From the IMG/VR virus record IMGVR_UViG_3300004241_000001, positions 32,001 to 96,000 of that record: a stretch of DNA of 64,000 nt; one strand, 5' to 3'. Within the stretch, counting starts at the first letter, position 1. Each line of letters begins with the position of its first letter. Origin of the DNA: a virus. Its lineage: Duplodnaviria > Caudoviricetes. This document shows positions 1-64,000 of this stretch, piece by piece. The notes under the pieces were generated by a model. The model was not told where the DNA came from. It saw nothing but the letters and a program-made list of their open reading frames with translations, and did not search any database. Made by a program: the position numbers and the translations under genes.

Positions 1-2
1 AG

Positions 3-965
3 ATGAAAAACCCAGTATATGACTTTGACAATGCTTTGTTACCAGAAGTTTTAATTAAAGTATCTGAAAGAAGCAATACAACTGTTAATAGAACGGCACA
101 CGTTCAGGGTATGTTTATATCTTCAATCGCTGGTTCATATGATGTTGGCGGCATGGCAAAGCAAACTGTCACATTCGAAAGCGATAACAAAAAATGGTAT
201 CTTGGTGATCATAAAAACACCTTTACGATGGTTTTAACTCCAAATGCTGGAACAAAAACTGCAACTTCTCCAGCAACAAAAGGTCTAGACGAAACACTTA
301 TAAGATGCTTTGCAAACCGTTCAGAATTTGCTGGAACATGGGTTGGAACGATAGTAACTTTTACAATGGACGATAACTTTGACGGAACAGAAAGAGTTAT
401 TGGAGTTTACGCAAAAGGTGATAAAACTTCGACTGGCGATTTCCCGGCTCTTACTCCAACCAATACAGGTTCAAAAGGTGGATTAAGAAGAGGGGCAATC
501 GTAATCTATGCTCACAAAAGCACAGATTCAGAAACAAGGCTTTTAAGATGTCAATCTGCAAGTTATAACTTAAATTTCAATAGACAGGCGAAAAATGAAC
601 TTGGAACTCAGAAAGATATCGATAGAGCTATATCATATCCTCTTACTGTAACCTCTGATTTGACATTCGATGCGTCAGATCTTGAAGCATTTGCAATAAT
701 GCAGGGTAAGAAAGCAGAATATGATGCTGGCACATTGACAGAGATGGACGTAAAGAACTTCATCAACGATGTTACAATAAAAGTAAAAATATATAGCGAT
801 GAATATGACCATAGTTCAGGAAAACTTATTGAAACCATTACGCTTGAAGGCCAGAAAGTTAAAAATGAAAGTGATAGCGTACAGGCAGGTTCGACATCAA
901 CTTCTTGGAAAGTATCTCTTGAAGGCAGTTCAATAACTTGGGAAACTACTGGTAATGCTATATAA
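3..965 (+). CDS. Major tail (tube) protein, probably 5'-truncated by the window edge
   Basis: Beta-rich Thr/Ser/Gly protein (RCQSASYNLNFNRQAKNELG-type tube motif) lying directly upstream of the chaperone pair and tape measure gene. Confidence 0.65.
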   Translation: MKNPVYDFDNALLPEVLIKVSERSNTTVNRTAHVQGMFISSIAGSYDVGGMAKQTVTFESDNKKWYLGDHKNTFTMVLTPNAGTKTATSPATKGLDETLIRCFANRSEFAGTWVGTIVTFTMDDNFDGTERVIGVYAKGDKTSTGDFPALTPTNTGSKGGLRRGAIVIYAHKSTDSETRLLRCQSASYNLNFNRQAKNELGTQKDIDRAISYPLTVTSDLTFDASDLEAFAIMQGKKAEYDAGTLTEMDVKNFINDVTIKVKIYSDEYDHSSGKLIETITLEGQKVKNESDSVQAGSTSTSWKVSLEGSSITWETTGNAI

Positions 966-971
966 TTTTAA

Positions 972-1000
972 TTGACATAAAATAATCTTTAGATTAAAAT
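972..1000 (+). promoter_or_regulatory. Sigma70/sigmaA-type promoter
   Basis: TTGACA (972-977), 17 bp spacer, TAAAAT (995-1000). Confidence 0.6.
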
Positions 1001-1001
1001 G

Positions 1002-1033
1002 AATGGCGGTTGGACATAAGTCTGACCGCCATT
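1002..1033 (+). terminator. Stem-loop after the tail tube gene (weak terminator or processing site)
   Basis: AATGGCGGTTGGAC-ATAA-GTCTGACCGCCATT, 14-bp stem including G-U pairs, with only a short U-tract. Confidence 0.55.
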
Positions 1034-1056
1034 TAATTATATAAGGAGACGATATT

Positions 1057-1689
1057 ATGGAACAGGAGAAACTTAATAAAATTGAGGCAAACGACACTAT
1101 AAAATTATACGACGCAAATGAAGTAGTTGATACTGGGAAAAAGAAATTTAACTTTATGGGCAAAGAATGTTTTATTATTCACCCTACGATAAATCAAGAG
1201 GTTGAGTTAAAACAAAAATATGCGAAAATGTTCTCTGGGTTTTTAACAAAAGATGATTTCTTATGCCGTCATCAAATGATTAAATTATTAAAAGATAAAG
1301 GCATTTGGACTGACCAAGATAAAGCTGATGCAGAGGAACTTCACGAAAGAATGGTTCAGTATTACTCTGAATTTAATTCAATTCCATATGATAAAAGACT
1401 TGGAAATACAGAATTTGATAAAGCATATGATTTATATTCGAAGACAAGTGTAAACTATTACACGAAAACATCGATATATTCTGAATCAATGTCAAATACA
1501 GTCGAAGGATTGTGCGACCAGGCGTTGCTTTCAAAAAGACTTGCAATGTGCCTTGTGAATGAAAAGAATGAACCTATAACGTCAGAGAAAGAGATTGGCG
1601 ATATGAGAAAAGGCAATGATCTTGCAGATGTTTTGTTCAGAGCAAAAATGTTTTGGGATGGCGTTGAAGACCGTTTTTTAGAAAATTAG
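1057..1689 (+). CDS. Tail assembly chaperone (lambda gpG-like)
   Basis: Lies between the tube and tape measure genes; AAGGAG SD; ends ...CGT TTT TTA GAA AAT TAG with a slippery heptamer. Confidence 0.8.
   Translation: MEQEKLNKIEANDTIKLYDANEVVDTGKKKFNFMGKECFIIHPTINQEVELKQKYAKMFSGFLTKDDFLCRHQMIKLLKDKGIWTDQDKADAEELHERMVQYYSEFNSIPYDKRLGNTEFDKAYDLYSKTSVNYYTKTSIYSESMSNTVEGLCDQALLSKRLAMCLVNEKNEPITSEKEIGDMRKGNDLADVLFRAKMFWDGVEDRFLEN
1674..1680 (+). promoter_or_regulatory. Programmed -1 ribosomal frameshift site T TTT TTA
   Basis: X XXY YYZ heptamer in the correct phase; the -1 frame is open from 1680 to the TAG at 1931. Confidence 0.85.
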
Positions 1690-1931
1690 CACGTTCGTTT
1701 CTGACTCAAAAAAGATTCGAATTGTGCAAGGATTCAATATGCGAATCCTTCTTCGGAAAGCCGGCAAGAGAATTAACAATAGACCAAGTAGTATTTTTAA
1801 AATGGACTTCGTTTTACGCTTGCTTAAATGAGAGAACTGAAAAAAGACCAGGCCCAGAATTAGTAGATAATGATTATGAATTAGATAAATGGCTTGATGA
1901 AGAATTAAAAAAGAAAACAAAAGAGTTTTAG
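1680..1931 (+). CDS. Tail assembly chaperone GT extension, reached by -1 frameshift
   Basis: -1 frame reads RKLARSFLTQKRFELCKDSICESFFGKPARELTIDQ...KKKTKEF*; no good independent start or SD. Confidence 0.8.
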   Translation, partial: RKLARSFLTQKRFELCKDSICESFFGKPARELTIDQVVFLKWTSFYACLNERTEKRPGPELVDNDYELDKWLDEELKKKTKEF

Positions 1932-1944
1932 AAAGGAAGATAAG

Positions 1945-4900
1945 ATGGCAAACGTTAACCAGAGTATTTCAATTGATTTCTTAATGACCGCGAAATCAAA
2001 TCCTGCTGGATTTAATGATATTATAAGAAAAATAGAAAATATACGCGGAGAAATGGCAGATTTTAGTGGAAGTATAGGTTCTGGTATGTCAAAACTAATG
2101 TCTTCCTTTTCTATGTTCCAAAAGGGGCTTGAGCCGAGAGCCTTTTTATCTTCAACTGAAAAGATAAAGCAAGAAATAAGAAGTTTATCAGCAGAATTGT
2201 CAAACCTTTCAAAAAAAGCAAAAGGGATGGACATTGATTTATCTGCCATAAGCAAAATGCAGGGGATTTTACGTTCAGCAAGGGCTAAAGTCCAATATGA
2301 AGAGGCTCAATTTTATAAAGATTTAAGGTCTCCGTTTGACTTGTCTCAGGCAAAATTTTCTGCTATCCAAATTCCCCAATCGCCTCTATCATATAAGGCC
2401 CCTACCGGGCGACAAGTTGAGAGACTAAAAGAATCACTAACTCCGCAACCATCTGGTCTTGATAAATTTATGTCATCCCAGGTTTTGGCAGTCGGAAGAC
2501 TTGCTCGTTATTATGCTTCATTCGAATTAATTAATGGATCAATAAATGCTATAAATACTGCAATGCAAGAGACAATAATGCTTCAAGATAAAATGCTTGA
2601 AGTTAAAAAGTTCTTGCCAGTTAACTCTGCCACAAAAGAACTTGAAAATAATGTATATGCCCTCGCCAAAGCATATGGCGTATCAGCCGAGACGGTTTTA
2701 AATTCGTACTCAGAATTTGCTCAACAGGGCATGAAAGCGAATCAAATACTTGATGCTACTAAAGCCGCTTTACTCGGCGTTAATGTTGCATCAATAGATT
2801 TCGCTGAATCAACAAAATTCCTTACGACCGCAACAAATGTTTGGGGTTACAGCTTATCTCAATCAACGACATTGTTCGATAAATTATCTAAGGTTCAGGC
2901 TATGTCGGCTGTAACTGCACAGGCAATGATTTCAGCTATACAAAAAACTGGTTCAATTGCTCATGATGTTGGCGTTTCAATGGATGAACTTCTTGGATAT
3001 ATCGCCGCAATAACAGAGAAAACTCAACAATCTGGTGAAGTTACTGGTAACGCTTTAAAGACAATGTTCGAAAGATTATTACGTTCTGATAGTATAAGAA
3101 AATTAGAAGCAATGGATCCACTTAAAGGTATAACTTTTAGAAATATCCAAACTGGAGAACTTGAAAAAGCAGGAGTTATTTTATCGCAGATAGCTGGCAA
3201 ATGGAAAGATTTAACTGACATTGAAAGAAAGAATATTGGTGAAGTTATTGCTGGTGGTAGACAAATAAATACATTTACCGCTTTAATGTCAAACTTTGAC
3301 TCGGCTGTTAAATTAACTGGTGAATCTTTAAATTCTATGGGGTTTGCTCAACAACAGAATCAAACAGAGATGCAAAAATTCACTAAAAATGCACAAATAC
3401 TTAAAAATGTATTTTTAGAGTTGACAACTGATGCATTAACTCCTTTTATGGTAGCTACAAATCTATCTATAAATATTTTAGGCCAGTTTGGATCTAGTGT
3501 TATGCCTATAGCCAAAGCTGGTGTATCTGGATTTGGAGCGGCAGTTATGGTAGTTGCAACTATGGCTATACCAACTCTAATAAGAAGCATTATAGCGTCA
3601 GGTGGAGTTCTTGGAACATTTTTACAAACTATGGGTAATGCTGCTTTAGTTACCAAAGGTCTTGGAGCAGTTTTATCAGGCCCGGCAGGTATAGCATTTG
3701 CGATTGGAAGTGCAATATCTGGATTTTTACTATATAACAGTAGCGTTCAAGAATCTAAAGAAAAAACAGAAGATTTAAATAAAGAATTAGCCAAAACTGC
3801 CGATTCATTAAATAAATTATCAAAGGGGTTTTCTGCCAAAGAATTTACTGAAAGTATCCTTGGTGGAATGACATCAGAGCAATTAGCTAAAATAATAGAA
3901 CTGAATCCTGCCATAGAGTCTATAATAAGCTATGGAGAAAAAGGCCCATATATAAAATCTGGGAGACAAGACTTAGCCAGAAAAATGTTCGTTGAGGCTA
4001 CAAAGCAAACAATACAGCAAAAAGCTGAAGGTGGAGTTACTTTTGAAAGTTATGTGAAAGATGTTGGTTTAACTAAAGATCAATTAAGTGCAACGAGAGT
4101 GCAAGAAGAATTTAATAAACTTCTGAAAGAGTCTGGAGATTTACAGAAGGAAATTACAGGATATCTTTCTCGTTCAACGTTCCTTTCTGATTCCGAATTG
4201 AAAACTCTTGATTTAAAAAAGCAAAAACAAAAAGAAATAAACGGATTGCTTGCACAATTTGAATATTTGGCAAAAGCCTCGGCTGGGAGTTCCGAATTAT
4301 CATTACAAAATGCAATAGAAGCAGCCCAGCAAATTGCAAAATTATTTTTCCAAGATAAACCCACTCAAATTTCTCCTATTTCTGATTCTCAAGAAAAACT
4401 TGAGGCACAAAGGGCAGTAATAGAAGAAATTGGTATAGAAATGGAAAAAGGATTATTTACCGCCCAACAAAAAAATAAAGAATTTGATATTGAAAATGAA
4501 CTTTTAGAAAATCTAAAGTCTCAACAATTTGAACTTGGGGCAAAAGAAATTGAACTAAGAGAACAAGTAAATAAAGGTATAGATGGAGCAAAAGATAAAT
4601 ATGATGAAGTAATTAAGAAAAATGAAATTGTAAAATCATTAATTGGAGACCAAAAAGATATTTTACAAAGGCTTTTGGATTTACTTAATCAAGACTATTT
4701 TATTAATGTAAGATTTAATATGCCTCAAGGAATACCATTACCAGGTTTTATTCCGATCGGTGGAGAAGGGGCTGTTTCATCTGCTAATTTAAATAAAACA
4801 GCACAAGAAGCAAAAGCTAGAGAGACAATTGCAAACAAAGAAATATTAAAAACAACAAACGATATACTTTCAGCTCAAAACTCAATAAACGCATTAGAAA

Positions 4901-6984
4901 ATAAGCATATAAAAATAAAAGAGAATGATGCGAAAAGTACCGCTACGAATAATATAAAGATTGGGAATGAAAAAGCAAAACTAGTAAAATTAGAACAAGA
5001 TTTCTCAAATTTATCAAAGATTGCTTCGAAAGATCAAGTAGAAAAATCTAAAATTGCTATTGAACAAAATAAAATAGAAAACCAGATGAAATTAAAAACT
5101 GCCAAAGAGGTAGGGAAAATAGATAGGGCAGGTCAAAAAACTGTTGAAGATAAGGCTCATATTGAAGCATTAAGAAAAGTTCATGAAATTGAAGCGCAAA
5201 TATCTCTTACCAAACAGTTCCAATCATATTGGGAAAGTAAATTAGAAGATAGTTATTTGCTTCGCTACGATCGTGAAACTGAAGCTCTACAGATACAAAT
5301 TGACAATAATAAAAATATCCTTGATAGTGTTAAAGGACTTAACGAAGAGGATAGAAATCGCTATAACGAAAAGATAAAAGAATTAAACACAGAACTTGAC
5401 GCTCGCAAAAAAAATCGAGAAGAAGCAATAAAGATAAATGAAGAAGAAAAAAGAGCGAAAGACTTTAAACGCAGTTTAGGAAAAGCTGATGAACAATTTT
5501 CATTTAGGCAAGAATTAAATGCTATTGGTTTCTCTGGCAGATATGGAATAACTCCAGAAGAGCAAGCGGCATTTAATATTCAACAACAGTACGAATCAGT
5601 TTTATTTGAAAAAGAAAAAGCAAAAATGATATATCAAGAAAAATATAGGATAACTCTTGATTCGATAATAGCAAAGCAAAAGACACAAAAAGACTTCTCT
5701 ATGGAAATGGCAAAGCAACAGGCTATTCAATTAACATTACAGTCAGAGGAAGTTCAAAATGCCGATGAAGCAGTAATAAAGCAGCAGCAGAAACTTGAAA
5801 TACTTTATAGGCAAACTGAACAACAAGAAAGACAAAGAGCATTTGCCGGCGTAGATGAAATCAAAGGAGTTATCTCTGGATTGTTTGACACATTCAATCC
5901 TATAACTATATACGAACAGCAAAAGGCCAAGGCAAAACAAATGTCTGAGGCATATGCTGAAATGGCTCAGGCTCAGTCAGCCGCCAATACTGCTGCAAGA
6001 GATGTTGCAAGTGCCGAGGCAACTGGAAATATTGACAAAATAAATTCTGCAAGAGAAAAATATAACCAAACATTAAACCAAATCGAAGAAGTAAAGAAAA
6101 AAATGCAGGATATAAATTCAGAAACGAACAAATGGGCAGATGCTTTAAAGAGTATAGGAAATATATTGTTCAAAAAAATAGCAGACCAAGTTACTGATAT
6201 ATTCATAAAGAAAACTGGTATCGCAGACATGTTTGCTAATTTATTTCTTGGAATAGGCGGACTTGGAGGCAAACAACAAACTCAAAGCGCTATGTTTGGA
6301 GGCGGTGCCGCAGGAATAACTACCGCTATGGCTGGAGCAATGGCATTTCCATCAATGGCTGGCATGGGTGGCGGGGCAGGGTTTATATCAGGTGGCAATC
6401 AAGCTATAATAAACGTCATGGCGCAAAAACAGCAAGGGCTTGGTGGCATGATGAGCCCTATGATGGGAACTTCAACTGGTCTTGGCAAATGGCTTAACAA
6501 ACCATTAGACAAATGGGGCAGCACAGGAATGGGCTATCTCTCATCTGGTCTTATGGGTTATGGGTTGGGTCAAGCCATAGGTTCAAAAGGCGGCGGAGCA
6601 TTAGCCGGTGGACTGATGGGGTTTTTAACGGCAGGCCCAATAGGTGGGCTTCTTGGTGCAATAGGTGGATTTTTTGGTGGAGGCAAGGACGAAGAGCCAG
6701 CTCCACCTCCAGTAAAAGAAAGAGAATTTTATAGCACTCAGAAGAACGTCGATGCCTTAGATAGAAATACTGCTGCTTTAATGAAACTTTCAGAAGGAGT
6801 ATTTAATGCTCCATCTACATTTGAAATGCCAAGGCTTGACGCAAAAAGTAATATATCTCAAGTTATAAACGTTTATGTTGGCCCTGGCTCTAACTCTAAA
6901 AATATATCTTCTGGTGTTTCTGAGGCAGTTTATAAAGCTAATATGGCTACATTTGGAACTAAAACATCGAATGTTGTAGGATAG
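1945..6984 (+). CDS. Tail tape measure protein (TP901-like core)
   Basis: 1679 aa; helical TMP core (VSMDELLGYIAAITEKTQQSGEVTGNALKTMFERL), hydrophobic segments, long coiled coils, Gly-rich C-terminus. Confidence 0.93.
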   Translation: MANVNQSISIDFLMTAKSNPAGFNDIIRKIENIRGEMADFSGSIGSGMSKLMSSFSMFQKGLEPRAFLSSTEKIKQEIRSLSAELSNLSKKAKGMDIDLSAISKMQGILRSARAKVQYEEAQFYKDLRSPFDLSQAKFSAIQIPQSPLSYKAPTGRQVERLKESLTPQPSGLDKFMSSQVLAVGRLARYYASFELINGSINAINTAMQETIMLQDKMLEVKKFLPVNSATKELENNVYALAKAYGVSAETVLNSYSEFAQQGMKANQILDATKAALLGVNVASIDFAESTKFLTTATNVWGYSLSQSTTLFDKLSKVQAMSAVTAQAMISAIQKTGSIAHDVGVSMDELLGYIAAITEKTQQSGEVTGNALKTMFERLLRSDSIRKLEAMDPLKGITFRNIQTGELEKAGVILSQIAGKWKDLTDIERKNIGEVIAGGRQINTFTALMSNFDSAVKLTGESLNSMGFAQQQNQTEMQKFTKNAQILKNVFLELTTDALTPFMVATNLSINILGQFGSSVMPIAKAGVSGFGAAVMVVATMAIPTLIRSIIASGGVLGTFLQTMGNAALVTKGLGAVLSGPAGIAFAIGSAISGFLLYNSSVQESKEKTEDLNKELAKTADSLNKLSKGFSAKEFTESILGGMTSEQLAKIIELNPAIESIISYGEKGPYIKSGRQDLARKMFVEATKQTIQQKAEGGVTFESYVKDVGLTKDQLSATRVQEEFNKLLKESGDLQKEITGYLSRSTFLSDSELKTLDLKKQKQKEINGLLAQFEYLAKASAGSSELSLQNAIEAAQQIAKLFFQDKPTQISPISDSQEKLEAQRAVIEEIGIEMEKGLFTAQQKNKEFDIENELLENLKSQQFELGAKEIELREQVNKGIDGAKDKYDEVIKKNEIVKSLIGDQKDILQRLLDLLNQDYFINVRFNMPQGIPLPGFIPIGGEGAVSSANLNKTAQEAKARETIANKEILKTTNDILSAQNSINALENKHIKIKENDAKSTATNNIKIGNEKAKLVKLEQDFSNLSKIASKDQVEKSKIAIEQNKIENQMKLKTAKEVGKIDRAGQKTVEDKAHIEALRKVHEIEAQISLTKQFQSYWESKLEDSYLLRYDRETEALQIQIDNNKNILDSVKGLNEEDRNRYNEKIKELNTELDARKKNREEAIKINEEEKRAKDFKRSLGKADEQFSFRQELNAIGFSGRYGITPEEQAAFNIQQQYESVLFEKEKAKMIYQEKYRITLDSIIAKQKTQKDFSMEMAKQQAIQLTLQSEEVQNADEAVIKQQQKLEILYRQTEQQERQRAFAGVDEIKGVISGLFDTFNPITIYEQQKAKAKQMSEAYAEMAQAQSAANTAARDVASAEATGNIDKINSAREKYNQTLNQIEEVKKKMQDINSETNKWADALKSIGNILFKKIADQVTDIFIKKTGIADMFANLFLGIGGLGGKQQTQSAMFGGGAAGITTAMAGAMAFPSMAGMGGGAGFISGGNQAIINVMAQKQQGLGGMMSPMMGTSTGLGKWLNKPLDKWGSTGMGYLSSGLMGYGLGQAIGSKGGGALAGGLMGFLTAGPIGGLLGAIGGFFGGGKDEEPAPPPVKEREFYSTQKNVDALDRNTAALMKLSEGVFNAPSTFEMPRLDAKSNISQVINVYVGPGSNSKNISSGVSEAVYKANMATFGTKTSNVVG

Positions 6985-6992
6985 GTGGTAAA

Positions 6993-7406
6993 ATGGCAAG
7001 CAAAACAAATTATAAATTATACAAATCATCTCTTACTCCTACGAAAATTGATATAGGGATTTCATCTTACGAAATAAAGACTCAAGATTATGGCAAGTTA
7101 GAACTAGGAAGAGGAATTAGAGTTTTTATAAAAAAATACTCCTCTTCCGGGGAAATACGAAAGAATGACACTTTAATTTTAAAATGGGATTTTGTTCCTG
7201 AAAATTCAATTACATTTTCAAAAATACAGTCTTTAAGCAATGGTGATGAAGTAACTTTTATTGCCTCTGGAAATATAAATATGTCAATTACTGGTGAATT
7301 GATAGATATAGTTTCAAAAAGAAAATCAGGGATAATATTAAAAAACAATATCATGACAAGAGAAATATCAATTCAAATATGCGTTAAGACTGGAAGTATA
7401 AACTAA
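6993..7406 (+). CDS. Putative distal tail / tail-tip protein
   Basis: Small beta-rich ORF directly after the tape measure gene; synteny only. Confidence 0.45.
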   Translation: MASKTNYKLYKSSLTPTKIDIGISSYEIKTQDYGKLELGRGIRVFIKKYSSSGEIRKNDTLILKWDFVPENSITFSKIQSLSNGDEVTFIASGNINMSITGELIDIVSKRKSGIILKNNIMTREISIQICVKTGSIN

Positions 7407-7416
7407 GGAGAAAAAT

Positions 7417-7773
7417 ATGGCGTGGCAAATAAACGGAGTGACACTTGATTATGGCCCAAGTTTTCAAGATGATTTTACATATGTTGATGACAAACCCATA
7501 GAATTGACGTTTCCATCAAAAAGTATCGATAATGATTATATTTATTTAAGGAATTATGACGAATCAAAAACTATGTCATGGGATAGAGTTACATCGAGTT
7601 TGAAGACGAAATTAGTAAATTTACCTTTATTTACAAATATATCTTTGTATGATAATATATCGACTAATAATTATACTATTCAAATATTGGATAGAAAGAT
7701 TATTCCATATAAAACATTTGAAAACTCTGAAGTTTTATGGTCTGCTACTTTAAAAATAAAAGTTATTAGTTAG
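7417..7773 (+). CDS. Putative distal tail / tail-tip protein
   Basis: AAGGAG SD; MAWQINGVTL start; synteny. Confidence 0.5.
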   Translation: MAWQINGVTLDYGPSFQDDFTYVDDKPIELTFPSKSIDNDYIYLRNYDESKTMSWDRVTSSLKTKLVNLPLFTNISLYDNISTNNYTIQILDRKIIPYKTFENSEVLWSATLKIKVIS

Positions 7774-7786
7774 GATTGGTGGAAAA

Positions 7787-10700
7787 GTGGATAATTTTAT
7801 ATATCAAACAGTTAATGATAATGTATCTGGAAAATCTGGCATTGCCTCATCTTGCTTTTATTGCGAAATATTTCAAGGTGGTCTATATGATTTTCATGCA
7901 AAAAATAAGACGACATTCTCTCCTAATAATGGATATGATATTATTACTGCCACAAAAATGAGAGGAGAAACGGAAGTCTCATATTCTGTCGAAAGATCAG
8001 ATGTATCGTTATGGACGAAATTTTCTCCAATAAGTTTCCAAAAAAACTTTTCAGTTGGCCAGTCTAAAACTATAAATTTTACATTGCCTTACAATATGTT
8101 CTCTTATAATATGTCAACGGGCATATTTACTGGTAATAATGATTTAACAAATTTTAACTTTACACTAAGTAAAGGGTATTTGGTAAGGCTTTATTCTGGA
8201 TTTTTTTCAGATGATAATACTGCTGCGATATATCAAGATGACAATGGGCAACACACAGAAAGACAGTTTACAGGTGTTATAACTGATATTCAAGTTTCCG
8301 AAGATGATGGAACATTGACTATTGCCGCTTCGGATTATTCTGTAATATTCTTAAACCAATTAAATTATAATTATCCTGATATTGTTTCTTATAGAGATGC
8401 CGCAGAAGATACAGAAGACGTAATAGTTGGTGGATCAACTTATAAATCTCCGATAAGAATTCAACCAGATAATTTATTCGCTGATATCGCAAATCAACAA
8501 TTTATTCCAGCATATGATAATTGGAAGGTCATAGATGCCATAAAGGATATTTGTATAAAAAGTAATTTTCCTGTCGAAAGAATTGCTTTTGGATTCATGA
8601 ATAGCGATAAAATAAGACTTGGAAAATCAAAAGAATATCCATTTATGAAAACTCAGTCAAAATATATTCAGACCACTGCAACAACAATTGAAGAAGTGGT
8701 AAAAATATCAGGCATCGATGCAGAATCATTAGATGATGCAAAATATAAATTTGATTTTGGAAAGAACCTATGGGATTGTTTAAGCACGATCTGCGAAGAT
8801 TTTGGCTTTAGAATGTTTTTCGATAAAGATGGAAAGTTAAATATTAAAGATGTTGGAGTTGGAACATTTTACCAAGATTTTACTGGAACAGAACTTCAAA
8901 TAATAGAGAATAATGTTTATGGTTGGACTGCTCAAGATTTAACCAATTATACAAATTGCACTATAAAAACTTCAATTTCTGGATATAAAATAGAAGCAAG
9001 ATTTATAAGTAAAGATGCTGAATTGCCAGCAACAACAGTTAGAGTATATTATAACAGTAATCTTTTAGCAACTGTGAATGTTAGAGCATTATCAAAATAT
9101 GATGCCGAAACGGTTACGCTATTTGAATCAGATAGTCCATCTGGATTATTTTATTTTCAATGCGCTGATACTGCATATTTAAACTGTTTGTATTATTACA
9201 CGCCTGAGCAACAAAATAATCCGATAATAACTCTTGATACGACAAAAAACGTAAAAATAACTCAATCAAATTTATCTAACCAAGAGATACGAAATCAGGT
9301 AATATCAATAGGGAAACCAAATGCATCAGAACCATTAATATCAAAATCAATAGATTTTACATCTATTTATGGCGGAGAAAATATCATATCTTCCTTAGAG
9401 TTTTCAAATGGGATAGACGCTGTTTCTGAATCAAAAGGTGACTTTCTTAGCAATGGAAAAAAAGACAAATATGAAAATGTTATATTTAATCCGTCATCTT
9501 TTACTATAAAATGTGATGGCAGTAAACCTTCCCCCAAAATATTAAAAATATATTTTAAACAGGACTCGACATATATAGGGAAGACGATAACCATAAACAC
9601 TACTGATTCAACTTTTTCTCAAACAATAAGTCAATATGATTTGACTAATTTTGGCATGTTTATAAATATTCCGACAATAACGACAAAAGTTAATGGCAAA
9701 TATGTCATACAACTTTCATGTGCGTCTGCTCAATCTTTTTATCTTTCTGAAGTAGAATGTTTTAATAATGATATCTCTTATAATTATGCCGGCTTTCTAA
9801 AAGAACTAATGATAGTAAAAGATAACGTAAGTGACAAATCATCAAATGATTGGGCGGCAAAGACACTTATTGAAACTCATAGAGGAAACTCGCATCAAGT
9901 TGAAGCAGAGGCTATAGGAATGCCGTTTTTAAATATTGGAGATTGCATTGATATATACGCTCCAGAATTAGGTTTTGCTCAAGATAAAAATTTTTATGTT
10001 ACTGGAATTTCTGATTCAGGAACCGACATATCTTATACCTCTAAAATATCTTTGTCTGCTATTCCTCCGGTTAAATCAATCCAATGGATGCCAGATATAG
10101 ACGAAACAAAATTTACAGGAGATATATATGATTTCACAATCCAGATAAAAGAAAAAGATAACGTGTCAGGCGATGCTAAAGGCATAATCGGTGGAGAATT
10201 TGAAAATATTTCTGGATTGCCTGGAGATATGAAAAATTTTAAACATGGAAGAATGATTGCCTATGACAGTGTAAATGGGAAGATATACGCTCTTGGAGGT
10301 TCCTCTACATGGATGACAGATACATGGATAACAAGAATGACTCCAACGAAATATTTTGCAATATACGATATTTCCACAAAAACATGGACTCAGGGTTCTA
10401 TGCCAGTTGCAACTTGTTTTGGATTTGCTTGTTGTTATAACGGAGATTTGTATGTATTCGGTGGCACTAATAATGCCGCAAATATTTTAAAATATACATT
10501 TTCAACATCTACTTGGTCTAACTATGGAAGCCTGTCTTTTAATTTTCAATATGGTGGAGCGGCAATAAAAGATAATATGGTTTATTTAATATCTGGATGG
10601 TCAGGGTCAAGTAGCGAATATCCTGTCGGCGGATGCTATTCGTATGATATCTTAACAAAAACTATTACAACTCTTGCAACATTAAATTCTTCAAATGGAT

Positions 10701-13093
10701 ATTTTTTAAACCAATGCTGCTTATCTTATGATGGAAATTATATTTATAGCCTTGGAGGCTCTTATAGAGATTATCAATTGCCCGGCCCCGATGAATACAC
10801 CTGGGATTGGCATAATAGGTTATATCTTTCTAGAAATCTCAATAGATACAATATATCATCAAATACGTGGGAATCTCTTACGGCTCCTTTAGTTGGTATT
10901 GCTGGAGGAACTTTACAAACAGATTCCACAGGTATATATGTATTTGGTGGGTATAGGGTTGATGGTTCAGGATTCTACTCCAGTAATTCAGCTCATAAAA
11001 TATATGATTATTCTACCGGATATGTTTTCGAGCCATATGGAGGAGTGCCTGAATCATTTGGAATATCTGGATGTATTTATGGTTCTAAATTTTTAATTGC
11101 CGGCGAAGGAGTTTATTCAATAGATTTAGTAAAAATGAAGGTAAGTCAGGCAATAGATATAAAACCAATAACTGACTACTGCTTATTTAGCTTCGCTACA
11201 ACAAAAAGAAGAAAGATATCTGTTTTAGTAAAACACCCATCAAAAAATGAAATTTATGCATGGCCTCTTGAAGAAACAATAATTGAGCCTGGAGTTTATA
11301 AAAGAGAAAATGGAATAAGATGGGATTTTGGTTTAGACTTTGAACAAAGATTTGGGGATTTTTGTGATAAAATATTTCTTTATCCAAATGACTCAGATGA
11401 TAATTATGTTTATTCGACAATCTATGAGGATTTGGAAATAACATCCGAATACGATCCTACGGTTACTCATAAAAGAACTCCTCCATTTTACATTGTTAGA
11501 CTTAATGTTAAACTGGATAAATATTTACTGAATACTCTTGGTTCGGCCACAATAAGTTCAGATATACAAATGGATGTTCCAATAATAACTCATTCTGATA
11601 TGTATAAAGATGGAGCGTTTAAACTTGCTATAGAAGATGTTTTCCCGTCTCAAGTGCAAGTTGGAGGCTCTGTCATAGCCCCATTATCAGTTAAAAAAAA
11701 TAATATAACATTAATTTTAAATGATATGGTTTATGTGGATGTTATTGTTCAAAGAAATGATGGCGCGAATGTCAATCAAATAACCCAATCTGTTGACGAG
11801 TATGGAAGATATCCTAACTCAGCCCAAAGAAATGTTATTACAGCAGCATTAATTGACGAAATAAAATGGGATTTGACGGATAGTAGCGGTATTTATGTAC
11901 CTATTAACTCTAAATATAAATTTAAAATCATAAATGCTTTTGGTGTTAATGGAGAGGCTGTTATTTTTACAACAGCCACAAGTGATAATATCCTTCCAAA
12001 TCCAATATTTAAACCAATATCTACAACAAATACTGTAACTACAACAAAACAATCATTAAATGGTTCTGTATCAAGTTCTACGTCAGTAGTGACTACAAAG
12101 ATAATGAAAGACTGGGTTTATAATGATTCTTTTGTTTCACTATTTGATATAACTCCTTCTAAATACTACTCATGGCAAGAATCTATTCAAGTTCCTAAAA
12201 CGTTACCGAATGGAACGGTAATTGGAAATACTACTACGATAATAACAAAAACATTAACAAATAAATCTTTTGGATATAACATAACAATGGATACAGACAA
12301 AGAAAGGGTTTCTACAACATTTGATCAGTTAGGAACTATTTCGTTTAAAAAAGAATTTAGTGGAAATACTTCAAATATCTTTGCCGGCGCTTTAATGGAT
12401 GTTGAGCTTGGAACAAATGATATTGAAAAAGTTACGTCGGAATATCTTAACGATTCTCCTCATGTAAAATCTACAAAGGCGTATATAGCCAATCCAGAAG
12501 TATCGCAAGATATCTATGTTAGTTTTGAATATTTGCTATATTCTCCTATAAGAACTGGATATCCAAGTGGAGAGTTAACTTTCGTAGATAAGAATGGCCA
12601 AACGGTAAGTTATGTTGATCTTTCGATTAGCGAAGCCATAAAAAAATACTGTTTGGCTCCAGTATTTTTTGTTGCTTATAAAACAGATAAATTATCCTAT
12701 AAAATAGTTAAATCAGATATGATAAAATTGACTCCAAGTAGTAATCCAGAAGGAACCATGTCTGTTGCAGGAACAAAATTTACAATACCAAAAGCTACAG
12801 ATTGTTCAGAAATAGATTTAATCGTAGGGGTTAAATTTGGAGATTCATTCAAATTGACAAGAACTTCAAACGACCCTCCTGGAAAACCATCGGGATATGT
12901 TGCAAATTTGTTTTCATCAGATCCAGAGCTATATTATTTTGTTGACTATGCTAAAACGCAATCATTTAATCCCGGGATAAATTTATATTTCGATAATTTT
13001 CAAACCATACTTGGAAGTGAATATCGAAAAATAACTTATTCTGAACAGCCAAAAGATAACGCAAAAACATCAGGAATATTCGAAGTAATATAA
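7787..13093 (+). CDS. Tail tip / baseplate hub protein with Kelch beta-propeller and FlgD-Ig-like domains
   Basis: Hub-like motifs (FTGVITDIQVSE, GFRMFFDKDGKLNI, GMPFLNIGDCIDI); about six Kelch repeats (IYALGG, LYVFGG, VYLISG, IYSLGG, IYVFGG with downstream W) at ~10240-11130. Confidence 0.75.
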   Translation: MDNFIYQTVNDNVSGKSGIASSCFYCEIFQGGLYDFHAKNKTTFSPNNGYDIITATKMRGETEVSYSVERSDVSLWTKFSPISFQKNFSVGQSKTINFTLPYNMFSYNMSTGIFTGNNDLTNFNFTLSKGYLVRLYSGFFSDDNTAAIYQDDNGQHTERQFTGVITDIQVSEDDGTLTIAASDYSVIFLNQLNYNYPDIVSYRDAAEDTEDVIVGGSTYKSPIRIQPDNLFADIANQQFIPAYDNWKVIDAIKDICIKSNFPVERIAFGFMNSDKIRLGKSKEYPFMKTQSKYIQTTATTIEEVVKISGIDAESLDDAKYKFDFGKNLWDCLSTICEDFGFRMFFDKDGKLNIKDVGVGTFYQDFTGTELQIIENNVYGWTAQDLTNYTNCTIKTSISGYKIEARFISKDAELPATTVRVYYNSNLLATVNVRALSKYDAETVTLFESDSPSGLFYFQCADTAYLNCLYYYTPEQQNNPIITLDTTKNVKITQSNLSNQEIRNQVISIGKPNASEPLISKSIDFTSIYGGENIISSLEFSNGIDAVSESKGDFLSNGKKDKYENVIFNPSSFTIKCDGSKPSPKILKIYFKQDSTYIGKTITINTTDSTFSQTISQYDLTNFGMFINIPTITTKVNGKYVIQLSCASAQSFYLSEVECFNNDISYNYAGFLKELMIVKDNVSDKSSNDWAAKTLIETHRGNSHQVEAEAIGMPFLNIGDCIDIYAPELGFAQDKNFYVTGISDSGTDISYTSKISLSAIPPVKSIQWMPDIDETKFTGDIYDFTIQIKEKDNVSGDAKGIIGGEFENISGLPGDMKNFKHGRMIAYDSVNGKIYALGGSSTWMTDTWITRMTPTKYFAIYDISTKTWTQGSMPVATCFGFACCYNGDLYVFGGTNNAANILKYTFSTSTWSNYGSLSFNFQYGGAAIKDNMVYLISGWSGSSSEYPVGGCYSYDILTKTITTLATLNSSNGYFLNQCCLSYDGNYIYSLGGSYRDYQLPGPDEYTWDWHNRLYLSRNLNRYNISSNTWESLTAPLVGIAGGTLQTDSTGIYVFGGYRVDGSGFYSSNSAHKIYDYSTGYVFEPYGGVPESFGISGCIYGSKFLIAGEGVYSIDLVKMKVSQAIDIKPITDYCLFSFATTKRRKISVLVKHPSKNEIYAWPLEETIIEPGVYKRENGIRWDFGLDFEQRFGDFCDKIFLYPNDSDDNYVYSTIYEDLEITSEYDPTVTHKRTPPFYIVRLNVKLDKYLLNTLGSATISSDIQMDVPIITHSDMYKDGAFKLAIEDVFPSQVQVGGSVIAPLSVKKNNITLILNDMVYVDVIVQRNDGANVNQITQSVDEYGRYPNSAQRNVITAALIDEIKWDLTDSSGIYVPINSKYKFKIINAFGVNGEAVIFTTATSDNILPNPIFKPISTTNTVTTTKQSLNGSVSSSTSVVTTKIMKDWVYNDSFVSLFDITPSKYYSWQESIQVPKTLPNGTVIGNTTTIITKTLTNKSFGYNITMDTDKERVSTTFDQLGTISFKKEFSGNTSNIFAGALMDVELGTNDIEKVTSEYLNDSPHVKSTKAYIANPEVSQDIYVSFEYLLYSPIRTGYPSGELTFVDKNGQTVSYVDLSISEAIKKYCLAPVFFVAYKTDKLSYKIVKSDMIKLTPSSNPEGTMSVAGTKFTIPKATDCSEIDLIVGVKFGDSFKLTRTSNDPPGKPSGYVANLFSSDPELYYFVDYAKTQSFNPGINLYFDNFQTILGSEYRKITYSEQPKDNAKTSGIFEVI

Positions 13094-13097
13094 TTTA

Positions 13098-13126
13098 TTG
13101 ACGGGAATGTTATTTTAATATAAAAT
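13098..13126 (+). promoter_or_regulatory. Sigma70-type promoter
   Basis: TTGACG, 17 bp spacer, TAAAAT. Confidence 0.55.
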
Positions 13127-13157
13127 ATTAGAAATTTTATAGAATGGTGATGATAAA

Positions 13158-16100
13158 ATGAACAATTTACCTTATGTTGTCCAAAATCAAATAAATAAAT
13201 CAATAGATGAAGGAAAAGTCCAAAAAATAAATACTAATATCCAAGAGGATAACGTAAAAGATTTGTCTTTTTCCAATTCTTCGAAATCCACAACCAATAT
13301 AAAGCCAGAGCCTCCAAAGGTTTCTTATTTTTTAAAAGTAATAAATAAAAATACGTTTGGCGTTAATTTTTCTGCGCCATTATCTATTTTTGATGACGTA
13401 GGCTCAGCCCGTTCGGTATATGGAGATACCTATTCGATAATAAGAGATGGAGTAATAATAAAAGAAAATATAGCGGCTCCATTGTCTTATATTGATACAA
13501 ATGTAGAATACGGTATGTCATATTCGTATCAAGTCATAATAAATACGTTATCAGGATTAAGCAACTCTTCAAGCCAAATACAAATGTCTGTAATTGATTC
13601 ATCTATTCCACATACTCCTGATAACTTTACCGTTTATTTTGATAATCCAAAAGATATAGATATTGGAACTACAAAGATAAAATTTAATCAAAATATGGAC
13701 GAAGATTACAAAGGAATGAGAATTATCTACAAAGAGTCCAATTTAGCTGATACAGAATGGAAAGAGTCAAAATTTGTTAATCAGGTTGGAGATCAAGGTA
13801 GTGAAGCCACTACATTAATAAGCGGCCTTGTTAAAGGGAAATATTATGATTTCGCAATACAGGCAATGGATTATTTTGGTAATGTATCAGAGATAAATAA
13901 ACAGGAAAGCGTGAGACTATTTGATAATGTTGCTCCAAATCCAGTTAATAATTTCTCTGCCGCATTAATGAACAGTTCTCCAATTCGGTCAAAATTATCA
14001 TGGACGGTTCCAGTTCCTATTGATGGAATATCAGACACTACTGGATATAAGATACAAAGAGCAGCTATAACGACAGGACAGCAAATATATTCTGATTTAA
14101 CCACTATAAACTCTCATGATACATTGATATTTGAGGATTCTACCGTCGAATCGGGAACTTCATATATCTACAGAATTTCTTCATTTGACGAAAACAATAA
14201 TATGTCAGACTATACTTATTCTGATATTATAAAAATAGAGTCAATATCTAATTCTATTGATATATCAGTGCAATATCAAAATGCTGGAGAAACTACATTT
14301 CCAATAACAGTAACCGCAACAAATATTCCAACTACTGGGGTTGGAAATACTTTTGCCATTGTTATAAATAAAAAATCTACTGGCCTTCCAATAAGTTTAA
14401 AAAAAATAGCATCAAGGGTATCTTCGTCAATACAGACGGTATCGATAGTATTTAGCTATACAGATTTATTAGAGGATTTTGTAAAAAATATATCAAGTGA
14501 AACATTTTTAGCAAATGATTTCGAAATTAGATTCTACGAAAGAATTACAATAATAAGAAATACATGTAGATTTGTTGATTTATTTGTAAAAGATTTATCG
14601 ATAGACTTTAGACCGCCTGCGGTTCAAAATTTTCTAATAACATATGATGCAAAAAATAAAAAAATATATATGTCTTGGGATAAGCCATCATTTTCTATAT
14701 TATCCGGTTATGTTATAAAATATTCTGGAAAGACTACTCAAAAAACTTGGGATAATTCAACTCTTGTTAAAGAGATTTTTATTAGCGATACATTGAATAC
14801 TGTAATCGACGTTCCACCAGATATAAACTTAAATGATCCTCAAACATTAAGTTATTTTTCTATAAAATCGATATCAAAGTTTAATTTTTCATATATATCT
14901 GCAAATTTTACTAAAGTAATTGGTTTATCAAATTCCATATTATCATCGTCTGCCACATTTAATTCTTTAACTATTTATGGAAAATTGCCAGCAGTTACAG
15001 GACAAGTTGTAATAGGTGGCGCTCAAGAAGTTAATATTAAATTTACTCCTCTTGATTTAGAAGGTGTAAGCGAATATTGGATATATGCTTCTTATACTGC
15101 CTCTGATTTAGATGCCCCAACTGATGAAATGATAGAGTGGAAAGGTAAAGCATCTATAGCAAATATTAAAAAAATAGCCGGCGTAGAAATACCAAATGAA
15201 ATAAGAACCATATATTTTAAAATGCTTGCAGTTGACTATCAACAGATAAAAGGAACTATATCTGATTTGTTTTCTGGAATATCTCACGATAGTATGGTTC
15301 CAGAATATACCGTATCTTTTTCTCCAAATATAATAGTTGAAAAACTTATATCTGGAAATTCTTTATCTGTATCTTTAATTTCAAATGATGATTCAGGATT
15401 TTCTGCAACTGGGGCATTATATGTTTCTTTGGACGATGGAGAATTTATTGCAAAAACTTATACAAGATCAAATGAAAATAAAACAATAACATATTCAGAA
15501 ACATTTTCATCTATTGCTGATGGCGAGCATAAAATATGTTTTAAAGTATTTGATGTTTATAATAATTTGTTAACAACTCAGTGGTATCCTTTTGAAGTAG
15601 ACATAAGCGTTCCTTCAACATTGCCAGCGCCATATATATTAAAAGATAATGCTTTTGTTCAGACTCAACAAATTGCGTTAAGTTCAAGAACATATCTTCC
15701 GTTGACTGGAATATCTGAATCAATAGACATATTTAATTCTAAAACGGTTCAAGTATGTTTACCAGAATTTACTACTTGCTCAAATTTTTCTCATATCAAA
15801 ATGTTTATTGCTCAATATAATATCTCTACAAGCAGTTACGGAAGCTATGTTGAAATAAAAATGCCACAGTCAGCAAATCTTGATTCTAATGCTGTCGTGT
15901 CAGACTTTAAAGCGACGGTAACATTTGAAGAGGATATACCAGATTTTAAAATAAAAATGATACAAGTAAAGAAAAATGTAGTTATTGGTGATATAAACTT
16001 TGCGATTGCCTCTTCTAAAAATAAAATAGATACAACTCCTCCGCTAATAAAAGTAAATTCAATGAGATATGAAAATGACGCATCTCTTGAAAATGTAGCA

Positions 16101-19100
16101 AACAATAATTATATAAACTCAAGAATTATAAATGGTGGATTAATAATAGATTTAACTATTATTGAAACCAATTCTGGATTATGGTCAAGCTCTATTGATG
16201 TTGAAAACTTAAGGATGCCAGTTTATTATCAAGTTAATGGTGGCGCAAAAACTCCATTACTCGAATATGGTTCGCCTATGTTTAAATCTCCATTTTTTAT
16301 TCCAAAAGAAAAGTTTTCTTCATTTGGTGAAGGAGAGAAAGTCACAATAACGATATATGCAATGGACAACGCTTTGAAAATTGGAAGTTTAAATATAGTT
16401 AAAATAATGAATAAAGTTGCCCCGGACAACGTAACATCGCAAAAGGCAATATTTGGTATTGAATCAAATAAGCCAGTTATTAAAATTTCATATACAAAGC
16501 CATTTGTTTCTGATCTTGCTGGAATTAGATTATATGAATCTGGAGTTTTAATAAAAGAAACTCTTGGTGAAGTTATGTCTATTCCAACTTCAAGCGGAAG
16601 CGATAGGGCTTTTGTTTTAAAATCTGTTGACGTTGCAGATAATGAATCGTCAGGCGTTTCATTTACCGCTCATAACTATGCTCCATCGACTGTTACTGGT
16701 TTAAATGCAGAGTCAGATATAAACGCACTATCATTGTCCTGGAACCATGTTATAACTGATACAAATGGCGATCTAATGACTGACTTAAAATATTATGAAG
16801 TTTCATATTCTAAATGGGATGGAGTTATAGTTGAAAAGACTGTTTCAAATAGATTTTTAATACAATTATCAAAAGAGGATATGACATACTATAACGCCAA
16901 TCAGTCTATTTCAATTACTGACATAAAGATAAGAGCAATTGATTATTTTGATTTAGCTGGAAGTTATTGCACTCCTACTACTGGCCGGCCAAGATTTATA
17001 GAGGCAGTTGACATGACTGACAATGTATTTAAATTTGTTGGAACGTCAAATAGATTTACTGGAGATTTAACGAATTTATTTGACAACTCTTTTAGAGGGT
17101 GGTCGATTGCTTCTGTTATCTCCGATGATTGGGTTCAAGTTGATATGCTTAAACCAGATTTTATATCAGAAATGAAATTAAAATTTTATGGAGGGCTTTT
17201 ATCAGCGTCTACAGCTATAAGATTTATTATGGCATATTATGATTGTTCAACATCAACAAAAGCATGGAAATATATTTCTGCAAGCAACTCTTCACATGAT
17301 ATTGGAACAGCAGTCGATAGACAAACTGATGAAACAACAGCAAGGTCAAGATATTTTGAATACACTATCACTAAGGCTGACCAAGGAACAGAGGAAGATA
17401 AATTAAATGCGTTTTCTATTTCTATGTTAAAAACTGGATTAAGTAAGGCCACATTTTATGCTAGTACAGTAAAAATAATATTTTTAAGCGCATGTGCAGA
17501 TTTAGGTTTTACTGCTTTTCTGCCAAAAACAAGAAGTATTTATAATGAATTCTATGGCGATATAATGTACTTATCAAGTATGGCGGCAATAAGAAGTTCT
17601 GAAGACCCAGACACTTATATGACACTTGACAAAGAAAAACTAACTTTAACTAAAGACTCCAATTTAAAATTAAAACTTGGTAAATTATATGATGATTCAT
17701 ATGGCCTATGGGCTTATGACAACGTTTTGCTTGGAGGAAGCGAATCCGCTCCGCAAATGAGAGTTAACACCACAGAGATACTAATTGGCGGTGGCGTTTC
17801 AGGATATTATAGTTCTAGAGTAAGCGGAGATGGTATTCAGGCAGGGTATAGCGAATCACTATCTCAATATAATATTTCTCTTTCTGAATCATATATGATG
17901 ATTGGAGCGTTGGGAAGTAATTTATATGCTTCAAAATTTTCTACTTCGAAAGTATTACTTGGATATATTCCTGCAATAGATGATTATTTGTTTTCCGCTG
18001 ACTTTGCATCATCATTAAGACTTTCAATGAGAAGCAATGAAATAGGAAATCCTATTCATTTTGAAGTAGGAGCTTATACAGTATATGATGGAGGAACCCC
18101 ATATATAAAAAATACTGTTTGGTCAAAATCTATGGTTATAAGTGATGATAGAAACTCAATATTATATGAAGCCATTGGAACGTCTCTATTTATAAGCAAG
18201 TACTCTCTTACAGAGCAAGCCGTTAGAATTTATGGAGGGTATTCTGGAACACAAACTGTTGAACAATATATAACAAAAATATCTGGAACAGGAAATTTGA
18301 CGACTGGTTTATACTCTTCGTCTGGATACGCTGGATTAAAAGGAGATGGATTAACTTATGGTATATGGGGATTAAGTTCTGCTGGAATTGGTTTATTTGG
18401 ATATTCTAACTCTGGATATGGAATAAAAGGTCAAACTGAAAGCGGGTATGCAGCAATATATGGATATACAACTGGTAGTGGAGCTGGTCTAACTGGTGAG
18501 TCAACAAATGGATATGGCGTAAGCGGAGACTCTGACAATAGTTATGGTGGATATTTCTCTACAAGTAATGGCGCATATGGTTTATATGCTTTATCTGGAA
18601 AGTCTAATGGTATTGGAATATATGGCGAAGCAACTTCATATGGAATATGGGGTCATGGATATAGTGGCCCTGGAATTTATGCTACAACAGCAGGATATGT
18701 TTCTTTGAGATCTGCTCAAAAAACAGAACTTGTTGGTGACACTACATTTAGCGCACAAATATATGCATTAAGCATGGCCGCCGGGGTAGGAACTCATGCT
18801 GTAAAATGGAATAATGCAACGGGTCAACTTACATATGACAATTCTTCATCTCTTCGTTATAAGCACGATATAGAGAGACTATCATTTGATATAAACCAAT
18901 ACAATAATATTCTTCCATCAAAATTTAAATATAATTATGACAACTCAAATGATATTGGTTTTATCGCAGAAGAGATGGCAACTCTGTTCCCAGATATTGT
19001 AGTATTTGATAAAAATGGACAGCCAGACGCAATCAAATATGATAGAATATCAGTTTATAACGTTTTAGCAAATCAATATAATAATAAAAAAATACAAGAA

Positions 19101-19157
19101 TTAGAAAAACAAATATCAGAGCTTAAAACATTGGTTGACCAATTATTAAATAAATAG
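13158..19157 (+). CDS. Central tail fibre with FN3/Ig repeats, a Gly-rich beta-helix and a C-terminal peptidase S74 chaperone
   Basis: FN3 motifs (YDFAIQAMDYFGNVS, YIYRISSFDENNNMS); GYGIxG repeats; SSSLRYKHDI...IGFIAEEM...IKYDRI plus a coiled coil at 18843-19157. Confidence 0.85.
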   Translation: MNNLPYVVQNQINKSIDEGKVQKINTNIQEDNVKDLSFSNSSKSTTNIKPEPPKVSYFLKVINKNTFGVNFSAPLSIFDDVGSARSVYGDTYSIIRDGVIIKENIAAPLSYIDTNVEYGMSYSYQVIINTLSGLSNSSSQIQMSVIDSSIPHTPDNFTVYFDNPKDIDIGTTKIKFNQNMDEDYKGMRIIYKESNLADTEWKESKFVNQVGDQGSEATTLISGLVKGKYYDFAIQAMDYFGNVSEINKQESVRLFDNVAPNPVNNFSAALMNSSPIRSKLSWTVPVPIDGISDTTGYKIQRAAITTGQQIYSDLTTINSHDTLIFEDSTVESGTSYIYRISSFDENNNMSDYTYSDIIKIESISNSIDISVQYQNAGETTFPITVTATNIPTTGVGNTFAIVINKKSTGLPISLKKIASRVSSSIQTVSIVFSYTDLLEDFVKNISSETFLANDFEIRFYERITIIRNTCRFVDLFVKDLSIDFRPPAVQNFLITYDAKNKKIYMSWDKPSFSILSGYVIKYSGKTTQKTWDNSTLVKEIFISDTLNTVIDVPPDINLNDPQTLSYFSIKSISKFNFSYISANFTKVIGLSNSILSSSATFNSLTIYGKLPAVTGQVVIGGAQEVNIKFTPLDLEGVSEYWIYASYTASDLDAPTDEMIEWKGKASIANIKKIAGVEIPNEIRTIYFKMLAVDYQQIKGTISDLFSGISHDSMVPEYTVSFSPNIIVEKLISGNSLSVSLISNDDSGFSATGALYVSLDDGEFIAKTYTRSNENKTITYSETFSSIADGEHKICFKVFDVYNNLLTTQWYPFEVDISVPSTLPAPYILKDNAFVQTQQIALSSRTYLPLTGISESIDIFNSKTVQVCLPEFTTCSNFSHIKMFIAQYNISTSSYGSYVEIKMPQSANLDSNAVVSDFKATVTFEEDIPDFKIKMIQVKKNVVIGDINFAIASSKNKIDTTPPLIKVNSMRYENDASLENVANNNYINSRIINGGLIIDLTIIETNSGLWSSSIDVENLRMPVYYQVNGGAKTPLLEYGSPMFKSPFFIPKEKFSSFGEGEKVTITIYAMDNALKIGSLNIVKIMNKVAPDNVTSQKAIFGIESNKPVIKISYTKPFVSDLAGIRLYESGVLIKETLGEVMSIPTSSGSDRAFVLKSVDVADNESSGVSFTAHNYAPSTVTGLNAESDINALSLSWNHVITDTNGDLMTDLKYYEVSYSKWDGVIVEKTVSNRFLIQLSKEDMTYYNANQSISITDIKIRAIDYFDLAGSYCTPTTGRPRFIEAVDMTDNVFKFVGTSNRFTGDLTNLFDNSFRGWSIASVISDDWVQVDMLKPDFISEMKLKFYGGLLSASTAIRFIMAYYDCSTSTKAWKYISASNSSHDIGTAVDRQTDETTARSRYFEYTITKADQGTEEDKLNAFSISMLKTGLSKATFYASTVKIIFLSACADLGFTAFLPKTRSIYNEFYGDIMYLSSMAAIRSSEDPDTYMTLDKEKLTLTKDSNLKLKLGKLYDDSYGLWAYDNVLLGGSESAPQMRVNTTEILIGGGVSGYYSSRVSGDGIQAGYSESLSQYNISLSESYMMIGALGSNLYASKFSTSKVLLGYIPAIDDYLFSADFASSLRLSMRSNEIGNPIHFEVGAYTVYDGGTPYIKNTVWSKSMVISDDRNSILYEAIGTSLFISKYSLTEQAVRIYGGYSGTQTVEQYITKISGTGNLTTGLYSSSGYAGLKGDGLTYGIWGLSSAGIGLFGYSNSGYGIKGQTESGYAAIYGYTTGSGAGLTGESTNGYGVSGDSDNSYGGYFSTSNGAYGLYALSGKSNGIGIYGEATSYGIWGHGYSGPGIYATTAGYVSLRSAQKTELVGDTTFSAQIYALSMAAGVGTHAVKWNNATGQLTYDNSSSLRYKHDIERLSFDINQYNNILPSKFKYNYDNSNDIGFIAEEMATLFPDIVVFDKNGQPDAIKYDRISVYNVLANQYNNKKIQELEKQISELKTLVDQLLNK

Positions 19158-19192
19158 TAAAATATACTAAACTTTAGAAAGGAAGAACTTAA

Positions 19193-22100
19193 ATGACTAT
19201 TAATTTCCCTGATTCAATAGATACGACCGCAACCCTATTAAATCCTTTTAATAAACATAAATGGACAAGCCGGCTTAAAACATTAATTGCTGAAGCCGAA
19301 ACAATATTAACATTAACAGATTTATCAGACATTCCTGCTGATGTTGCAAACAATTATATTGGAATTGATGATGAAATAATGTTTGTTGTTTCTATCGACA
19401 ATACTGGAAGCGATAAGAAAATAACTGTTACGAGAGGGCAAGGGAATTCTACCGCTGCTCCTCATTCTGCTGGCGTAGAAGTTCTTCAAGTTTATACCGC
19501 AGAGTACCATAAGAAATTAGTTGAAGCAGTAATAGCAATAGAAACATATGCAAAATCTGGTGGAATTGTTATAACTAATCTAACGCAAATTACAACCAGA
19601 AAACATAATGATTTGCAGGAGATAAACACTGATATAAATTATCAGCATCTTACAACTACTGAAAAATCTGATATAACTCTAAAATCAGGAAGTATAACAC
19701 AGATTACAACCCGTAATCACAATGACTTACAGAACTTAAATGCAACATCCGCTCATCCGTCAGCATCAATAGATAACACAGCTACATCTTACGGAAGAGG
19801 TTTAGCAACAACTGATAATACCGTTCAAAAGATAGCAGATAGAGTTAATCAGAATGGAACTCCTGCATTTAAAACTGATAAAAGCAAATGCAGTCTTATG
19901 TTGCCTTTCAAAGATGGATTAACTGATAACACTAATGCAATTACGCCTATTGGTTATAATACTGCTGTTAAAAGAGCAACTGACAATTTCATTAGTAATC
20001 CAGAGGCTTCTATTTCAGCTACATTAAAGCAGTTTGAAGGTGATGAGAGTAAATTTGGTTCAGGTATTGCAGTTGAGGAAAGTCGAACTAATTTACTATT
20101 GCAGTCAGATGACTTAACAAATGCGGCATGGACTAAAACTAATTGCACAGTTACGCTTGATAGAGTATTACCTGACGGCAGGAAGTTATTTAAAGTTATT
20201 TCAACAGGTGCAAATTCTTACATTAGTCAATCAATTACATTTTCAGCAACAAGTTATAATACTTCTATGTTTATTATAAATCAAAGTGGCAAAGCTATTG
20301 TCGTTGGCGAAGGTGTAGCCAATTTAATAATAAACGAAAACAACATATCAAAATTAACAAAAATAGATGGAACGGCAATATTAACATCTGGTACACGAAA
20401 TTTAACTATTGAAATAGGTTCGGCAACAGCCGGCGATACCTTTTATATTACCTCCCCTCAACTCGAAGCCGGTGCATTTCCAACATCATACATCGCAACC
20501 GGTGCAACAGCAGTTACAAGACCAACTGGAAAATTAAGCTATAATTCTTCAATACTTAATGGCAAAACCGATTTTACTTTGTCATTTTTGGCAAAACCTA
20601 ATTTCAATTATGATTCGGCAACAAGCAAGACTTTTTTATATGCCGCCAATGCAGATGATTCAAAATTTTGGGATATAGAATATTATTCACCGACAGATAA
20701 ATTTAATGCTTATATGGGTTCAGTTACAAATGTAATATCGACATCAGCCTATACTAATAATACTGATTTGCAATCCTGGAAGCATTTTGTAATTAAACAG
20801 TCAGGTGTTAATTCTTATTTTTATGTAAATAACACATTAATCGGAACAAGAACAGATGCCGAAGCAGTTGATATTACAAAATTTCAGCTAGGTTATTTTG
20901 ATGGCACAACGGCTAATAGTAATATTTCAAACTTCGCAATTTTTAATTATGCTTTAACCACAGATGAAATAGCTCAGATTTATAATTCAGGACTTGAAGG
21001 AAAGCCTATTGAATTATCTAACGATAAAACAGTAGCGGAAGCAGATAGACTTTCACCTAATATAAATGCAGGTAGTAATAAAGCACAGTTTATAACAGAT
21101 AAATCAAAGTGCGTTATGCTTCATGATTTCAAAGGAACTTTAACTGATAAATCAGCCGGCATTAGGGCAATAGGTTCTGAATCAGTTAATAAATGGACTG
21201 ATAACTTTGTTAATATTGCTACTTCTAAATCGATAGCAACTAATCTGTCAGCGACATTCTGTCAGTTTGATGGTGATGAAGCTAAGTTTGGTTCAGGCGT
21301 AGCATTAGAAGAATCAAGAACTAATCTTGCTTTGCAATCAGTTGATTTAAGCCACGCAACCTGGACAAAATCTAAATGCACAGTAACTTTGGACAAGGTA
21401 TTGCCAGACGGCAGAACCTTATATAAATTAACTGCAACTGATACTGGTTATGCAGTAATAACTCAGTCGATTGCATTTTCAGCCGTAACGCATAATTGCT
21501 CATGCTTCATTCTAAATACAAGCGGAAAGAAGTTTTACTTTGATGATACATCAATAGTTGTTATTGGCGATATGACAGCATACCCAAAATTAACAAGAGT
21601 TAACGGCCAAAGTTCGGTGGCGGCATCAACTCGCAATATAACAATAGGACTTGAAAATGCGGCAATAGGTGATGTCCTTTATTTCACATCCCCTCAAGTT
21701 GAAGCAGGAACTTTTATGACATCTTGGATTGCTACTGGCGCTACAACTGTAACTCGTCCAGTTGGAATGCTCAATTATGCTCCAAGAATAAATAAAGTTG
21801 GCAGTTTTTCAGCATGGATGAAACATTCAGTATTACCGGATAACTCACAAATGATGCCAGCAGGATTTTATACAGCTTCCGATACTCTTGCTGATTCATT
21901 TTTAATATTTGGGAGCAATGGTGCAGGATGGGGGTTCTATAATGGTGGAGGAACCGGAACTACATTTTCATACATATTGCCAGTAAATGAATGGTATAAT
22001 ATCATTATGACGTGGGATGGTTCAACAATAAGCCTTTATATCAATAAAGAATTAGTTGCGACTGCTGCTCAAGGACCAAATTTTGACAAATTAGTTAAAC

Positions 22101-22615
22101 AGAACTTTAGACCTACTGGAGTTTCATTTAAACTTTCAAATTACGTTGATTTCAATTATGTTCTTTCGACTGATGAAATAGCTCAGATATATAACTCAGG
22201 ACTTGAAGGGAAGCCAATTGCAATATCAGGTGCTGAAACCATAATACCAGTAGGTCAGTCATTACACGATACAAATTTCATTACATTCGCATCTGGTTGG
22301 GGTATTTCAACTACATATCCGAATAAGCCTACAATATCAAAAACAGCTAATGTAGCTTTAATGAGAGGTATTCTTGAATATACAGGAGCAGTCAATACTG
22401 ACGTAACTATATTTACATTACCTGCCGGAAGTAGACCATCTTTACCAGATACTTATTATCATTCGTTTGTTGGCACAGCAAGAGACTCAGGTGCGCCGGC
22501 AATGAGAATATTACGAGTTTACGGTAATGGAGATGTTGTACTAATGGCACAGGGCGCTACGATAGTTAATCCGGCGTTATCACTTGACAATATCAATTTC
22601 GTTAATGGAAAATAA
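19193..22615 (+). CDS. Fibre / receptor-binding protein with a tandemly duplicated carbohydrate-binding plus LamG module
   Basis: Two copies of GxAxEESRTNL...PQxEAGxFxTSxIATGA...LamG...DEIAQIYNSGLEGKPI; C-terminal IFTLPAGSRP fibre-tip domain. Confidence 0.8.
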   Translation: MTINFPDSIDTTATLLNPFNKHKWTSRLKTLIAEAETILTLTDLSDIPADVANNYIGIDDEIMFVVSIDNTGSDKKITVTRGQGNSTAAPHSAGVEVLQVYTAEYHKKLVEAVIAIETYAKSGGIVITNLTQITTRKHNDLQEINTDINYQHLTTTEKSDITLKSGSITQITTRNHNDLQNLNATSAHPSASIDNTATSYGRGLATTDNTVQKIADRVNQNGTPAFKTDKSKCSLMLPFKDGLTDNTNAITPIGYNTAVKRATDNFISNPEASISATLKQFEGDESKFGSGIAVEESRTNLLLQSDDLTNAAWTKTNCTVTLDRVLPDGRKLFKVISTGANSYISQSITFSATSYNTSMFIINQSGKAIVVGEGVANLIINENNISKLTKIDGTAILTSGTRNLTIEIGSATAGDTFYITSPQLEAGAFPTSYIATGATAVTRPTGKLSYNSSILNGKTDFTLSFLAKPNFNYDSATSKTFLYAANADDSKFWDIEYYSPTDKFNAYMGSVTNVISTSAYTNNTDLQSWKHFVIKQSGVNSYFYVNNTLIGTRTDAEAVDITKFQLGYFDGTTANSNISNFAIFNYALTTDEIAQIYNSGLEGKPIELSNDKTVAEADRLSPNINAGSNKAQFITDKSKCVMLHDFKGTLTDKSAGIRAIGSESVNKWTDNFVNIATSKSIATNLSATFCQFDGDEAKFGSGVALEESRTNLALQSVDLSHATWTKSKCTVTLDKVLPDGRTLYKLTATDTGYAVITQSIAFSAVTHNCSCFILNTSGKKFYFDDTSIVVIGDMTAYPKLTRVNGQSSVAASTRNITIGLENAAIGDVLYFTSPQVEAGTFMTSWIATGATTVTRPVGMLNYAPRINKVGSFSAWMKHSVLPDNSQMMPAGFYTASDTLADSFLIFGSNGAGWGFYNGGGTGTTFSYILPVNEWYNIIMTWDGSTISLYINKELVATAAQGPNFDKLVKQNFRPTGVSFKLSNYVDFNYVLSTDEIAQIYNSGLEGKPIAISGAETIIPVGQSLHDTNFITFASGWGISTTYPNKPTISKTANVALMRGILEYTGAVNTDVTIFTLPAGSRPSLPDTYYHSFVGTARDSGAPAMRILRVYGNGDVVLMAQGATIVNPALSLDNINFVNGK
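19868..22220 (+). repeat. Intragenic tandem duplication of ~1.15-kb modules (~19868-21011 and ~21088-22220)
   Basis: Protein-level similarity; the 49-bp module ends 20963-21011 and 22172-22220 differ at only 4 synonymous positions. Confidence 0.85.
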
Positions 22616-22656
22616 TAATAAAAGGCGGTTAATATCCGCCCGAACGGGCTTTTATA

Positions 22657-23121
22657 ATGATTAACAAAATTTTAAGACTTATTATAAATTCATTCTGGAA
22701 TTTAATATATCCAGAATTATCAAATAAAGAAGTAGAAGAAATATATTCTCTTTGTAAAAATCCATTTCAATTTGAAGTTTATTTATGTTCGTATGGATTT
22801 AAATGGGCCTCTGATGGACTTAACTTTAGCGTTTTGACTGACTCATTTGAAAGACCATCTCAAACTCTATCAAGAAAATGGGCAAATTGCTCTGGATTTT
22901 TAAGTCTATATTCAGTTTTATTTGATAGACTTGGAATAAAACACAAAGAAGTTTTATTATTGCACTCGGATGACAACCAATGGCATTATATTAATATATT
23001 TCAATATGAAGGTAAGTTTTATCAGCAATCTAACATCACCTTGACAGAAGTGACAAATTTTGGTAAACTGTGGCAAGAATGGAAAGATAAAGGATATTCA
23101 AAACGGATGGTGGATCTTTAA
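22657..23121 (+). CDS. Transglutaminase-like / papain-fold Cys-His-Asn protein
   Basis: WANCSGF (Cys), QWHYINIF (His), YQQSN (Asn) spacing. Confidence 0.55.
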   Translation: MINKILRLIINSFWNLIYPELSNKEVEEIYSLCKNPFQFEVYLCSYGFKWASDGLNFSVLTDSFERPSQTLSRKWANCSGFLSLYSVLFDRLGIKHKEVLLLHSDDNQWHYINIFQYEGKFYQQSNITLTEVTNFGKLWQEWKDKGYSKRMVDL

Positions 23122-23492
23122 TGTTTAAAAAAATAATTACAATCTATAATTTTATATCAAAATATTTTATGTGGATCTTTGCATTAATATTTGGAATTCT
23201 AAAAGTTGCAAAGCCATTTATAACTCAAAAGAAAACAGTAGATTTAATGAATTCAAAGCCAGAAAGTAGAAAGGGAGATATTGGTGTCGCAGACAATAAC
23301 GGACTTAAACAAGTTGAAGCAATTCCTTCAAACGCACCCAAGTCCAATGAAATTCCTGTGGGAACTATTCCAGAATCAAAAACAACCATATCTGGAGAAG
23401 GAACGCTTAAGCCGATCAATAATGGAAATCAACCAGGAGAAAGATCAACTGAAGACGTATTAAAAGATTTATCAGAAATCTTAAATAAATAA
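23121..23492 (+). CDS. Membrane-anchored protein with a disordered soluble tail (spanin-like candidate)
   Basis: N-terminal hydrophobic helix FMWIFALIFGIL; Pro/Gly/Asn-rich tail; located in the lysis region. Confidence 0.45.
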   Translation: MFKKIITIYNFISKYFMWIFALIFGILKVAKPFITQKKTVDLMNSKPESRKGDIGVADNNGLKQVEAIPSNAPKSNEIPVGTIPESKTTISGEGTLKPINNGNQPGERSTEDVLKDLSEILNK

Positions 23493-23507
23493 TTAAAGGA
23501 TGGTTAT

Positions 23508-24173
23508 TTGAAAATGAAACTAAGACTTAAAACAAAAGAAATTATCTTCGCTATTTTATTTGTAGTAATTTTAACAGGATGTATGTTCCTGTATAAAAAT
23601 TATGCAAAAGCATCAGAACTTGGTCATGTCGATTCAGTTGTAATTAAATCAAATGATGTGAAAGTTCCAAAAACTCTTATGTCAGAAATCAAACAAAAAC
23701 TTAAAAAACTTAATCGTATTGAAAAATCCGAACCAAATATCAAACTTGGTGAAATTAAAGTATTTACTGATAAAGATGGTAGAATATTTATTAATGATAC
23801 AACTTCTATATCTTTAAAACTTGCAGATATTGAATACGCCGGTGAACTTAAATTAAATGCAAAAACAGAAGTTTATCGCGTTCCAGAAAAAGAATTGCAA
23901 TGGTATAATAATTTTGGTTGGGAATATGGTATGATCCAAAAAGATAAAGATTCTTCAAAATTTGAAAAAGGCCAGTTTTATTTAACTTATGATACTCCTC
24001 TTGCATACAAAAGAGTTGGAACTTTACTTGAATTAAATAGATTTAATTATGGTGCTGGTATATTTTATAAAATTGGAAATACAAAATTAATTGGATCAGC
24101 TATTTTTAAATATGGCGATAGAATAAATAAAGAAAATGCAATGTATATGCTTGGCATTGGATATAATTTCTAA
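23508..24173 (+). CDS. Putative lipoprotein with a C-terminal outer-membrane beta-strand domain
   Basis: Signal peptide ending in lipobox LTG-C; amphipathic strands ending YMLGIGYNF. Confidence 0.5.
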   Translation: MKMKLRLKTKEIIFAILFVVILTGCMFLYKNYAKASELGHVDSVVIKSNDVKVPKTLMSEIKQKLKKLNRIEKSEPNIKLGEIKVFTDKDGRIFINDTTSISLKLADIEYAGELKLNAKTEVYRVPEKELQWYNNFGWEYGMIQKDKDSSKFEKGQFYLTYDTPLAYKRVGTLLELNRFNYGAGIFYKIGNTKLIGSAIFKYGDRINKENAMYMLGIGYNF

Positions 24174-24255
24174 AAGTATCTACTAAATGTAGATATAATC
24201 GAATCCCGGACTTACTTTATAGTTTGTTCGGGATTCGCCTTTGAAAGGCGGTTTT

Positions 24256-24375
24256 ATGTTGTTGACAGAATGGTTAATTTCTGATATTATTCTTTACGAA
24301 AACAATTCTATTCCTGACACATTAGAAATATTAGATAGAGAAATTCAATCCTTACTGAAGGAGGAAGCAAAATGA
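24256..24375 (+). CDS. Small acidic ORF (39 aa) coupled to the holin gene
   Basis: MLLTEWLISDIILYENNSIPDTLEILDREIQSLLKEEAK*; GAAAGGCGG SD; ATGA overlap with the holin start. Confidence 0.45.
   Translation: MLLTEWLISDIILYENNSIPDTLEILDREIQSLLKEEAK
24262..24290 (+). promoter_or_regulatory. Sigma70-type promoter (extended -10) upstream of holin and endolysin
   Basis: TTGACA, 17 bp spacer, TGaTATTAT. Confidence 0.5.
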
Positions 24376-24692
24376 AAAATTTTTTAATCAACTTTATTTA
24401 TAATAGAGAAGAAAATCGTGTTCGTGGAACGTTTATCCAGTTAGCGAAACTGCTATTTTTATATGCAACATTTATTTATATCCTATTAATGATATTCTTT
24501 GAAATAAAAACTGGAAAAGAAACATTATCAAGTCTTGCCACATTCATACTTGGATTGATAGGAGTTATATCAGCAGAACAAGCGTATGGGTATAAACTAT
24601 ATTCTGACCAAAAGAAATCAGAGAATGAAGTATCTCAATTAATTGATAAAGCAATGGAAATCAAAAAAGTTGGTGAAGAAAAAAATGCGTAG
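24372..24692 (+). CDS. Holin (two TM helices, charged C-terminus)
   Basis: AAGGAGG SD; two hydrophobic helices; overlaps the endolysin start. Confidence 0.65.
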   Translation: MKNFLINFIYNREENRVRGTFIQLAKLLFLYATFIYILLMIFFEIKTGKETLSSLATFILGLIGVISAEQAYGYKLYSDQKKSENEVSQLIDKAMEIKKVGEEKNA

Positions 24693-25440
24693 TTCGACAT
24701 TTAATAAAATCATAGATTATACTCTCGAAAAAGAAGATTTTAATTTTAGAAAAAGAATACAGATAGAAAGAGATCCTGATGATGCTGGTGGCACTACAGT
24801 TCTTGGACTTGATAAAGCATCACATGGCAAAACGGTCGATAGGTTAATCGAACTTGTTGAATCTGGTCGTAATAATGAAGCAATAGAAATAGCTAAAGAT
24901 GTTTATGATTTATTTTATTACTCAAAGCATAAAGACAAAAACAATCTTGCTTTATTTGACAAGATACTTGATATAAAGACTGTTTCAAAGACCTTTGATT
25001 TGTGTGTTAATACAGGCAATGGACAGGCCGCTAAATTCGTTCGCCGTGGATTAAATCATCTTGGGGCAAAACTTCCAGTTAATTCATCGTTTGATGATGA
25101 CGTTATATCAAACATAAATAAATATTCAACCGATGATTTTTGTAAATCTATTTTTTCTCAAACTAAATTGTTTGCTAAAATTATCGAAAAATTTCTTGAA
25201 ATGGCAATGGATATATCTTCATTTAATGTTATGGAGCTTCTTAGAGATGGATCCGACTTACTTAAGATATTTGAAGAGTTTAAACCGATCGCAATGATTG
25301 ATGATGATGTTCTTATGTCAACAATTCAGGAAGCAAAAGAATTCTACATTGAGATATCCAAAAAAAGGAATAACAAAAAATATCTCAAAGGTTGGCTTAA
25401 TAGAGTTTATGATATAATTGAATACAAGGAAATGAAGTAG
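24685..25440 (+). CDS. Endolysin, glycoside hydrolase family 108 with PG_binding_3-type C-terminus
   Basis: RDPDDAGGTTVLGL, FDLCVNTG and KYLKGWLNRV motifs; likely start ATG 24685 (MRSSTF). Confidence 0.85.
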   Translation: MRSSTFNKIIDYTLEKEDFNFRKRIQIERDPDDAGGTTVLGLDKASHGKTVDRLIELVESGRNNEAIEIAKDVYDLFYYSKHKDKNNLALFDKILDIKTVSKTFDLCVNTGNGQAAKFVRRGLNHLGAKLPVNSSFDDDVISNINKYSTDDFCKSIFSQTKLFAKIIEKFLEMAMDISSFNVMELLRDGSDLLKIFEEFKPIAMIDDDVLMSTIQEAKEFYIEISKKRNNKKYLKGWLNRVYDIIEYKEMK

Positions 25441-25441
25441 C

Positions 25442-25648
25442 ATGGCAACTTTTGATTTTGTAAAATTGCATAACCAATGGAAAATTCATTTAATGCAGAA
25501 AAATCTTTCCGAATGGAATGAAAACGATAAGCAAATTGCACAAATAATTGGTTTTGTTAAAAAAGATCCAGAGGAAATAATAAAATCTGCAAAAAAAGAA
25601 AATAGGTATGAAATAGAGCAACGCCTTGACAAAAATAAATGGCGGTGA
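25442..25648 (+). CDS. Hypothetical protein
   Basis: 68-aa ORF abutting the endolysin gene. Confidence 0.5.
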   Translation: MATFDFVKLHNQWKIHLMQKNLSEWNENDKQIAQIIGFVKKDPEEIIKSAKKENRYEIEQRLDKNKWR

Positions 25649-25654
25649 TAAAAT
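25626..25654 (+). promoter_or_regulatory. Sigma70-type promoter upstream of the tRNA
   Basis: TTGACA, 17 bp spacer, TGaTAAAAT. Confidence 0.6.
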
Positions 25655-25724
25655 ATGGAAAGTCTTTTCAAAATAATATATAATTTATTATTTGTAGATT
25701 ACAACAACTATTATAATCTCTAAT

Positions 25725-25795
25725 TGACTGGTAGTTCAACGGTAGAACATCGGACTTTGAATCCGGTAGTAATGGTTCGAGTCCATTCCGGTCAG
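25725..25795 (+). tRNA. tRNA-Gln (anticodon UUG), CCA not encoded
   Basis: Acceptor stem TGACTGG/CCGGTCA with G discriminator; D-arm GTTC/GAAC; anticodon arm TCGGA-CTTTGAA-TCCGG; T-arm AATGG-TTCGAGT-CCATT. Confidence 0.93.
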
Positions 25796-25822
25796 TAAAA
25801 TAAAAATAAGGATGGTTTAAAA

Positions 25823-26068
25823 ATGGATAAAGTATTTTCAAAATGTCCTATATGTAAAAAAGAAAGCACCCCTGAGTATCATACGAATCAAAGTAATTTT
25901 TGCCAGGTTAATTTCTCATTTGGCGGCAATATAAATATTCCTTATTATGGCGCTAACTTTAAAATATGCACTGACTGTGCTACCTTAGCGTCAACCGAGG
26001 ACAATGGCGTTATTGCTAAAGTAAAAGAAATGCTTGACCCAATAGTGGTCGCAGATAAGGCAATGTAG
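25823..26068 (+). CDS. Small Zn-ribbon protein
   Basis: CPIC...CTDC. Confidence 0.55.
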   Translation: MDKVFSKCPICKKESTPEYHTNQSNFCQVNFSFGGNINIPYYGANFKICTDCATLASTEDNGVIAKVKEMLDPIVVADKAM

Positions 26069-26075
26069 GTGAAGT

Positions 26076-26369
26076 ATGGAAGAAAAAAAAGATGTTAAAG
26101 TTATCGATACTTTTATTGAAAAAGTAAAAGAATCATGTCAAGATGCGTCAGGGTTTATTTGTATTGCCTTTAAGGATGTTACGCTTCAAGACGGGAAAAA
26201 AGGAATTGTATCAATAAACTCAGAACCTATTGCTGTTGGTGCAGTAAACATCTATTACGCATCTCAAAAATTAATGAATATCAGAAAACGCGCAGACGAA
26301 ATAAAAGCAAGACAAAATATTCTCTCGTCCTGTGCTTCTGAAAAAGAAGCAGAGGAATTATTGGCATAA
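26076..26369 (+). CDS. Hypothetical protein
   Basis: 97-aa ORF with AGGTG SD. Confidence 0.55.
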   Translation: MEEKKDVKVIDTFIEKVKESCQDASGFICIAFKDVTLQDGKKGIVSINSEPIAVGAVNIYYASQKLMNIRKRADEIKARQNILSSCASEKEAEELLA

Positions 26370-26406
26370 CTCACAGTTACTCATTCATTGACTTACTCCT
26401 TAATTT

Positions 26407-26440
26407 ACCGCAGTGCTAAAAGCATTGCGGTTTTTTATTT
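26407..26440 (+). terminator. Intrinsic terminator
   Basis: ACCGCAGTGCT-AAA-AGCATTGCGGT followed by TTTTTATTT. Confidence 0.85.
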
Positions 26441-26467
26441 GACAAATATTAAATATTGAATTAAAAT
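26439..26467 (+). promoter_or_regulatory. Sigma70-type promoter of the REC cassette
   Basis: TTGACA, 17 bp spacer, TAAAAT, overlapping the terminator U-tract. Confidence 0.65.
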
Positions 26468-26494
26468 TTATATTAAGAAAGGGAAGGATAGGAT

Positions 26495-26887
26495 GTGGAA
26501 ACCTTGGAAACAACAGTAGCAACTGGCTTGCTGAATAAAGCAGCAGAGACTAATGGTTTTGGCTATGGACTTGTTGGAATAATTCTTATCGTTCTCTTAG
26601 GCTTTGGATGTGTAATTGCTATTAAATTTGTTAATGCTCACTTTGAACATATAAAAGAACTAAGAGAGAATAATGCCCAACAATCAGAGGTTACTCAAGA
26701 ATTTTCAAAACAAATTAGTAATCTTGCAGCGACGATTCAGGTTGTAACGCAAGCATTAAATGAAAATAAATCTTCTACCTCACAATCTTTGGCAGAGGTT
26801 AAAAACCAACTTACTTCTATATCAAATGTAACAATAGAGGTAAAATCTGCTATTGGCTTTTGCGTAGGAAGAAGAGATAGTAAATAA
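26495..26887 (+). CDS. Single-pass membrane protein with a coiled coil (holin-like)
   Basis: TM helix GLVGIILIVLLGFGCVIAI followed by a heptad helix. Confidence 0.55.
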   Translation: METLETTVATGLLNKAAETNGFGYGLVGIILIVLLGFGCVIAIKFVNAHFEHIKELRENNAQQSEVTQEFSKQISNLAATIQVVTQALNENKSSTSQSLAEVKNQLTSISNVTIEVKSAIGFCVGRRDSK

Positions 26888-26900
26888 AAGAGGCGTAAAA

Positions 26901-27575
26901 ATGTTAGAGTTTTCAAATGAAATATTTTCTAAAAATACTTTATATTTATCCATAGCATCCCTATCCGCTATATGCTTTTTTATAATATGTGTTGTAATAT
27001 TTTATTTAATTAAAGATAGATTTAGTAGAGGATATAATAAATCCATAGATACAATTGAGAACATAAAAAAGATCAAAAGGCATATCGAGCAAATGTCTAA
27101 TATTACAGATATGATTCTTCATCATGCAATGGATTTTATCGAAGATGGAGATAGTGTTGTTTTATCTGTTGAGGACGTTAAAGAAAATTTCGACCATATG
27201 AAAACAATAATCGAAATTCAATTTAAACAAAGATTTGGTCATGATCGTCTTCCATTTAAATTCTTATGGTGCAGTAGTTCAGCTCAAGCAAATAAACTTA
27301 TTCCAGAGATAACAAAAAGAGGAGCATTTTTGAAAGCTGCAATATGTGATATGGATTTAGGAAGCACAGGTGGCGATATAAATGACGTTATAAAAGAACT
27401 TGCCTCTCGTAGCGTTCCAACAATAATCTACACCGGATATGAAAAGAATGAATTTGAAAAGAAGATATTGCCAGAACTTAAAGCAAAAGTAATTTATCAA
27501 TACAAAGGATATAACAAAGAGATGGCAGAAATTCTTGAGCATCTTGTTGAGGGCAAGCTAGAAATAGTAAAATAA
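26901..27575 (+). CDS. Membrane-anchored response-regulator receiver (REC) domain protein
   Basis: N-terminal TM helix and coiled coil, then VVLSVED (acidic pocket), AAICDMDL (phospho-Asp), IIYTG (Thr), YQYKG (Lys). Confidence 0.75.
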   Translation: MLEFSNEIFSKNTLYLSIASLSAICFFIICVVIFYLIKDRFSRGYNKSIDTIENIKKIKRHIEQMSNITDMILHHAMDFIEDGDSVVLSVEDVKENFDHMKTIIEIQFKQRFGHDRLPFKFLWCSSSAQANKLIPEITKRGAFLKAAICDMDLGSTGGDINDVIKELASRSVPTIIYTGYEKNEFEKKILPELKAKVIYQYKGYNKEMAEILEHLVEGKLEIVK

Positions 27576-27581
27576 AAAGTA

Positions 27582-28088
27582 ATGGAGATGGTTCTTTTGG
27601 AGACAAAAACTTATATACCAGAATTCGTAGAATGTTTAGAATGCAATCGTAGTTTTGACTTGAAAAATTCATCATTATGGGGAAATGAAGATAGAGTTTG
27701 CAGATGTTGTCAGTGTAAGGTCGATAATAAAATACAAACTTGTAAAAGAGTATCTTGCAACTTTCATAGCAAGCTACAGGATGATTTTATTATTGACATT
27801 GATGAAAATGACGTTCGTGACATTAAACCTATCTCAAACCGTCAGGAAATGATTTTTAATCCAGAAATTTGTTGTTCTATATGCAGACAAGAAATACCAA
27901 AAGATTATCTTTATAACTTTTTAAATATCAAACATTCCTTTAATGGAATTACAAAAAGAATAAAAGTAAAAGTTTGCCAGGAATGCTTCGAAGAATTTGA
28001 AGAAATGCTAAACTTAAATAAGGTGGAAATCTATGATAGTTCAGAAGAAATGCTCGCATTGCCAGAGGAGGGAGAAAGAGCCGCTTGA
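27582..28088 (+). CDS. Cys-rich multi-Zn-finger protein
   Basis: CLEC, CRCCQC, CKRVSC, CSIC, CQEC. Confidence 0.6.
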   Translation: MEMVLLETKTYIPEFVECLECNRSFDLKNSSLWGNEDRVCRCCQCKVDNKIQTCKRVSCNFHSKLQDDFIIDIDENDVRDIKPISNRQEMIFNPEICCSICRQEIPKDYLYNFLNIKHSFNGITKRIKVKVCQECFEEFEEMLNLNKVEIYDSSEEMLALPEEGERAA

Positions 28089-28245
28089 GGATTCTTCATA
28101 TCACATGATAAATCTTGTCGCAATGAATGAAAAAGACGAGAGTTATACATGTAGATTTGAGCTGTGCAATCATTGTATGAGCAATTTTGTATTAATTTTT
28201 TCTGACTTTTCAAACGATGAATCGATATTTGACCTAATGAAATAA
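28033..28245 (+). CDS. Small Zn-ribbon protein
   Basis: CSHC...CNHC; AAGGTGG SD; resembles the C-terminal finger of the upstream ORF. Confidence 0.5.
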   Translation: MIVQKKCSHCQRREKEPLEDSSYHMINLVAMNEKDESYTCRFELCNHCMSNFVLIFSDFSNDESIFDLMK

Positions 28246-28280
28246 AAGAAAGACGGGTTTATAGCCCGTCTTTTTATTTT
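28244..28280. terminator. Bidirectional intrinsic terminator where the two gene arms converge
   Basis: AAAAGAAAGACGGGTT-TAT-AGCCCGTCTTTTTATTTT. Confidence 0.85.
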
Positions 28281-28284
28281 GCAA

Positions 28285-28356
28285 TTATTTTTTCTTTGCA
28301 ACTTTCTTTACCGCTTTTTTGGCTTCTGCGGCCTTTACTGCTGGTTTTTTGCCCAC
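28285..28356 (-). CDS. 23-aa Lys/Ala-rich histone-H1-like peptide (not in the ORF track)
   Basis: GGAGGTG SD 7 nt before GTG; MGKKPAVKAAEAKKAVKKVAKKK*. Confidence 0.65.
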   Translation of the reverse strand: MGKKPAVKAAEAKKAVKKVAKKK

Positions 28357-28362
28357 TTAGAA

Positions 28363-28560
28363 TCACCTCCGAATTCGAACTTTACTTATATCTGCGTTAA
28401 AAATTACATTTACCATTTGGTTTACTTTATCGACTGTATCTTCAAAATCTTCTCCGATGAATTCTTTGTTATATAAGGTTAGATGTTTGTCATCGCATTT
28501 AAAGCATAAACTATTGTAGTTATAGTGAGGCATTCCACATAAAAGACATTCTTTAAACAT
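28363..28560 (-). CDS. Small Zn-finger protein
   Basis: CLLC...CFKC; GGAGG SD. Confidence 0.6.
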   Translation of the reverse strand: MFKECLLCGMPHYNYNSLCFKCDDKHLTLYNKEFIGEDFEDTVDKVNQMVNVIFNADISKVRIRR

Positions 28561-28589
28561 GAATTTCCTCCAAAGAATTAGGCTAAGAA

Positions 28590-28618
28590 ATCATATCATT
28601 ATTTAGATTATTTGTCAA
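28590..28618 (-). promoter_or_regulatory. Sigma70-type promoter
   Basis: TTGACA, 17 bp spacer, TGaTATGAT on the - strand. Confidence 0.55.
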
Positions 28619-28896
28619 ATATTTGAGATTTTTATATTGTTTCTATCTAATTCTATAAGTAGTATTCTTATAATATTTTCTACCGACAATGATTTTATTG
28701 AATCCCTTGCAAAGCTTAAAATTATTTCTTTTTTCGGTCGTTCGATACTATAGCTCATGCTATCAAATAATGTAGCCCCTCTATCATAAATTCTAAATTC
28801 TGCTATGTCTCCATTAGTGCATAAATATCTTCCGTCACATAGTTGTTTTAAAATACTATTAAATTCATAAATTGTTATTATCATTTGTTCATCCAT
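28615..28896 (-). CDS. Hypothetical protein
   Basis: 93-aa ORF with AAGGAG SD. Confidence 0.55.
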   Translation of the reverse strand: MDEQMIITIYEFNSILKQLCDGRYLCTNGDIAEFRIYDRGATLFDSMSYSIERPKKEIILSFARDSIKSLSVENIIRILLIELDRNNIKISNI

Positions 28897-28907
28897 TTTT
28901 ATCTCCT

Positions 28908-29333
28908 TTAAAGATCCTTATTTATATCGCATACATAAACGTTATCTTTATATATTAAATCAGGGCAAAAAGAATTACTAGGTGGCATGTAATATTCTGG
29001 AATATCTTCAAGGTTTATTTCATAGGCTTCAAATGATTCTTTGCTAGAACAAATATTTACAATATATATCGTTTTAGTTGTTTTTAATATATCTAAATAT
29101 GATATTTTTTTATCAAAAAAGTCTTTTAATATTTTTTCATCGATTACCATTTCAATAAATTGATCTGTGTCATTTTTATCATCGCTATCTATTAGATACG
29201 ACAATAGAAGCTTATCGTCAGACGTATATCCATAATGAGATATCGGAAATTCTCCATAATGAACTATTCGTGATGGCGGCTTCATTTCTGAATACTTATT
29301 TTCTATTAACTTTTTGTCTTTTGTGTTTATCAT
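28908..29333 (-). CDS. DUF6575-like protein, tandem paralog 2
   Basis: HYGEFPI...ISYLDIL...DIPEYYMPPSNSFCP; likely start ATG 29333 after AAGGAG. Confidence 0.55.
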   Translation of the reverse strand: MINTKDKKLIENKYSEMKPPSRIVHYGEFPISHYGYTSDDKLLLSYLIDSDDKNDTDQFIEMVIDEKILKDFFDKKISYLDILKTTKTIYIVNICSSKESFEAYEINLEDIPEYYMPPSNSFCPDLIYKDNVYVCDINKDL

Positions 29334-29353
29334 ACTATTCTCCTTAAAATATT

Positions 29354-29845
29354 TTATAGTTTTTCTTTTATGCTGCAAATAAAGAAATTTTCCTTTAATA
29401 ACTCTGGACAAAATGACTTTTCTGATGGTCTATAATTAATGGGGATATTATCAAATTCAATAATATATGATTTAAAATATGTTTTGTCAAATGAGCAATC
29501 AACAATAAATATACAGTTTGCATCTTCTAATATATCTAAATATGTTATTTCTTTACTAAAAAATTTTTTAATGGTTTTATTACTAATTACAACTTCTAAA
29601 AAACGATATATTTCCCTATCGTTATAACTATCAACTAAAGAACATAATAAAATATCATTATTATCATTGTAACCGAGAAAAAGTATCGGCTTTTCATCAT
29701 AATGTAATATTTTGAATAATGCTGTAACTTTTGAATATCTCTCCTTAACTGGATATTTATTTTCAAGTGTCTCTGGTTCTCGATTATTCGCTCTTCTTAA
29801 TACTTTAACAAAATCATCAAGGCATTTTTCTTCTATTCCATTCAT
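29354..29845 (-). CDS. DUF6575-like protein, tandem paralog 1
   Basis: HYDEKPI...ITYLDIL...NIPINYRPSEKSFCP. Confidence 0.55.
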   Translation of the reverse strand: MNGIEEKCLDDFVKVLRRANNREPETLENKYPVKERYSKVTALFKILHYDEKPILFLGYNDNNDILLCSLVDSYNDREIYRFLEVVISNKTIKKFFSKEITYLDILEDANCIFIVDCSFDKTYFKSYIIEFDNIPINYRPSEKSFCPELLKENFFICSIKEKL

Positions 29846-29859
29846 ATTATGCTCCTTTT

Positions 29860-30621
29860 TTAAAATAATTCTGGATTATCTTCTTTTAATATCAGATACA
29901 AGTAATAAACATTCAATACTGCATCTGCCTTATCGTTGTCGTGATATGTAAAATCAAATCCAAATGTTTTATTTACAAAGTTTATTACCAATATTTTCTT
30001 CGCAAAATCATATTCAGTTATTGATGGTTTAATTGTACGATATTTTGTAAAATCAATCTCAGGATATTTATTGCGATAGTTCCCCGGGTCGTTGACGTAC
30101 TGTTGATATGTCATTCCTTCAAGTAGATGTCTTTTTGCCGGAGTTCCATCTTTCTTTATCTTTACTGGCTTCTTCGATATCTCTATCTGTTTCTTTTCAA
30201 ATTGAGATTCAGAGAGTATTCTATCGATATTAAATCCAAATTTTGCACGAATTGATGAAGCACATTTATATTCTACAAGTGGAGATGACCGTCTTTCTAA
30301 TTTGTAACGAGAGATTGCTTGTTCCACAACTGCCTGTATCTTTACAAGAGGTTTTACAGCGTCAAGATTATTTTTATTTGCAAATATCTCTTCAATGATA
30401 AACGCATCAGGTTGATAGAATTCTATATTTGTTTCAACGAACTCTTGAATTTCATTTAAAAGCTGTCCTATCTCTTGTGGAGTCGTTTTGAAAGATGGTT
30501 TCATAAACGAAGTATTTAACTTAAATTGATCTTTTAAATAACTATCAGATTTTGATACATCTGAGTCTAATACCGCAATTGCACACCCTTTAGTTGATAG
30601 GTCTAATGACATTAATTTCAT
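29860..30621 (-). CDS. RuvC-like Holliday junction resolvase with a large insertion
   Basis: MSLDLSTKGCAIAV, FIIEEIF and DNDKADAV catalytic motifs. Confidence 0.75.
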   Translation of the reverse strand: MKLMSLDLSTKGCAIAVLDSDVSKSDSYLKDQFKLNTSFMKPSFKTTPQEIGQLLNEIQEFVETNIEFYQPDAFIIEEIFANKNNLDAVKPLVKIQAVVEQAISRYKLERRSSPLVEYKCASSIRAKFGFNIDRILSESQFEKKQIEISKKPVKIKKDGTPAKRHLLEGMTYQQYVNDPGNYRNKYPEIDFTKYRTIKPSITEYDFAKKILVINFVNKTFGFDFTYHDNDKADAVLNVYYLYLILKEDNPELF

Positions 30622-30624
30622 ATT

Positions 30625-32490
30625 TTATTCCTTTCTCCCAAAATCTATTTCGATATTTTTCTTTAAAAACGATATTAACGAACTTCCGCGAGGTTTTCTA
30701 TTCGGAGGAAAATCTTTTATAGTTGAAATAATATCTTTTGAAAAATCTATTGTATCGTTATTATAAGTAAATTTTTCATTATACTCATAAGTTAATGAGT
30801 TTTCAATATGAATAAGAATTGACCAGTTGGTATCTGAAAAACATCTATTGAAATATGATTTACCAAGTTTTTCCATTACATCTTTTTTTGTAATATGCTT
30901 AATAGTTTTAATTCCATTTTGAATAAAGAAATAGCATTCTTCATTGGTTTCTCTCTTGAAGTTTGAAGAGTATTCTGGCAATGACAGATATGTTATTTGA
31001 GTATCATATTTAGAACCATCTATAGTTTTTGGAACAAATTTCTCAGGTATTTTCTTAAAGGACATTTTGTTAAAAAATTTAAGAAGGCAAAGAAGATTTA
31101 CTATTTTATGAACTTTCGTTTTGTCCATTCCGGTTTCTTTTGCGATATTTGACATTGCTTGAAATATACATGGGTTTCCATCAACAAACAAAATATCGTT
31201 ACTTGTTGAATGTTGCTTGAATTTATCAAGAATAAAATAGAACATTCTCATAGATTCTTTATTTAGCATCGCTCTAAAATGAGGAAGTTTTTCAAATCCT
31301 TTTATTGAATTTTTATTGTTTTTTATTCTTTCGCAAACAAGAATAGCAAATTTCTTACTTAATGAGATATTGAGTTTTTTACAAATAATATTTAAAAACT
31401 GATTTTCTTTCTTAACGCCCAAAGAGAGCATTAAGAAGTCTATAACTTTAATGTATTTACCACCCTCTGAACAATTTGAAGAAAAACAATAGAAGCCCCA
31501 TTCACCATTATCATTTTTCGATATAATTGCGCTTGCCGATGCGTCTTCGTGAAATGGGCAGCGGCATGAAAGCCTTACCCCTTTATTATGCTTTATTCCA
31601 AGTATTTCACGAAGATCATATTCTCTTAAAAAATTAAAGAATTCTGTGCCATCAAATAAGTTGCAATTTAATTCTTTGTTAAAATATATTTCAGGAATAG
31701 AAATGTTATCTAAGATATTTAACAACGATACTCTCTTCTTCACTATTGGGTTTATGATAACACGTTTATTACGAAATAGATTATTTTCATTAACGTTTTC
31801 AGAATAATTTGCAGTTTTTAATTCTTTAAGTAAGTAAATTTTATTATTTATAATTATTTCGGAAATTAAAAAAGGATTATTTACATCTTTTAAATGTAAA
31901 AATCCTGGAACTCTTAAAAGATTATTTATAGATTTAGCATTTTTATCGCAAACTATTTCAGCCGGTAAAACATTCTGTTCAAGATATGTATGAAACCCCT
32001 CTTGACAATTAAAAAACATATCTGAGGAAATATCATTTGTAAGCCAATAACAATGTAATCCATTATTTGTCTCAATGGCTTTCGATGGAAACAGATTAGA
32101 TTTATGTAATGAATTTATTATTTTTTGTTTTAGAATGTCACGATCATATTTAGGTAAGTTTTTAATATCAAAATCAGCAAATAAGCAAGAAACTCTTTTA
32201 ACTTTGTTTTTATCTCTTTTAAAACCATCAATGTAGTTCGGAGTAAAGAATACTCCATATCCACTTTTCTGAAACGGTTCAATAAAATAAATAAATTTTG
32301 AAATACTTTCTTCATTTAATTTTATAACATAACTTTTGATAGTTTTATTTCCATTATGATTTAATGGCGCGCTATCTAAACCATAATATATTGTAAATTC
32401 TTCATCTTTTTTATAAAAACTTGAAAAAAACTTTATTAAGTTATTGACTTTTTCTAAATTATTTTGTATTATTGTCATGTAAGTTTTCAT
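30625..32490 (-). CDS. RepB-type (AEP-related) primase / replication initiator with CHC2 Zn finger and a putative winged helix
   Basis: CLFADFD, IETNNGLHCYW, LLRVPGFLHLKD; CPFHED...CFSSNC; MSNIAKETGMDKTKVHKIVNLL HTH. Confidence 0.75.
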   Translation of the reverse strand: MKTYMTIIQNNLEKVNNLIKFFSSFYKKDEEFTIYYGLDSAPLNHNGNKTIKSYVIKLNEESISKFIYFIEPFQKSGYGVFFTPNYIDGFKRDKNKVKRVSCLFADFDIKNLPKYDRDILKQKIINSLHKSNLFPSKAIETNNGLHCYWLTNDISSDMFFNCQEGFHTYLEQNVLPAEIVCDKNAKSINNLLRVPGFLHLKDVNNPFLISEIIINNKIYLLKELKTANYSENVNENNLFRNKRVIINPIVKKRVSLLNILDNISIPEIYFNKELNCNLFDGTEFFNFLREYDLREILGIKHNKGVRLSCRCPFHEDASASAIISKNDNGEWGFYCFSSNCSEGGKYIKVIDFLMLSLGVKKENQFLNIICKKLNISLSKKFAILVCERIKNNKNSIKGFEKLPHFRAMLNKESMRMFYFILDKFKQHSTSNDILFVDGNPCIFQAMSNIAKETGMDKTKVHKIVNLLCLLKFFNKMSFKKIPEKFVPKTIDGSKYDTQITYLSLPEYSSNFKRETNEECYFFIQNGIKTIKHITKKDVMEKLGKSYFNRCFSDTNWSILIHIENSLTYEYNEKFTYNNDTIDFSKDIISTIKDFPPNRKPRGSSLISFLKKNIEIDFGRKE

Positions 32491-32540
32491 TTAAAAGAGC
32501 CGGGGCTTGTGACCCATTAACGGCTCTTTTTTATTTCCTC
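32491..32540 (-). promoter_or_regulatory. Structured translation-initiation leader of the rep/primase gene
   Basis: GAGGA-AATAA-[AAAAGAGCCG...CGGCTCTTTT hairpin]-AA-ATG; an 8-codon uORF starts inside the loop. Confidence 0.55.
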
Positions 32541-32545
32541 GCTTT

Positions 32546-32731
32546 TTAATTATTTTCTTTTTCTTCAGGATTATTTTTCATAAAATCAAATACCGATCTT
32601 CTTAACATACCATTTCTTGTCATACCTTTATTTACACAAAACTGACTTAATTTATTAAATTCATCAAGACTTAGAAAACAAGATATTTGCATTTTCCTAT
32701 CTTTATTTGTATTGCTACTTGTTCTTGGCAT
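32546..32731 (-). CDS. Ribbon-helix-helix (CopG-like) regulator
   Basis: MQISCFLSLDEFNKLSQFCVNKGMTRNGMLRRSVFDF pattern; GAGGT SD before ATG 32731. Confidence 0.65.
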   Translation of the reverse strand: MPRTSSNTNKDRKMQISCFLSLDEFNKLSQFCVNKGMTRNGMLRRSVFDFMKNNPEEKENN

Positions 32732-32760
32732 ATCTCTTTTACCTCTTCTCATCTTTTTAT

Positions 32761-32789
32761 ATTTTATCAAATAATTTTAAAACTGTCAA
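32761..32789 (-). promoter_or_regulatory. Sigma70-type promoter of the RHH-rep unit
   Basis: TTGACA, 17 bp spacer, TGaTAAAAT. Confidence 0.7.
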
Positions 32790-32812
32790 TGTATTTTTAA
32801 AATAATATTAAT

Positions 32813-33106
32813 TTATTTTATTTCTTCTTTATTTTCGTTTACTTTCCCAAATCTTGCCGTTTTTATTCCAAGTTTTTTTGCCGTTTCGCTCATCTTTGTC
32901 CAGTTGTATGAAATCTGCCTTGCCAAACTATATTCTTCCAAAGTCCAATCATTGCCTTTGCCTCTCAAAATCTCTTTACATGCATTTATTATTTCTGTTA
33001 CATCTGCCTCTATTTCAACAACACAGCTCTTACCACCACTCTGACATTTAACCTCTGCTTCATTGGTATAATATGGTTTTCCATCTTTAAAAAATAAAGT
33101 TCCCAC
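32813..33106 (-). CDS. Hypothetical protein
   Basis: 97-aa ORF coupled to the upstream gene. Confidence 0.55.
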   Translation of the reverse strand: MGTLFFKDGKPYYTNEAEVKCQSGGKSCVVEIEADVTEIINACKEILRGKGNDWTLEEYSLARQISYNWTKMSETAKKLGIKTARFGKVNENKEEIK

Positions 33107-34956
33107 TAAAGAACAACACCTTTCTTTTTTAATTTATATATGGCAATCACATTACCATATAACTCTTTTGAAACTTCAAAGTTTTCTTCAAGTAAATTAA
33201 TTAAGCCTTTGGATATATATGTATGCTCAGATATATAGAAAACATTCTTGTAGTTTATTTTAAGTATTGCCTTGTCCTCTATCTGAGTCCTCTCGATATG
33301 ACCGGAATATTTTGGAAAAGTATATTTAACTTGTTTCAGATTACCAAAGTTTTCAAAATCAAAACAATTAAATACGATTTCTCCGTCCGGTCTTAAAATC
33401 TTGTAGAACATTTTTATCAGTCCAAGGAATTGATCTTTCGATAATCCAATATAATCAAAATAATTAAAAAGAACAATTTTCTCAAACTTTTTGTTCCCAA
33501 ACGATAATAACAAACGATCTTCTTTCTTATGACTCTTAAGTTCTGTCATAGCGTCCATGTCATTATATATTGTCAATTTATGCCTATATTGTTCAAATCT
33601 AAACAACTCTGAAAGATAATATGAATTCTGGCCATAAAAAAGAATATCACTATTTGCCCTGTCATTCTTTATATATTTAAGAAATTCTTTTGATAATGAC
33701 AATGGAAGATTCTTAAACTCTGAAGAGTTATCTTTTTTTACCTTTCCATTATATGTTGTAATTTCTTCTATAGCCTTTACTATGACCGCTGTAGTTAATT
33801 CTTTATGCTCTGAGGTAAAAGATATCGACAACTCCTTTAACCCTATCTCTACGGCCTTAATATCGCATGATAAAATATAATATCCAATATTCTCATGGTA
33901 GATGATATAGTATGGTTTTTTATCAAATTCTACATACTCTTTGTTTGAAAAAACTTCAGACATGACCCTATTTGAATGGAAATACTTTACAACATTCGGA
34001 CATGCAATATAATTTGTTTCAGCCGGCATAAAAACAAAGAATATTGGTTTGCGATACATCAATATCGATTGAGAATTTAATCTTACAGAATTTATCATAT
34101 TTGCAATATCAAAGGCGTTAGACGAAATATAATTCCCTTTTGGCACCCTTGAACATACTACATAATTATTTTTATATGTATCTTTCGCCAGGATGTTTTT
34201 AAATATTGAATATTTTTGTATATCGCTTTTAAGATTTAAAACAAGGTCTCCAGAGAATAAATATCCAATTTCAATATCTTTAAATGTTTTGATGTGTAGA
34301 AAATAAGGCTCTACTTTATTAAATATTTCTTTGTATATTTTATCTGAATCAGGAATAGAAATATCAGAATATTTTATCTCTGTCTTTCTCCCAAACCAAT
34401 CGTTATTTATTAAAAATGAAAGCTGCTCGATGTCATTTATTATGAATAGTTTTATCTTTTGCTCATCTTTGCATACTGCATACATTTTAAACTGTTCGTT
34501 CCTGTATCTAATGATACAATATTGTAAGTTATATTCATTTATCATTTTACGACCAAAATCTTCAATTTTGTCTTTTGGAACGCAGAAATGAGAGATAGTA
34601 AAAATTATTGCAACATTGGAATCTTTTCTTAAGAGTTTTAATTCATTAATAGTTGATTCAAAGAGAATAACATGATGAAAATCAGTTCCATGAATATTTG
34701 CAAAAGTATCAAAACCATTTTTTAAGTCATTAATATTTATAAATTTTACTTTAAAGCGATGTCTTTTTTCAAATGATATTGGCATCGAAGAAAGGATCGT
34801 AAGATTTCTATTGAATCTTTTAAAGTTGCGATTGTATATGTTACACTCAGCCTTTAATATACTTTCTGCGATAAGTCTATCATCATAGAAAGAATTACTT
34901 TTAGTATTCTTTATAACTGCTAACATTCTATGCTTTTGATAAGTTGTTATTTTCAT
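33106..34956 (-). CDS. Multidomain protein with a C-terminal SAM-methyltransferase-like fold; N-terminal parts possibly degenerate CoaB-like and class II aldolase-like
   Basis: SDILFYGQNSYYLS...FEKIVLFNYFDYI...FYKILRPDGEIVFN resembles class I MTase motifs; the other domains are weak pattern matches. Confidence 0.4.
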   Translation of the reverse strand: MKITTYQKHRMLAVIKNTKSNSFYDDRLIAESILKAECNIYNRNFKRFNRNLTILSSMPISFEKRHRFKVKFININDLKNGFDTFANIHGTDFHHVILFESTINELKLLRKDSNVAIIFTISHFCVPKDKIEDFGRKMINEYNLQYCIIRYRNEQFKMYAVCKDEQKIKLFIINDIEQLSFLINNDWFGRKTEIKYSDISIPDSDKIYKEIFNKVEPYFLHIKTFKDIEIGYLFSGDLVLNLKSDIQKYSIFKNILAKDTYKNNYVVCSRVPKGNYISSNAFDIANMINSVRLNSQSILMYRKPIFFVFMPAETNYIACPNVVKYFHSNRVMSEVFSNKEYVEFDKKPYYIIYHENIGYYILSCDIKAVEIGLKELSISFTSEHKELTTAVIVKAIEEITTYNGKVKKDNSSEFKNLPLSLSKEFLKYIKNDRANSDILFYGQNSYYLSELFRFEQYRHKLTIYNDMDAMTELKSHKKEDRLLLSFGNKKFEKIVLFNYFDYIGLSKDQFLGLIKMFYKILRPDGEIVFNCFDFENFGNLKQVKYTFPKYSGHIERTQIEDKAILKINYKNVFYISEHTYISKGLINLLEENFEVSKELYGNVIAIYKLKKKGVVL

Positions 34957-35135
34957 ATTTTCTTTCTCTTTTTTCTTATTTTTATTTCAGCGAGTCTTGG
35001 ATTTGCTATTTCATAATCAATTAATGTTTCTACAAAATTACTAAAGGAATAATTTAACTTCTTCGATCTTTTCTTGCCGTTGAAATGTATTTGTTTATCA
35101 AGTGTTACAAGCACTCTTTTCTTTGGGATCTTCAA
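34953..35135 (-). CDS. Ribbon-helix-helix regulator
   Basis: KRVLVTLDKQIH...LNYSFSNFVETLIDYEI; AAGGAGGTG SD with TTG start. Confidence 0.6.
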   Translation of the reverse strand: MKIPKKRVLVTLDKQIHFNGKKRSKKLNYSFSNFVETLIDYEIANPRLAEIKIRKKRKKI

Positions 35136-35160
35136 ATGTTTTCACCTCCTTATGTTTTTA

Positions 35161-35189
35161 AGTATATACTATTTTATTTCAAATGTCAA
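35161..35189 (-). promoter_or_regulatory. Sigma70-type promoter with palindrome AGTATATACT over the -10
   Basis: TTGACA, 17 bp spacer, TATACT. Confidence 0.7.
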
Positions 35190-35676
35190 GTGGATGTTCA
35201 ATATTATTTATATTTTTTAATTCATTTGTTAATTTTTCTATTTCTTTAGATTCTCTATCTTTTTGAAATAATAAAGTTGTGATTTGCCTTTCTATTTCTG
35301 ATTTTCTGAAATAATAGTAACAATCTTCTATATCTTTGTCAACTTCAAGCCCATATTTTTTTGCGGCTTTTATAATATCATCTCTTAAAAAGTTATAGTA
35401 TTTTTCATTTTGTATTTGAACAACCATTCGTTCTATTTCTTTTTTAATGCCTTTTATTAAAGAATCTTTTGCCTCTTCTTCTGTTTTAAAGAAATCTCTT
35501 CCATTGGAGGCAACTACAGCATTTTGGACTATACCATTTTCTAATCTTATTTCTAATGATACTTCGTCATTAAACTTAGAAATTTCAAATATTTCATAGT
35601 CTGATACATAATACTTTATTTCACCATCTAAAATATCTTTTATAGTCTGGAACTCGTTTTTTATTATTTTATTCAT
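35179..35676 (-). CDS. Hypothetical protein
   Basis: 165-aa ORF, AAGGAG SD, FFKTEEEAK motif. Confidence 0.6.
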   Translation of the reverse strand: MNKIIKNEFQTIKDILDGEIKYYVSDYEIFEISKFNDEVSLEIRLENGIVQNAVVASNGRDFFKTEEEAKDSLIKGIKKEIERMVVQIQNEKYYNFLRDDIIKAAKKYGLEVDKDIEDCYYYFRKSEIERQITTLLFQKDRESKEIEKLTNELKNINNIEHPLDI

Positions 35677-35692
35677 TTTAAATTCTCCTTAA

Positions 35693-36070
35693 TTAATTTT
35701 CGTTACCTTTAAAAAAGAACCATCCAATTATGACAAAAACCACAACAACATAGAAATATGGGCTTGATAAAACTCCTTTTATAAATTGTTGATTGGCTAT
35801 TATTTGTTGTTGCCTAATAGTTTGTTCTTGTTGATATGCTTGAGTTTGGGTAATCTGTTCGTTTTTTGAATATCCTATTATTCTGTTAGCATCGTCTAAA
35901 ATCCATTGTTTTATTATTATTGCTTCATCAGTAGTCATTTTTGATTTAGTCACAAAACAATCGTCAGATAAAACTGTTACTATTGTTGATTTCTGAACTT
36001 TCTCTTTTCTTAATTGTTCTCTGCGTTGTGCTTGTTGGGCGGAATTTCCTGTAACTATTACTGGCGACAT
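35693..36070 (-). CDS. Membrane protein with a C-terminal TM helix
   Basis: Gln-rich linker then YFYVVVVFVIIGWFFF. Confidence 0.6.
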   Translation of the reverse strand: MSPVIVTGNSAQQAQRREQLRKEKVQKSTIVTVLSDDCFVTKSKMTTDEAIIIKQWILDDANRIIGYSKNEQITQTQAYQQEQTIRQQQIIANQQFIKGVLSSPYFYVVVVFVIIGWFFFKGNEN

Positions 36071-36086
36071 AAAACTCTCCTTTGTT

Positions 36087-36575
36087 TTATAAATTAGAAT
36101 TATCTATTACTGTCTTCCTTTTTCTTTTTAAATTGTTTATTTCGTCTATTTTTAAAAAGACTTCCTTAAGGTTATCAATATCGTTTCCTTCTGTTATTTC
36201 GTTTATTCTTATAATAAGTCTTTGAACTTTTAAATCAATTAAATTTATTAGTTCTTTTTTATTGACTTTATTTAAATCAGGAACTTGTCCAATAATAAGA
36301 TAAACTAATTTACAAAAATCTTCTTTACTTAACCAATTTTTTCTACTTATTTTTAAATGAATATTTTTACCTTCGGGAGCCATATAAAGATACGGAGATT
36401 CATATACCCATCCTGCCTCCATTGTTAAAAAGTTTTTATCTTCTTCTTCCATTTTGTTTTTTAAAGTAATAAAAATACTTTGTTCAGGAAAAGCAATTGC
36501 TTTATACGACTCTATTCCGTATTTTTGAATTATTTCAGAACTCGTCCGCATGTCGTCTAAAAACTTACAATCCAT
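36087..36575 (-). CDS. Hypothetical protein
   Basis: 162-aa ORF. Confidence 0.55.
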   Translation of the reverse strand: MDCKFLDDMRTSSEIIQKYGIESYKAIAFPEQSIFITLKNKMEEEDKNFLTMEAGWVYESPYLYMAPEGKNIHLKISRKNWLSKEDFCKLVYLIIGQVPDLNKVNKKELINLIDLKVQRLIIRINEITEGNDIDNLKEVFLKIDEINNLKRKRKTVIDNSNL

Positions 36576-36579
36576 TCTT

Positions 36580-37020
36580 TCACATCCTTATTATTTGAAT
36601 AGTTACATATTTTGGTAATTCCCAGGCAATCTTTTTATCCCACACCGCTATATCAATTTTTTTACCTTTTATCTTACTTCCAATATCACAAGCATAAAAA
36701 AGCTTACCCGGAAATTCTTTTATATGAAAGTATGTTTTAAGTGGAATAATCTTCTTATCCACGGCAACCGTAATGTATTTATAATTACATTGCATTGTCC
36801 TGACAGGATTACCGAACTTATCTTTCTTTGAACCTTCGATATGTTTTTCATGCTTGCTTGCGGTATATGGATAAAATCCAAATGCTTTGATGTTATTTAT
36901 TTCTTTTACGATTATCGGTTTTAGTGGCCGATAAATTTTACATGGAATAAAGCCTTCTATTATTGAAAAGTTTGGGAAAAGCAAAATAAGTATTGCTAAT
37001 ATTATTTCTAACAATGTCAT
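36580..37020 (-). CDS. 3D-domain (MltA-like) cell-wall protein with a signal anchor
   Basis: TVAVDKKIIPL, ACDIGSKIKGKKIDI three-Asp motif. Confidence 0.8.
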   Translation of the reverse strand: MTLLEIILAILILLFPNFSIIEGFIPCKIYRPLKPIIVKEINNIKAFGFYPYTASKHEKHIEGSKKDKFGNPVRTMQCNYKYITVAVDKKIIPLKTYFHIKEFPGKLFYACDIGSKIKGKKIDIAVWDKKIAWELPKYVTIQIIRM

Positions 37021-37079
37021 TCACCTCGTATATTAATTTTATTCATTGATTGCGCCTCCGATTGCACAAAAGTTTATAT

Positions 37080-37108
37080 ATTATATCATAGTTTAGTCAT
37101 TATTTCAA
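37080..37108 (-). promoter_or_regulatory. Sigma70-type promoter
   Basis: TTGAAA, 17 bp spacer, TGaTATAAT. Confidence 0.55.
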
Positions 37109-37617
37109 TTTAGATTTTGACTTTCACAAAGTCTTGAAATAAAATTAATAAAATCAGTTTTTGCAAAAGAAAGTTCTTCATACTGCTTTTTTTCTAATGC
37201 AGCTATATAGTTTTGTTTTTCTAAAAATATATCATATAGCTCTTTGTTTATATTAGCGCGAACTCGATAAGATAGTGGAATTCTGCAAAATTCATTATCA
37301 TAAAATATATTCATGTTTTGGGTCTTCTCTTGATATAACTCAAGGCAATAAAAATATCCATCATCATCTACAAGATAATAGCCTTTATCTAATTTTAATA
37401 TTTCTTCTTTCGTTAAAGGTTTATATAATTTTATATTGGGCCTTAGGTTCAGTTTTTGCCTAATTTTGCCTTCATTGTATAATGTACTGTCAACTTTGCA
37501 AATACTATCTCCATTTGAAGTTATGTAACTGATTATTAATTTATCAGTGTCTTTATTATAGATAACAATACAATTTGTATCATTTAAAATTATTTCTTTA
37601 CATGTAAAATTTTCCAT
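37105..37617 (-). CDS. Hypothetical protein, intact paralog of 37627-38143
   Basis: CKEIILNDTNCIVIYNKDTDKLII...YYLVDDDG. Confidence 0.65.
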   Translation of the reverse strand: MENFTCKEIILNDTNCIVIYNKDTDKLIISYITSNGDSICKVDSTLYNEGKIRQKLNLRPNIKLYKPLTKEEILKLDKGYYLVDDDGYFYCLELYQEKTQNMNIFYDNEFCRIPLSYRVRANINKELYDIFLEKQNYIAALEKKQYEELSFAKTDFINFISRLCESQNLN

Positions 37618-37626
37618 TTTTCCTCC

Positions 37627-38143
37627 TTATTTATCGCAAATAGCAGAAATTAAATCTTTTAAATCATTTTCTGCATATGAAAGCTCTTCATTAAGTTGGC
37701 AGATTTTTATTTCTAATACTTTTATATCTTTTTGTTTTTGGCTAAATAATTCATGCTGTTCATTACTAATTGTTTTTATAACTTTATAAGAGTTTGAGGT
37801 CGAGATCTCATAAAAAAATTTATCATAATACGAAGTTATATTTCCCGATTTAATTTCATATAGTTCTAAACAAATGTAGTCTCCACCATCATTTACAAGA
37901 TAATATTTAGAACCAAGTTTTAGAAATTCTTCTTTGATTAAAGTCTTATGAATTTTAAAATCAGGTGCTAGATTTAACCCCCTCTCTAATAGTTTTTTCG
38001 TCATACGAATTTACATTTATTTTAAGTAAGTTTTCTCCATTATCAGATATAGAATTTATTATTAATTTGTCTGTGTTTTTGTTATATATTGCTATACAGT
38101 TTATGTTATTTAATATCAATTCCTTGCATATAATATCTCCCAT
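37627..38143 (-). pseudogene. Paralog of 37105-37617 split by one extra G in a G5 run
   Basis: Removing one C from 37978-37982 fuses the two ORFs into IREGLNLAPD, co-linear with the paralog's IRQKLNLRPN. Confidence 0.75.
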
Positions 38144-38161
38144 ATTTTCTCCTTATCTGTT

Positions 38162-38247
38162 AAAGCCGGCTGACGAATCAACGTCTGACACCGATCTCTT
38201 CCAGTTCAAAACCAGTTTGAACCTTTGATTAAAGTATCACCGGCCTT
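38162..38247 (-). ncRNA. Candidate structured RNA with a multi-stem junction and pseudoknot; family not recognised
   Basis: Stems AAGGCCGG/CCGGCUUU, UGAUAC/GUGUCA, GUUCAAA/UUUGAAC, GACG/CGUC; loop UUGAUU is complementary to AAUCAA. Confidence 0.5.
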
Positions 38248-38252
38248 ATATT

Positions 38253-38840
38253 TTAAAATGGTCTTTCGATAAAATTATAATACATGCCTAATTGTTTTAT
38301 TGTTTTAATGTCGCAACTTGTTCTTTTTGCAAATTCTTCTAAATTAATTAGATTATTATTTGAACATTCGTACATAATTTTTTTATAATCTTCTTTTGTA
38401 AGAATAAAAATCATAGTTGCTAATAAACAATAGTTTTCCACGCCCATATCATGAAAAAATCCATCAATCCAAAATGTATTATCATCATTAAAGTTTTCAT
38501 CTTGCGGATTTATAACGGCTTTTATTCCTATTTTAAAGAAACAGAAAAATATTGTGTATATTAATCTTAAATTAGTATTTCCATTTTTCCATAATCCATG
38601 ATATTTTTCGTTATTCCCAATTAGTATTTCTATTGGTTTTCCTTTTTGCTTGGAAATTACCGCCGAACCAGGAACTTTTCTGCTGTTGCCTATATCTAAA
38701 TATTCGTCAGATGAATACTTTAATTCAATACCAAACCCTTTAGCAAATAGTTCTCCGGTATTGTCGTCAATTTTTATATTTGCTTCATCCCAAAGTTTTC
38801 TTAATTGTTCGGCGAAATTTATAGCATCGGTTTTATCCAT
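38253..38840 (-). CDS. ImmA/IrrE (peptidase M78)-like protein lacking HEXXH
   Basis: Overall pattern (FGIELKY, GSAV, ILIGNN, RLIYTIFFCFFKI, ENYCLLATMIFILT, C-terminal HTH LEEFAKR). Confidence 0.45.
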   Translation of the reverse strand: MDKTDAINFAEQLRKLWDEANIKIDDNTGELFAKGFGIELKYSSDEYLDIGNSRKVPGSAVISKQKGKPIEILIGNNEKYHGLWKNGNTNLRLIYTIFFCFFKIGIKAVINPQDENFNDDNTFWIDGFFHDMGVENYCLLATMIFILTKEDYKKIMYECSNNNLINLEEFAKRTSCDIKTIKQLGMYYNFIERPF

Positions 38841-38842
38841 AA

Positions 38843-39364
38843 TTACCTCATTTTATATAATTGAAGCCTTGTTATAACAAAATCAACGGTATTTACCAAT
38901 ATTTGAGTCAGTAAAATATCTATCTTGAATTTTTCGCAAAGCTTTATTATATGCTCAACCATTTCATCTCTCTTTGAGCAATTACTTCTTTTTATAGACG
39001 ATGAAATCCAATCAGCAAACATTTCGATTATGTTTATAAGATTCATGTCATGAATTCCATTTTTAAAATGCTCTGGATGATGATTATTATTAAAAAAATG
39101 ATGTTTACAATATTCGTTTGATGCTACAAAATCGTTATATTCTTTAGTTCCGTATTTATATTTTTGTATTTGCGATAAAAACTCAATGAACATTGATAGT
39201 TCTGGTTCTTCCATTTTGGAATTATCATGAGTATCGACTCGATTATTTAATTCATCGATTATTATGGTCATAACTTCTTTAACATTATTTTTGTGGTTTT
39301 TCGTTATTTGTATCGCAAATTCTTTATCAGCTGTTTTCATTATGTGCGTATTTTCTATTTTCAT
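38843..39364 (-). CDS. DUF5662-like HD-type protein
   Basis: HDNSKMEEPE, HHFFNNNHHPEHF, MNLINIIEMFADW. Confidence 0.7.
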   Translation of the reverse strand: MKIENTHIMKTADKEFAIQITKNHKNNVKEVMTIIIDELNNRVDTHDNSKMEEPELSMFIEFLSQIQKYKYGTKEYNDFVASNEYCKHHFFNNNHHPEHFKNGIHDMNLINIIEMFADWISSSIKRSNCSKRDEMVEHIIKLCEKFKIDILLTQILVNTVDFVITRLQLYKMR

Positions 39365-40062
39365 TATTTATTCCCTCCAAATTTATTATACATTTCAGTT
39401 ACTTCATTTCTTGCTATTGTTGCTATTTGATCTTCAAAGCACTCTTTTGAACCGTTATTTGATACAATGTATTTTGGACAAACATCTTCAACCAGATCTG
39501 TACAGATTGTTCTTCCGACAATAAAATCCTGTTCGCTTGAATCATCTCTTAAACTTAACCAGTCTATAAATTCTTGGTCGCCAGGATTCCAACCTTTTCG
39601 TTTCATCATAACCGGGACAGAAACGGTTATATGAATATGAACCACTGATTCTTCTCCATATTTTGAAATTAAATAGTCTAATTCATTTTTAAATCTCAAA
39701 TCAGGTATTGGTAGAATAACCATATGATATTCTTCAAATTGAATCTTGTCTATTTCTTCACATAGTTTTTTAACCCATACATCTTTGTCTTTTGCCCGTT
39801 CTTCTTGACCATGATTAATTAATGGTTTTCTATTCTCACATTTATATTGTTCGTCATTAAACATTTTATATTCGTCAAGACCATATATTTTACAGACTTG
39901 TTTTTTGAGAGCGTCAGCAAATGATAATATTTCTGATTTAGGTCTTATCCAAAATCCACAATCATCTAGAAAATCACAGCGATTTTCTATTTCTTTTGCA
40001 GCTGTGCTTTTGCCTTCCTGCGGGAGATCGCTTGATATTGCAAATATTAATAAATTTTTCAT
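39364..40062 (-). CDS. Deoxynucleoside monophosphate kinase-like P-loop kinase
   Basis: EGKSTAA, SFADALK, IPDLRFKNE, VSNNGS. Confidence 0.75.
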   Translation of the reverse strand: MKNLLIFAISSDLPQEGKSTAAKEIENRCDFLDDCGFWIRPKSEILSFADALKKQVCKIYGLDEYKMFNDEQYKCENRKPLINHGQEERAKDKDVWVKKLCEEIDKIQFEEYHMVILPIPDLRFKNELDYLISKYGEESVVHIHITVSVPVMMKRKGWNPGDQEFIDWLSLRDDSSEQDFIVGRTICTDLVEDVCPKYIVSNNGSKECFEDQIATIARNEVTEMYNKFGGNK

Positions 40063-40065
40063 ATT

Positions 40066-40536
40066 TTACCTTCCTGTTAATTCTGGAATTATTACTATTT
40101 CTTTCTTTCGTATAATGTTATTAACTGTTCTAAAATTTTCGTATTTTTCATAGCTTTTCACTGACATAAATGATTTCTGTTTTTTATCTACTTCGTGTTG
40201 ATAAACATTTATCCATTCATATTCTATTGTCTTTTTTAATATAACCGGCGTTATTTCATATTTATCTTTTCGTTCAGTCGGGAATATTCCATCATCGAGA
40301 TATTTTATCAGTTCTTCTTTTTTTATATTATGTATCGAAAAGTTTATGTCGGTTAATTCACTAGGGCTTGATTTAAGAGTATAAATAACTCTATGCGGTT
40401 TTTCTTTATATTTGAATATTATTTCAAAATGAGTTCCGAAGTCATCAATGTAATTACAGATTCCATGACGATAAATATTTTTGTTATTTTCCAAAGGCCA
40501 TATTATATTTATAAGTTCATGTTTTTTTAGATACAT
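40066..40536 (-). CDS. Hypothetical protein
   Basis: 156-aa ORF. Confidence 0.55.
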   Translation of the reverse strand: MYLKKHELINIIWPLENNKNIYRHGICNYIDDFGTHFEIIFKYKEKPHRVIYTLKSSPSELTDINFSIHNIKKEELIKYLDDGIFPTERKDKYEITPVILKKTIEYEWINVYQHEVDKKQKSFMSVKSYEKYENFRTVNNIIRKKEIVIIPELTGR

Positions 40537-40539
40537 ACT

Positions 40540-41169
40540 TTACCTTTCAACTGATTTTAAACCATCATTTTTATACCATTCCAAGAATTTTTTCATTACC
40601 AGAGAGGAATTGTTTACAACTTCTTTCATTAAAGAATCAACAATATGCCTTATTTCTTCCTGCGCCTTTTTAGAATGTCTTTGCGGATATATTGAACAAA
40701 GAAAATCCCTTAGGTTAAATTTAAACCTCATTTGGGTCATAAGCCCCTGAGGAAGAAAATACCTTGCGTCCTCCGCTTTGATTCCAGATTCAATTAGTTG
40801 TCTATAAAGGCCCATTGCCTCTTCTACAAATGGCCTTACATCCTCTTCTTTTATTGAAGGAGGAAGATAAAAATCAACTTTGTCTTCTTTGCAATAACGC
40901 CCCGATTTAACCATCATAACTGAGTTCCAATGCCTTGTTATTTGTTTTAAAGCAACGATACTTAATTGTATTTTAAAATCAAAGTCAAGGAATTCAAAAA
41001 CGCTATAATGCTTACGATTCCAGAAACTTTTAAGTTGTTCATATATTTCATCATCTGTTTTATCTGATTTATTTTCTCGGTCATAACATATGCCAGCTGT
41101 TTTACAAATAAAGCGGCCATCACATTCATCATTTTTTGTTCTTTTAATTAATTCAACTCCTGGTTGCAT
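40540..41169 (-). CDS. thyX: Flavin-dependent thymidylate synthase
   Basis: HYSVFEF, QITRH...SGRY, EDARYFLP, AQEEIR. Confidence 0.92.
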   Translation of the reverse strand: MQPGVELIKRTKNDECDGRFICKTAGICYDRENKSDKTDDEIYEQLKSFWNRKHYSVFEFLDFDFKIQLSIVALKQITRHWNSVMMVKSGRYCKEDKVDFYLPPSIKEEDVRPFVEEAMGLYRQLIESGIKAEDARYFLPQGLMTQMRFKFNLRDFLCSIYPQRHSKKAQEEIRHIVDSLMKEVVNNSSLVMKKFLEWYKNDGLKSVER

Positions 41170-41180
41170 ATTAACACCTC

Positions 41181-41443
41181 TTACTTTACATAATTTCCTT
41201 CGTAATCATTTTCTTTAACTACTTCTATGTTAATAATATATTCAATTTTTATATTACTAATATGGCTTTTAAATTTTCAGAACAATCTATTTCAATTGAT
41301 TCTGTGTTGATTGATTTAAATATTCCTTCTCTTGGTTCTTTATGATCTGTCCAAAATCTTATAAAGTCTCCTTCTTTTACATGGATGTATTGTTTGTCGT
41401 TTGTTTCAATAACGAAGGCCCTAATTGGATAAAGTATTTTCAT
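41181..41443 (-). CDS. Hypothetical protein with a -1 frameshift at T TTA AAA
   Basis: 0-frame stops at 41249; the -1 frame continues KSHISNIKIEYIINIEVVKENDYEGNYVK* to 41181, abutting the thyX SD. Confidence 0.5.
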
Positions 41444-41745
41444 TCTTCTTTCGCCTCTACTTCGAAATCTTTGCCTACTAACTGTTTATAATATTCCATT
41501 TTGCCAGGAGTCCACGGTCGCAATGTTGTAAAAATATTTCCATATTCTTTCAGGAAAATAAGTCTAATATATCTTCCTTCTTTCGGTAAAGGAAAGCGAA
41601 ATCCGTCTGTATCGTATTTTTTAAATTCAAAACTTAATATTGATAACTCAACTTCATCCGCTCCAAGTAATTTAGCTTGTTTTACTACGGTTCCGTCTTT
41701 TAACAAGAGTTTTGAGTAAATGTGACAAAATTTTATTTTATTCAT
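41440..41745 (-). CDS. Hypothetical phage protein
   Basis: IKFCHIYSKL...FTTLRPWTPGKMEYYK. Confidence 0.6.
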   Translation of the reverse strand: MNKIKFCHIYSKLLLKDGTVVKQAKLLGADEVELSILSFEFKKYDTDGFRFPLPKEGRYIRLIFLKEYGNIFTTLRPWTPGKMEYYKQLVGKDFEVEAKEE

Positions 41746-42238
41746 TTAACATCCTTATCGCTTTATTAGCCAGTTTTCTTGTAAGTCCATTTTTCCACGA
41801 TGTCTGGATAAGGTGATCTTTTAAATCGCTCATGTCCGAATCATCGTCGATTATAACTATTTTATCAATATTAAAATTTACTTTATCGTTGTTTTTAATC
41901 CATGCTTTTATTTCCGAACCGCGACAAACATACTCGGAGCCATCGGAGAATAAATTTGTATAAGTAAAATTAGGAGTTTTCCCGATTATGACAGAAGGAT
42001 CGATATTATGTATTACAAAATTCGTTTCTATCGCTCCAATACGCTGTTCAAATAACCTCCATGTTGATGATATGACTATTTTGCAATCTGTTTTATCTAT
42101 TATTCTTTTTAAGTGCCTCATGCAAGATGGTTGAAAATACAAATCCATATGATTAATTCTTCCGAATTTTTTGACTCGTTCTATTTGAAACTGTTCGGTA
42201 TTCAATACTCCGTCACAATCAAGGAAAACTACTTTCAT
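41738..42238 (-). CDS. HAD-superfamily phosphatase (RNA-repair-type HAD)
   Basis: VFLDCDGVLN, IVISSTWR, RGSEIKAW, VIIDDDSDM; likely start ATG 42238. Confidence 0.8.
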   Translation of the reverse strand: MKVVFLDCDGVLNTEQFQIERVKKFGRINHMDLYFQPSCMRHLKRIIDKTDCKIVISSTWRLFEQRIGAIETNFVIHNIDPSVIIGKTPNFTYTNLFSDGSEYVCRGSEIKAWIKNNDKVNFNIDKIVIIDDDSDMSDLKDHLIQTSWKNGLTRKLANKAIRMLNE

Positions 42239-42239
42239 T

Positions 42240-42827
42240 TTATTTTTTGCCTTTCGCCGGCGCAATTGAAGCAGTTGTTTTATATCCACCTGAGCTTCCA
42301 AAACCTTTATGTGACGTTTCTTTAATATCTTTTACGACTTCTATATCAACCGGGAACGTCGGGAAGAATATTAATTGAGCAATCTTTTCTCCGGCTTCGA
42401 TTACCACCGGTTCGAACCCTGCGTTCTCAACAATAAGTCCATGTTCGGAGCGAAATGATTCATCGATAAGACCAATGCTGTTACATACTCTTATATGTTT
42501 TTTTAAACACAAACTGCTTCTTGGTAATAGCAGAGCAAGCGAGTTTTCAGGGTAAATTAATTTGATATTTAGTGGGATAATTACTTCTATCGGATTTTCT
42601 TCAATAACCTGATTTAATGAGTTCTGGCTAAGTCCGGCGAGTCTTGAATTATAATAATGCATTCTTGATAAGAATGACGGCTTTATTTCAACCGCTTCTC
42701 TTGCAAACAAATCCATTCCCGCGGCTAATACGTCCTTTCCATCGATTTTTGTTACGTTATAAAATGGCGTATCTATTTTCGGATTTATCTTTTCCATTAA
42801 CACCACCATTTTGTTTTTTGCTTCCAT
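42240..42827 (-). CDS. dut: Trimeric dUTPase
   Basis: AGMDL, PRSSL, GLIDESFRSE, EKIAQL, GFGSSG; likely start ATG 42827. Confidence 0.9.
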   Translation of the reverse strand: MEAKNKMVVLMEKINPKIDTPFYNVTKIDGKDVLAAGMDLFAREAVEIKPSFLSRMHYYNSRLAGLSQNSLNQVIEENPIEVIIPLNIKLIYPENSLALLLPRSSLCLKKHIRVCNSIGLIDESFRSEHGLIVENAGFEPVVIEAGEKIAQLIFFPTFPVDIEVVKDIKETSHKGFGSSGGYKTTASIAPAKGKK

Positions 42828-42840
42828 TTTAAACTCTCCC

Positions 42841-43179
42841 TTATAATAAAATTTTGACACCGAGTAATACTTCCGCAAGCGATAAACTAATGTTGTCAGA
42901 ATACGAAAGAATAAATTCGGCCATCTTTAAATTGACTCTTGATTCGGATTTTTTCTCGCCTATTGTTACTTCAACGCGGCAATCGTTATCGTGAAATAAC
43001 GCATCAACGAGATATATTTTTTGAGAAAACACTTTGATTTCAAATACTTTTACAGAACCAGAACAACGGAATTTTTTAAAGAATCCGTAATCTGTGTTTT
43101 TTAATCCGTAATTTTTTTCCATTTCTACTAAAGAATAAGTATCTTGCGATTTTCCAAAAAACGATTGTTCTGATTCCAT
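42841..43179 (-). CDS. Hypothetical protein
   Basis: GGAGG SD before ATG 43179. Confidence 0.55.
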   Translation of the reverse strand: MESEQSFFGKSQDTYSLVEMEKNYGLKNTDYGFFKKFRCSGSVKVFEIKVFSQKIYLVDALFHDNDCRVEVTIGEKKSESRVNLKMAEFILSYSDNISLSLAEVLLGVKILL

Positions 43180-43203
43180 AACGCCTCCAAACATAATATA
43201 CAA

Positions 43204-43232
43204 AGTATATACGAATTTTGTTTAAAAGTCAA
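43204..43232 (-). promoter_or_regulatory. Sigma70-type promoter
   Basis: TTGACT, 17 bp spacer, TATACT. Confidence 0.65.
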
Positions 43233-43527
43233 GTATTATTTGATTTTACCTCGAAAATTACTAACTACTTATTCTCCAGGATCAAAACATATCTGACTCA
43301 GCACACGATATGGCATCGTTTGATCTAATTTTTATATTATAATATTCGCAAATACCTCGGTGTATATTATTTCTTTGGCATGTTATACACATTCGTTTTG
43401 ATTCTCCAGGGCTTATGAACGCTCCATGCTCTCGCAGTTCCCGGCTCGTAAAATCCAGATTTGTAAAAATTACTTAAACCCCAATAATCATCGTATGATT
43501 TGTAAGACTTGATTGTTTTAAAATCTC

Positions 43528-43692
43528 TCATTTGCTCTCTTTTATTCCGTTCCAATATGTTATTAGAGGGCTTGTTTCATCATCATAATAAGCGGTACAG
43601 CCAAATTGCCAAATCTCAATAGGTTTGAAAAATAAGCCGCACCACAAATTATGACAATGACCGCAATCCACGCATCTTTTAATTAAGAACAT
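43528..43692 (-). CDS. Small Cys-rich protein, 54 aa (not in the ORF track)
   Basis: MFLIKRCVDCGHCHNLWCGLFFKPIEIWQFGCTAYYDD...ESK*; overlaps both neighbours. Confidence 0.5.
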   Translation of the reverse strand: MFLIKRCVDCGHCHNLWCGLFFKPIEIWQFGCTAYYDDETSPLITYWNGIKESK

Positions 43693-44201
43693 ATAATCTT
43701 GCTTTCATGTATTCTTGCGTTAACCATTCTTTTCTCAAACATTTCTGATTCTTTTAATTCAACCATATTTGAGAAATCAGATATTTGCCTTGTTTCAGAA
43801 GATATGATAACTATTTCAAGATTAGGCAAAACAAATATTTCGCAGTTTTCAAGTATTAAATTAACATTAAGTATTTTCATCAACATATCTTGAGTTGAAT
43901 AATATTCGAGATTATATTTTTTAACAACTTCTTGCCACTTCTTATTTATTTCGCTATCGTTTTTAGCAATTCCATAATTCATTGTTTTATTCGGAACGCG
44001 AAATTGTTTTTGAATAGTTTTATCAAGAACTTCAATTCCTTCTATTTCAAGAGTTGTCATATTTGATTTGATTTTTACATCTTTCGGCAACCCCATATCG
44101 CTATAAATTTCTTTACTAAATAACGATAATCTCTTGTTTTGTTTTATCATTTCTGCGATTTCATCTTTTAAAGTATTTATTGGTGTAAAGTATCTTTTCA
44201 T
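43683..44201 (-). CDS. Hypothetical protein
   Basis: 172-aa ORF with GGAAGG SD. Confidence 0.6.
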   Translation of the reverse strand: MKRYFTPINTLKDEIAEMIKQNKRLSLFSKEIYSDMGLPKDVKIKSNMTTLEIEGIEVLDKTIQKQFRVPNKTMNYGIAKNDSEINKKWQEVVKKYNLEYYSTQDMLMKILNVNLILENCEIFVLPNLEIVIISSETRQISDFSNMVELKESEMFEKRMVNARIHESKIICS

Positions 44202-44212
44202 AATTACCTTCC

Positions 44213-46144
44213 TTATTTTAATAAATTATTGAATTCTTCTTCGTTGATTATTTTTGTTCCAAGTTTTTTAGCTTTATCGAGTTTTGAACCGCAATCTTCG
44301 CCGGCGAGTAAAACATTTATAGACTTCGTTACGGAGTCAGAAACATTGCCGCCATTCTCTTTTATAATTACAGAGAATTCGTTTCTTGGCTTGCTGAGAG
44401 TTCCGGTAATACAAAATGTCATTCCTGATAACTTCCCTACCATCACAGCTTTCTTTTCAACTGTTTTCTCCAAGGTAAACATAGAAATTATTTCTTTTGC
44501 TAATTTTAAGTTTTTGTTCTTCCATTCATTTATTGATTTTGAACATTCTATCCCAAAAATAGATGAACTTACAGGTTCGTCAGAAAACAACATATCGAAT
44601 ATTTCAGAATTGTTTTTTGATAGTCTTTCATATGAATTTCTTCCAAAATCTGTTATGCCAAGTCCAGCAATTAAATCAACTTTACGACATCCTGCTCTTT
44701 TGTTTTGTATGCTTTTAAATATTTTGCCAGCAATAACCTTTGAACCAATATATTCTTCAAGAAGCCCAAGTTCAAGGTCTAAAAAATAATAAGTAATTAA
44801 GTTTTGATTTATTCCTGCATTTTCAGATAAACCACGATATTCATATTCAAACTCATATGCAATTTTATCGCAGTTCTTCTCTCCCATATTGTCAATTTCA
44901 ACCTCGTCACAAAAATGTTCAAGTGCCTTCGACACTCTTTTATAACATAGAGTATTTTTGCAAGACAATGTTCTTATTCCTGTTTCTGATTTAGAAATAT
45001 ATATCGGAGATTTACAATAAGGGCATTCTTTTGGAATCTCATAACCGCTCGATCCTTCCGGTAACTCGCCGGATATTATTTTCGGAATGACTTTATTTGC
45101 TCTTACGACTTCAACAGTTGAACCAATTACAACATTATAAATCATCATATTGTCAATATTTGTCATACTTACGCGAGATATTGTAGCTCCATCGAGGACT
45201 ATTGGTTTTATTATCGCAACCGGCGAAAGCGTTCCGTTACGGCTCATAGATAATTCTATTTTTTCAACAGTTGACGTCATGCTTTCGTCTTTAAACTTTA
45301 ATGCACAAGCGTATTTTGGATGATGATTGTTATAACCGATTTCTTCATATCTTGTTTTATTATTAAGCATAAATACAATTCCGTCGGTCTTGTACCACAA
45401 GGAGTCGATTATTTCTTGTAATTGTTCCATCGTTTTATTTGACATAAAAGCCTCTGAATTTTCAAAGAATACATTAATAAAACCTAATTGGAAAAGGTCT
45501 TTTATATCAAATTCAAATGTGTTATTATGAGTAGGCGATATTTTATAAGCAATAAATTGAAGATTTCTTGATTTAACGACATCGTCTTTTTCGCATTTTA
45601 AGGTTCCCGCCGCAAGATTTCGAGCATCAGAGAATTTTTCATCATCAGGCAGTTCTGCATTAATCTTTTTAAAATCATTTTTTGAAACAACTATTTCGCC
45701 GTAAACGCACACTAATTCTCTTTTGGTATTTATTACCGGAGGAATACTTGAAATATTTTTCGCGTTGAATAAGACCGGCTCGCCAAAAATTCCATCGCCG
45801 CGTGTTGACATTTGAGAAAGTCTGCCTTTGATATAAACGAGTTCTACAGGAAGACCATCGACTTTTGCCATCGCTATAACTCCACCTGCAACCTTATTGC
45901 AAAATTTATAATATTCGTCAATTGAATGAATTTTATCGAGAGAATACATGCGATTGATATGTTTAATTTTATCTTTCATTGAGTACGAGCCGACAGCATT
46001 TAAAAGAGCGTTGTTTGGATCAAGTTTATTTAATTCGTTTTCAAGAGCGTCGTATTCAACATCGGTTAGTGGCGAAGTTCCGTTGCTATAATAAAGCTCC
46101 CGGCAAACTTGAATCATATTTTCTAAAAAGTTTATTCTATTCAT
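44213..46144 (-). CDS. ligA: NAD-dependent DNA ligase
   Basis: DVEYD, KVDG adenylation motif, STRGDG, ARNLAAG, TDGIV, C4 Zn finger, BRCT (FCITGTLS...KLDKAKKLG). Confidence 0.95.
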   Translation of the reverse strand: MNRINFLENMIQVCRELYYSNGTSPLTDVEYDALENELNKLDPNNALLNAVGSYSMKDKIKHINRMYSLDKIHSIDEYYKFCNKVAGGVIAMAKVDGLPVELVYIKGRLSQMSTRGDGIFGEPVLFNAKNISSIPPVINTKRELVCVYGEIVVSKNDFKKINAELPDDEKFSDARNLAAGTLKCEKDDVVKSRNLQFIAYKISPTHNNTFEFDIKDLFQLGFINVFFENSEAFMSNKTMEQLQEIIDSLWYKTDGIVFMLNNKTRYEEIGYNNHHPKYACALKFKDESMTSTVEKIELSMSRNGTLSPVAIIKPIVLDGATISRVSMTNIDNMMIYNVVIGSTVEVVRANKVIPKIISGELPEGSSGYEIPKECPYCKSPIYISKSETGIRTLSCKNTLCYKRVSKALEHFCDEVEIDNMGEKNCDKIAYEFEYEYRGLSENAGINQNLITYYFLDLELGLLEEYIGSKVIAGKIFKSIQNKRAGCRKVDLIAGLGITDFGRNSYERLSKNNSEIFDMLFSDEPVSSSIFGIECSKSINEWKNKNLKLAKEIISMFTLEKTVEKKAVMVGKLSGMTFCITGTLSKPRNEFSVIIKENGGNVSDSVTKSINVLLAGEDCGSKLDKAKKLGTKIINEEEFNNLLK

Positions 46145-46165
46145 TTTTATTACTCCTTTGGTTTG

Positions 46166-46351
46166 TTATACTTTTATCAATATCAAATCTTTTGTTTCGC
46201 TTGGTTTATTGGCATATATAGATGTAGAATTAATTTTTCTTATAGTTTTTATTTCCTTGAATTCAAAAACTCCTTTTTCAACGAATTCTATCTTTACTTC
46301 TGTTTTTTCAGGATATTTTTTAAGTTCTTTTATTAATTCACTTTTTGTCAT
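46166..46351 (-). CDS. Hypothetical phage protein
   Basis: MTKSELIKELKKYPE start typical of small phage proteins. Confidence 0.6.
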   Translation of the reverse strand: MTKSELIKELKKYPEKTEVKIEFVEKGVFEFKEIKTIRKINSTSIYANKPSETKDLILIKV

Positions 46352-46369
46352 TTTGACTCTCCATTTTAT

Positions 46370-46521
46370 TTATAATTTTTTAGTCAGTTCTACTATATCT
46401 ATAACAAAACTCATTATTTCATCTATTTCTCTCTTCTTTAGTTTTTTAGTTATACTGGACAACATTAGTTTCATATTTTCTTTTTATCTGTTATTTTATC
46501 TCTTATTTCGAATTTCGTCAT
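46370..46521 (-). pseudogene. Small helical ORF broken by a one-base frameshift in AAAAAG
   Basis: AAGGAG SD; a -1 shift gives MTKFEIRDKITDKKENMKLMLSSITKKLKKREIDEIMSFVIDIVELTKKL*. Confidence 0.4.
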
Positions 46522-46533
46522 ATTCTCTCCTTT

Positions 46534-46827
46534 TTATTTAAGTGTCGCTATATATATTAAAACAATACTTGAAAGAATTATTAACATAAATGATTGAAAA
46601 TCGAAATCTGGTTCGGTAAGGTCCGGCTCGATGTTAGGCGGAGGATTTGATTTTCTTCTCATTGGTTCAGGAGTTGTCGTTGTTAAAGAATTAAGTATAT
46701 CCATTATTTTTGTTTCTCTGCAAATTTTTTTCTTTGCGGATTTCCAACATTTTCTACAAATACTCGGAGCTAAATTCCAATGCCTGAACATTGGTAATTT
46801 TTTATTACAAATTAAGCATTTTTTCAT
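46534..46827 (-). CDS. Zn-finger membrane protein
   Basis: CLIC...CRKC with a C-terminal TM helix; likely start ATG 46827. Confidence 0.55.
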   Translation of the reverse strand: MKKCLICNKKLPMFRHWNLAPSICRKCWKSAKKKICRETKIMDILNSLTTTTPEPMRRKSNPPPNIEPDLTEPDFDFQSFMLIILSSIVLIYIATLK

Positions 46828-46828
46828 C

Positions 46829-47212
46829 TTAATCAACTCCGTATTTAGGTTTAAATTTTTCTGTAAACTCGTTATATGGGCGGGAATAAGTAACGAATTT
46901 GTTTTCTTCGGAAGAATACACAACATCAAATTCTTGAGTTTTTGTATTAAAACAAATAAACTGCACATTATATAAAGTGTTATGTTTTATATTTATTTGA
47001 CGAATCGCAAGAGAATTTGTTAATTGTTGAATTTTATCAGCTATTTCTTTTGGTTCTAACCTTGGTTTTTCGAGTTTTTCTTTTATTATTTTTATGTATC
47101 TTTTTATCACTTCTTTTAACAAATCATTTTGTATTTCCTCTATACAGATTAGTCTGACCAATGTTTCATCTGCCTCTTGAGAAAAATCAATTTCATACTT
47201 CGTTTCTGGCAT
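46829..47212 (-). CDS. DUF1653-like protein
   Basis: LYNVQFICFNTKTQEFDVVYS...YSRPYNEFTEKF. Confidence 0.6.
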   Translation of the reverse strand: MPETKYEIDFSQEADETLVRLICIEEIQNDLLKEVIKRYIKIIKEKLEKPRLEPKEIADKIQQLTNSLAIRQINIKHNTLYNVQFICFNTKTQEFDVVYSSEENKFVTYSRPYNEFTEKFKPKYGVD

Positions 47213-47223
47213 AAATAGCTCCT

Positions 47224-47958
47224 TTATTGTATTTTTTCTAAATCTTTAATTTTGTCTAAATATTTCTCTTTTTGTTTCTGAATGTTTTTTCTTAAGAAAT
47301 CCATAAAGCTTTCATTTTTATGAATAAACTCTTCGAGTTTATCTTTGTGCATTTGTATAGCGGCCAACAAATCATCGGATAAATCATCAAAATCTCGTTC
47401 GTTTTCTATATAGTCTTCAACATCATCTTCTATTTCAGAAATAATATATTTTTCTGCTTCTTCGTATGTTTCTGTAAACTTTACGCCTCTAAAAGAATAA
47501 TAACAAGGGAGATGCGAATAGACATTAAGAGAAATACTGAGTTTGAATTCATCGTTATATTTTTCAATAGGTATTATTTCATAACTTTGTAATAGTACAA
47601 TATACTTTATTTTACCTTCAATTAATTTATCAATAATAATTAATTCATTAGGCTTGTCTTTTAAAAGTTTTTCTTTTTGTTTAGTTATTTTTTTAATTTC
47701 TTCTTGTTTTTTTTCTATTTCTTCGTTTAGTTCATATGCTTTATTATTTACTTTTTCACAATATTCTTTTAAAGTTTTAAGTTCTTCGTTATATTTAGCC
47801 ATTGGCGGAGTTTTGTCATAAAATACTTTTACAAAATAAGGTTCTCCTAATGTTTCAACTCCATTATATTCAGATATATTTTGCACAACGGCACCCTCTG
47901 TTATTTTACAAAGAACCTTTATCTTTCTTCCATCAAATGTATATTTTTCTTGTTCCAT
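47224..47958 (-). CDS. Coiled-coil hypothetical protein
   Basis: 244-aa ORF. Confidence 0.6.
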   Translation of the reverse strand: MEQEKYTFDGRKIKVLCKITEGAVVQNISEYNGVETLGEPYFVKVFYDKTPPMAKYNEELKTLKEYCEKVNNKAYELNEEIEKKQEEIKKITKQKEKLLKDKPNELIIIDKLIEGKIKYIVLLQSYEIIPIEKYNDEFKLSISLNVYSHLPCYYSFRGVKFTETYEEAEKYIISEIEDDVEDYIENERDFDDLSDDLLAAIQMHKDKLEEFIHKNESFMDFLRKNIQKQKEKYLDKIKDLEKIQ

Positions 47959-47973
47959 TTTTATCCCCGTCCT

Positions 47974-57174: not shown

Positions 57175-57795
57175 TTATTTATTCTTTCTTATATGTGGGC
57201 CATGTTCATGAAAATAAACTGATTCACCTTTTGAAAGATTAAAGCACATAAGACATTTTTCACAATTGCCTTTGCATTCTTTAGCTTGTTTAGGGATATA
57301 TGCAACATCGGCCTGATCTTTTAAATGTGCTACTGGAAAATTAAAAGGATTTACCACTATTACTTTTGGCCAAGACGAGAATATTATTTTTAAATTTTTT
57401 GGTATAAAGTCGTTTGAAAAACTATTGACTAAATCATACATTTTTGTAAAAATAATAAATTTACAGTCTTTATTTTCTACTGCTATAAGAATAACTCTTT
57501 TTAGATATTCAAGATTTATTATATCTCCACTTACATGCCATCTAAAAAGTTTTACGTTTTTATATTTTATATATCCATCAATCTGCCTAAAATATAAATC
57601 AGGATTTTCTTTTAGAAGCTCTAAATTGTTATCATATGCCGCTCTTACTTTAGGATATTGAAGATAAGATTGCTTTGAGTAACATCTTTTTGCACATTCT
57701 TTACAATTACCGCAGGTTTTTATTGGCGGAAGAGATACGCTCGCGACCTTACCCATCTTTGAATTACCTACGCTTATTTTAACTATTCTTTCCAT
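57175..57795 (-). CDS. Phage Gp88-family protein (Cys-rich, radical-SAM-like)
   Basis: GNSKMG, SLPPIKTC..C..C...CY, FRWHVSGDI, FTK, CKGNCEKCLMC. Confidence 0.7.
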   Translation of the reverse strand: MERIVKISVGNSKMGKVASVSLPPIKTCGNCKECAKRCYSKQSYLQYPKVRAAYDNNLELLKENPDLYFRQIDGYIKYKNVKLFRWHVSGDIINLEYLKRVILIAVENKDCKFIIFTKMYDLVNSFSNDFIPKNLKIIFSSWPKVIVVNPFNFPVAHLKDQADVAYIPKQAKECKGNCEKCLMCFNLSKGESVYFHEHGPHIRKNK

Positions 57796-57813
57796 ATTAT
57801 TGCCTCCAATTAA

Positions 57814-57840
57814 AAAGACCGGCTTTCGCCGGCCTTAATT
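57814..57840. repeat. 27-bp direct repeat copy 1 (GAAA-loop hairpin / terminator)
   Basis: AAAGACCGGCTTTCGCCGGCCTTAATT, identical to 58805-58831. Confidence 0.9.
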
Positions 57841-58790
57841 TATAACTTTTTAGCTATTTCATATATCACATTTACTGTTACGCCATTTCCTGCTTGTTTA
57901 TAAAGCTGACTATCAGAATTGACCATTCTTGCTCTCTCAAAATATTCATCTGGAAATCCTTGAAGTCTAAAGCATTCTTTAGGAGTTAATCTGCGAATGC
58001 GTTTATTTTCTAAAATCCCAGTTCTTGCAGAATGATTGTCAAGTCCTTTATAGTATGTTGCATTAAGACAAGTAAAATTATTTCTTTTTATTATATTTCC
58101 ACGATTTATTGTGACTAAATAAAGTCCAGTTTTAGCTCCAAGACCTCCACCTAGCCCAATTAAGTTTTTAGAAATTCCATCTTCATCATAGACTCTTTCT
58201 GCCATTGTTCCTGGAATTAATTCTTTAAGTTTTCCATTAGTTTTTCCATCATTTCTTTCGAGAGGAAATATTTTTCGTCTACGCTCTCCTCTAAGATATG
58301 CGATAATAAACACTCTTTCTCTGTTTTGTGGCACTCCATAATTTTTTGAGTTGATAACACACCATTCGATCTGGTCATACCCTGCATCCCGAATTGCAAG
58401 CAAGATTGATCCGAATGTTCTTCCTTTGTCGTGGTTAAGAAGTCCTCTAACATTTTCCAAGAATAAAATTTTCGGTCGTTTTTCTTTTGCGAGTCGAAGT
58501 ACGTCAAAAATAACTGTTCCCCTTGTATCCTCAAAGCCTTGTCTTTTTCCGGCAATGGAGAAACTTTGGCAGCAAAATCCTCCGCACCAGATGTCGGCGT
58601 TTGGCAGATCCCTTGATTCAATTTTTGTAATGTCTTCTCCAAAATATTCATCCTCCTTTGGATTATGCATTGCTGTATAACTTTTATTAGCATACTTATC
58701 TATTTCTATATGTCCAACACATTCATGCCCTGCCATTTCTAGTCCTAAACGAAAACCTCCGATTCCAGAAAATATATCTAAAAATTTCAT
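57840..58790 (-). CDS. C5 cytosine DNA methyltransferase
   Basis: FSGIGG, GGFCCQSFS (PC motif variant), ENVRGL, PQNRERVF, RRLTPKECFRLQGFPD, QAGNGV. Confidence 0.95.
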   Translation of the reverse strand: MKFLDIFSGIGGFRLGLEMAGHECVGHIEIDKYANKSYTAMHNPKEDEYFGEDITKIESRDLPNADIWCGGFCCQSFSIAGKRQGFEDTRGTVIFDVLRLAKEKRPKILFLENVRGLLNHDKGRTFGSILLAIRDAGYDQIEWCVINSKNYGVPQNRERVFIIAYLRGERRRKIFPLERNDGKTNGKLKELIPGTMAERVYDEDGISKNLIGLGGGLGAKTGLYLVTINRGNIIKRNNFTCLNATYYKGLDNHSARTGILENKRIRRLTPKECFRLQGFPDEYFERARMVNSDSQLYKQAGNGVTVNVIYEIAKKL

Positions 58791-58804
58791 AACTCTCCTT
58801 ACTT

Positions 58805-58831
58805 AAAGACCGGCTTTCGCCGGCCTTAATT
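58805..58831. repeat. 27-bp direct repeat copy 2
   Basis: Identical to 57814-57840. Confidence 0.9.
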
Positions 58832-58832
58832 G

Positions 58833-61286
58833 CTATTTATTTTCTTTTATCCACTTTAGCATTGATTCAGTTCGTTTAAACCTCGACATTACCATTCTAC
58901 CATTTACCTTTATCATTGCCGGCAATTCATCGATATCATAATACCTTGCCAACGCCTCACCTTTTGGCTCTGACGTATCAACTACTTCATATTTGATGTC
59001 AATATTTTTAAGCCTTTCTTTTGTTTCTTCGCATTTCTGACATCCAGGCTTCGAGAAGAAATATATTTTTGTTTTTTCGGGATAGTAAGTTTTATTTTCT
59101 CCGTTCGGATCATAAACTGAAATAGCTTCTACTTTTTTTCTATCCCTGAGTTCTGCGATTTTGCCTTTTGTCCATCCAGAAATCTTTGAAAAATATCCGG
59201 TTATGCGAGTAATCATATAGGTATTCTTTGAACCGCAATTTGGACATTCATCTCTAAAACCTCTGTGTGTTGTATGACAGTCTTCGCAAGTTGTAAAATC
59301 AGGGCTAAACGCTATTTGAGAAGCCTTTGTTGATTTTAAAGTTTCCAATGTTAACTCTTTAATCGCTCTCCAATCAGGAAGTTTTTCTCCGAGCCATACA
59401 TGGATTATTGAGCCGGCTTCAACCATAGGAGAGAATTTTGATTGCTTAACTATACGTTCAAATATATCGATATCAGCATCATAAGGGATATGAACGCTGT
59501 TAGTATAATACCTAAACGACTCGTCTTTTAAATTGCCGCGAACATATTGTTTTGCTTGTTCTGGATAATATTTAAGGTCAAGTGTGGCTAATCTTTGAGA
59601 GCATCCTTCTGCCGGTGTTTCTTCAAGAATACAATATAAACCATATTTCTCTGATTCTTCTTTCATTACCTTTTTCATAAACGAAATTATTTCAAGTCCT
59701 TTTAGAAAAGATTCTTCGCTTTCATGTAATTGAAATCCTGTAAGACATTGGATCATTTCGTTTAGTCCGACCATTCCAAGTAGGAACTTTGCTTCTTCTC
59801 TACGAAGGTATGGTTTTCCATCAAGACCAGAGTTTAAGAATTTTGTAAAATTATTTTCATCGAGACGTTTACAAAAGTAATCATATTTTTCTTTATGGGC
59901 TTTCATTGCAACACAAATCACTTCTTTTAAATTATCAAATACTTCTGTTTCATTTTTTGATTTATAAGCAACCCTTGGAAGATTTATTGTTACGTTTTGC
60001 CATGCAGAAAATCTTGTTTCTTCTGGATGTTCCATAGTTCTTTTTATTTCCTCTTCGCTTAACTTTATACTGAGCCGACAGCATTGTGAGATTTGGGCTG
60101 CCCCACGATCAAACAATATATAAACCGAACCTCTTTTTGCATTTATTTGACAAGCATAATCAAATAAAGCGTCATTTGAATAATCTTTGCTATCGCTTAG
60201 ATGAAGAAGTATTTTAGGGAAATTAAAGTTTGCTCCATTTCTATCGCCCTCGTCAAGAACTTGAAGTACAGCAAATAGAAACGATCTTGCTTCTTTTTCG
60301 TAATCTTTATATGTAACTCCATCGATATATTTACCGCCAGGGCCAACAACAGGAGTATTTCTATAATGATCAGGAATTTCGAGATACATATTGAAATCAG
60401 AGAATACCAATTGGCCCCCTCTGGAACTTGAAAGTTGCGAGAAACTAAATATCATATGTTGGGCCATTTGTTTTATTTGTTCATTAGAAGATCCTTCAAA
60501 GAATGGAGCCATGAATATGTTTACTGCGTCATAGCCAATAGCCCCACTGAATACGCCCTGTAAGTAGTTGGCAAAGCAAGACATATGACTTATTAAAGAT
60601 AAAGCATGTTTTGCTGGTGAAGACTCCACTTGCATTCCTGGAAATTTTATTCCATTCTTTTTAATATATTCGATTGAATTACCGCTACAATAAGGTCTGA
60701 CGCCAGTAAAATCGCTGTCATGTATGTGAATATCCCCTATTTTATGTGCTTTTGAAATATTAGAAGAGTGTAATGTTCTTAAAGCATATGATTTTAATAT
60801 ATTCCCTGCAAGAGTTAAGTTTATGCTTTCAGGAGAAAATCCCGTATTGCTATTTTCTTTATTGTGATCGGTAAGAACTGATTCGATGGTATCTAACGAA
60901 GTTATTATATTATAATACTGTTCAAGCTGTTTATTGTATCCTTTTTCAAACAAAATATTATTTACGATTTCTCTTATAAAACCAGAACTTACTGTTTTTT
61001 GACCACTGCTCATAAGTCTTAGTTCAACTATTTTTGCTATTTCAAATGACTCTTCTTCGGTTAAATCACAATGAAGCATAAGAGAATTTATAATTCTCTT
61101 CCGGTCGAAGTCATAGAAATCATTGTCGGTATTTGATTCAACTTGCATCTGGAAAGCGGTTGAATTTTTAATAGATCTTCTTTTCTTTCTGACCTTTGGT
61201 ATTATTGTATTTCCTTGAAATAAAATATCCTCTGTGTGGTTTTTAACGTCTGTCATTGGTTGCATTTGTGGATTAACATCTTCCAT
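58833..61286 (-). CDS. nrdD: Class III anaerobic ribonucleotide reductase with ATP cone and a fused C-terminal glutaredoxin-like domain
   Basis: ATP cone (FDRKRIINSL...IREIV), GDIHIHD, QCCRL, ETPAE, YYTNS, Zn ribbon, RITGY glycyl-radical motif, then FSKPGCQKC. Confidence 0.93.
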   Translation of the reverse strand: MEDVNPQMQPMTDVKNHTEDILFQGNTIIPKVRKKRRSIKNSTAFQMQVESNTDNDFYDFDRKRIINSLMLHCDLTEEESFEIAKIVELRLMSSGQKTVSSGFIREIVNNILFEKGYNKQLEQYYNIITSLDTIESVLTDHNKENSNTGFSPESINLTLAGNILKSYALRTLHSSNISKAHKIGDIHIHDSDFTGVRPYCSGNSIEYIKKNGIKFPGMQVESSPAKHALSLISHMSCFANYLQGVFSGAIGYDAVNIFMAPFFEGSSNEQIKQMAQHMIFSFSQLSSSRGGQLVFSDFNMYLEIPDHYRNTPVVGPGGKYIDGVTYKDYEKEARSFLFAVLQVLDEGDRNGANFNFPKILLHLSDSKDYSNDALFDYACQINAKRGSVYILFDRGAAQISQCCRLSIKLSEEEIKRTMEHPEETRFSAWQNVTINLPRVAYKSKNETEVFDNLKEVICVAMKAHKEKYDYFCKRLDENNFTKFLNSGLDGKPYLRREEAKFLLGMVGLNEMIQCLTGFQLHESEESFLKGLEIISFMKKVMKEESEKYGLYCILEETPAEGCSQRLATLDLKYYPEQAKQYVRGNLKDESFRYYTNSVHIPYDADIDIFERIVKQSKFSPMVEAGSIIHVWLGEKLPDWRAIKELTLETLKSTKASQIAFSPDFTTCEDCHTTHRGFRDECPNCGSKNTYMITRITGYFSKISGWTKGKIAELRDRKKVEAISVYDPNGENKTYYPEKTKIYFFSKPGCQKCEETKERLKNIDIKYEVVDTSEPKGEALARYYDIDELPAMIKVNGRMVMSRFKRTESMLKWIKENK

Positions 61287-61301
61287 AAAATCATTCCTTT
61301 C

Positions 61302-62951
61302 TTATAATGAAAAAACCGCACAATCCTCTCGATTAATTCTATCTTTAAGTTTTGTTCCTGCGATTATTGAAATAACTTCCTCTTTGGCAAGAGTATCGCA
61401 TAGGAGTTTTAGATTAGAATCGTCAAGACAGTCTGCGCGGTCAACGATGATGAAATTATACTTGCTTACCTTTGCAATAGCAAACTGGATTGAAATAGAA
61501 GATATTAATTTTTCTGCTTCTGATAGCATTTTGCTCGTCTTATCATTGATTTTCAAGCTGAATTTTGGTTCGGTTAAAACATCAAATTTTACACCAAAGT
61601 TTGAAGAAAATTTATTTATATCATCGATAAAAGATTGAGCGCCAGATTTAACTATTTTTGATTTAATTCCATCTTTACCGAAGATGCTTACGAGTCTTTC
61701 AAGTTGTTCTTTTCTTTTTAAAGATTTTTCTCTTGAGTTAAGTTGAAATTCAAGTTGAGAGTTTAAGTTTGCTATATCTCTTGAAACTATTTTGAGATTA
61801 TTTAATTTGAATACCTCTGATATAATCGATTCATTTCTTCTGTCTATATCTGAGTTAAATATCTCAATCTCTTTATTTTCAATTTCTATCGATTTTATTT
61901 CAGACTCTAATTTATCTCTTAGTTCTCTTATTTTTATATCTTTTTCTAAGCCGGCATCTTGTTCTGCCTTCTGTTTTTGTTCAAATAGTTGTTTTCCTCT
62001 TACCCTTAAAGAATTATTTTCAGCAACCAATGAATCAATATACTTCTTTATCTCCTCTGCTGATTGACATTGGATTGACGAAACAAAAGGGCATGAGCCA
62101 GAAAATTCTTTTGCTTGGTCAATTTTTACTTTATTTTCTAATCCTTTTTTATTAATATCTTCAAGCTCTTTTTTAAGTTCCTCTGGAAATTTAGATATGA
62201 CAGAAGAGTTCTTTATAATTGATAACTGATTTTCCATCTCTCTTGCAGAATTATATCCTTTTAGTTCTTTATATTTTTCTTTCTTGCTATTAAGTTCTAA
62301 TATTTTGTTTTCAATATCAGTTGGAACCTCTGGAAGTTCTGATAGTTTCGTTGTTATCTGCTTTATATTGTCATCAGCGGTATTTATATATCTTGTGCAA
62401 TTAGTTCTTTCTGCGTAAAATTTATCATATAAGACTTGAATATCTTTTGTTGATATTTGACTTGGAACATCTGCCTTTATATCATCTTGTATTTCGATAT
62501 AATCTGCCGGGTTAAATGACGAATTGCTTAAGTAATCAACAAGTATTTCATATTGCTGTTCTGGCGAAAGGTTAAAGAAATTATATCCATTGCAAAGAAA
62601 ATTTATTACAGCTGATTTAATGCCAAGTTCTTCAATTGGATCTTTCTTTTTTCTTGTATCAATTTTTATTACTCCATTTGGGGTTATAAGATTGCTTGGA
62701 TTGGCACTTCTTGAAAGTATTTCAAAGTTGTGGAAGTTTGATAAAGTTGCAGTTGGAGTTTTGTTCGTTCCATTAGGAATAAAATCGCTTATATCTTTAT
62801 CCTGTGCCTTTCCTGATAGGATAAATTCTATTGCCGTCCGAATAGTCGTTTTACCTTTTGCATTTGTGTAAGAGGTCACTATATTGAGTCCTGGTTTAAA
62901 ATCCATTTCCTTTTCTGAGAACATTCCAAAATCTTTTAATTTTAATTTCAT
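61302..62951 (-). CDS. Rad50/SbcC-like SMC ATPase
   Basis: LKDFGMF, NAKGKTT Walker A, coiled coils around a CPF..C hook, LSEAEK signature, IIVDRADCLD Walker B; likely start ATG 62951. Confidence 0.85.
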   Translation of the reverse strand: MKLKLKDFGMFSEKEMDFKPGLNIVTSYTNAKGKTTIRTAIEFILSGKAQDKDISDFIPNGTNKTPTATLSNFHNFEILSRSANPSNLITPNGVIKIDTRKKKDPIEELGIKSAVINFLCNGYNFFNLSPEQQYEILVDYLSNSSFNPADYIEIQDDIKADVPSQISTKDIQVLYDKFYAERTNCTRYINTADDNIKQITTKLSELPEVPTDIENKILELNSKKEKYKELKGYNSAREMENQLSIIKNSSVISKFPEELKKELEDINKKGLENKVKIDQAKEFSGSCPFVSSIQCQSAEEIKKYIDSLVAENNSLRVRGKQLFEQKQKAEQDAGLEKDIKIRELRDKLESEIKSIEIENKEIEIFNSDIDRRNESIISEVFKLNNLKIVSRDIANLNSQLEFQLNSREKSLKRKEQLERLVSIFGKDGIKSKIVKSGAQSFIDDINKFSSNFGVKFDVLTEPKFSLKINDKTSKMLSEAEKLISSISIQFAIAKVSKYNFIIVDRADCLDDSNLKLLCDTLAKEEVISIIAGTKLKDRINREDCAVFSL

Positions 62952-62952
62952 A

Positions 62953-63411
62953 TTATTTATCTCCTTTATTTTGTTCATAATCTTTTCTTTTTTTATCTAT
63001 AAAATCATAGAAACTGTCGTTTATTTCCTCAATTTTTTGTTCATAATCAAATACTTTTTCTTCTCTTTCTCTAACTCTTTTTTTAGTCTCTTCGTCTGCT
63101 TTAAACTCTATTAATAAATCTGGATCAATTAATTCTCCATCTTCATCATAATACCTTCCTATGCCAACGTATTTTAAATCCATTATTTTATAATTAAATT
63201 TATAGCCATATTCGTCATATACTAAATACTTCTCGATTTTAGCATTTTCTATTTTTTCTTCTAGTGATTTGTTTAGGTATTTTTCAAATACTTTACCAAT
63301 TATACAGCCATCATTAGTTAAAGTTCCATCAGAATTATAAATAGAAATCTTTTCGCCTTGTTTGCATAAAATATATTTTCTATTATCTATGTCAATAATT
63401 TTTAAATTCAT
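62953..63411 (-). CDS. Hypothetical protein
   Basis: 152-aa ORF. Confidence 0.55.
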   Translation of the reverse strand: MNLKIIDIDNRKYILCKQGEKISIYNSDGTLTNDGCIIGKVFEKYLNKSLEEKIENAKIEKYLVYDEYGYKFNYKIMDLKYVGIGRYYDEDGELIDPDLLIEFKADEETKKRVREREEKVFDYEQKIEEINDSFYDFIDKKRKDYEQNKGDK

Positions 63412-63418
63412 AATTCAC

Positions 63419-63760
63419 CTACTTTAAATTTTGAACGTCTATTAAATTTCTTTCAATCTTTGCAACACTTATTAATTCTTCAATAAATTGATCCTTTGTA
63501 ATTAATCCTAAACACATTTGTTCAATGTTTTCTTCGACATATTCAACAACTTTCCAATTATGAACATGCTCAGGGCCAGCCCATTCTAATAACTCTTGCT
63601 CACTTGTTTCATCTATAAAATCATCTATCGCTTCAAAAACCTGGTCTGGATCAACTGATATATTAATTTCAAATTTCTTCTTGCAATGTAGACAAGTTAT
63701 TTCTTCTTCATAGTCTATATCTGGAATCCCTCTCATATTATTTCTAAATGTTCTTTTCAT
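63419..63760 (-). CDS. Hypothetical protein
   Basis: GGAGG SD; CLHC motif. Confidence 0.55.
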   Translation of the reverse strand: MKRTFRNNMRGIPDIDYEEEITCLHCKKKFEINISVDPDQVFEAIDDFIDETSEQELLEWAGPEHVHNWKVVEYVEENIEQMCLGLITKDQFIEELISVAKIERNLIDVQNLK

Positions 63761-63770
63761 ATGTCCTCCA

Positions 63771-63803
63771 AAAATAAAGGCCCGATATTTCTATCGAGCC
63801 TCT
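63771..63803 (-). terminator. Intrinsic terminator after the HU gene
   Basis: AGAGGCTCGATA-GAAA-TATCGGGCCTTTATTTT on the - strand. Confidence 0.75.
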
Positions 63804-63831
63804 GTTAAATTATTATTTCGTTATTTTAAAA

Positions 63832-63999
63832 TTATTTTTTGTTTACTGACTCTTTAAATTCTTTTCCGGCTGTGAATTTCGGAACGCGTTTTGCCTTAAT
63901 TTTGATTTCTTTACCTGTCTGAGGATTACGACCAACGCGCGCTGCTTTCTGTTTTGCTTCCCATGAGCCGAAACCCATTAAAGAAACTTTTTCGCCAGC
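63832..63999 (-). CDS. hup: HU-family histone-like DNA-binding protein (3' part; not in the ORF track)
   Basis: [55 protein letters not shown]. Confidence 0.93.
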
Positions 64000-64000
64000 T

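Follow-up and report, generated by a model that had tools for sequence, protein, structure and literature searches.

A HIP-like GCCGGC palindrome in an uncultured AT-rich freshwater phage and its patchy distribution among relatives

The palindrome GCCGGC is about 13-fold over-represented in the genome of an uncultured freshwater phage (G000; 115,414 bp, 31.4% GC), with 36 copies where a first-order Markov model predicts 2.7. This excess is independent of codon usage and of the phage's own methylase, places no constraint on the position of individual sites, and is all-or-none among relatives. The explanation we tentatively favor, while giving it somewhat less than an even chance, is a palindrome resembling the highly iterated palindromes (HIPs) of cyanobacteria that is written by a biased process acting on DNA, probably a methylation-linked repair activity of the host. 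We infer the involvement of methylation, the host as its source, and biased repair (instead of selection) as the writer of the word.

Over-representation of GCCGGC

Site coordinates refer to the window, a 64,000-nucleotide stretch of the phage genome. An initial annotation of this DNA listed 24 exact GCCGGC sites in the window as far above chance. All 24 coordinates are indeed exact, compared with 1.83 on average, and at most 6, in 100 dinucleotide-preserving shuffles. Across the whole genome, GCCGGC occurs once per 3.2 kb and is the top-ranked hexamer by first-order z-score (25.4), while the reversed word CGGCCG has no copies. Palindromes are otherwise strongly avoided: 13 other palindromes of 6 bp are missing altogether, many more are below 0.25 of expectation, and GCCGGC is the only one that is raised. 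Some one-off variants are mildly raised as well, including GCCGGT/ACCGGC (2.1x), CCCGGC (2.6x), GCTGGC (2.1x) and GGCGGC (3.8x). TCCGGC stands at 0.9x.

The excess begins at the pentamer level, with 110 copies of GCCGG seen versus 28.8 expected. Because these pentamers are already enriched, a fourth-order Markov model absorbs most of the hexamer excess by construction, predicting 22.7 of the 36 sites. Markov-corrected hexamer counts, which were suggested with the initial annotation, uphold the excess at first order and move it down to GCCGG at fourth order. The fourth-order result could be read as a sign that composition, codon usage or an assembly artefact produces the excess, but the correction only shifts the excess to the pentamer, and the checked GCCGGC sites are also present in the independent JGI, Logan and ENA assemblies that carry this phage. 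The codon-level results given below effectively refute such an artefact, and we consider its probability negligible.

Coding context of the sites

When synonymous codons are shuffled 300 times without altering the proteins or the codon usage, 3.97 ± 1.90 coding sites arise (maximum 10), compared to the 33 that are seen. As annotated, the sites occupy all three reading frames and are not explained by codon bias: 20 are GCC-GGC (Ala-Gly), 10 are xxG-CCG-GCx (x-Pro-Ala), three are xGC-CGG-Cxx, and three are intergenic and located in hairpins. GCC-GGC encodes 20 of the 113 Ala-Gly pairs (2.6 expected), and GGC-GCC encodes none of the 77 Gly-Ala pairs, which also argues against an artefact of composition. 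Strains diverge at these sites partly through synonymous substitutions in the third codon position, such as GCC-GGC to GCT-GGC to GCT-GGT, and GTG-CCG to GTA-CCA. The excess acts at the DNA level, independent of codon usage.

On the plus strand of the window, Ala-Gly sites are found in the tape-measure gene (1945-6984) at 5845-5850, in a 1768-aa gene situated among tail genes and without a family match (9788-9793, 11099-11104 and 12383-12388), in a 1999-aa tail-fibre-like gene (15177-15182), and in a 1140-aa tail gene (20429-20434 and 21155-21160). The tail-fibre-like gene also contains GGC-CGG-CCA (Gly-Arg-Pro) at 16984-16989, within the 10-bp palindrome TGGCCGGCCA, and the 1140-aa tail gene contains AGC-CGG-CTT (Ser-Arg-Leu) at 19269-19274 and GCG-CCG-GCA (Ala-Pro-Ala) at 22495-22500. 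On the minus strand, Ala-Gly sites are located in the genes for NAD-dependent DNA ligase (44300-44305), a 140-aa protein (48322-48327), a DEAD-box helicase (54938-54943), NrdD (59412-59417) and an SbcC/SMC-like protein (61950-61955). The remaining minus-strand coding sites are ATG-CCG-GCT (Met-Pro-Ala) in a 616-aa gene of unassigned family (34022-34027), GCG-CCG-GCG (Ala-Pro-Ala) in a 212-aa gene (42256-42261), Met-Pro-Ala in the helicase gene (54183-54188), Trp-Pro-Ala in a radical-SAM (NrdG-like) gene (56285-56290) and Leu-Pro-Ala in NrdD (58918-58923). Two further sites have no strand assignment. The site at 38165-38170 lies in intergenic DNA of higher GC content, upstream of the gene at 37627-38004, and that at 1760-1765 falls between ORF 1057-1689 and ORF 1945-6984, where only a doubtful 81-aa minus-strand ORF covers it.

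Spacing and turnover between strains

The 36 sites are scattered roughly at random (coefficient of variation of spacing, 0.82), and no flanking consensus was found around them. Between strains that are 9-18% diverged, 9 of 18 sites are kept, compared with 7.9 expected from other GC-rich 6-mers. Strain L121, which belongs to the same clade, shares seven of eight sites; those at 48322, 54183, 54938, 56285 and 59412 are kept, and the site at 58918 reads GCAGGA. The site at 61950 reads TTCAGC in strain L122. In a sister clade, sites at L089 positions 3078, 10286 and 19387 are fixed in all strains, and position 1 or 6 carries the change (TCCGGC, GCCGGT, GCCGGA) in about 7 of the 14 sites that are polymorphic. 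Density is maintained, but position is not.

The absence of a flanking consensus, the near-random spread and retention at the background rate make a position-specific packaging or protein-binding signal, as put forward in the initial annotation, unlikely. A pac/cos or origin signal, for which few, clustered and positionally conserved copies are expected, was rejected on the same dispersal and retention.

Alternatively, selection could act on density. GCCGGC would then be read by a protein, either as a Chi-like signal taming a nuclease of the host or the phage, as a signal for recombination or replication restart, or through nucleoid organization or packaging condensation. The phage would benefit from a copy every few kb wherever it fits, so that individual positions could change as long as the density stayed constant. 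Enriched lineages hold their density despite terminase identities of only 28-41% and GC contents from 31 to 47%, suggesting a long-lived benefit, and the fixed sister-clade sites and the sites shared with L121 point in the same direction. Mildly raised one-off words and undepleted T-variants (see below) are as expected of decaying functional sites, and the phage-encoded SbcC/SMC-like and PD-(D/E)XK nucleases are possible partners. However, no candidate reader protein is common specifically to the enriched phages (AP2-domain matches are weak and occur in G000 only), overall retention matches the background, and GCCGGC is missing entirely from sister phages whose gene content is almost identical, a pattern hard to square with an intrinsic phage function. 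Against the Chi form, Chi is an asymmetric, orientation-dependent word recognized by RecBCD/AddAB, and we know of no palindromic Chi; for a palindrome such as GCCGGC, an orientation bias is undefined. We regard selection for density as possible, although unlikely.

The phage-encoded C5-methyltransferase

The phage encodes an orphan C5 cytosine DNA methyltransferase of 316 aa on the minus strand (57840-58790), between NrdD and a GP88-family gene. It is flanked by two exact copies of a 26-bp direct repeat, both on the minus strand. The first (57814-57839) is downstream of the methylase and terminator-like, with a GAAA loop closing its stem and a run of Ts after it, and the second (58805-58830) is between NrdD and the methylase. 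As the initial annotation recorded, both hairpins contain GCCGGC (at 57828 and 58819). The methylase lies inside these duplicated terminators, and neither neighboring gene is a restriction gene; the comparison with NaeI/NgoMIV-type restriction-modification systems covered these two neighbors.

The annotation linked the excess to this enzyme, which would methylate GCCGGC and, with a repair activity, create new sites. Consistent with such a link, the methylase is conserved in L121 (83.5% amino-acid and about 91% DNA identity), which is strongly enriched with seven GCCGGC sites in 13.6 kb. The word is present in the flanking hairpins, and three non-enriched relatives have no C5-methyltransferase within the 30-55% of each genome that was covered. 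However, the sister clade (41% terminase identity) is 5- to 10-fold enriched and has no C5-methyltransferase in the ~98 kb searched of its ~118 kb genome (~83%; IMG/VR record of 117,661 bp), nor at the syntenic NrdD-NrdG junction. Likewise, none was found in the examined portion of phage G004 despite 12 sites in 36 kb, and GCCGGC is not enriched at 67 viral loci with 37-67% identical methylases. The methylase cassette is seen only in the window phage's own clade, and the gene looks recently imported because its closest relatives are lone methyltransferases on Bacillota plasmid records and in an unrelated temperate phage, with no restriction gene seen alongside. In the window strain, motif IV is CCQ instead of the canonical PCQ, and the alignment of its target-recognition region with M.HhaI is weak. 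A causal role for this enzyme is thus quite improbable. Judging from the genomes compared, the excess is independent of the phage's own methylase, although the enzyme may protect the sites.

The Dcm/Vsr system is a known route by which an m5C methylase and a T:G-specific nuclease raise the methylase's own site. Bhagwat and McClelland are said to have described in 1992 that this very-short-patch repair skews CCWGG-type words in E. coli, where the effect is small. A process of this type would predict depletion of T-variants, but GCTGGC/GCCAGC is seen 26 times versus 12.3 expected (2.1x) and GTCGGC/GCCGAC nine times versus 7.4 (1.2x), which argues against the classical Vsr mechanism. Neither Vsr (PF03852) nor an HhH-GPD glycosylase (PF00730) is encoded in the complete phage genome, and no N4/N6 methylase was found in the phage. 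The search for vsr suggested earlier thus came up empty on the phage side, and the proposal of Dcm/Vsr-type creation is not sustained.

Distribution among related phages

Enrichment is patchy across the terminase tree. G004 and G001 are sisters with ~75% identical DNA, but GCCGGC is seen 12 times in 36 kb of G004 (2.5 expected) and not at all in 49 kb of G001 (2.4 expected). The largest G004 stretch unmatched in G001 is inside a 2296-aa protein, a candidate tail protein. The palindromes that are avoided also differ between these sisters, as for AGCGCT (2 seen versus 8.1 expected in G004; 12 versus 8.0 in G001) and GCTAGC (0 versus 8.8 in G004; 5 versus 9.6 in G001). Together, the non-enriched G001-G003 and L082 have no GCCGGC versus roughly 10 expected, an expectation partly extrapolated from the sequenced loci at hand. 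G004 carries one site per 3.0 kb and G005 one per 2.1 kb, and in some sister-clade strains GGCGCC is a second enriched word (six in 11.8 kb in L090). The pattern across these genomes suggests that the determinant of enrichment is labile and host-like.

All enriched clades encode their own DnaE/DnaB replisome. This could favor a quirk of replication or recombination intrinsic to large AT-rich phages (template switching or biased gene conversion) that promotes GCCGGC without methylation. Such a quirk is difficult to reconcile with the general depletion of palindromes in G000, where GCCGGC alone is raised, and with the presence of 12 and 0 sites in sister phages sharing core genes. Furthermore, no polymerase error mode known to us yields a specific 6-bp word, and we consider this explanation improbable.

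Under the favored explanation of methylation-linked repair in the host, a directional process acting on DNA would keep adding GCCGGC at synonymous positions of codons and in non-coding hairpins, and single copies would afterwards decay at the ordinary rate. Its most likely engine would combine cytosine methylation with a biased correction of mismatches within the host cell. Phages replicating in a host with such machinery would accumulate the word, and close relatives on other hosts, where GCCGGC is probably a restriction target, would purge it completely. The phage C5-methyltransferase would be a later-acquired, terminator-flanked cassette that is unnecessary for enrichment. In support of a methylation-repair process, about half of the polymorphic sister-clade sites differ at an outer position, as reported for HIPs, and both GGCGCC of the sister clade and GCCGGC (of the rCCGGy class) are among the alternate HIPs described by Elhai. 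Replication of the phage with its own DnaE replisome counts against repair by the host. Two further results also count against the favored explanation. By arithmetic from the G000 counts, one-sided GCCGG intermediates show no clear excess over two-sided sites, and no comparable GCCGGC signal was found in a scan of 400 Clostridia genomes in which the best candidates were sampled.

More broadly and more speculatively, a word-writing system of biased repair or conversion, encoded by host or phage and independent of the phage methylase, might drive GCCGGC (and GGCGCC in some strains) to high density in AT-rich phages of unrelated families, with relatives out of its reach purging the word. We consider this rather unlikely. 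If true, iterated palindromes would record a widespread DNA-handling enzyme system yet to be identified, and could be used as a signature of the host or defence environment that is read from phage sequence alone.

Comparison with known iterated and avoided palindromes

Avoidance of palindromes (restriction sites) in phages and bacteria was reportedly described by Rocha and colleagues in 2001. It has also been documented more recently (Rusinov et al. 2015, PMC4687349). The rest of the phage genome follows this rule strongly, and G001-G003 apply it to GCCGGC as well, whereas in the window phage GCCGGC runs in the opposite direction.

HIP1 (GCGATCGC) of cyanobacteria is an 8-mer whose over-representation is 15- to 300-fold and which is linked to orphan methylases of GATC and CGATCG (Elhai 2015, PMC4390886; Xu et al. 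2018, PMC5861425). It shares with the phage word a short GC-rich palindrome far above expectation, an unresolved cause and a debate between function and biased repair, but differs in length (the phage word is a 6-mer) and in its methylases. No HIP1 copies are present in the phage genome.

The closer parallel is with the alternate HIPs of cyanobacteria: rCCGGy, including GCCGGC, in Oscillatoria PCC 10802, GGCGCC in Calothrix PCC 7103 and GCsGC in Cyanothece PCC 7822 (Elhai 2015, PMC4390886). A methylation-repair ratchet has been proposed for GCCGGC/rCCGGy and GGCGCC in some cyanobacteria, in which the G-m5C-directed repair enzyme is itself hypothetical (Elhai 2015, PMC4390886). By analogy, the phage GCCGGC behaves as a highly iterated palindrome of this kind. 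The same words are involved (GCCGGC in the window phage, and GGCGCC too in the sister clade), the many-fold excess covers coding and non-coding DNA, and occurrence is sporadic among close relatives. One-off differences are at outer positions in about half of the polymorphic sister-clade sites, and in G000 the inner variants GCTGGC and GGCGGC are raised along with the outer ones. The HIP-like label of the initial annotation is apt for a short palindrome that exceeds expectation many-fold, occupies every reading frame as well as non-coding DNA, and sits in a palindrome-purging genome. There are also differences. The alternate HIPs are found in cyanobacterial cells, each of whose genomes has a cognate m5C methylase, whereas the setting here is a phage and the enriched sister clade has no such gene in the part of its genome searched. 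Density is about one site per kb in the cyanobacteria, a value G000 does not reach, and one per 2-3 kb in the phages. Finally, the non-enriched phage relatives purge the word completely.

Over-representation of GCCGGC

Palindrome avoidance is classically illustrated by phages, and it is extreme in the whole genome of this phage (G000). Thirteen six-base palindromes are missing from it altogether, including GGCGCC as well as TCCGGA, GAGCTC, TACGTA and CTGCAG (11.2, 11.5, 11.5 and 10.0 copies expected, respectively), and ~20 further six-base palindromes occur at less than 0.25 of expectation. GCCGGC is instead found 36 times versus 2.7 expected (13-fold), while the reversed control word, CGGCCG, has no copies. 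It ranks first of the 4096 hexamers for over-representation (first-order z-score 25.4). Within the window, all 24 positions at which the initial annotation had reported GCCGGC carry the exact word, versus a mean of 1.83 and a maximum of 6 sites in dinucleotide-preserving shuffles.

The pentamer GCCGG is itself over-represented (110 seen versus 28.8 expected), and because it is already raised, a fourth-order Markov model "explains" GCCGGC only by absorbing the excess. Codon usage was addressed by shuffling synonymous codons with the proteins held fixed (n = 300), which yielded 3.97 ± 1.90 sites and at most 10; the coding sequence has 33. The excess therefore holds after the codon correction that had been proposed as a check, and a codon or amino-acid artefact is excluded as its explanation. 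These results bear out the description of GCCGGC as "HIP-like" (HIP, highly iterated palindrome), in that a real and strong iterated palindrome is present in a phage lineage. No published explanation for such a single-word excess in phages was found.

Anatomy and turnover of sites

As had been observed initially, the sites fall in all three reading frames. Twenty of the 36 in G000 are GCC-GGC (Ala-Gly), 10 are xxG-CCG-GCx (x-Pro-Ala) and three are xGC-CGG-Cxx; the other three are intergenic, two of them within hairpin stems. Ala-Gly pairs are coded GCC-GGC in 20 of 113 cases (2.6 expected) and Gly-Ala pairs are coded GGC-GCC in 0 of 77, and the rare codons CCG and CGG are drawn on to form the word. 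The responsible force therefore acts on DNA and not through protein or codon preference. No consensus extends beyond the six bases when flanks of ±12 bp are checked, and site spacing is near random (CV 0.82). A longer repeat or mobile element was considered and ruled out, since the flanks lack a consensus and extended sequence is common only to two hairpins flanking the methylase gene described below.

Turnover was assessed by comparing G000 with fragments of related strains (L077, L085, L121 and L122) at 82-91% DNA identity. Nine of 18 sites are kept between strains; the expectation, taken from the other GC-rich 6-mers of these alignments, is 7.9. Retention is uneven (7/8 against L121 and 0/5 against L077). 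The gains and losses that could be traced are synonymous third-position changes, such as GCC-GGC to GCT-GGC to GCT-GGT, or GTG-CCG to GTA-CCA. What is kept is site density, not individual positions. Retention this close to background reveals no positional constraint and argues against the packaging signal that had been suggested, and the turnover of positions likewise speaks against an origin or a fixed operator.

Distribution among relatives

Loci of several related clades were gathered via terminase homologues. Enrichment is 13-26x in the window's own clade (L085, L121; terminase identity 90-98%), 5-10x in a sister clade (L078, L086-L095; 41%), 5x in L096 (39%) and 3x in L081 (28%, with 47% GC), and in every one of these groups GCCGGC ranks first or second among hexamers. 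Among whole records of related phages, G005 has 27 sites in 56 kb, G004 has 12 in 36 kb and G006 has 7 in 17 kb. No GCCGGC at all is present in G001 (49 kb), G002 (73 kb), G003 (59 kb) or locus L082, for which ~10 sites are expected in sum, a figure partly extrapolated from loci.

The sharpest comparison is between G004 and G001, which are sisters on the terminase tree and align over 26 kb at ~75% identity. At the positions of the G004 sites, G001 has ACCGGC, ACCAGC, GCCAGC and similar words. These two phages avoid different palindromes: AGCGCT is seen 2 times versus 8.1 expected in G004 and 12 versus 8.0 in G001, and GCTAGC 0 versus 8.8 and 5 versus 9.6, respectively. The biggest G004 segment without a G001 counterpart is part of a 2296-aa protein, presumed to be a tail protein. 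Given 12 versus 0 sites together with these differences, the GCCGGC trait is labile and close to all-or-none, and it follows apparent differences in host or in defence environment. A genome that obeys avoidance for almost every other word goes 13-fold in the opposite direction for this one, and sister phages have no copies, which shows that phage DNA is under a strong force specific to one sequence.

A second iterated word, GGCGCC, is raised in some sister-clade strains (L090, with 6 copies in 11.8 kb, L088 and L089) and has no copies in the closely related L078; this word therefore varies at the strain level.

The phage methylase

The initial annotation had proposed a phage methylase as the source of the sites. 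G000 encodes a single, full-length putative C5-MTase (window 57840-58790, minus strand; PF00145, E = 4e-80), with NrdD and a GP88-family gene as neighbours. An exact 26-bp direct repeat brackets the gene, each copy forming a GAAA-loop terminator hairpin, and GCCGGC is indeed contained in each copy, as had been described. The methylase copy in strain L121 (L121:3682-4524) is 83.5% identical and ~32 residues shorter, the gap lying between the target-recognition region and motif IX, and catalytic motif IV reads GGFCCQ in the window strain versus the canonical GGFPCQ in L121. Judging from these sequence differences, one of the two copies may be altered or reduced in activity. Structural matches in the PDB are M.HhaI and M.HaeIII, to which the target-recognition region aligns weakly. 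Homologues on plasmids, genomes and phages carry generic methylase names only, the nearest being Bacillota plasmid records and an unrelated temperate phage; in the neighbourhood inspected, that of the temperate phage, no restriction gene adjoins the methylase.

For the sister clade, sequence was walked outward from terminase in 10-kb steps and combined with record G005. At the NrdD-NrdG junction there are two small genes but no methylase, the GP88 homologue is located elsewhere, and ~98 of ~118 kb yield neither a PF00145 hit nor a tblastn match to the methylase. This clade is nonetheless among the enriched groups, with 14 GCCGGC versus 2.7 expected in its 48-kb replication region. Equal enrichment in relatives without the methylase had been named initially as grounds for rejecting the link, and over the ~98 kb covered the sister clade essentially fits that case. 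Conversely, 67 viral and 15 bacterial loci with methylases 26-67% identical to that of the phage have no GCCGGC excess. Vsr-type repair had also been raised, and a search of the phage genome found no Vsr, HhH-GPD glycosylase or N4/N6 methylase. An AP2-domain protein, considered as a shared reader, gave weak hits in G000 only. Creation of the sites by the phage methylase is unlikely; the initial annotation was right in its description and probably tied GCCGGC to the wrong gene. The case cautions against assuming that a methylase is responsible for iterated sites in its own genome, which it probably is not here.

Several gut viral contigs with methylase homologues, which belong to unrelated phages (L023, L041, L044, L050, L051), have CTGCAG, CGGCCG or ACCGGT as the top palindrome, with z of 5-7.

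Comparison with cyanobacterial palindromes and possible mechanisms

The cause of cyanobacterial iterated palindromes has been debated for more than 20 years, and to our knowledge there has so far been no tractable system for studying it. Closely related phage pairs with an all-or-none difference, G004 and G001 for example, provide a compact setting in which the responsible factor could be traced by comparison. The closest published case to the phage word is that of alternate HIPs, which include rCCGGy (and so GCCGGC) in Oscillatoria PCC 10802, GGCGCC in Calothrix PCC 7103 and GCsGC in Cyanothece PCC 7822 (PMC4390886). Every alternate HIP comes with a cognate m5C methylase, and Elhai has proposed a ratchet in which mismatch repair is steered by G-m5C (PMC4390886). 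The phages have in common with these cyanobacteria the words GCCGGC and GGCGCC and their sporadic occurrence, and a tendency of the outer bases of the word to vary may be a further likeness. They differ in that the carrier is a virus, enrichment appears to need no self-encoded methylase, site density is lower and relatives purge GCCGGC.

Our tentative preference is for methylation-linked biased repair, supplied by the host cell, that would write GCCGGC into phage DNA. Such repair would explain why the force works on DNA and irrespective of position, why GGCGCC is co-enriched and why the phage methylase is not needed. It would also explain the all-or-none pattern among relatives, which have a differing large protein, presumably of the tail, and avoid different sets of palindromes. 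Deamination variants of GCCGGC are not depleted in G000, and the T-variant data, together with the few sites that are fixed, fit better with selection that maintains the density of sites bound by a protein, whether Chi-like or of another kind, which we consider possible though somewhat unlikely. An artefact is excluded. The phage encodes replication and nucleotide-metabolism genes of its own, among them DnaE, a PD-(D/E)XK nuclease, HU, an SbcC-like ATPase, NrdD/NrdG, a DEAD-box helicase, DnaG and an NAD-dependent ligase; a quirk intrinsic to its own replication appears improbable as the origin of the excess. If host-supplied repair, or another host-imposed process, is responsible, GCCGGC could provide a sequence-only clue to the host or defence environment of uncultured phages.

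Host clues

A Shine-Dalgarno sequence precedes ~60-70% of genes, a frequency unlike that of a HIP1-type cyanobacterial host, and such a host is therefore unlikely; the phage has no HIP1 copies. A candidate lysin has a weak, sub-threshold peptidoglycan-binding-domain hit, and the Shine-Dalgarno features point to a bacterial host. The only tRNA gene is tRNA-Gln. Among 400 Clostridia genomes scanned, the GCCGGC:CGGCCG ratio reached up to ~20, and sampled stretches of the best eight were enriched at most 3.4x, with nothing comparable to the phage.

Two of the Clostridia genomes have other words in excess. TCCGGA is seen 66 times versus 12.3 expected in G408 (L147, G408:C1:1-20000), and in G187 (L148, G187:C1:1-20000) GCCGGT is seen 13 times versus 1.4 expected and ACCGGT 12 versus 1.9. 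Bacillota chromosomes therefore carry similar iterated words with a CCGG core.

Genome content and relatives

The source record, an IMG/VR virus entry (JGI 3300004151, Ga0066602_10000025) of which the window covers bases 32001-96000, is 115,414 bp long with a GC content of 31.4%; it carries terminal repeats and is classified as complete. The phage looks like a siphovirus, with very large tail proteins and a 1679-aa tape-measure protein. It has no close cultured relative: terminase gives one weak match in a phage collection, and the top DnaE match among cultured phages (gene L075:5971-10077, minus strand, outside the window) is Methanobacterium virus PhiF1 at 32% identity. Almost identical copies of the phage were found in four freshwater-metagenome runs, possibly the source samples; wastewater and groundwater rows with small shares were set aside. 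A search of viral contigs with a lineage-specific 616-aa protein recovered no relatives.

In the relatives L077, L078, L081 and L083, a GT4 glycosyltransferase block adjoins the head/neck genes, with an additional epimerase in L078; judged by ORF layout, the same kind of block lies at ~24.6-28.1 kb of G000. This block may serve virion glycosylation. NrdD is split by ~1.35 kb in two related strains (L121:436-1784 and L122:7897-9245), and the segment, which is missing from G000, could be an intron, intein or homing-endonuclease insertion. Finally, two TnpB/IS605 OrfB-type genes with a Cas12f-like nuclease domain (L129:5124-6323 and 7143-8285) lie among the early genes of a sister-clade phage, upstream of terminase.

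Follow-up and report, generated by a model that had tools for sequence, protein, structure and literature searches.

The gene at 26901 to 27575 (gene B) of an uncultured freshwater phage encodes a predicted receiver (REC) fold with a complete phospho-acceptor site, as judged from a structure model, and gene order in relatives indicates that this receiver is part of a conserved phage lysis module. We tentatively propose that gene B and its three neighbours (A, C, and D) form an insulated lysis-module operon, in which B, phosphorylated by the host, would act on A and/or the holin and determine when, or with what probability, the membrane is permeabilised.

The window analysed here is a stretch of 64,000 nucleotides (positions 32,001 to 96,000 of IMG/VR record IMGVR_UViG_3300004241_000001) of a complete phage genome of 115,414 bp. 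The sequencing runs that contain the phage DNA are freshwater metagenomes, with no RNA run among those listed. The cassette comprises four close-packed genes between two terminators, with one promoter at the front:

26407 to 26431, plus strand: intrinsic-terminator-like hairpin, 11 bp stem followed by a T-run, which ends the upstream unit
26439 to 26467, plus strand: sigma-70-type promoter of the A-D operon, TTGACA-17-TAAAAT, from the signal scan
26495 to 26887, plus strand: gene A, 130-aa bitopic membrane protein, from the ORF list
26901 to 27575, plus strand: gene B, 224-aa membrane-tethered stand-alone receiver protein, from the ORF list and the AF2 model
27582 to 28088, plus strand: gene C, 168-aa soluble Cys-rich protein, from the ORF list
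28033 to 28245, plus strand: gene D, 70-aa Cys-rich protein, from the ORF list; overlaps the 3' end of C by 56 nt in another frame
28249 to 28273, no strand assigned: hairpin terminator, reported on the minus strand by the scan, with T-runs on both strands by eye

The first-pass annotation had described an insulated four-gene unit, and its elements were found again. All four ORFs are present, the signal scan recovered the two terminators and the promoter that bracket them, and the T-runs, read by eye, agree with the description of the closing terminator as bidirectional. The first hairpin ends a unit consisting of a tRNA-Gln gene and genes for an 81-aa and a 97-aa protein, and the last one separates the rightward structural/lysis block from the leftward replication block. 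Exact TTGACA-N17-TAnAAT sites occur four times in the window against 0.26 expected. The arrangement of hairpin, T-run, and promoter upstream of A is kept in three relatives (L007, L003, and L001; L numbers denote related loci). Between 22000 and 30000, the tRNA was the sole Rfam match.

Gene B had been annotated as a TM segment plus coiled coil plus REC protein, and this architecture is reproduced by the following parts:

26940 to 27011, plus strand: residues 14-37, the sole TM segment, from hydrophobicity
27012 to 27152, plus strand: residues 38-84, coiled-coil-like linker helix, from the 3.5-residue hydrophobic periodicity
27153 to 27551, plus strand: residues 85-217, REC-fold (beta-alpha)5 domain, from AF2, Foldseek, VIA-align, and invariant columns

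The TM segment is flanked by charges of +1/-2 N-terminally and +4/-1 C-terminally. By the positive-inside rule, the part C-terminal to the TM segment is predicted to be cytoplasmic. In the AF2 model, residues 2-79 form one unbroken helix. The REC domain follows with pLDDT values of 83-90 over most of its length and the order b1-a1 to b5-a5 (E85-90, H94-112, E120-124, H127-139, E143-150, H160-169, E174-178, H182-193, E197-201, H205-217). A Foldseek search with the model returned almost exclusively receiver domains (E 1.5e-6 to 4e-4). With VIA-align against the PDB, the best 50 matches were all receivers (Z 12.1-13.2, rmsd 2.3-3.0 Å over 113-127 residues). The REC fold read from the sequence alone is thus also what the structure comparisons return.

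The active-site residues of B are E91/D92, D150 (codon 27348-27350), T178, Y199, and K202, which correspond to D12/D13, D57, T87, Y106, and K109 of CheY. They lie at the C-terminal ends of the predicted strands b1, b3, b4, and b5, and the canonical REC residues listed in the first-pass annotation (E91/D92, D150, T178, and K202) are all among them. The spacing of three between Y199 and K202 is the same as in CheY. Among nine sequences, with relatives down to ~35% identity, no substitution occurs at D92, D150, T178, Y199, or K202, and every sequence has Asp or Glu at position 91. An hhalign comparison of the B family with E. coli CheY agrees with this register at D12/D13, D57, and T87; its E-value of 0.11 was obtained with a single CheY sequence, and it is used for the register only. 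In receivers, the conserved Lys is usually followed by Pro. In the B family, the next residue is Gly or Lys (Gly203 in B) and never Pro. The dN/dS of gene B is 0.06-0.09, which indicates purifying selection.

On sequence, B falls outside the curated Pfam family Response_reg (PF00072): there was no match at E 1 for the whole protein or at E 10 for the C-terminal domain alone. Likewise, a search of PDB sequences with the B profile returned nothing at E 10. Two distant relatives, P0009 and P0008, match PF00072 with 26.3 and 18.4 bits (E 9e-6 and 3e-3; the gathering threshold is 30.2 bits), and the distant relatives are linked to the B profile at E 2e-13 and 3e-17. Hence, we place B in the receiver superfamily on the basis of its fold, its residues, and this transitive link. 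The family is tiny, with three 50%-identity clusters in 1.84 billion representatives. No relatives of B or A were found in IMG/VR, GTDB genomes, or deposited phages.

In a six-frame search of the complete 115,414-bp phage, neither HisKA nor HATPase_c nor Hpt was matched at E 1. The lack of a histidine kinase in the window, noted before, therefore extends to the whole genome, and any phosphodonor for B would have to come from the host.

As had been noted, the cassette lies beside lysis genes:

24372 to 24692, plus strand: holin-like 106-aa protein with two TM segments and a charged C-tail, directly upstream of the endolysin; homologue at L009 8539-8895
24685 to 25440, plus strand: endolysin of the GH108 / PG_binding_3 type without a TM segment (phrog_315, E 8e-13)
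25823 to 26068, plus strand: 81-aa Cys-rich protein; in L009, its homologue lies two genes before the A-like gene

Further upstream, 23121-24173 encodes a TM-anchored 123-aa protein and an OMP-like lipoprotein as a pair. In the window, a gap of ~1 kb with the tRNA and the terminator lies between the endolysin and the cassette, which has its own promoter.

The relatives show how closely receiver and lysis genes can be joined. The order A-B-C-D is retained in L001-L004 and L007, and the pair of membrane genes A and B, whose linkage had been proposed as a check, is kept in every relative with enough flanking DNA. In a distant lineage (L009-L011 and L006), 8-nt overlaps join the REC gene to a preceding A-like gene and to the GH108 endolysin gene that follows. 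In L009, the A-like gene is thus two genes upstream of the endolysin in the same overlapping string, and the endolysin of the window is a full-length homologue of this L009 endolysin. By these overlaps, A, REC, and endolysin are translationally coupled in this lineage. Its REC proteins are soluble and have no membrane tether. In the L009 lineage, the genes homologous to the holin-like gene, C, D, and the OMP-type gene all fall inside 4 kb, and those of the holin-like, C, D, 81-aa, 123-aa, and OMP-like proteins inside 5.7 kb. The order of the genes differs between the lineages, and their clustering is retained. Because of the overlaps with the A-like and endolysin genes and the nearby homologues, we regard the receiver as belonging to a conserved lysis module, and the gene-order evidence for a link to lysis is stronger than is apparent from the window alone. 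Part of the clustering may be inherited synteny and not functional coupling, since the two lineages are distantly related (a large structural protein is 24% identical between them) and have a common overall genome layout.

Genes C and D had been called Cys-rich Zn-finger proteins. The Cys richness stands, and Zn binding is read from the Cys patterns only. C has 12 invariant Cys residues, enough for three Cys4 sites; its AF2 model is poor (pLDDT 46), and the ESM Atlas holds unnamed look-alikes only. Its homologues occur after the REC gene in L005 and within the lysis module of L009. The alignment of C varies too much to be of use as a search profile. D has a CxxC...CxxxxCxxC pattern and its own SD (AAGGTGGA) located inside C. 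The overlap of C and D is kept in L003, L007, and the distant L009; D is truncated in L001 and L002 and disrupted in L008. The dN/dS values are 0.22-0.39 for C and 0.22 for D, which indicates purifying selection on these two genes as well. We infer that both are conserved, putative Zn-type accessory proteins.

Gene A starts with GTG, preceded by an SD-like AAGGA 6 nt upstream. It encodes a single TM segment (about residues 22-43), a conserved motif NG[FY]GYG, and an invariant Cys123 near the C-terminus. The earlier description of A as TM plus coiled coil agrees with the single hydrophobic segment followed by a heptad-periodic helix. For the helices after the TM segments of both A and B, a Fourier test gave a hydrophobic periodicity of 3.5 residues with a power that none of 500 shuffles attained. 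A crude contrast test of a/d positions left heptads in A unsupported (p 0.33), with the Fourier test supportive. The N-terminal part of B has no similarity to A, so it is not a duplicate of A. The flanking charges leave the membrane orientation of A ambiguous. The dN/dS of A is 0.05-0.11, and the holin-like gene and the endolysin are under purifying selection of the same strength as A and B. A did not match any holin family in Pfam or PHROGs. In the ESM Atlas, A falls into unnamed clusters, some from Campylobacterota, which is a weak lead to the host. The NAD-ligase was uninformative about the host, as it is ~30% identical to proteins of unrelated taxa.

The first-pass annotation had suggested that the cassette may read or drain a host phosphorelay or gate a holin-like partner. 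In the mechanism proposed here, the core pair would be A, a bitopic inner-membrane coiled-coil protein, and B, an orphan response regulator with a single domain, tethered to the cytoplasmic membrane face by its own TM helix and coiled-coil linker. The phosphoryl group on D150 of B would come from the host, donated by a membrane histidine kinase, by an Hpt protein, or by acetyl phosphate. The Y199/T178 switch would then alter the a4-b5-a5 face of B or the packing of the linker and change the engagement of B with A and/or the holin. Host signalling or energy state would in this way set the timing or probability of membrane permeabilisation. For an interaction between A and B, both A and the linker of B provide TM-proximal heptad-periodic helices; if the coiled coil of A is periplasmic, pairing with the cytoplasmic linker of B is impossible. 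The grouping of A, REC, and endolysin suggests that the phages which have it may tie lysis to the phosphorylation state of the host. The more specific version, a phosphorylation-gated lysis clock, appears rather doubtful to us: here, the host-charged orphan receiver would hold or release the holin via its coiled-coil membrane partner, and the burst would follow the signalling or energy state of the host.

Counting against a lysis role of a phosphorylated B are its position below PF00072 detection, the replacement of Pro after the Lys by Gly or Lys, and the distance from the endolysin in the window, with ~1 kb, a tRNA, a terminator, and a separate promoter in between. Moreover, a plausible two-TM holin-like gene is already present, so genes A to D may be dispensable for lysis. 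For a lytic phage, the timing of lysis is the main life-history trait. To our knowledge, the known controls of lysis (holin allele clocks, antiholins, and lysis inhibition in T4 and N4) use no host phospho-signalling. If the link is real, it would be a new way to regulate lysis and would account for the recurrence of orphan receivers among phages. A conserved lysis-module receiver that has no kinase and keeps all phospho-switch residues would offer a concrete route to read the host's two-component or acetyl-phosphate status at the membrane.

The intact active site can also be read as that of a phosphate sink or decoy. Here, B and the response regulators of the host would compete for a membrane histidine kinase (e.g., of envelope stress or chemotaxis), and B would blunt the host response late in infection. 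The adjacency to lysis genes would then reflect shared late timing, with no gating of the holin. The absence of an output domain and of a phage kinase, the tether on the cytoplasmic side, which puts B near membrane kinases, and the promoter and terminators of the cassette in the window are all consistent with this. However, the distant relatives are soluble, so membrane proximity is not conserved, and in their lineage, the REC gene is translationally coupled between the A-like gene and the endolysin. The obligatory partner A also has no explanation as part of a sink. We consider a sink unlikely.

Still less likely is a reading that starts from A. A could help to disrupt the envelope, as an i-spanin-like protein or as some other late protein that fuses or breaches membranes, and B could be a degenerate or pseudo-receiver that serves as a cytoplasmic scaffold or assembly factor without being phosphorylated. 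A matches Rz-like spanin PHROGs weakly (E 4e-4 to 1e-3), and both A (E 4e-4) and a distant A homologue (E 1e-4) match phrog_739 over the TM segment and the first helix. The N-terminal TM segment, the coiled coil, and the invariant C-terminal Cys resemble lambda Rz, and the failure of B at Pfam thresholds and its missing Lys-Pro motif would fit a pseudo-receiver. However, tape-measure and other coiled-coil families score like the Rz-like families against A, which is noise level for coiled-coil proteins. Among the ORFs of the window, no lipoprotein gene is embedded in or adjoins A: A contains no plus-strand ORF of at least 30 aa, and it is followed directly by the REC gene. The 123-aa and OMP-like lipoprotein pair at 23121-24173 is a better candidate than A for an envelope-spanning role. 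A pseudo-receiver would hardly be expected to keep all six functional REC positions in relatives of ~35% identity.

Module boundaries with their own promoter often hold accessory genes, and these are small membrane-bound proteins at such a boundary, but an A/B membrane complex that blocks entry of other phages or senses or counters host defence, unrelated to lysis, is highly improbable given dN/dS values as low as those of core lysis genes and the conservation and coupling to the endolysin in distant lineages.

In the literature, we found no receiver domain placed in a phage lysis cassette. In lambda Rz-type i-spanins, the coiled coil after the N-terminal TM segment is periplasmic, and the gene of the partner o-spanin lipoprotein is embedded, overlapping, or adjacent; lambda Rz also carries a C-terminal Cys. 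A resembles such i-spanins in its N-terminal TM segment and coiled-coil body, in the Cys conserved close to its C-terminus, and in its weak PHROG matches. It differs in having no embedded or adjacent lipoprotein gene and a helix that is low in charge and rich in Gln, Ser, and Thr, and its E-values are no better than those of unrelated coiled-coil families.

The single-domain response regulators CheY, Spo0F, DivK, and CpdR act by protein contact. B resembles CheY-type regulators in the (beta-alpha)5 REC fold, in the canonical positions of the acidic pair, phospho-Asp, Thr, aromatic switch, and Lys, and in having no output domain. It differs from them in being encoded by a phage whose genome has no kinase, in its N-terminal TM and coiled-coil tether, in its position below PF00072 detection, in the Gly instead of Pro after the Lys, and in a longer a1-b2-a2 region. 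In addition, B has a bitopic coiled-coil membrane protein as its constant partner, inside a lysis module. The receiver superfamily is thereby extended to a membrane-tethered phage family that is invisible to Pfam. In Myxococcus, EpsW is a single-domain response regulator that acts on a membrane glycosyltransferase (PMC12802240).

Among phages, Alteromonas phages V22 (gp30) and A5 (gp11) encode CheY-like proteins termed auxiliary metabolic genes (PMC10579305). Like B, these are stand-alone receivers of lytic phages without a kinase, beside small proteins of unassigned function. In contrast to B, they are soluble, recognised by InterPro IPR001789, and located in a tail-fibre/host-recognition module (PMC10579305). 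B and its relatives had no detectable sequence similarity to deposited phages. A survey of CheY neighbourhoods (tblastn with E. coli CheY against deposited phages) gave mostly unannotated, host-like fragments and was dropped. The cREC domain is a cyclic-phosphate-processing receiver domain of phages and a predicted enzyme (Iyer et al. 2021, PMC7824862). Its genomic links are to NAD+/ADP-ribose and RNA-ligase genes, never to histidine kinases (PMC7824862). B shares with cREC a divergent phage REC fold without linkage to a histidine kinase. However, it lies among membrane, Cys-rich, and lysis genes, it keeps the signalling set of Thr, Tyr, and Lys, and no cREC family was among its Pfam matches.

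Lysis inhibition in T4 involves the holin T and the antiholins RI (periplasmic) and RIII (cytoplasmic), and N4 has gp62/gp63 (PMC12642591). These accessory proteins of the lysis module bind a membrane lysis protein, one of them from the cytoplasmic side, and lysis timing is set in this way. The "Receiver domain" named for N4 in the same paper is not a REC fold but an unrelated use of the word. The role proposed for B would be analogous to that of RIII, as a lysis-timing accessory on the cytoplasmic side, in function only and without homology. The inputs differ: in T4, it is superinfection sensed in the periplasm, whereas for B, it would be phosphorylation of the receiver domain.

The phage genome is complete (115,414 bp with direct terminal repeats according to IMG/VR; the window covers bases 32001-96000), stems from freshwater metagenomes, and has a G+C content of ~31% in the window. 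No close relative was found among the deposited phages searched. The rightward block encodes giant structural proteins and a tail protein and also holds the lysis genes; a hairpin terminator at 28249-28273 closes it, and the leftward replication block starts at this point. The signals and genes of the cassette, together with the promoter sites, are:

26407-26431, plus strand: hairpin terminator before gene A (signal scan)
26439-26467, plus strand: promoter TTGACA-17-TAAAAT before gene A (signal scan)
26495-26887, plus strand: gene A, ORF
26901-27575, plus strand: gene B, ORF
27582-28088, plus strand: gene C, ORF
28033-28245, plus strand: gene D, ORF overlapping C by 56 nt, with its own ribosome-binding site AAGGTGGA
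972, 25626, and 26439, plus strand: exact TTGACA-N17-TAnAAT sites
32761, minus strand: exact TTGACA-N17-TAnAAT site
25626-25796, lysis region: tRNA-Gln(UUG) with its own exact TTGACA-17-TAAAAT promoter

All four ORFs proposed in the first-pass annotation were recovered exactly, as was the insulation by a terminator, a promoter, and an end terminator. The terminator and promoter pair 5' of A is kept in three relatives. The dN/dS values indicate purifying selection on all four genes; those of A and B (0.05-0.11) reflect a constraint equal to that on the holin-like gene and the endolysin. The four exact TTGACA-N17-TAnAAT sites (0.26 expected in the window) precede structural-side, lysis-side, and replication-side operons. 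Hence, transcription of this phage seems to depend throughout on promoters of the host sigma-70 type. The tRNA gene is placed between the endolysin unit and the genes for the 81-aa and 97-aa proteins. On the minus strand, a 713-aa helicase (53120-55261) has its top deposited-virus matches in an uncultured 595-kb phage and a Microcystis phage, followed by archaeal lipothrixvirus Holliday-junction branch-migration helicases (22% identity over 87% of the length). Adjacent ORFs of 167 and 163 aa (28908-29845, minus strand) both match one 141-aa ORF of the relative L007 (40% and 66% identity) and are a genome-specific tandem duplication.

Pfam PF00072 does not match B, even at an E-value of 10 with the C-terminal domain alone, and the B family profile has no match among PDB sequences. 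The structure of B was modelled with AF2 from seven homologues. The model (pLDDT 83-90 over most of the domain) has a single long helix (residues 2-79) followed by β1-α1-β2-α2-β3-α3-β4-α4-β5-α5. Almost all Foldseek matches are receiver domains (best E 1.5e-6), and in VIA-align, receivers occupy all of the top 50 entries (Z 12.1-13.2, rmsd 2.3-3.0 Å, 113-127 residues covering 83-221). In the model, E91/D92 follow β1, D150 ends β3, T178 ends β4, Y199 is on β5, and K202 follows β5. This is the CheY pattern of D12/D13, D57, T87, Y106, and K109, and hhalign of the B family with E. coli CheY yields the same register. The (βα)5 model, the receiver-only top entries, and the CheY-matching residues uphold the REC domain that had been read from the sequence. 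B differs from the receiver canon in a Gly instead of Pro after the conserved Lys, in the family signature CDM(D/N/E)LG, and in a longer α1-β2-α2 stretch.

Among 1.84 billion cluster representatives, searched exhaustively with HMMER, only three clusters matched, namely the group of B itself and two distant proteins that are soluble (166-171 aa, ~35% identity to B). Both retain all six receiver positions. As they match the B family and also reach PF00072 (E 9e-6 and 3e-3), they link B transitively to this Pfam family. Close relatives (59-88% identity) come from sewage and other metagenomes. HisKA, HATPase_c, and Hpt were searched in the whole 115,414-bp phage and none was found, which extends the kinase absence claimed for the window. 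Hence, B is an orphan receiver, invisible to Pfam, whose phospho-acceptor site looks intact.

B has a single TM segment (residues ~14-37), flanked by charges of +1/-2 N-terminally and +4/-1 C-terminally. This balance predicts a cytoplasmic receiver. The hydrophobicity of the linker (residues 38-84) follows a 3.5-residue period, matched by none of 500 shuffles. A combines one TM segment with an 80-residue helix of heptad periodicity (reached in 0/500 shuffles), so the TM plus coiled-coil design suggested for both proteins holds. The charges flanking the TM segment of A are ambiguous as to orientation. A also carries a conserved NG[FY]GYG motif and an invariant Cys seven residues before the C-terminus, and its profile matches are only weak, to Rz-like spanin PHROGs and other coiled-coil families. 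Comparison with the N-terminal part of B revealed no relationship. The reading of C and D as Cys-rich Zn-finger proteins stands as to the cysteines: C has 12 invariant Cys, and the small D has the pattern CxxC...CxxxxCxxC.

All close relatives preserve the order A-B-C-D, which answers for the linkage of the two membrane genes. In L001-L003, the holin-like gene, the endolysin gene, and a gene for a 55-aa protein immediately precede the cassette. D is the most labile member, being truncated in L001/L002. In L008, a 386-aa TnpB/IS200-605-like ORF (L008:910-2070) lies between C and a 46-aa D remnant (L008:2245-2385); hence, a mobile element disrupted D and left A to C intact. The distant lineage (L006, L009-L011) is a phage with a T4-type portal, in which a 179-aa A homologue, the soluble receiver, and a genuine GH108/PG_binding_3 endolysin are encoded by consecutive genes with 8-nt overlaps. 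The same 5.7 kb encode homologues of C and D, whose genes overlap here too, as well as of the window's 81-aa Cys protein, holin-like protein, TM-anchored 123-aa protein, and OMP-like lipoprotein. In the third lineage (L005), a C homologue lies 3' of the receiver gene. The same gene set stays with the endolysin though its order varies, and we assign A-D to a conserved lysis module. The proposed lysis link is thereby strengthened, most of all by the endolysin overlaps, and the free-standing signalling island is given up. As the two lineages are distant relatives, their clustering may partly be inherited synteny.

In this stretch, L009 also encodes a secreted 3D-domain protein right 3' of the endolysin (L009:7680-8132; Pfam 3D 24.6 bits, peptidase-like PHROG matches), a gene that the window lacks. 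In the window, 23121-24173 encodes the TM-anchored 123-aa protein, then a 221-aa lipobox protein with the C-terminal OMP-type beta-signal GIGYNF. The pair is conserved in L009 (9575-9949 and 10176-10805), where the second protein ends in GAGFRF and its signal peptide is of the plain type, lacking the lipobox Cys. This pair is a better envelope-spanning (spanin-like) candidate than A.

Established are the receiver fold with complete switch residues, the lack of a phage kinase, the bitopic coiled-coil protein as an obligate partner, the lysis-module membership, and, in one lineage, translational coupling to the endolysin. We tentatively propose that B, phosphorylated by the host, alters its hold on A or the holin. 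A host donor (membrane kinase, Hpt protein, or acetyl phosphate) would phosphorylate D150, the T178/Y199 switch would alter the α4-β5-α5 face or the linker packing, and the changed grip on A or the holin would tune the time of membrane breach. B could instead act as a phosphate sink and thereby silence a host kinase pathway, which we consider doubtful. An envelope disruption centred on A, with B as a non-phosphorylated scaffold, is improbable. A role in exclusion or anti-defence is very improbable. The first-pass observation is confirmed, and its interpretation is supported in part.

Nearest in kind to B are single-domain response regulators acting by contact (CheY, Spo0F, DivK, CpdR, EpsW). 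Alteromonas phages encode soluble CheY-like proteins in host-recognition modules (PMC10579305), and the cREC family consists of enzyme-like phage receivers tied to NAD/RNA-repair genes (PMC7824862). B is unlike both in sequence and in gene context. The N4 "Receiver domain" shares only the name. Full-text literature searches turned up no paper on phage lysis cassettes that contain a REC-fold protein. B represents a membrane-tethered, kinase-less receiver family of high divergence that sits inside a conserved lysis module of phages. In T4, holin T is under antiholin control by RI and RIII, and this control is the closest functional analogy for the proposed action of B.

Follow-up and report, generated by a model that had tools for sequence, protein, structure and literature searches.

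The minus strand of the 115-kb genome of an uncultivated phage carries, in a gap between two genes, a branched RNA element whose structure is real because related phages keep it via compensating mutations, and comparison of these sequences indicates that it is selected at the RNA level. The element is a new RNA motif that belongs to no described family, and its function can be given as a candidate only: we tentatively favour, as a quite possible role, a cis-acting operon-boundary element that borders a variable gene region and would protect or process the transcript there.

Fold and setting of the element

The window, meaning the whole 64,000-nt stretch of DNA analysed, corresponds to bases 32001-96000 of an IMG/VR phage record that is complete at 115,414 bp, has direct terminal repeats and contains approximately 30% G+C. 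The preliminary description had quoted an RNA on the minus (gene-sense) strand at 38162-38247, a position that was verified, and had described it as a GC-richer island in an intergenic gap ending shortly before a ribosome-binding site. The element indeed has 44% G+C compared to 27-29% in its surroundings and fills a 109-nt gap between ORFs of 195 and 60 aa, the AAGGAG of the latter beginning 7 nt past the element end. The element is located where a conserved nucleotide-metabolism block (ThyX, dNMP kinase, DUF5662) ends. The features of the locus are as follows, with helices named P1 to P3:
38161..38248, minus strand: whole structured element, 88 nt as modelled (minimum-free-energy (MFE) fold, covariance models and homologs), enclosing 38162-38247
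38239..38248, minus strand: 5' strand of P1, core GGCCGG; pairs with 38161-38170; the 7-bp core is invariant or changed only from G-C to G-U (n = 5)
38161..38170, minus strand: 3' strand of P1, core CCGGC (MFE fold, alignment)
38233..38238, minus strand: 5' strand of P2; pairs with 38187-38192; changed once on both sides (A-U to G-C) and twice on one side; paired in 5/5 sequences
38187..38192, minus strand: 3' strand of P2, a 6-bp helix (alignment)
38224..38232, minus strand: 5' strand of the internal loop, containing AAUCAA (38225-38230); helix P2a is its pairing with the 3' strand in relatives
38193..38202, minus strand: 3' strand of the internal loop, beginning with an invariant GGAA (alignment A5)
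38203..38223, minus strand: P2b, apical hairpin of 8 bp with the invariant loop CUGGU (38211-38215); 100% of cells paired; one both-sided change, in the loop-closing pair
38172..38185, minus strand: P3, side hairpin of 4 bp with loop UUGAUU (38176-38181); two both-sided changes in L033
38253..38840, minus strand: upstream ORF P0001, 195 aa, an orphan gene; relatives have an unrelated 75-aa or 51-aa ORF instead
37961..38143, minus strand: downstream ORF P0002, 60 aa, with Shine-Dalgarno sequence AAGGAG at 38149-38154
37080..37108, minus strand: promoter-like site (TTGAAA, 17 nt, TG-TATAAT) ahead of a 3D-domain gene

Some further observations were made on the surrounding genes. The 60-aa ORF and the following 125-aa ORF overlap by 44 nt (37961-38004, minus strand) in different frames, and no ribosome-binding site lies ahead of the start of the latter. 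The Atlas model of the DUF5662 protein (38843-39364, minus strand) aligns with HD-domain proteins at a TM score of around 0.5, a predicted likeness that would suit a phosphohydrolase in a block with ThyX, dNMP kinase and dUTPase. Most relatives examined share a conserved promoter (TTGAAA or TTGTAA, 17 nt, TG-TATAAT) followed by a small leader hairpin (UUGUGC...GCGCAA) before the 3D-domain gene (window 37021-37104 on the minus strand, L015:3800-3900, L033:1118-1200 and L036:840-925).

The four helices that had been proposed are those given by the MFE fold of the minus strand (RNAfold), which has an energy of -32.1 kcal/mol (z = -4.03) and was matched in stability by 0/200 shuffles. They meet in a three-way junction with 0-1 unpaired bases. 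The G-U pairs, of which the window copy has five, had been said to work on this strand only, and they do: substitutions in the relatives are C-G to U-G, and the plus strand folds poorly (z = -1.64 only). Stability by itself is not decisive, as the element ranks only approximately 15th among loci by fold energy alone in a genome-wide scan of 100-nt windows. Elsewhere in the genome, intergenic structures are simple U-tailed terminator hairpins; the element is the sole branched one, found as a single copy in the 115-kb genome with covariance models R1 and R2. After G+C correction, the most stable 100-nt folds in the genome lie at 24141-24300 (plus strand) and 43575-43674 (minus strand), with z around -5.5; the former is situated past the lysis genes and ahead of the tRNA-Gln region, in a non-coding gap of 469 nt. 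Beyond the window, genome positions 11359-12430 comprise 1,072 nt with no ORF of at least 50 aa, and hold promoter-like and hairpin features including a strong stem (AUCGGCGGU...ACCGCCGAU).

The ends of the element had been likened to a 27-nt hairpin repeat found at two sites in the window:
57814..57840, minus strand: 27-nt hairpin repeat just downstream of a C5-methyltransferase gene, with a U tail, terminator-like
58805..58831, minus strand: the other copy of this 27-nt repeat, immediately upstream of the methyltransferase gene
Each repeat is a GGCCGGC-GAAA-GCCGG hairpin with a GNRA loop, and one of them scores as a terminator. The likeness holds in that AAGGCCGG and CCGG.YUUU are common to both, but viral contigs that are high in GC and unrelated to the phage have the same terminator hairpin, and the likeness may thus be generic. 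The position of the C5-methyltransferase gene (approximately 57840-58790) between identical repeats suggests a cassette with flanking terminator-like stem-loops. The palindrome GCCGGC is itself by far the commonest G/C-only hexamer of the phage, which encodes this C5 cytosine methyltransferase: 36 occurrences were counted in the 115-kb, 30% G+C genome (next hexamer 14, median 2) compared to approximately 1.7 expected from base composition, mostly inside genes (e.g. window 1760, 9788, 38165, 57828 and 58819).

Conservation and variation in related phages

Relatives were reached via homologs of the neighbouring dNMP kinase and DUF5662 proteins, which led to contigs of uncultivated phages in which the element was then located by R1, a single-sequence covariance model. 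Four further distinct versions were found, giving five distinct sequences with the window: L017 (same sequence in L031), L015 (L016), L030 and L033 (L034), the last of which was reached via a remote relative of the 75-aa upstream ORF. BLAST searches of the phage collection with this region, both near and distant, had no relevant hits, P0001 had no homolog in IMG/VR or in a set of 5.8 billion proteins, and a 616-aa protein gave no viral relatives. Other contigs with P0001 are copies of the same phage with a 100% identical element and are uninformative, the IMG/VR relative L002/G001 had no R1 match, and the P0018 and P0021 contigs end short of the element. Exact and gapped DNA patterns matched viral contigs only by chance in coding regions; the same type of pattern recovered only an L013-type phage (L023) from metagenome contigs and nothing real from genome contigs.

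The comparison upheld the helices. P1, P2, P2b and P3 are kept in 5/5 sequences with compensatory changes, and RNAalifold, run on the alignment of the five (A5), independently predicted the same four, with four both-sided pair changes and none broken; in this sample of five, the diverged sequence L033 accounts for most of the both-sided changes. When P2a and a fifth P3 pair are added the number of both-sided changes rises to six, which was reached by 0/500 shuffles, and 91% of all cells are paired compared to 22-50% with the partners slid. The one-sided changes are all G-C to G-U and thus compatible only with an RNA of the minus strand. The nucleotide identity of the element (86-95%) is no higher than that of the neighbouring genes. 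The unpaired letters that never vary make up the CUGGU loop, the GGAA on the 3' side of P2b and a single A facing GGAA; across the five sequences this loop, the GGAA bulge and most of P2b stay constant while P2, P2a and P3 change, which points to a specific partner.

The preliminary description had also proposed a pseudoknot or kissing loop, and the observation behind it is correct, the P3 loop UUGAUU being the exact complement of AAUCAA in the internal loop. Such a 6-nt complement arises by chance in approximately 0.3% of shuffles of the unpaired letters (p ~0.003), and the isolated duplex would be weak (-2.4 kcal/mol). Conservation speaks against the pairing. The complement is present in 3/5 sequences, of which L017 and L030 are unchanged and hence uninformative; no both-sided change was found, and the pairing is broken in both diverged homologs, so that pseudoknot cells are paired at 79% compared to 100% for P2, P2b and P3. 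In L015, AAUCAA has become AAGUUACA and a substitution in the loop adds a fifth base pair to P3, leaving 4 nt unpaired in the loop, and in L033 the loop reads UAAAC and the partner AAUCGC; the P3 loop is thus variable in both sequence and length (6, 4 or 5 nt). In these two phages, the strands of the internal loop instead pair with each other over 7 and 6 bp, respectively. Of the six P2a pairs, L015 and L033 have all, L030 has four and the window and L017 have three each; two pairs changed on both sides. Since P2a replaces the pseudoknot in L015 and L033, the conserved shape is a GC clamp bearing a rod-like long arm and a short side hairpin rather than a pseudoknotted pocket.

The long arm (P2-P2a-P2b) is an irregular helix of about 17-22 bp, which is a near-continuous duplex in L015, in L033 and in L013, a possible distant homolog. 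L036 retains only P1 and P3, the long arm being wholly deleted and P1 held by two C-G to U-G changes. The L013 slot after DUF5662 is occupied by a 27-bp hairpin resembling the long arm, with the motif UUGAACU in common and without P1 and P3; its homology to the element is possible but not established (approximately 12 bits, E 0.2-0.8). As one relative has P1 and P3 only and the other the long arm only, the element behaves as separable hairpins rather than one pocket. The L013 gap after DUF5662 measures 161 nt; next to each other in it lie two long hairpins (L013:7222-7360, identical in L023 and L035), which together comprise 156 nt (-47.2 kcal/mol, z = -6.2) and both contain the motif AUUGAACUUG.

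The element always lies 5-20 nt past the last ORF after DUF5662, and in every relative compared the gene content switches within about 10-20 nt of both of its ends:
Window: upstream, the 195-aa orphan P0001; downstream, the 60-aa P0002
L017: upstream, the 75-aa ORF; downstream, a second, different gene
L030: upstream, the 75-aa ORF; downstream, a third, different gene
L015: upstream, the 75-aa ORF; downstream, a deletion remnant of the L030-type gene and a promoter 65 nt after the element
L033: upstream, the 51-aa ORF; downstream, no gene, and the promoter (TTGTAA, 17 nt, TG-TATAAT) of the conserved 3D-domain gene 2 nt after the element
No promoter upstream of the element is conserved across the versions, and no canonical terminator was found nearby. 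In L015, a promoter-like site (TTAACA, 18 nt, TATAAT; 11/12 matches) is located at 3614-3643 on the plus strand and ends 12 nt before the element; it is absent from L017, L030, L033 and the window.

Candidate functions

Transcript punctuation in cis is the function we favour, tentatively, because RNA-level selection and separable hairpins coincide at an operon boundary beside recombination-prone cassettes; in addition, the P1 clamp and the terminator-like GNRA hairpins of the phage itself match. Of the roles named in the preliminary description, a processing element is accordingly the most plausible candidate. A long leftward phage transcript would be punctuated after the conserved nucleotide-metabolism block and before the variable small genes and the next promoter. 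Within the operon mRNA, the element is predicted to fold into a GC-clamped Y in which P1 bears the long arm and the short side hairpin P3, and this stable fold may block 3' exonucleases and/or act as an entry site for an endonuclease. The cut might be of the RNase III type, in the long double-stranded arm, or might fall at the P1-P3 stack, which has the dimensions of a tRNA minihelix. The upstream message would thereby have its 3' end fixed and be separated from the downstream cassette. The structure, its conservation and its position are established, whereas the scheme presumes that the element is transcribed, and any partner protein of the CUGGU loop and the GGAA bulge is putative. An RNase III site would be expected to offer roughly 20 bp or more of mostly continuous double-stranded RNA; the arm of the window copy has 17 bp, those of L015 and L033 have 19-21 bp, and stacking on P1 would lengthen them. 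The branch is atypical, as known RNase III sites are not typically three-way junctions. The element is not a canonical intrinsic terminator, since the GC stem is present but no U-tract follows P1 in any homolog: the tails after P1 are A-rich (UAAAAAAU, UAAACAAA, UAAAUAAA) and that of the window has 3 U only.

The same features could belong to an RNA acting in trans, which we regard as doubtful. In that case a stable small RNA would be cut from the operon transcript with its ends protected by P1, and the apical hairpin (CUGGU and the adjacent GGAA) would bind a phage or host protein or RNA. A closed P1 around a branched domain is the usual architecture of stable small RNAs, and the element shares this build. 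The invariance of the loop, the GGAA bulge and most of P2b (n = 5) against changing P2, P2a and P3 would also be expected of a binding site, and the element is retained while the genes on both sides are swapped. It has, however, neither a conserved promoter nor a terminator of its own, a search of the phage genome for complements of the apical loop found no target, and L036 lacks the very arm that bears the invariant loop. More speculatively, and in our estimate rather improbably, the element might be the founding member of a new class of stable phage RNAs, a GC-clamped Y freed from an early or middle transcript with an invariant apical hairpin (CUGGU and GGAA) that recruits a specific host or phage protein; in the lineage of the window, such an RNA could switch between the P2a helix and the loop-to-internal-loop pseudoknot.

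An explanation at the DNA level carries only a small probability. The element would then mark the border of a hyperplastic region, either as a conserved boundary or recombination sequence or as a DNA hairpin of the protein-binding or single-strand type, in a role comparable to that of the PeSL stem-loops, which together with promoter motifs mediate gene shuffling in T4-like phages (PMC4122927, PMC2839356). Consistent with this, gene content changes some 10-20 nt from both ends in every relative compared, and P1 is made of GCCGGC, the hexamer with 36 occurrences against 1.7 expected. A PeSL is a stem-loop bordering insertions, deletions or replacements, as the element does, gene content differing on both sides in every relative compared; PeSLs also occur in many copies, each with an early promoter, and here a single copy was found, with an adjacent promoter in L033 only. 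The compensatory changes moreover preserve pairing rather than sequence, and the G-U pairs and C-to-U changes fit one strand only, which argues against selection on the DNA.

It is very improbable that the downstream gene is controlled by a pseudoknotted riboswitch or by a self-cleaving ribozyme, a riboswitch and a ribozyme being among the roles that the preliminary description had suggested. The three-way junction fold is stable, the P3 loop is exactly complementary to 6 nt of the internal loop (p ~0.003) in three of the five sequences, and a ribosome-binding site follows the element at 7-10 nt in the window and in L017. The pseudoknot is nevertheless lost uncompensated in L015 and L033, where P2a takes its place, its duplex amounts to only -2.4 kcal/mol, and neither the junction nor the loops show a conserved core. 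The scan against Rfam 15 gave no match at gathering thresholds or at E <= 10, in agreement with the earlier statement that the conserved cores of hammerhead, HDV, twister, pistol and SAM-I RNAs are lacking, and the five homolog loci had no Rfam match at E <= 5. Self-cleaving ribozymes (hammerhead, twister, twister-sister, pistol, hatchet and HDV) were rejected on the same grounds, as neither an Rfam match nor a conserved core was seen in any homolog, and a ribozyme is thus unlikely. For a riboswitch, the strands of the internal loop that might form a ligand pocket vary and are mutually paired in L015 and L033, the loop closing into a helix in these members, and the junction leaves 0-1 bases unpaired. 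The target would also be inconsistent, with four different downstream genes, none in L033, and no conserved terminator or anti-Shine-Dalgarno alternative.

A decayed tRNA gene or tRNA-like structure (P1 as acceptor stem, P3 as T arm, P2b as anticodon arm) is equally hard to credit: ARAGORN at a 50% threshold gives a poor tRNA-Pro(UGG)-like cloverleaf, and in L030 and L033 the 7-bp P1 stacks directly on a 5-bp P3 to the 12 bp of a tRNA minihelix, but ARAGORN with defaults called only a tRNA-Gln at 25724-25796 in the window, the Rfam tRNA model (RF00005) had no match at E <= 10, the anticodon loop would read A-C-UGG-U-U without U33 or a purine at 37, the P3 loop of 4-6 nt has no T-loop motif, D-arm-like pairing is absent in L015, and the conserved P2 helix is incompatible with a cloverleaf.

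Likeness to known systems and significance

Among known systems, we consider the element closest in kind to the intercistronic processing or stabiliser hairpins of phages and, in its genomic behaviour, to PeSL cassettes (PMC4122927). It shares with the phage and bacterial hairpins a GC clamp in an AT-rich genome, an irregular duplex arm of approximately two helical turns and the lack of a coding role, and it is placed as T7 RNase III sites and REP-type GC-rich palindromes are, between co-oriented genes or at an operon end. It differs from them in being a branched three-way junction, present in a single copy and with an invariant apical loop, and in that cleavage or protection is presumed for it. 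As in PeSLs (PMC2839356, PMC4122927), a conserved stem-loop is found exactly where unrelated small genes are gained, lost and swapped, and in L033 the element directly abuts a promoter. PeSLs are in contrast short, present in many copies per genome and composed of an early promoter and a simple stem-loop, whereas the element is single-copy, 85-88 nt long and branched, and its promoter adjacency is seen in one relative only. Intrinsic terminators, including the GGCCGGC-GAAA-GCCGG hairpins of this phage, have the same GC-rich basal stem of 7-9 bp at the end of a gene block, but in the element the tetraloop is replaced by approximately 70 nt of structured RNA and the U-tract is missing in all homologs. 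Three-way-junction riboswitches of the THF-I type are of similar size, and the complement between a hairpin loop and the internal loop of the neighbouring arm in the window is reminiscent of them; here, no Rfam match was obtained, the pseudoknot and the internal loop are unconserved, and neither a downstream gene nor an expression platform recurs consistently.

The element is an RNA motif supported by covariation and new to the known families; it comes from phages of approximately 115 kb with direct terminal repeats, a clade that has been poorly sampled and originates from anaerobic or sediment-type metagenomes. It also carries a caution, as a pseudoknot that was statistically striking in one genome vanished upon comparison with homologs. 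Situated at the seam between a conserved metabolic operon and fast-changing cassettes, the element could show how large lytic phages insulate their transcripts at recombination hot spots, and it could also uncover a new protein-RNA partnership.
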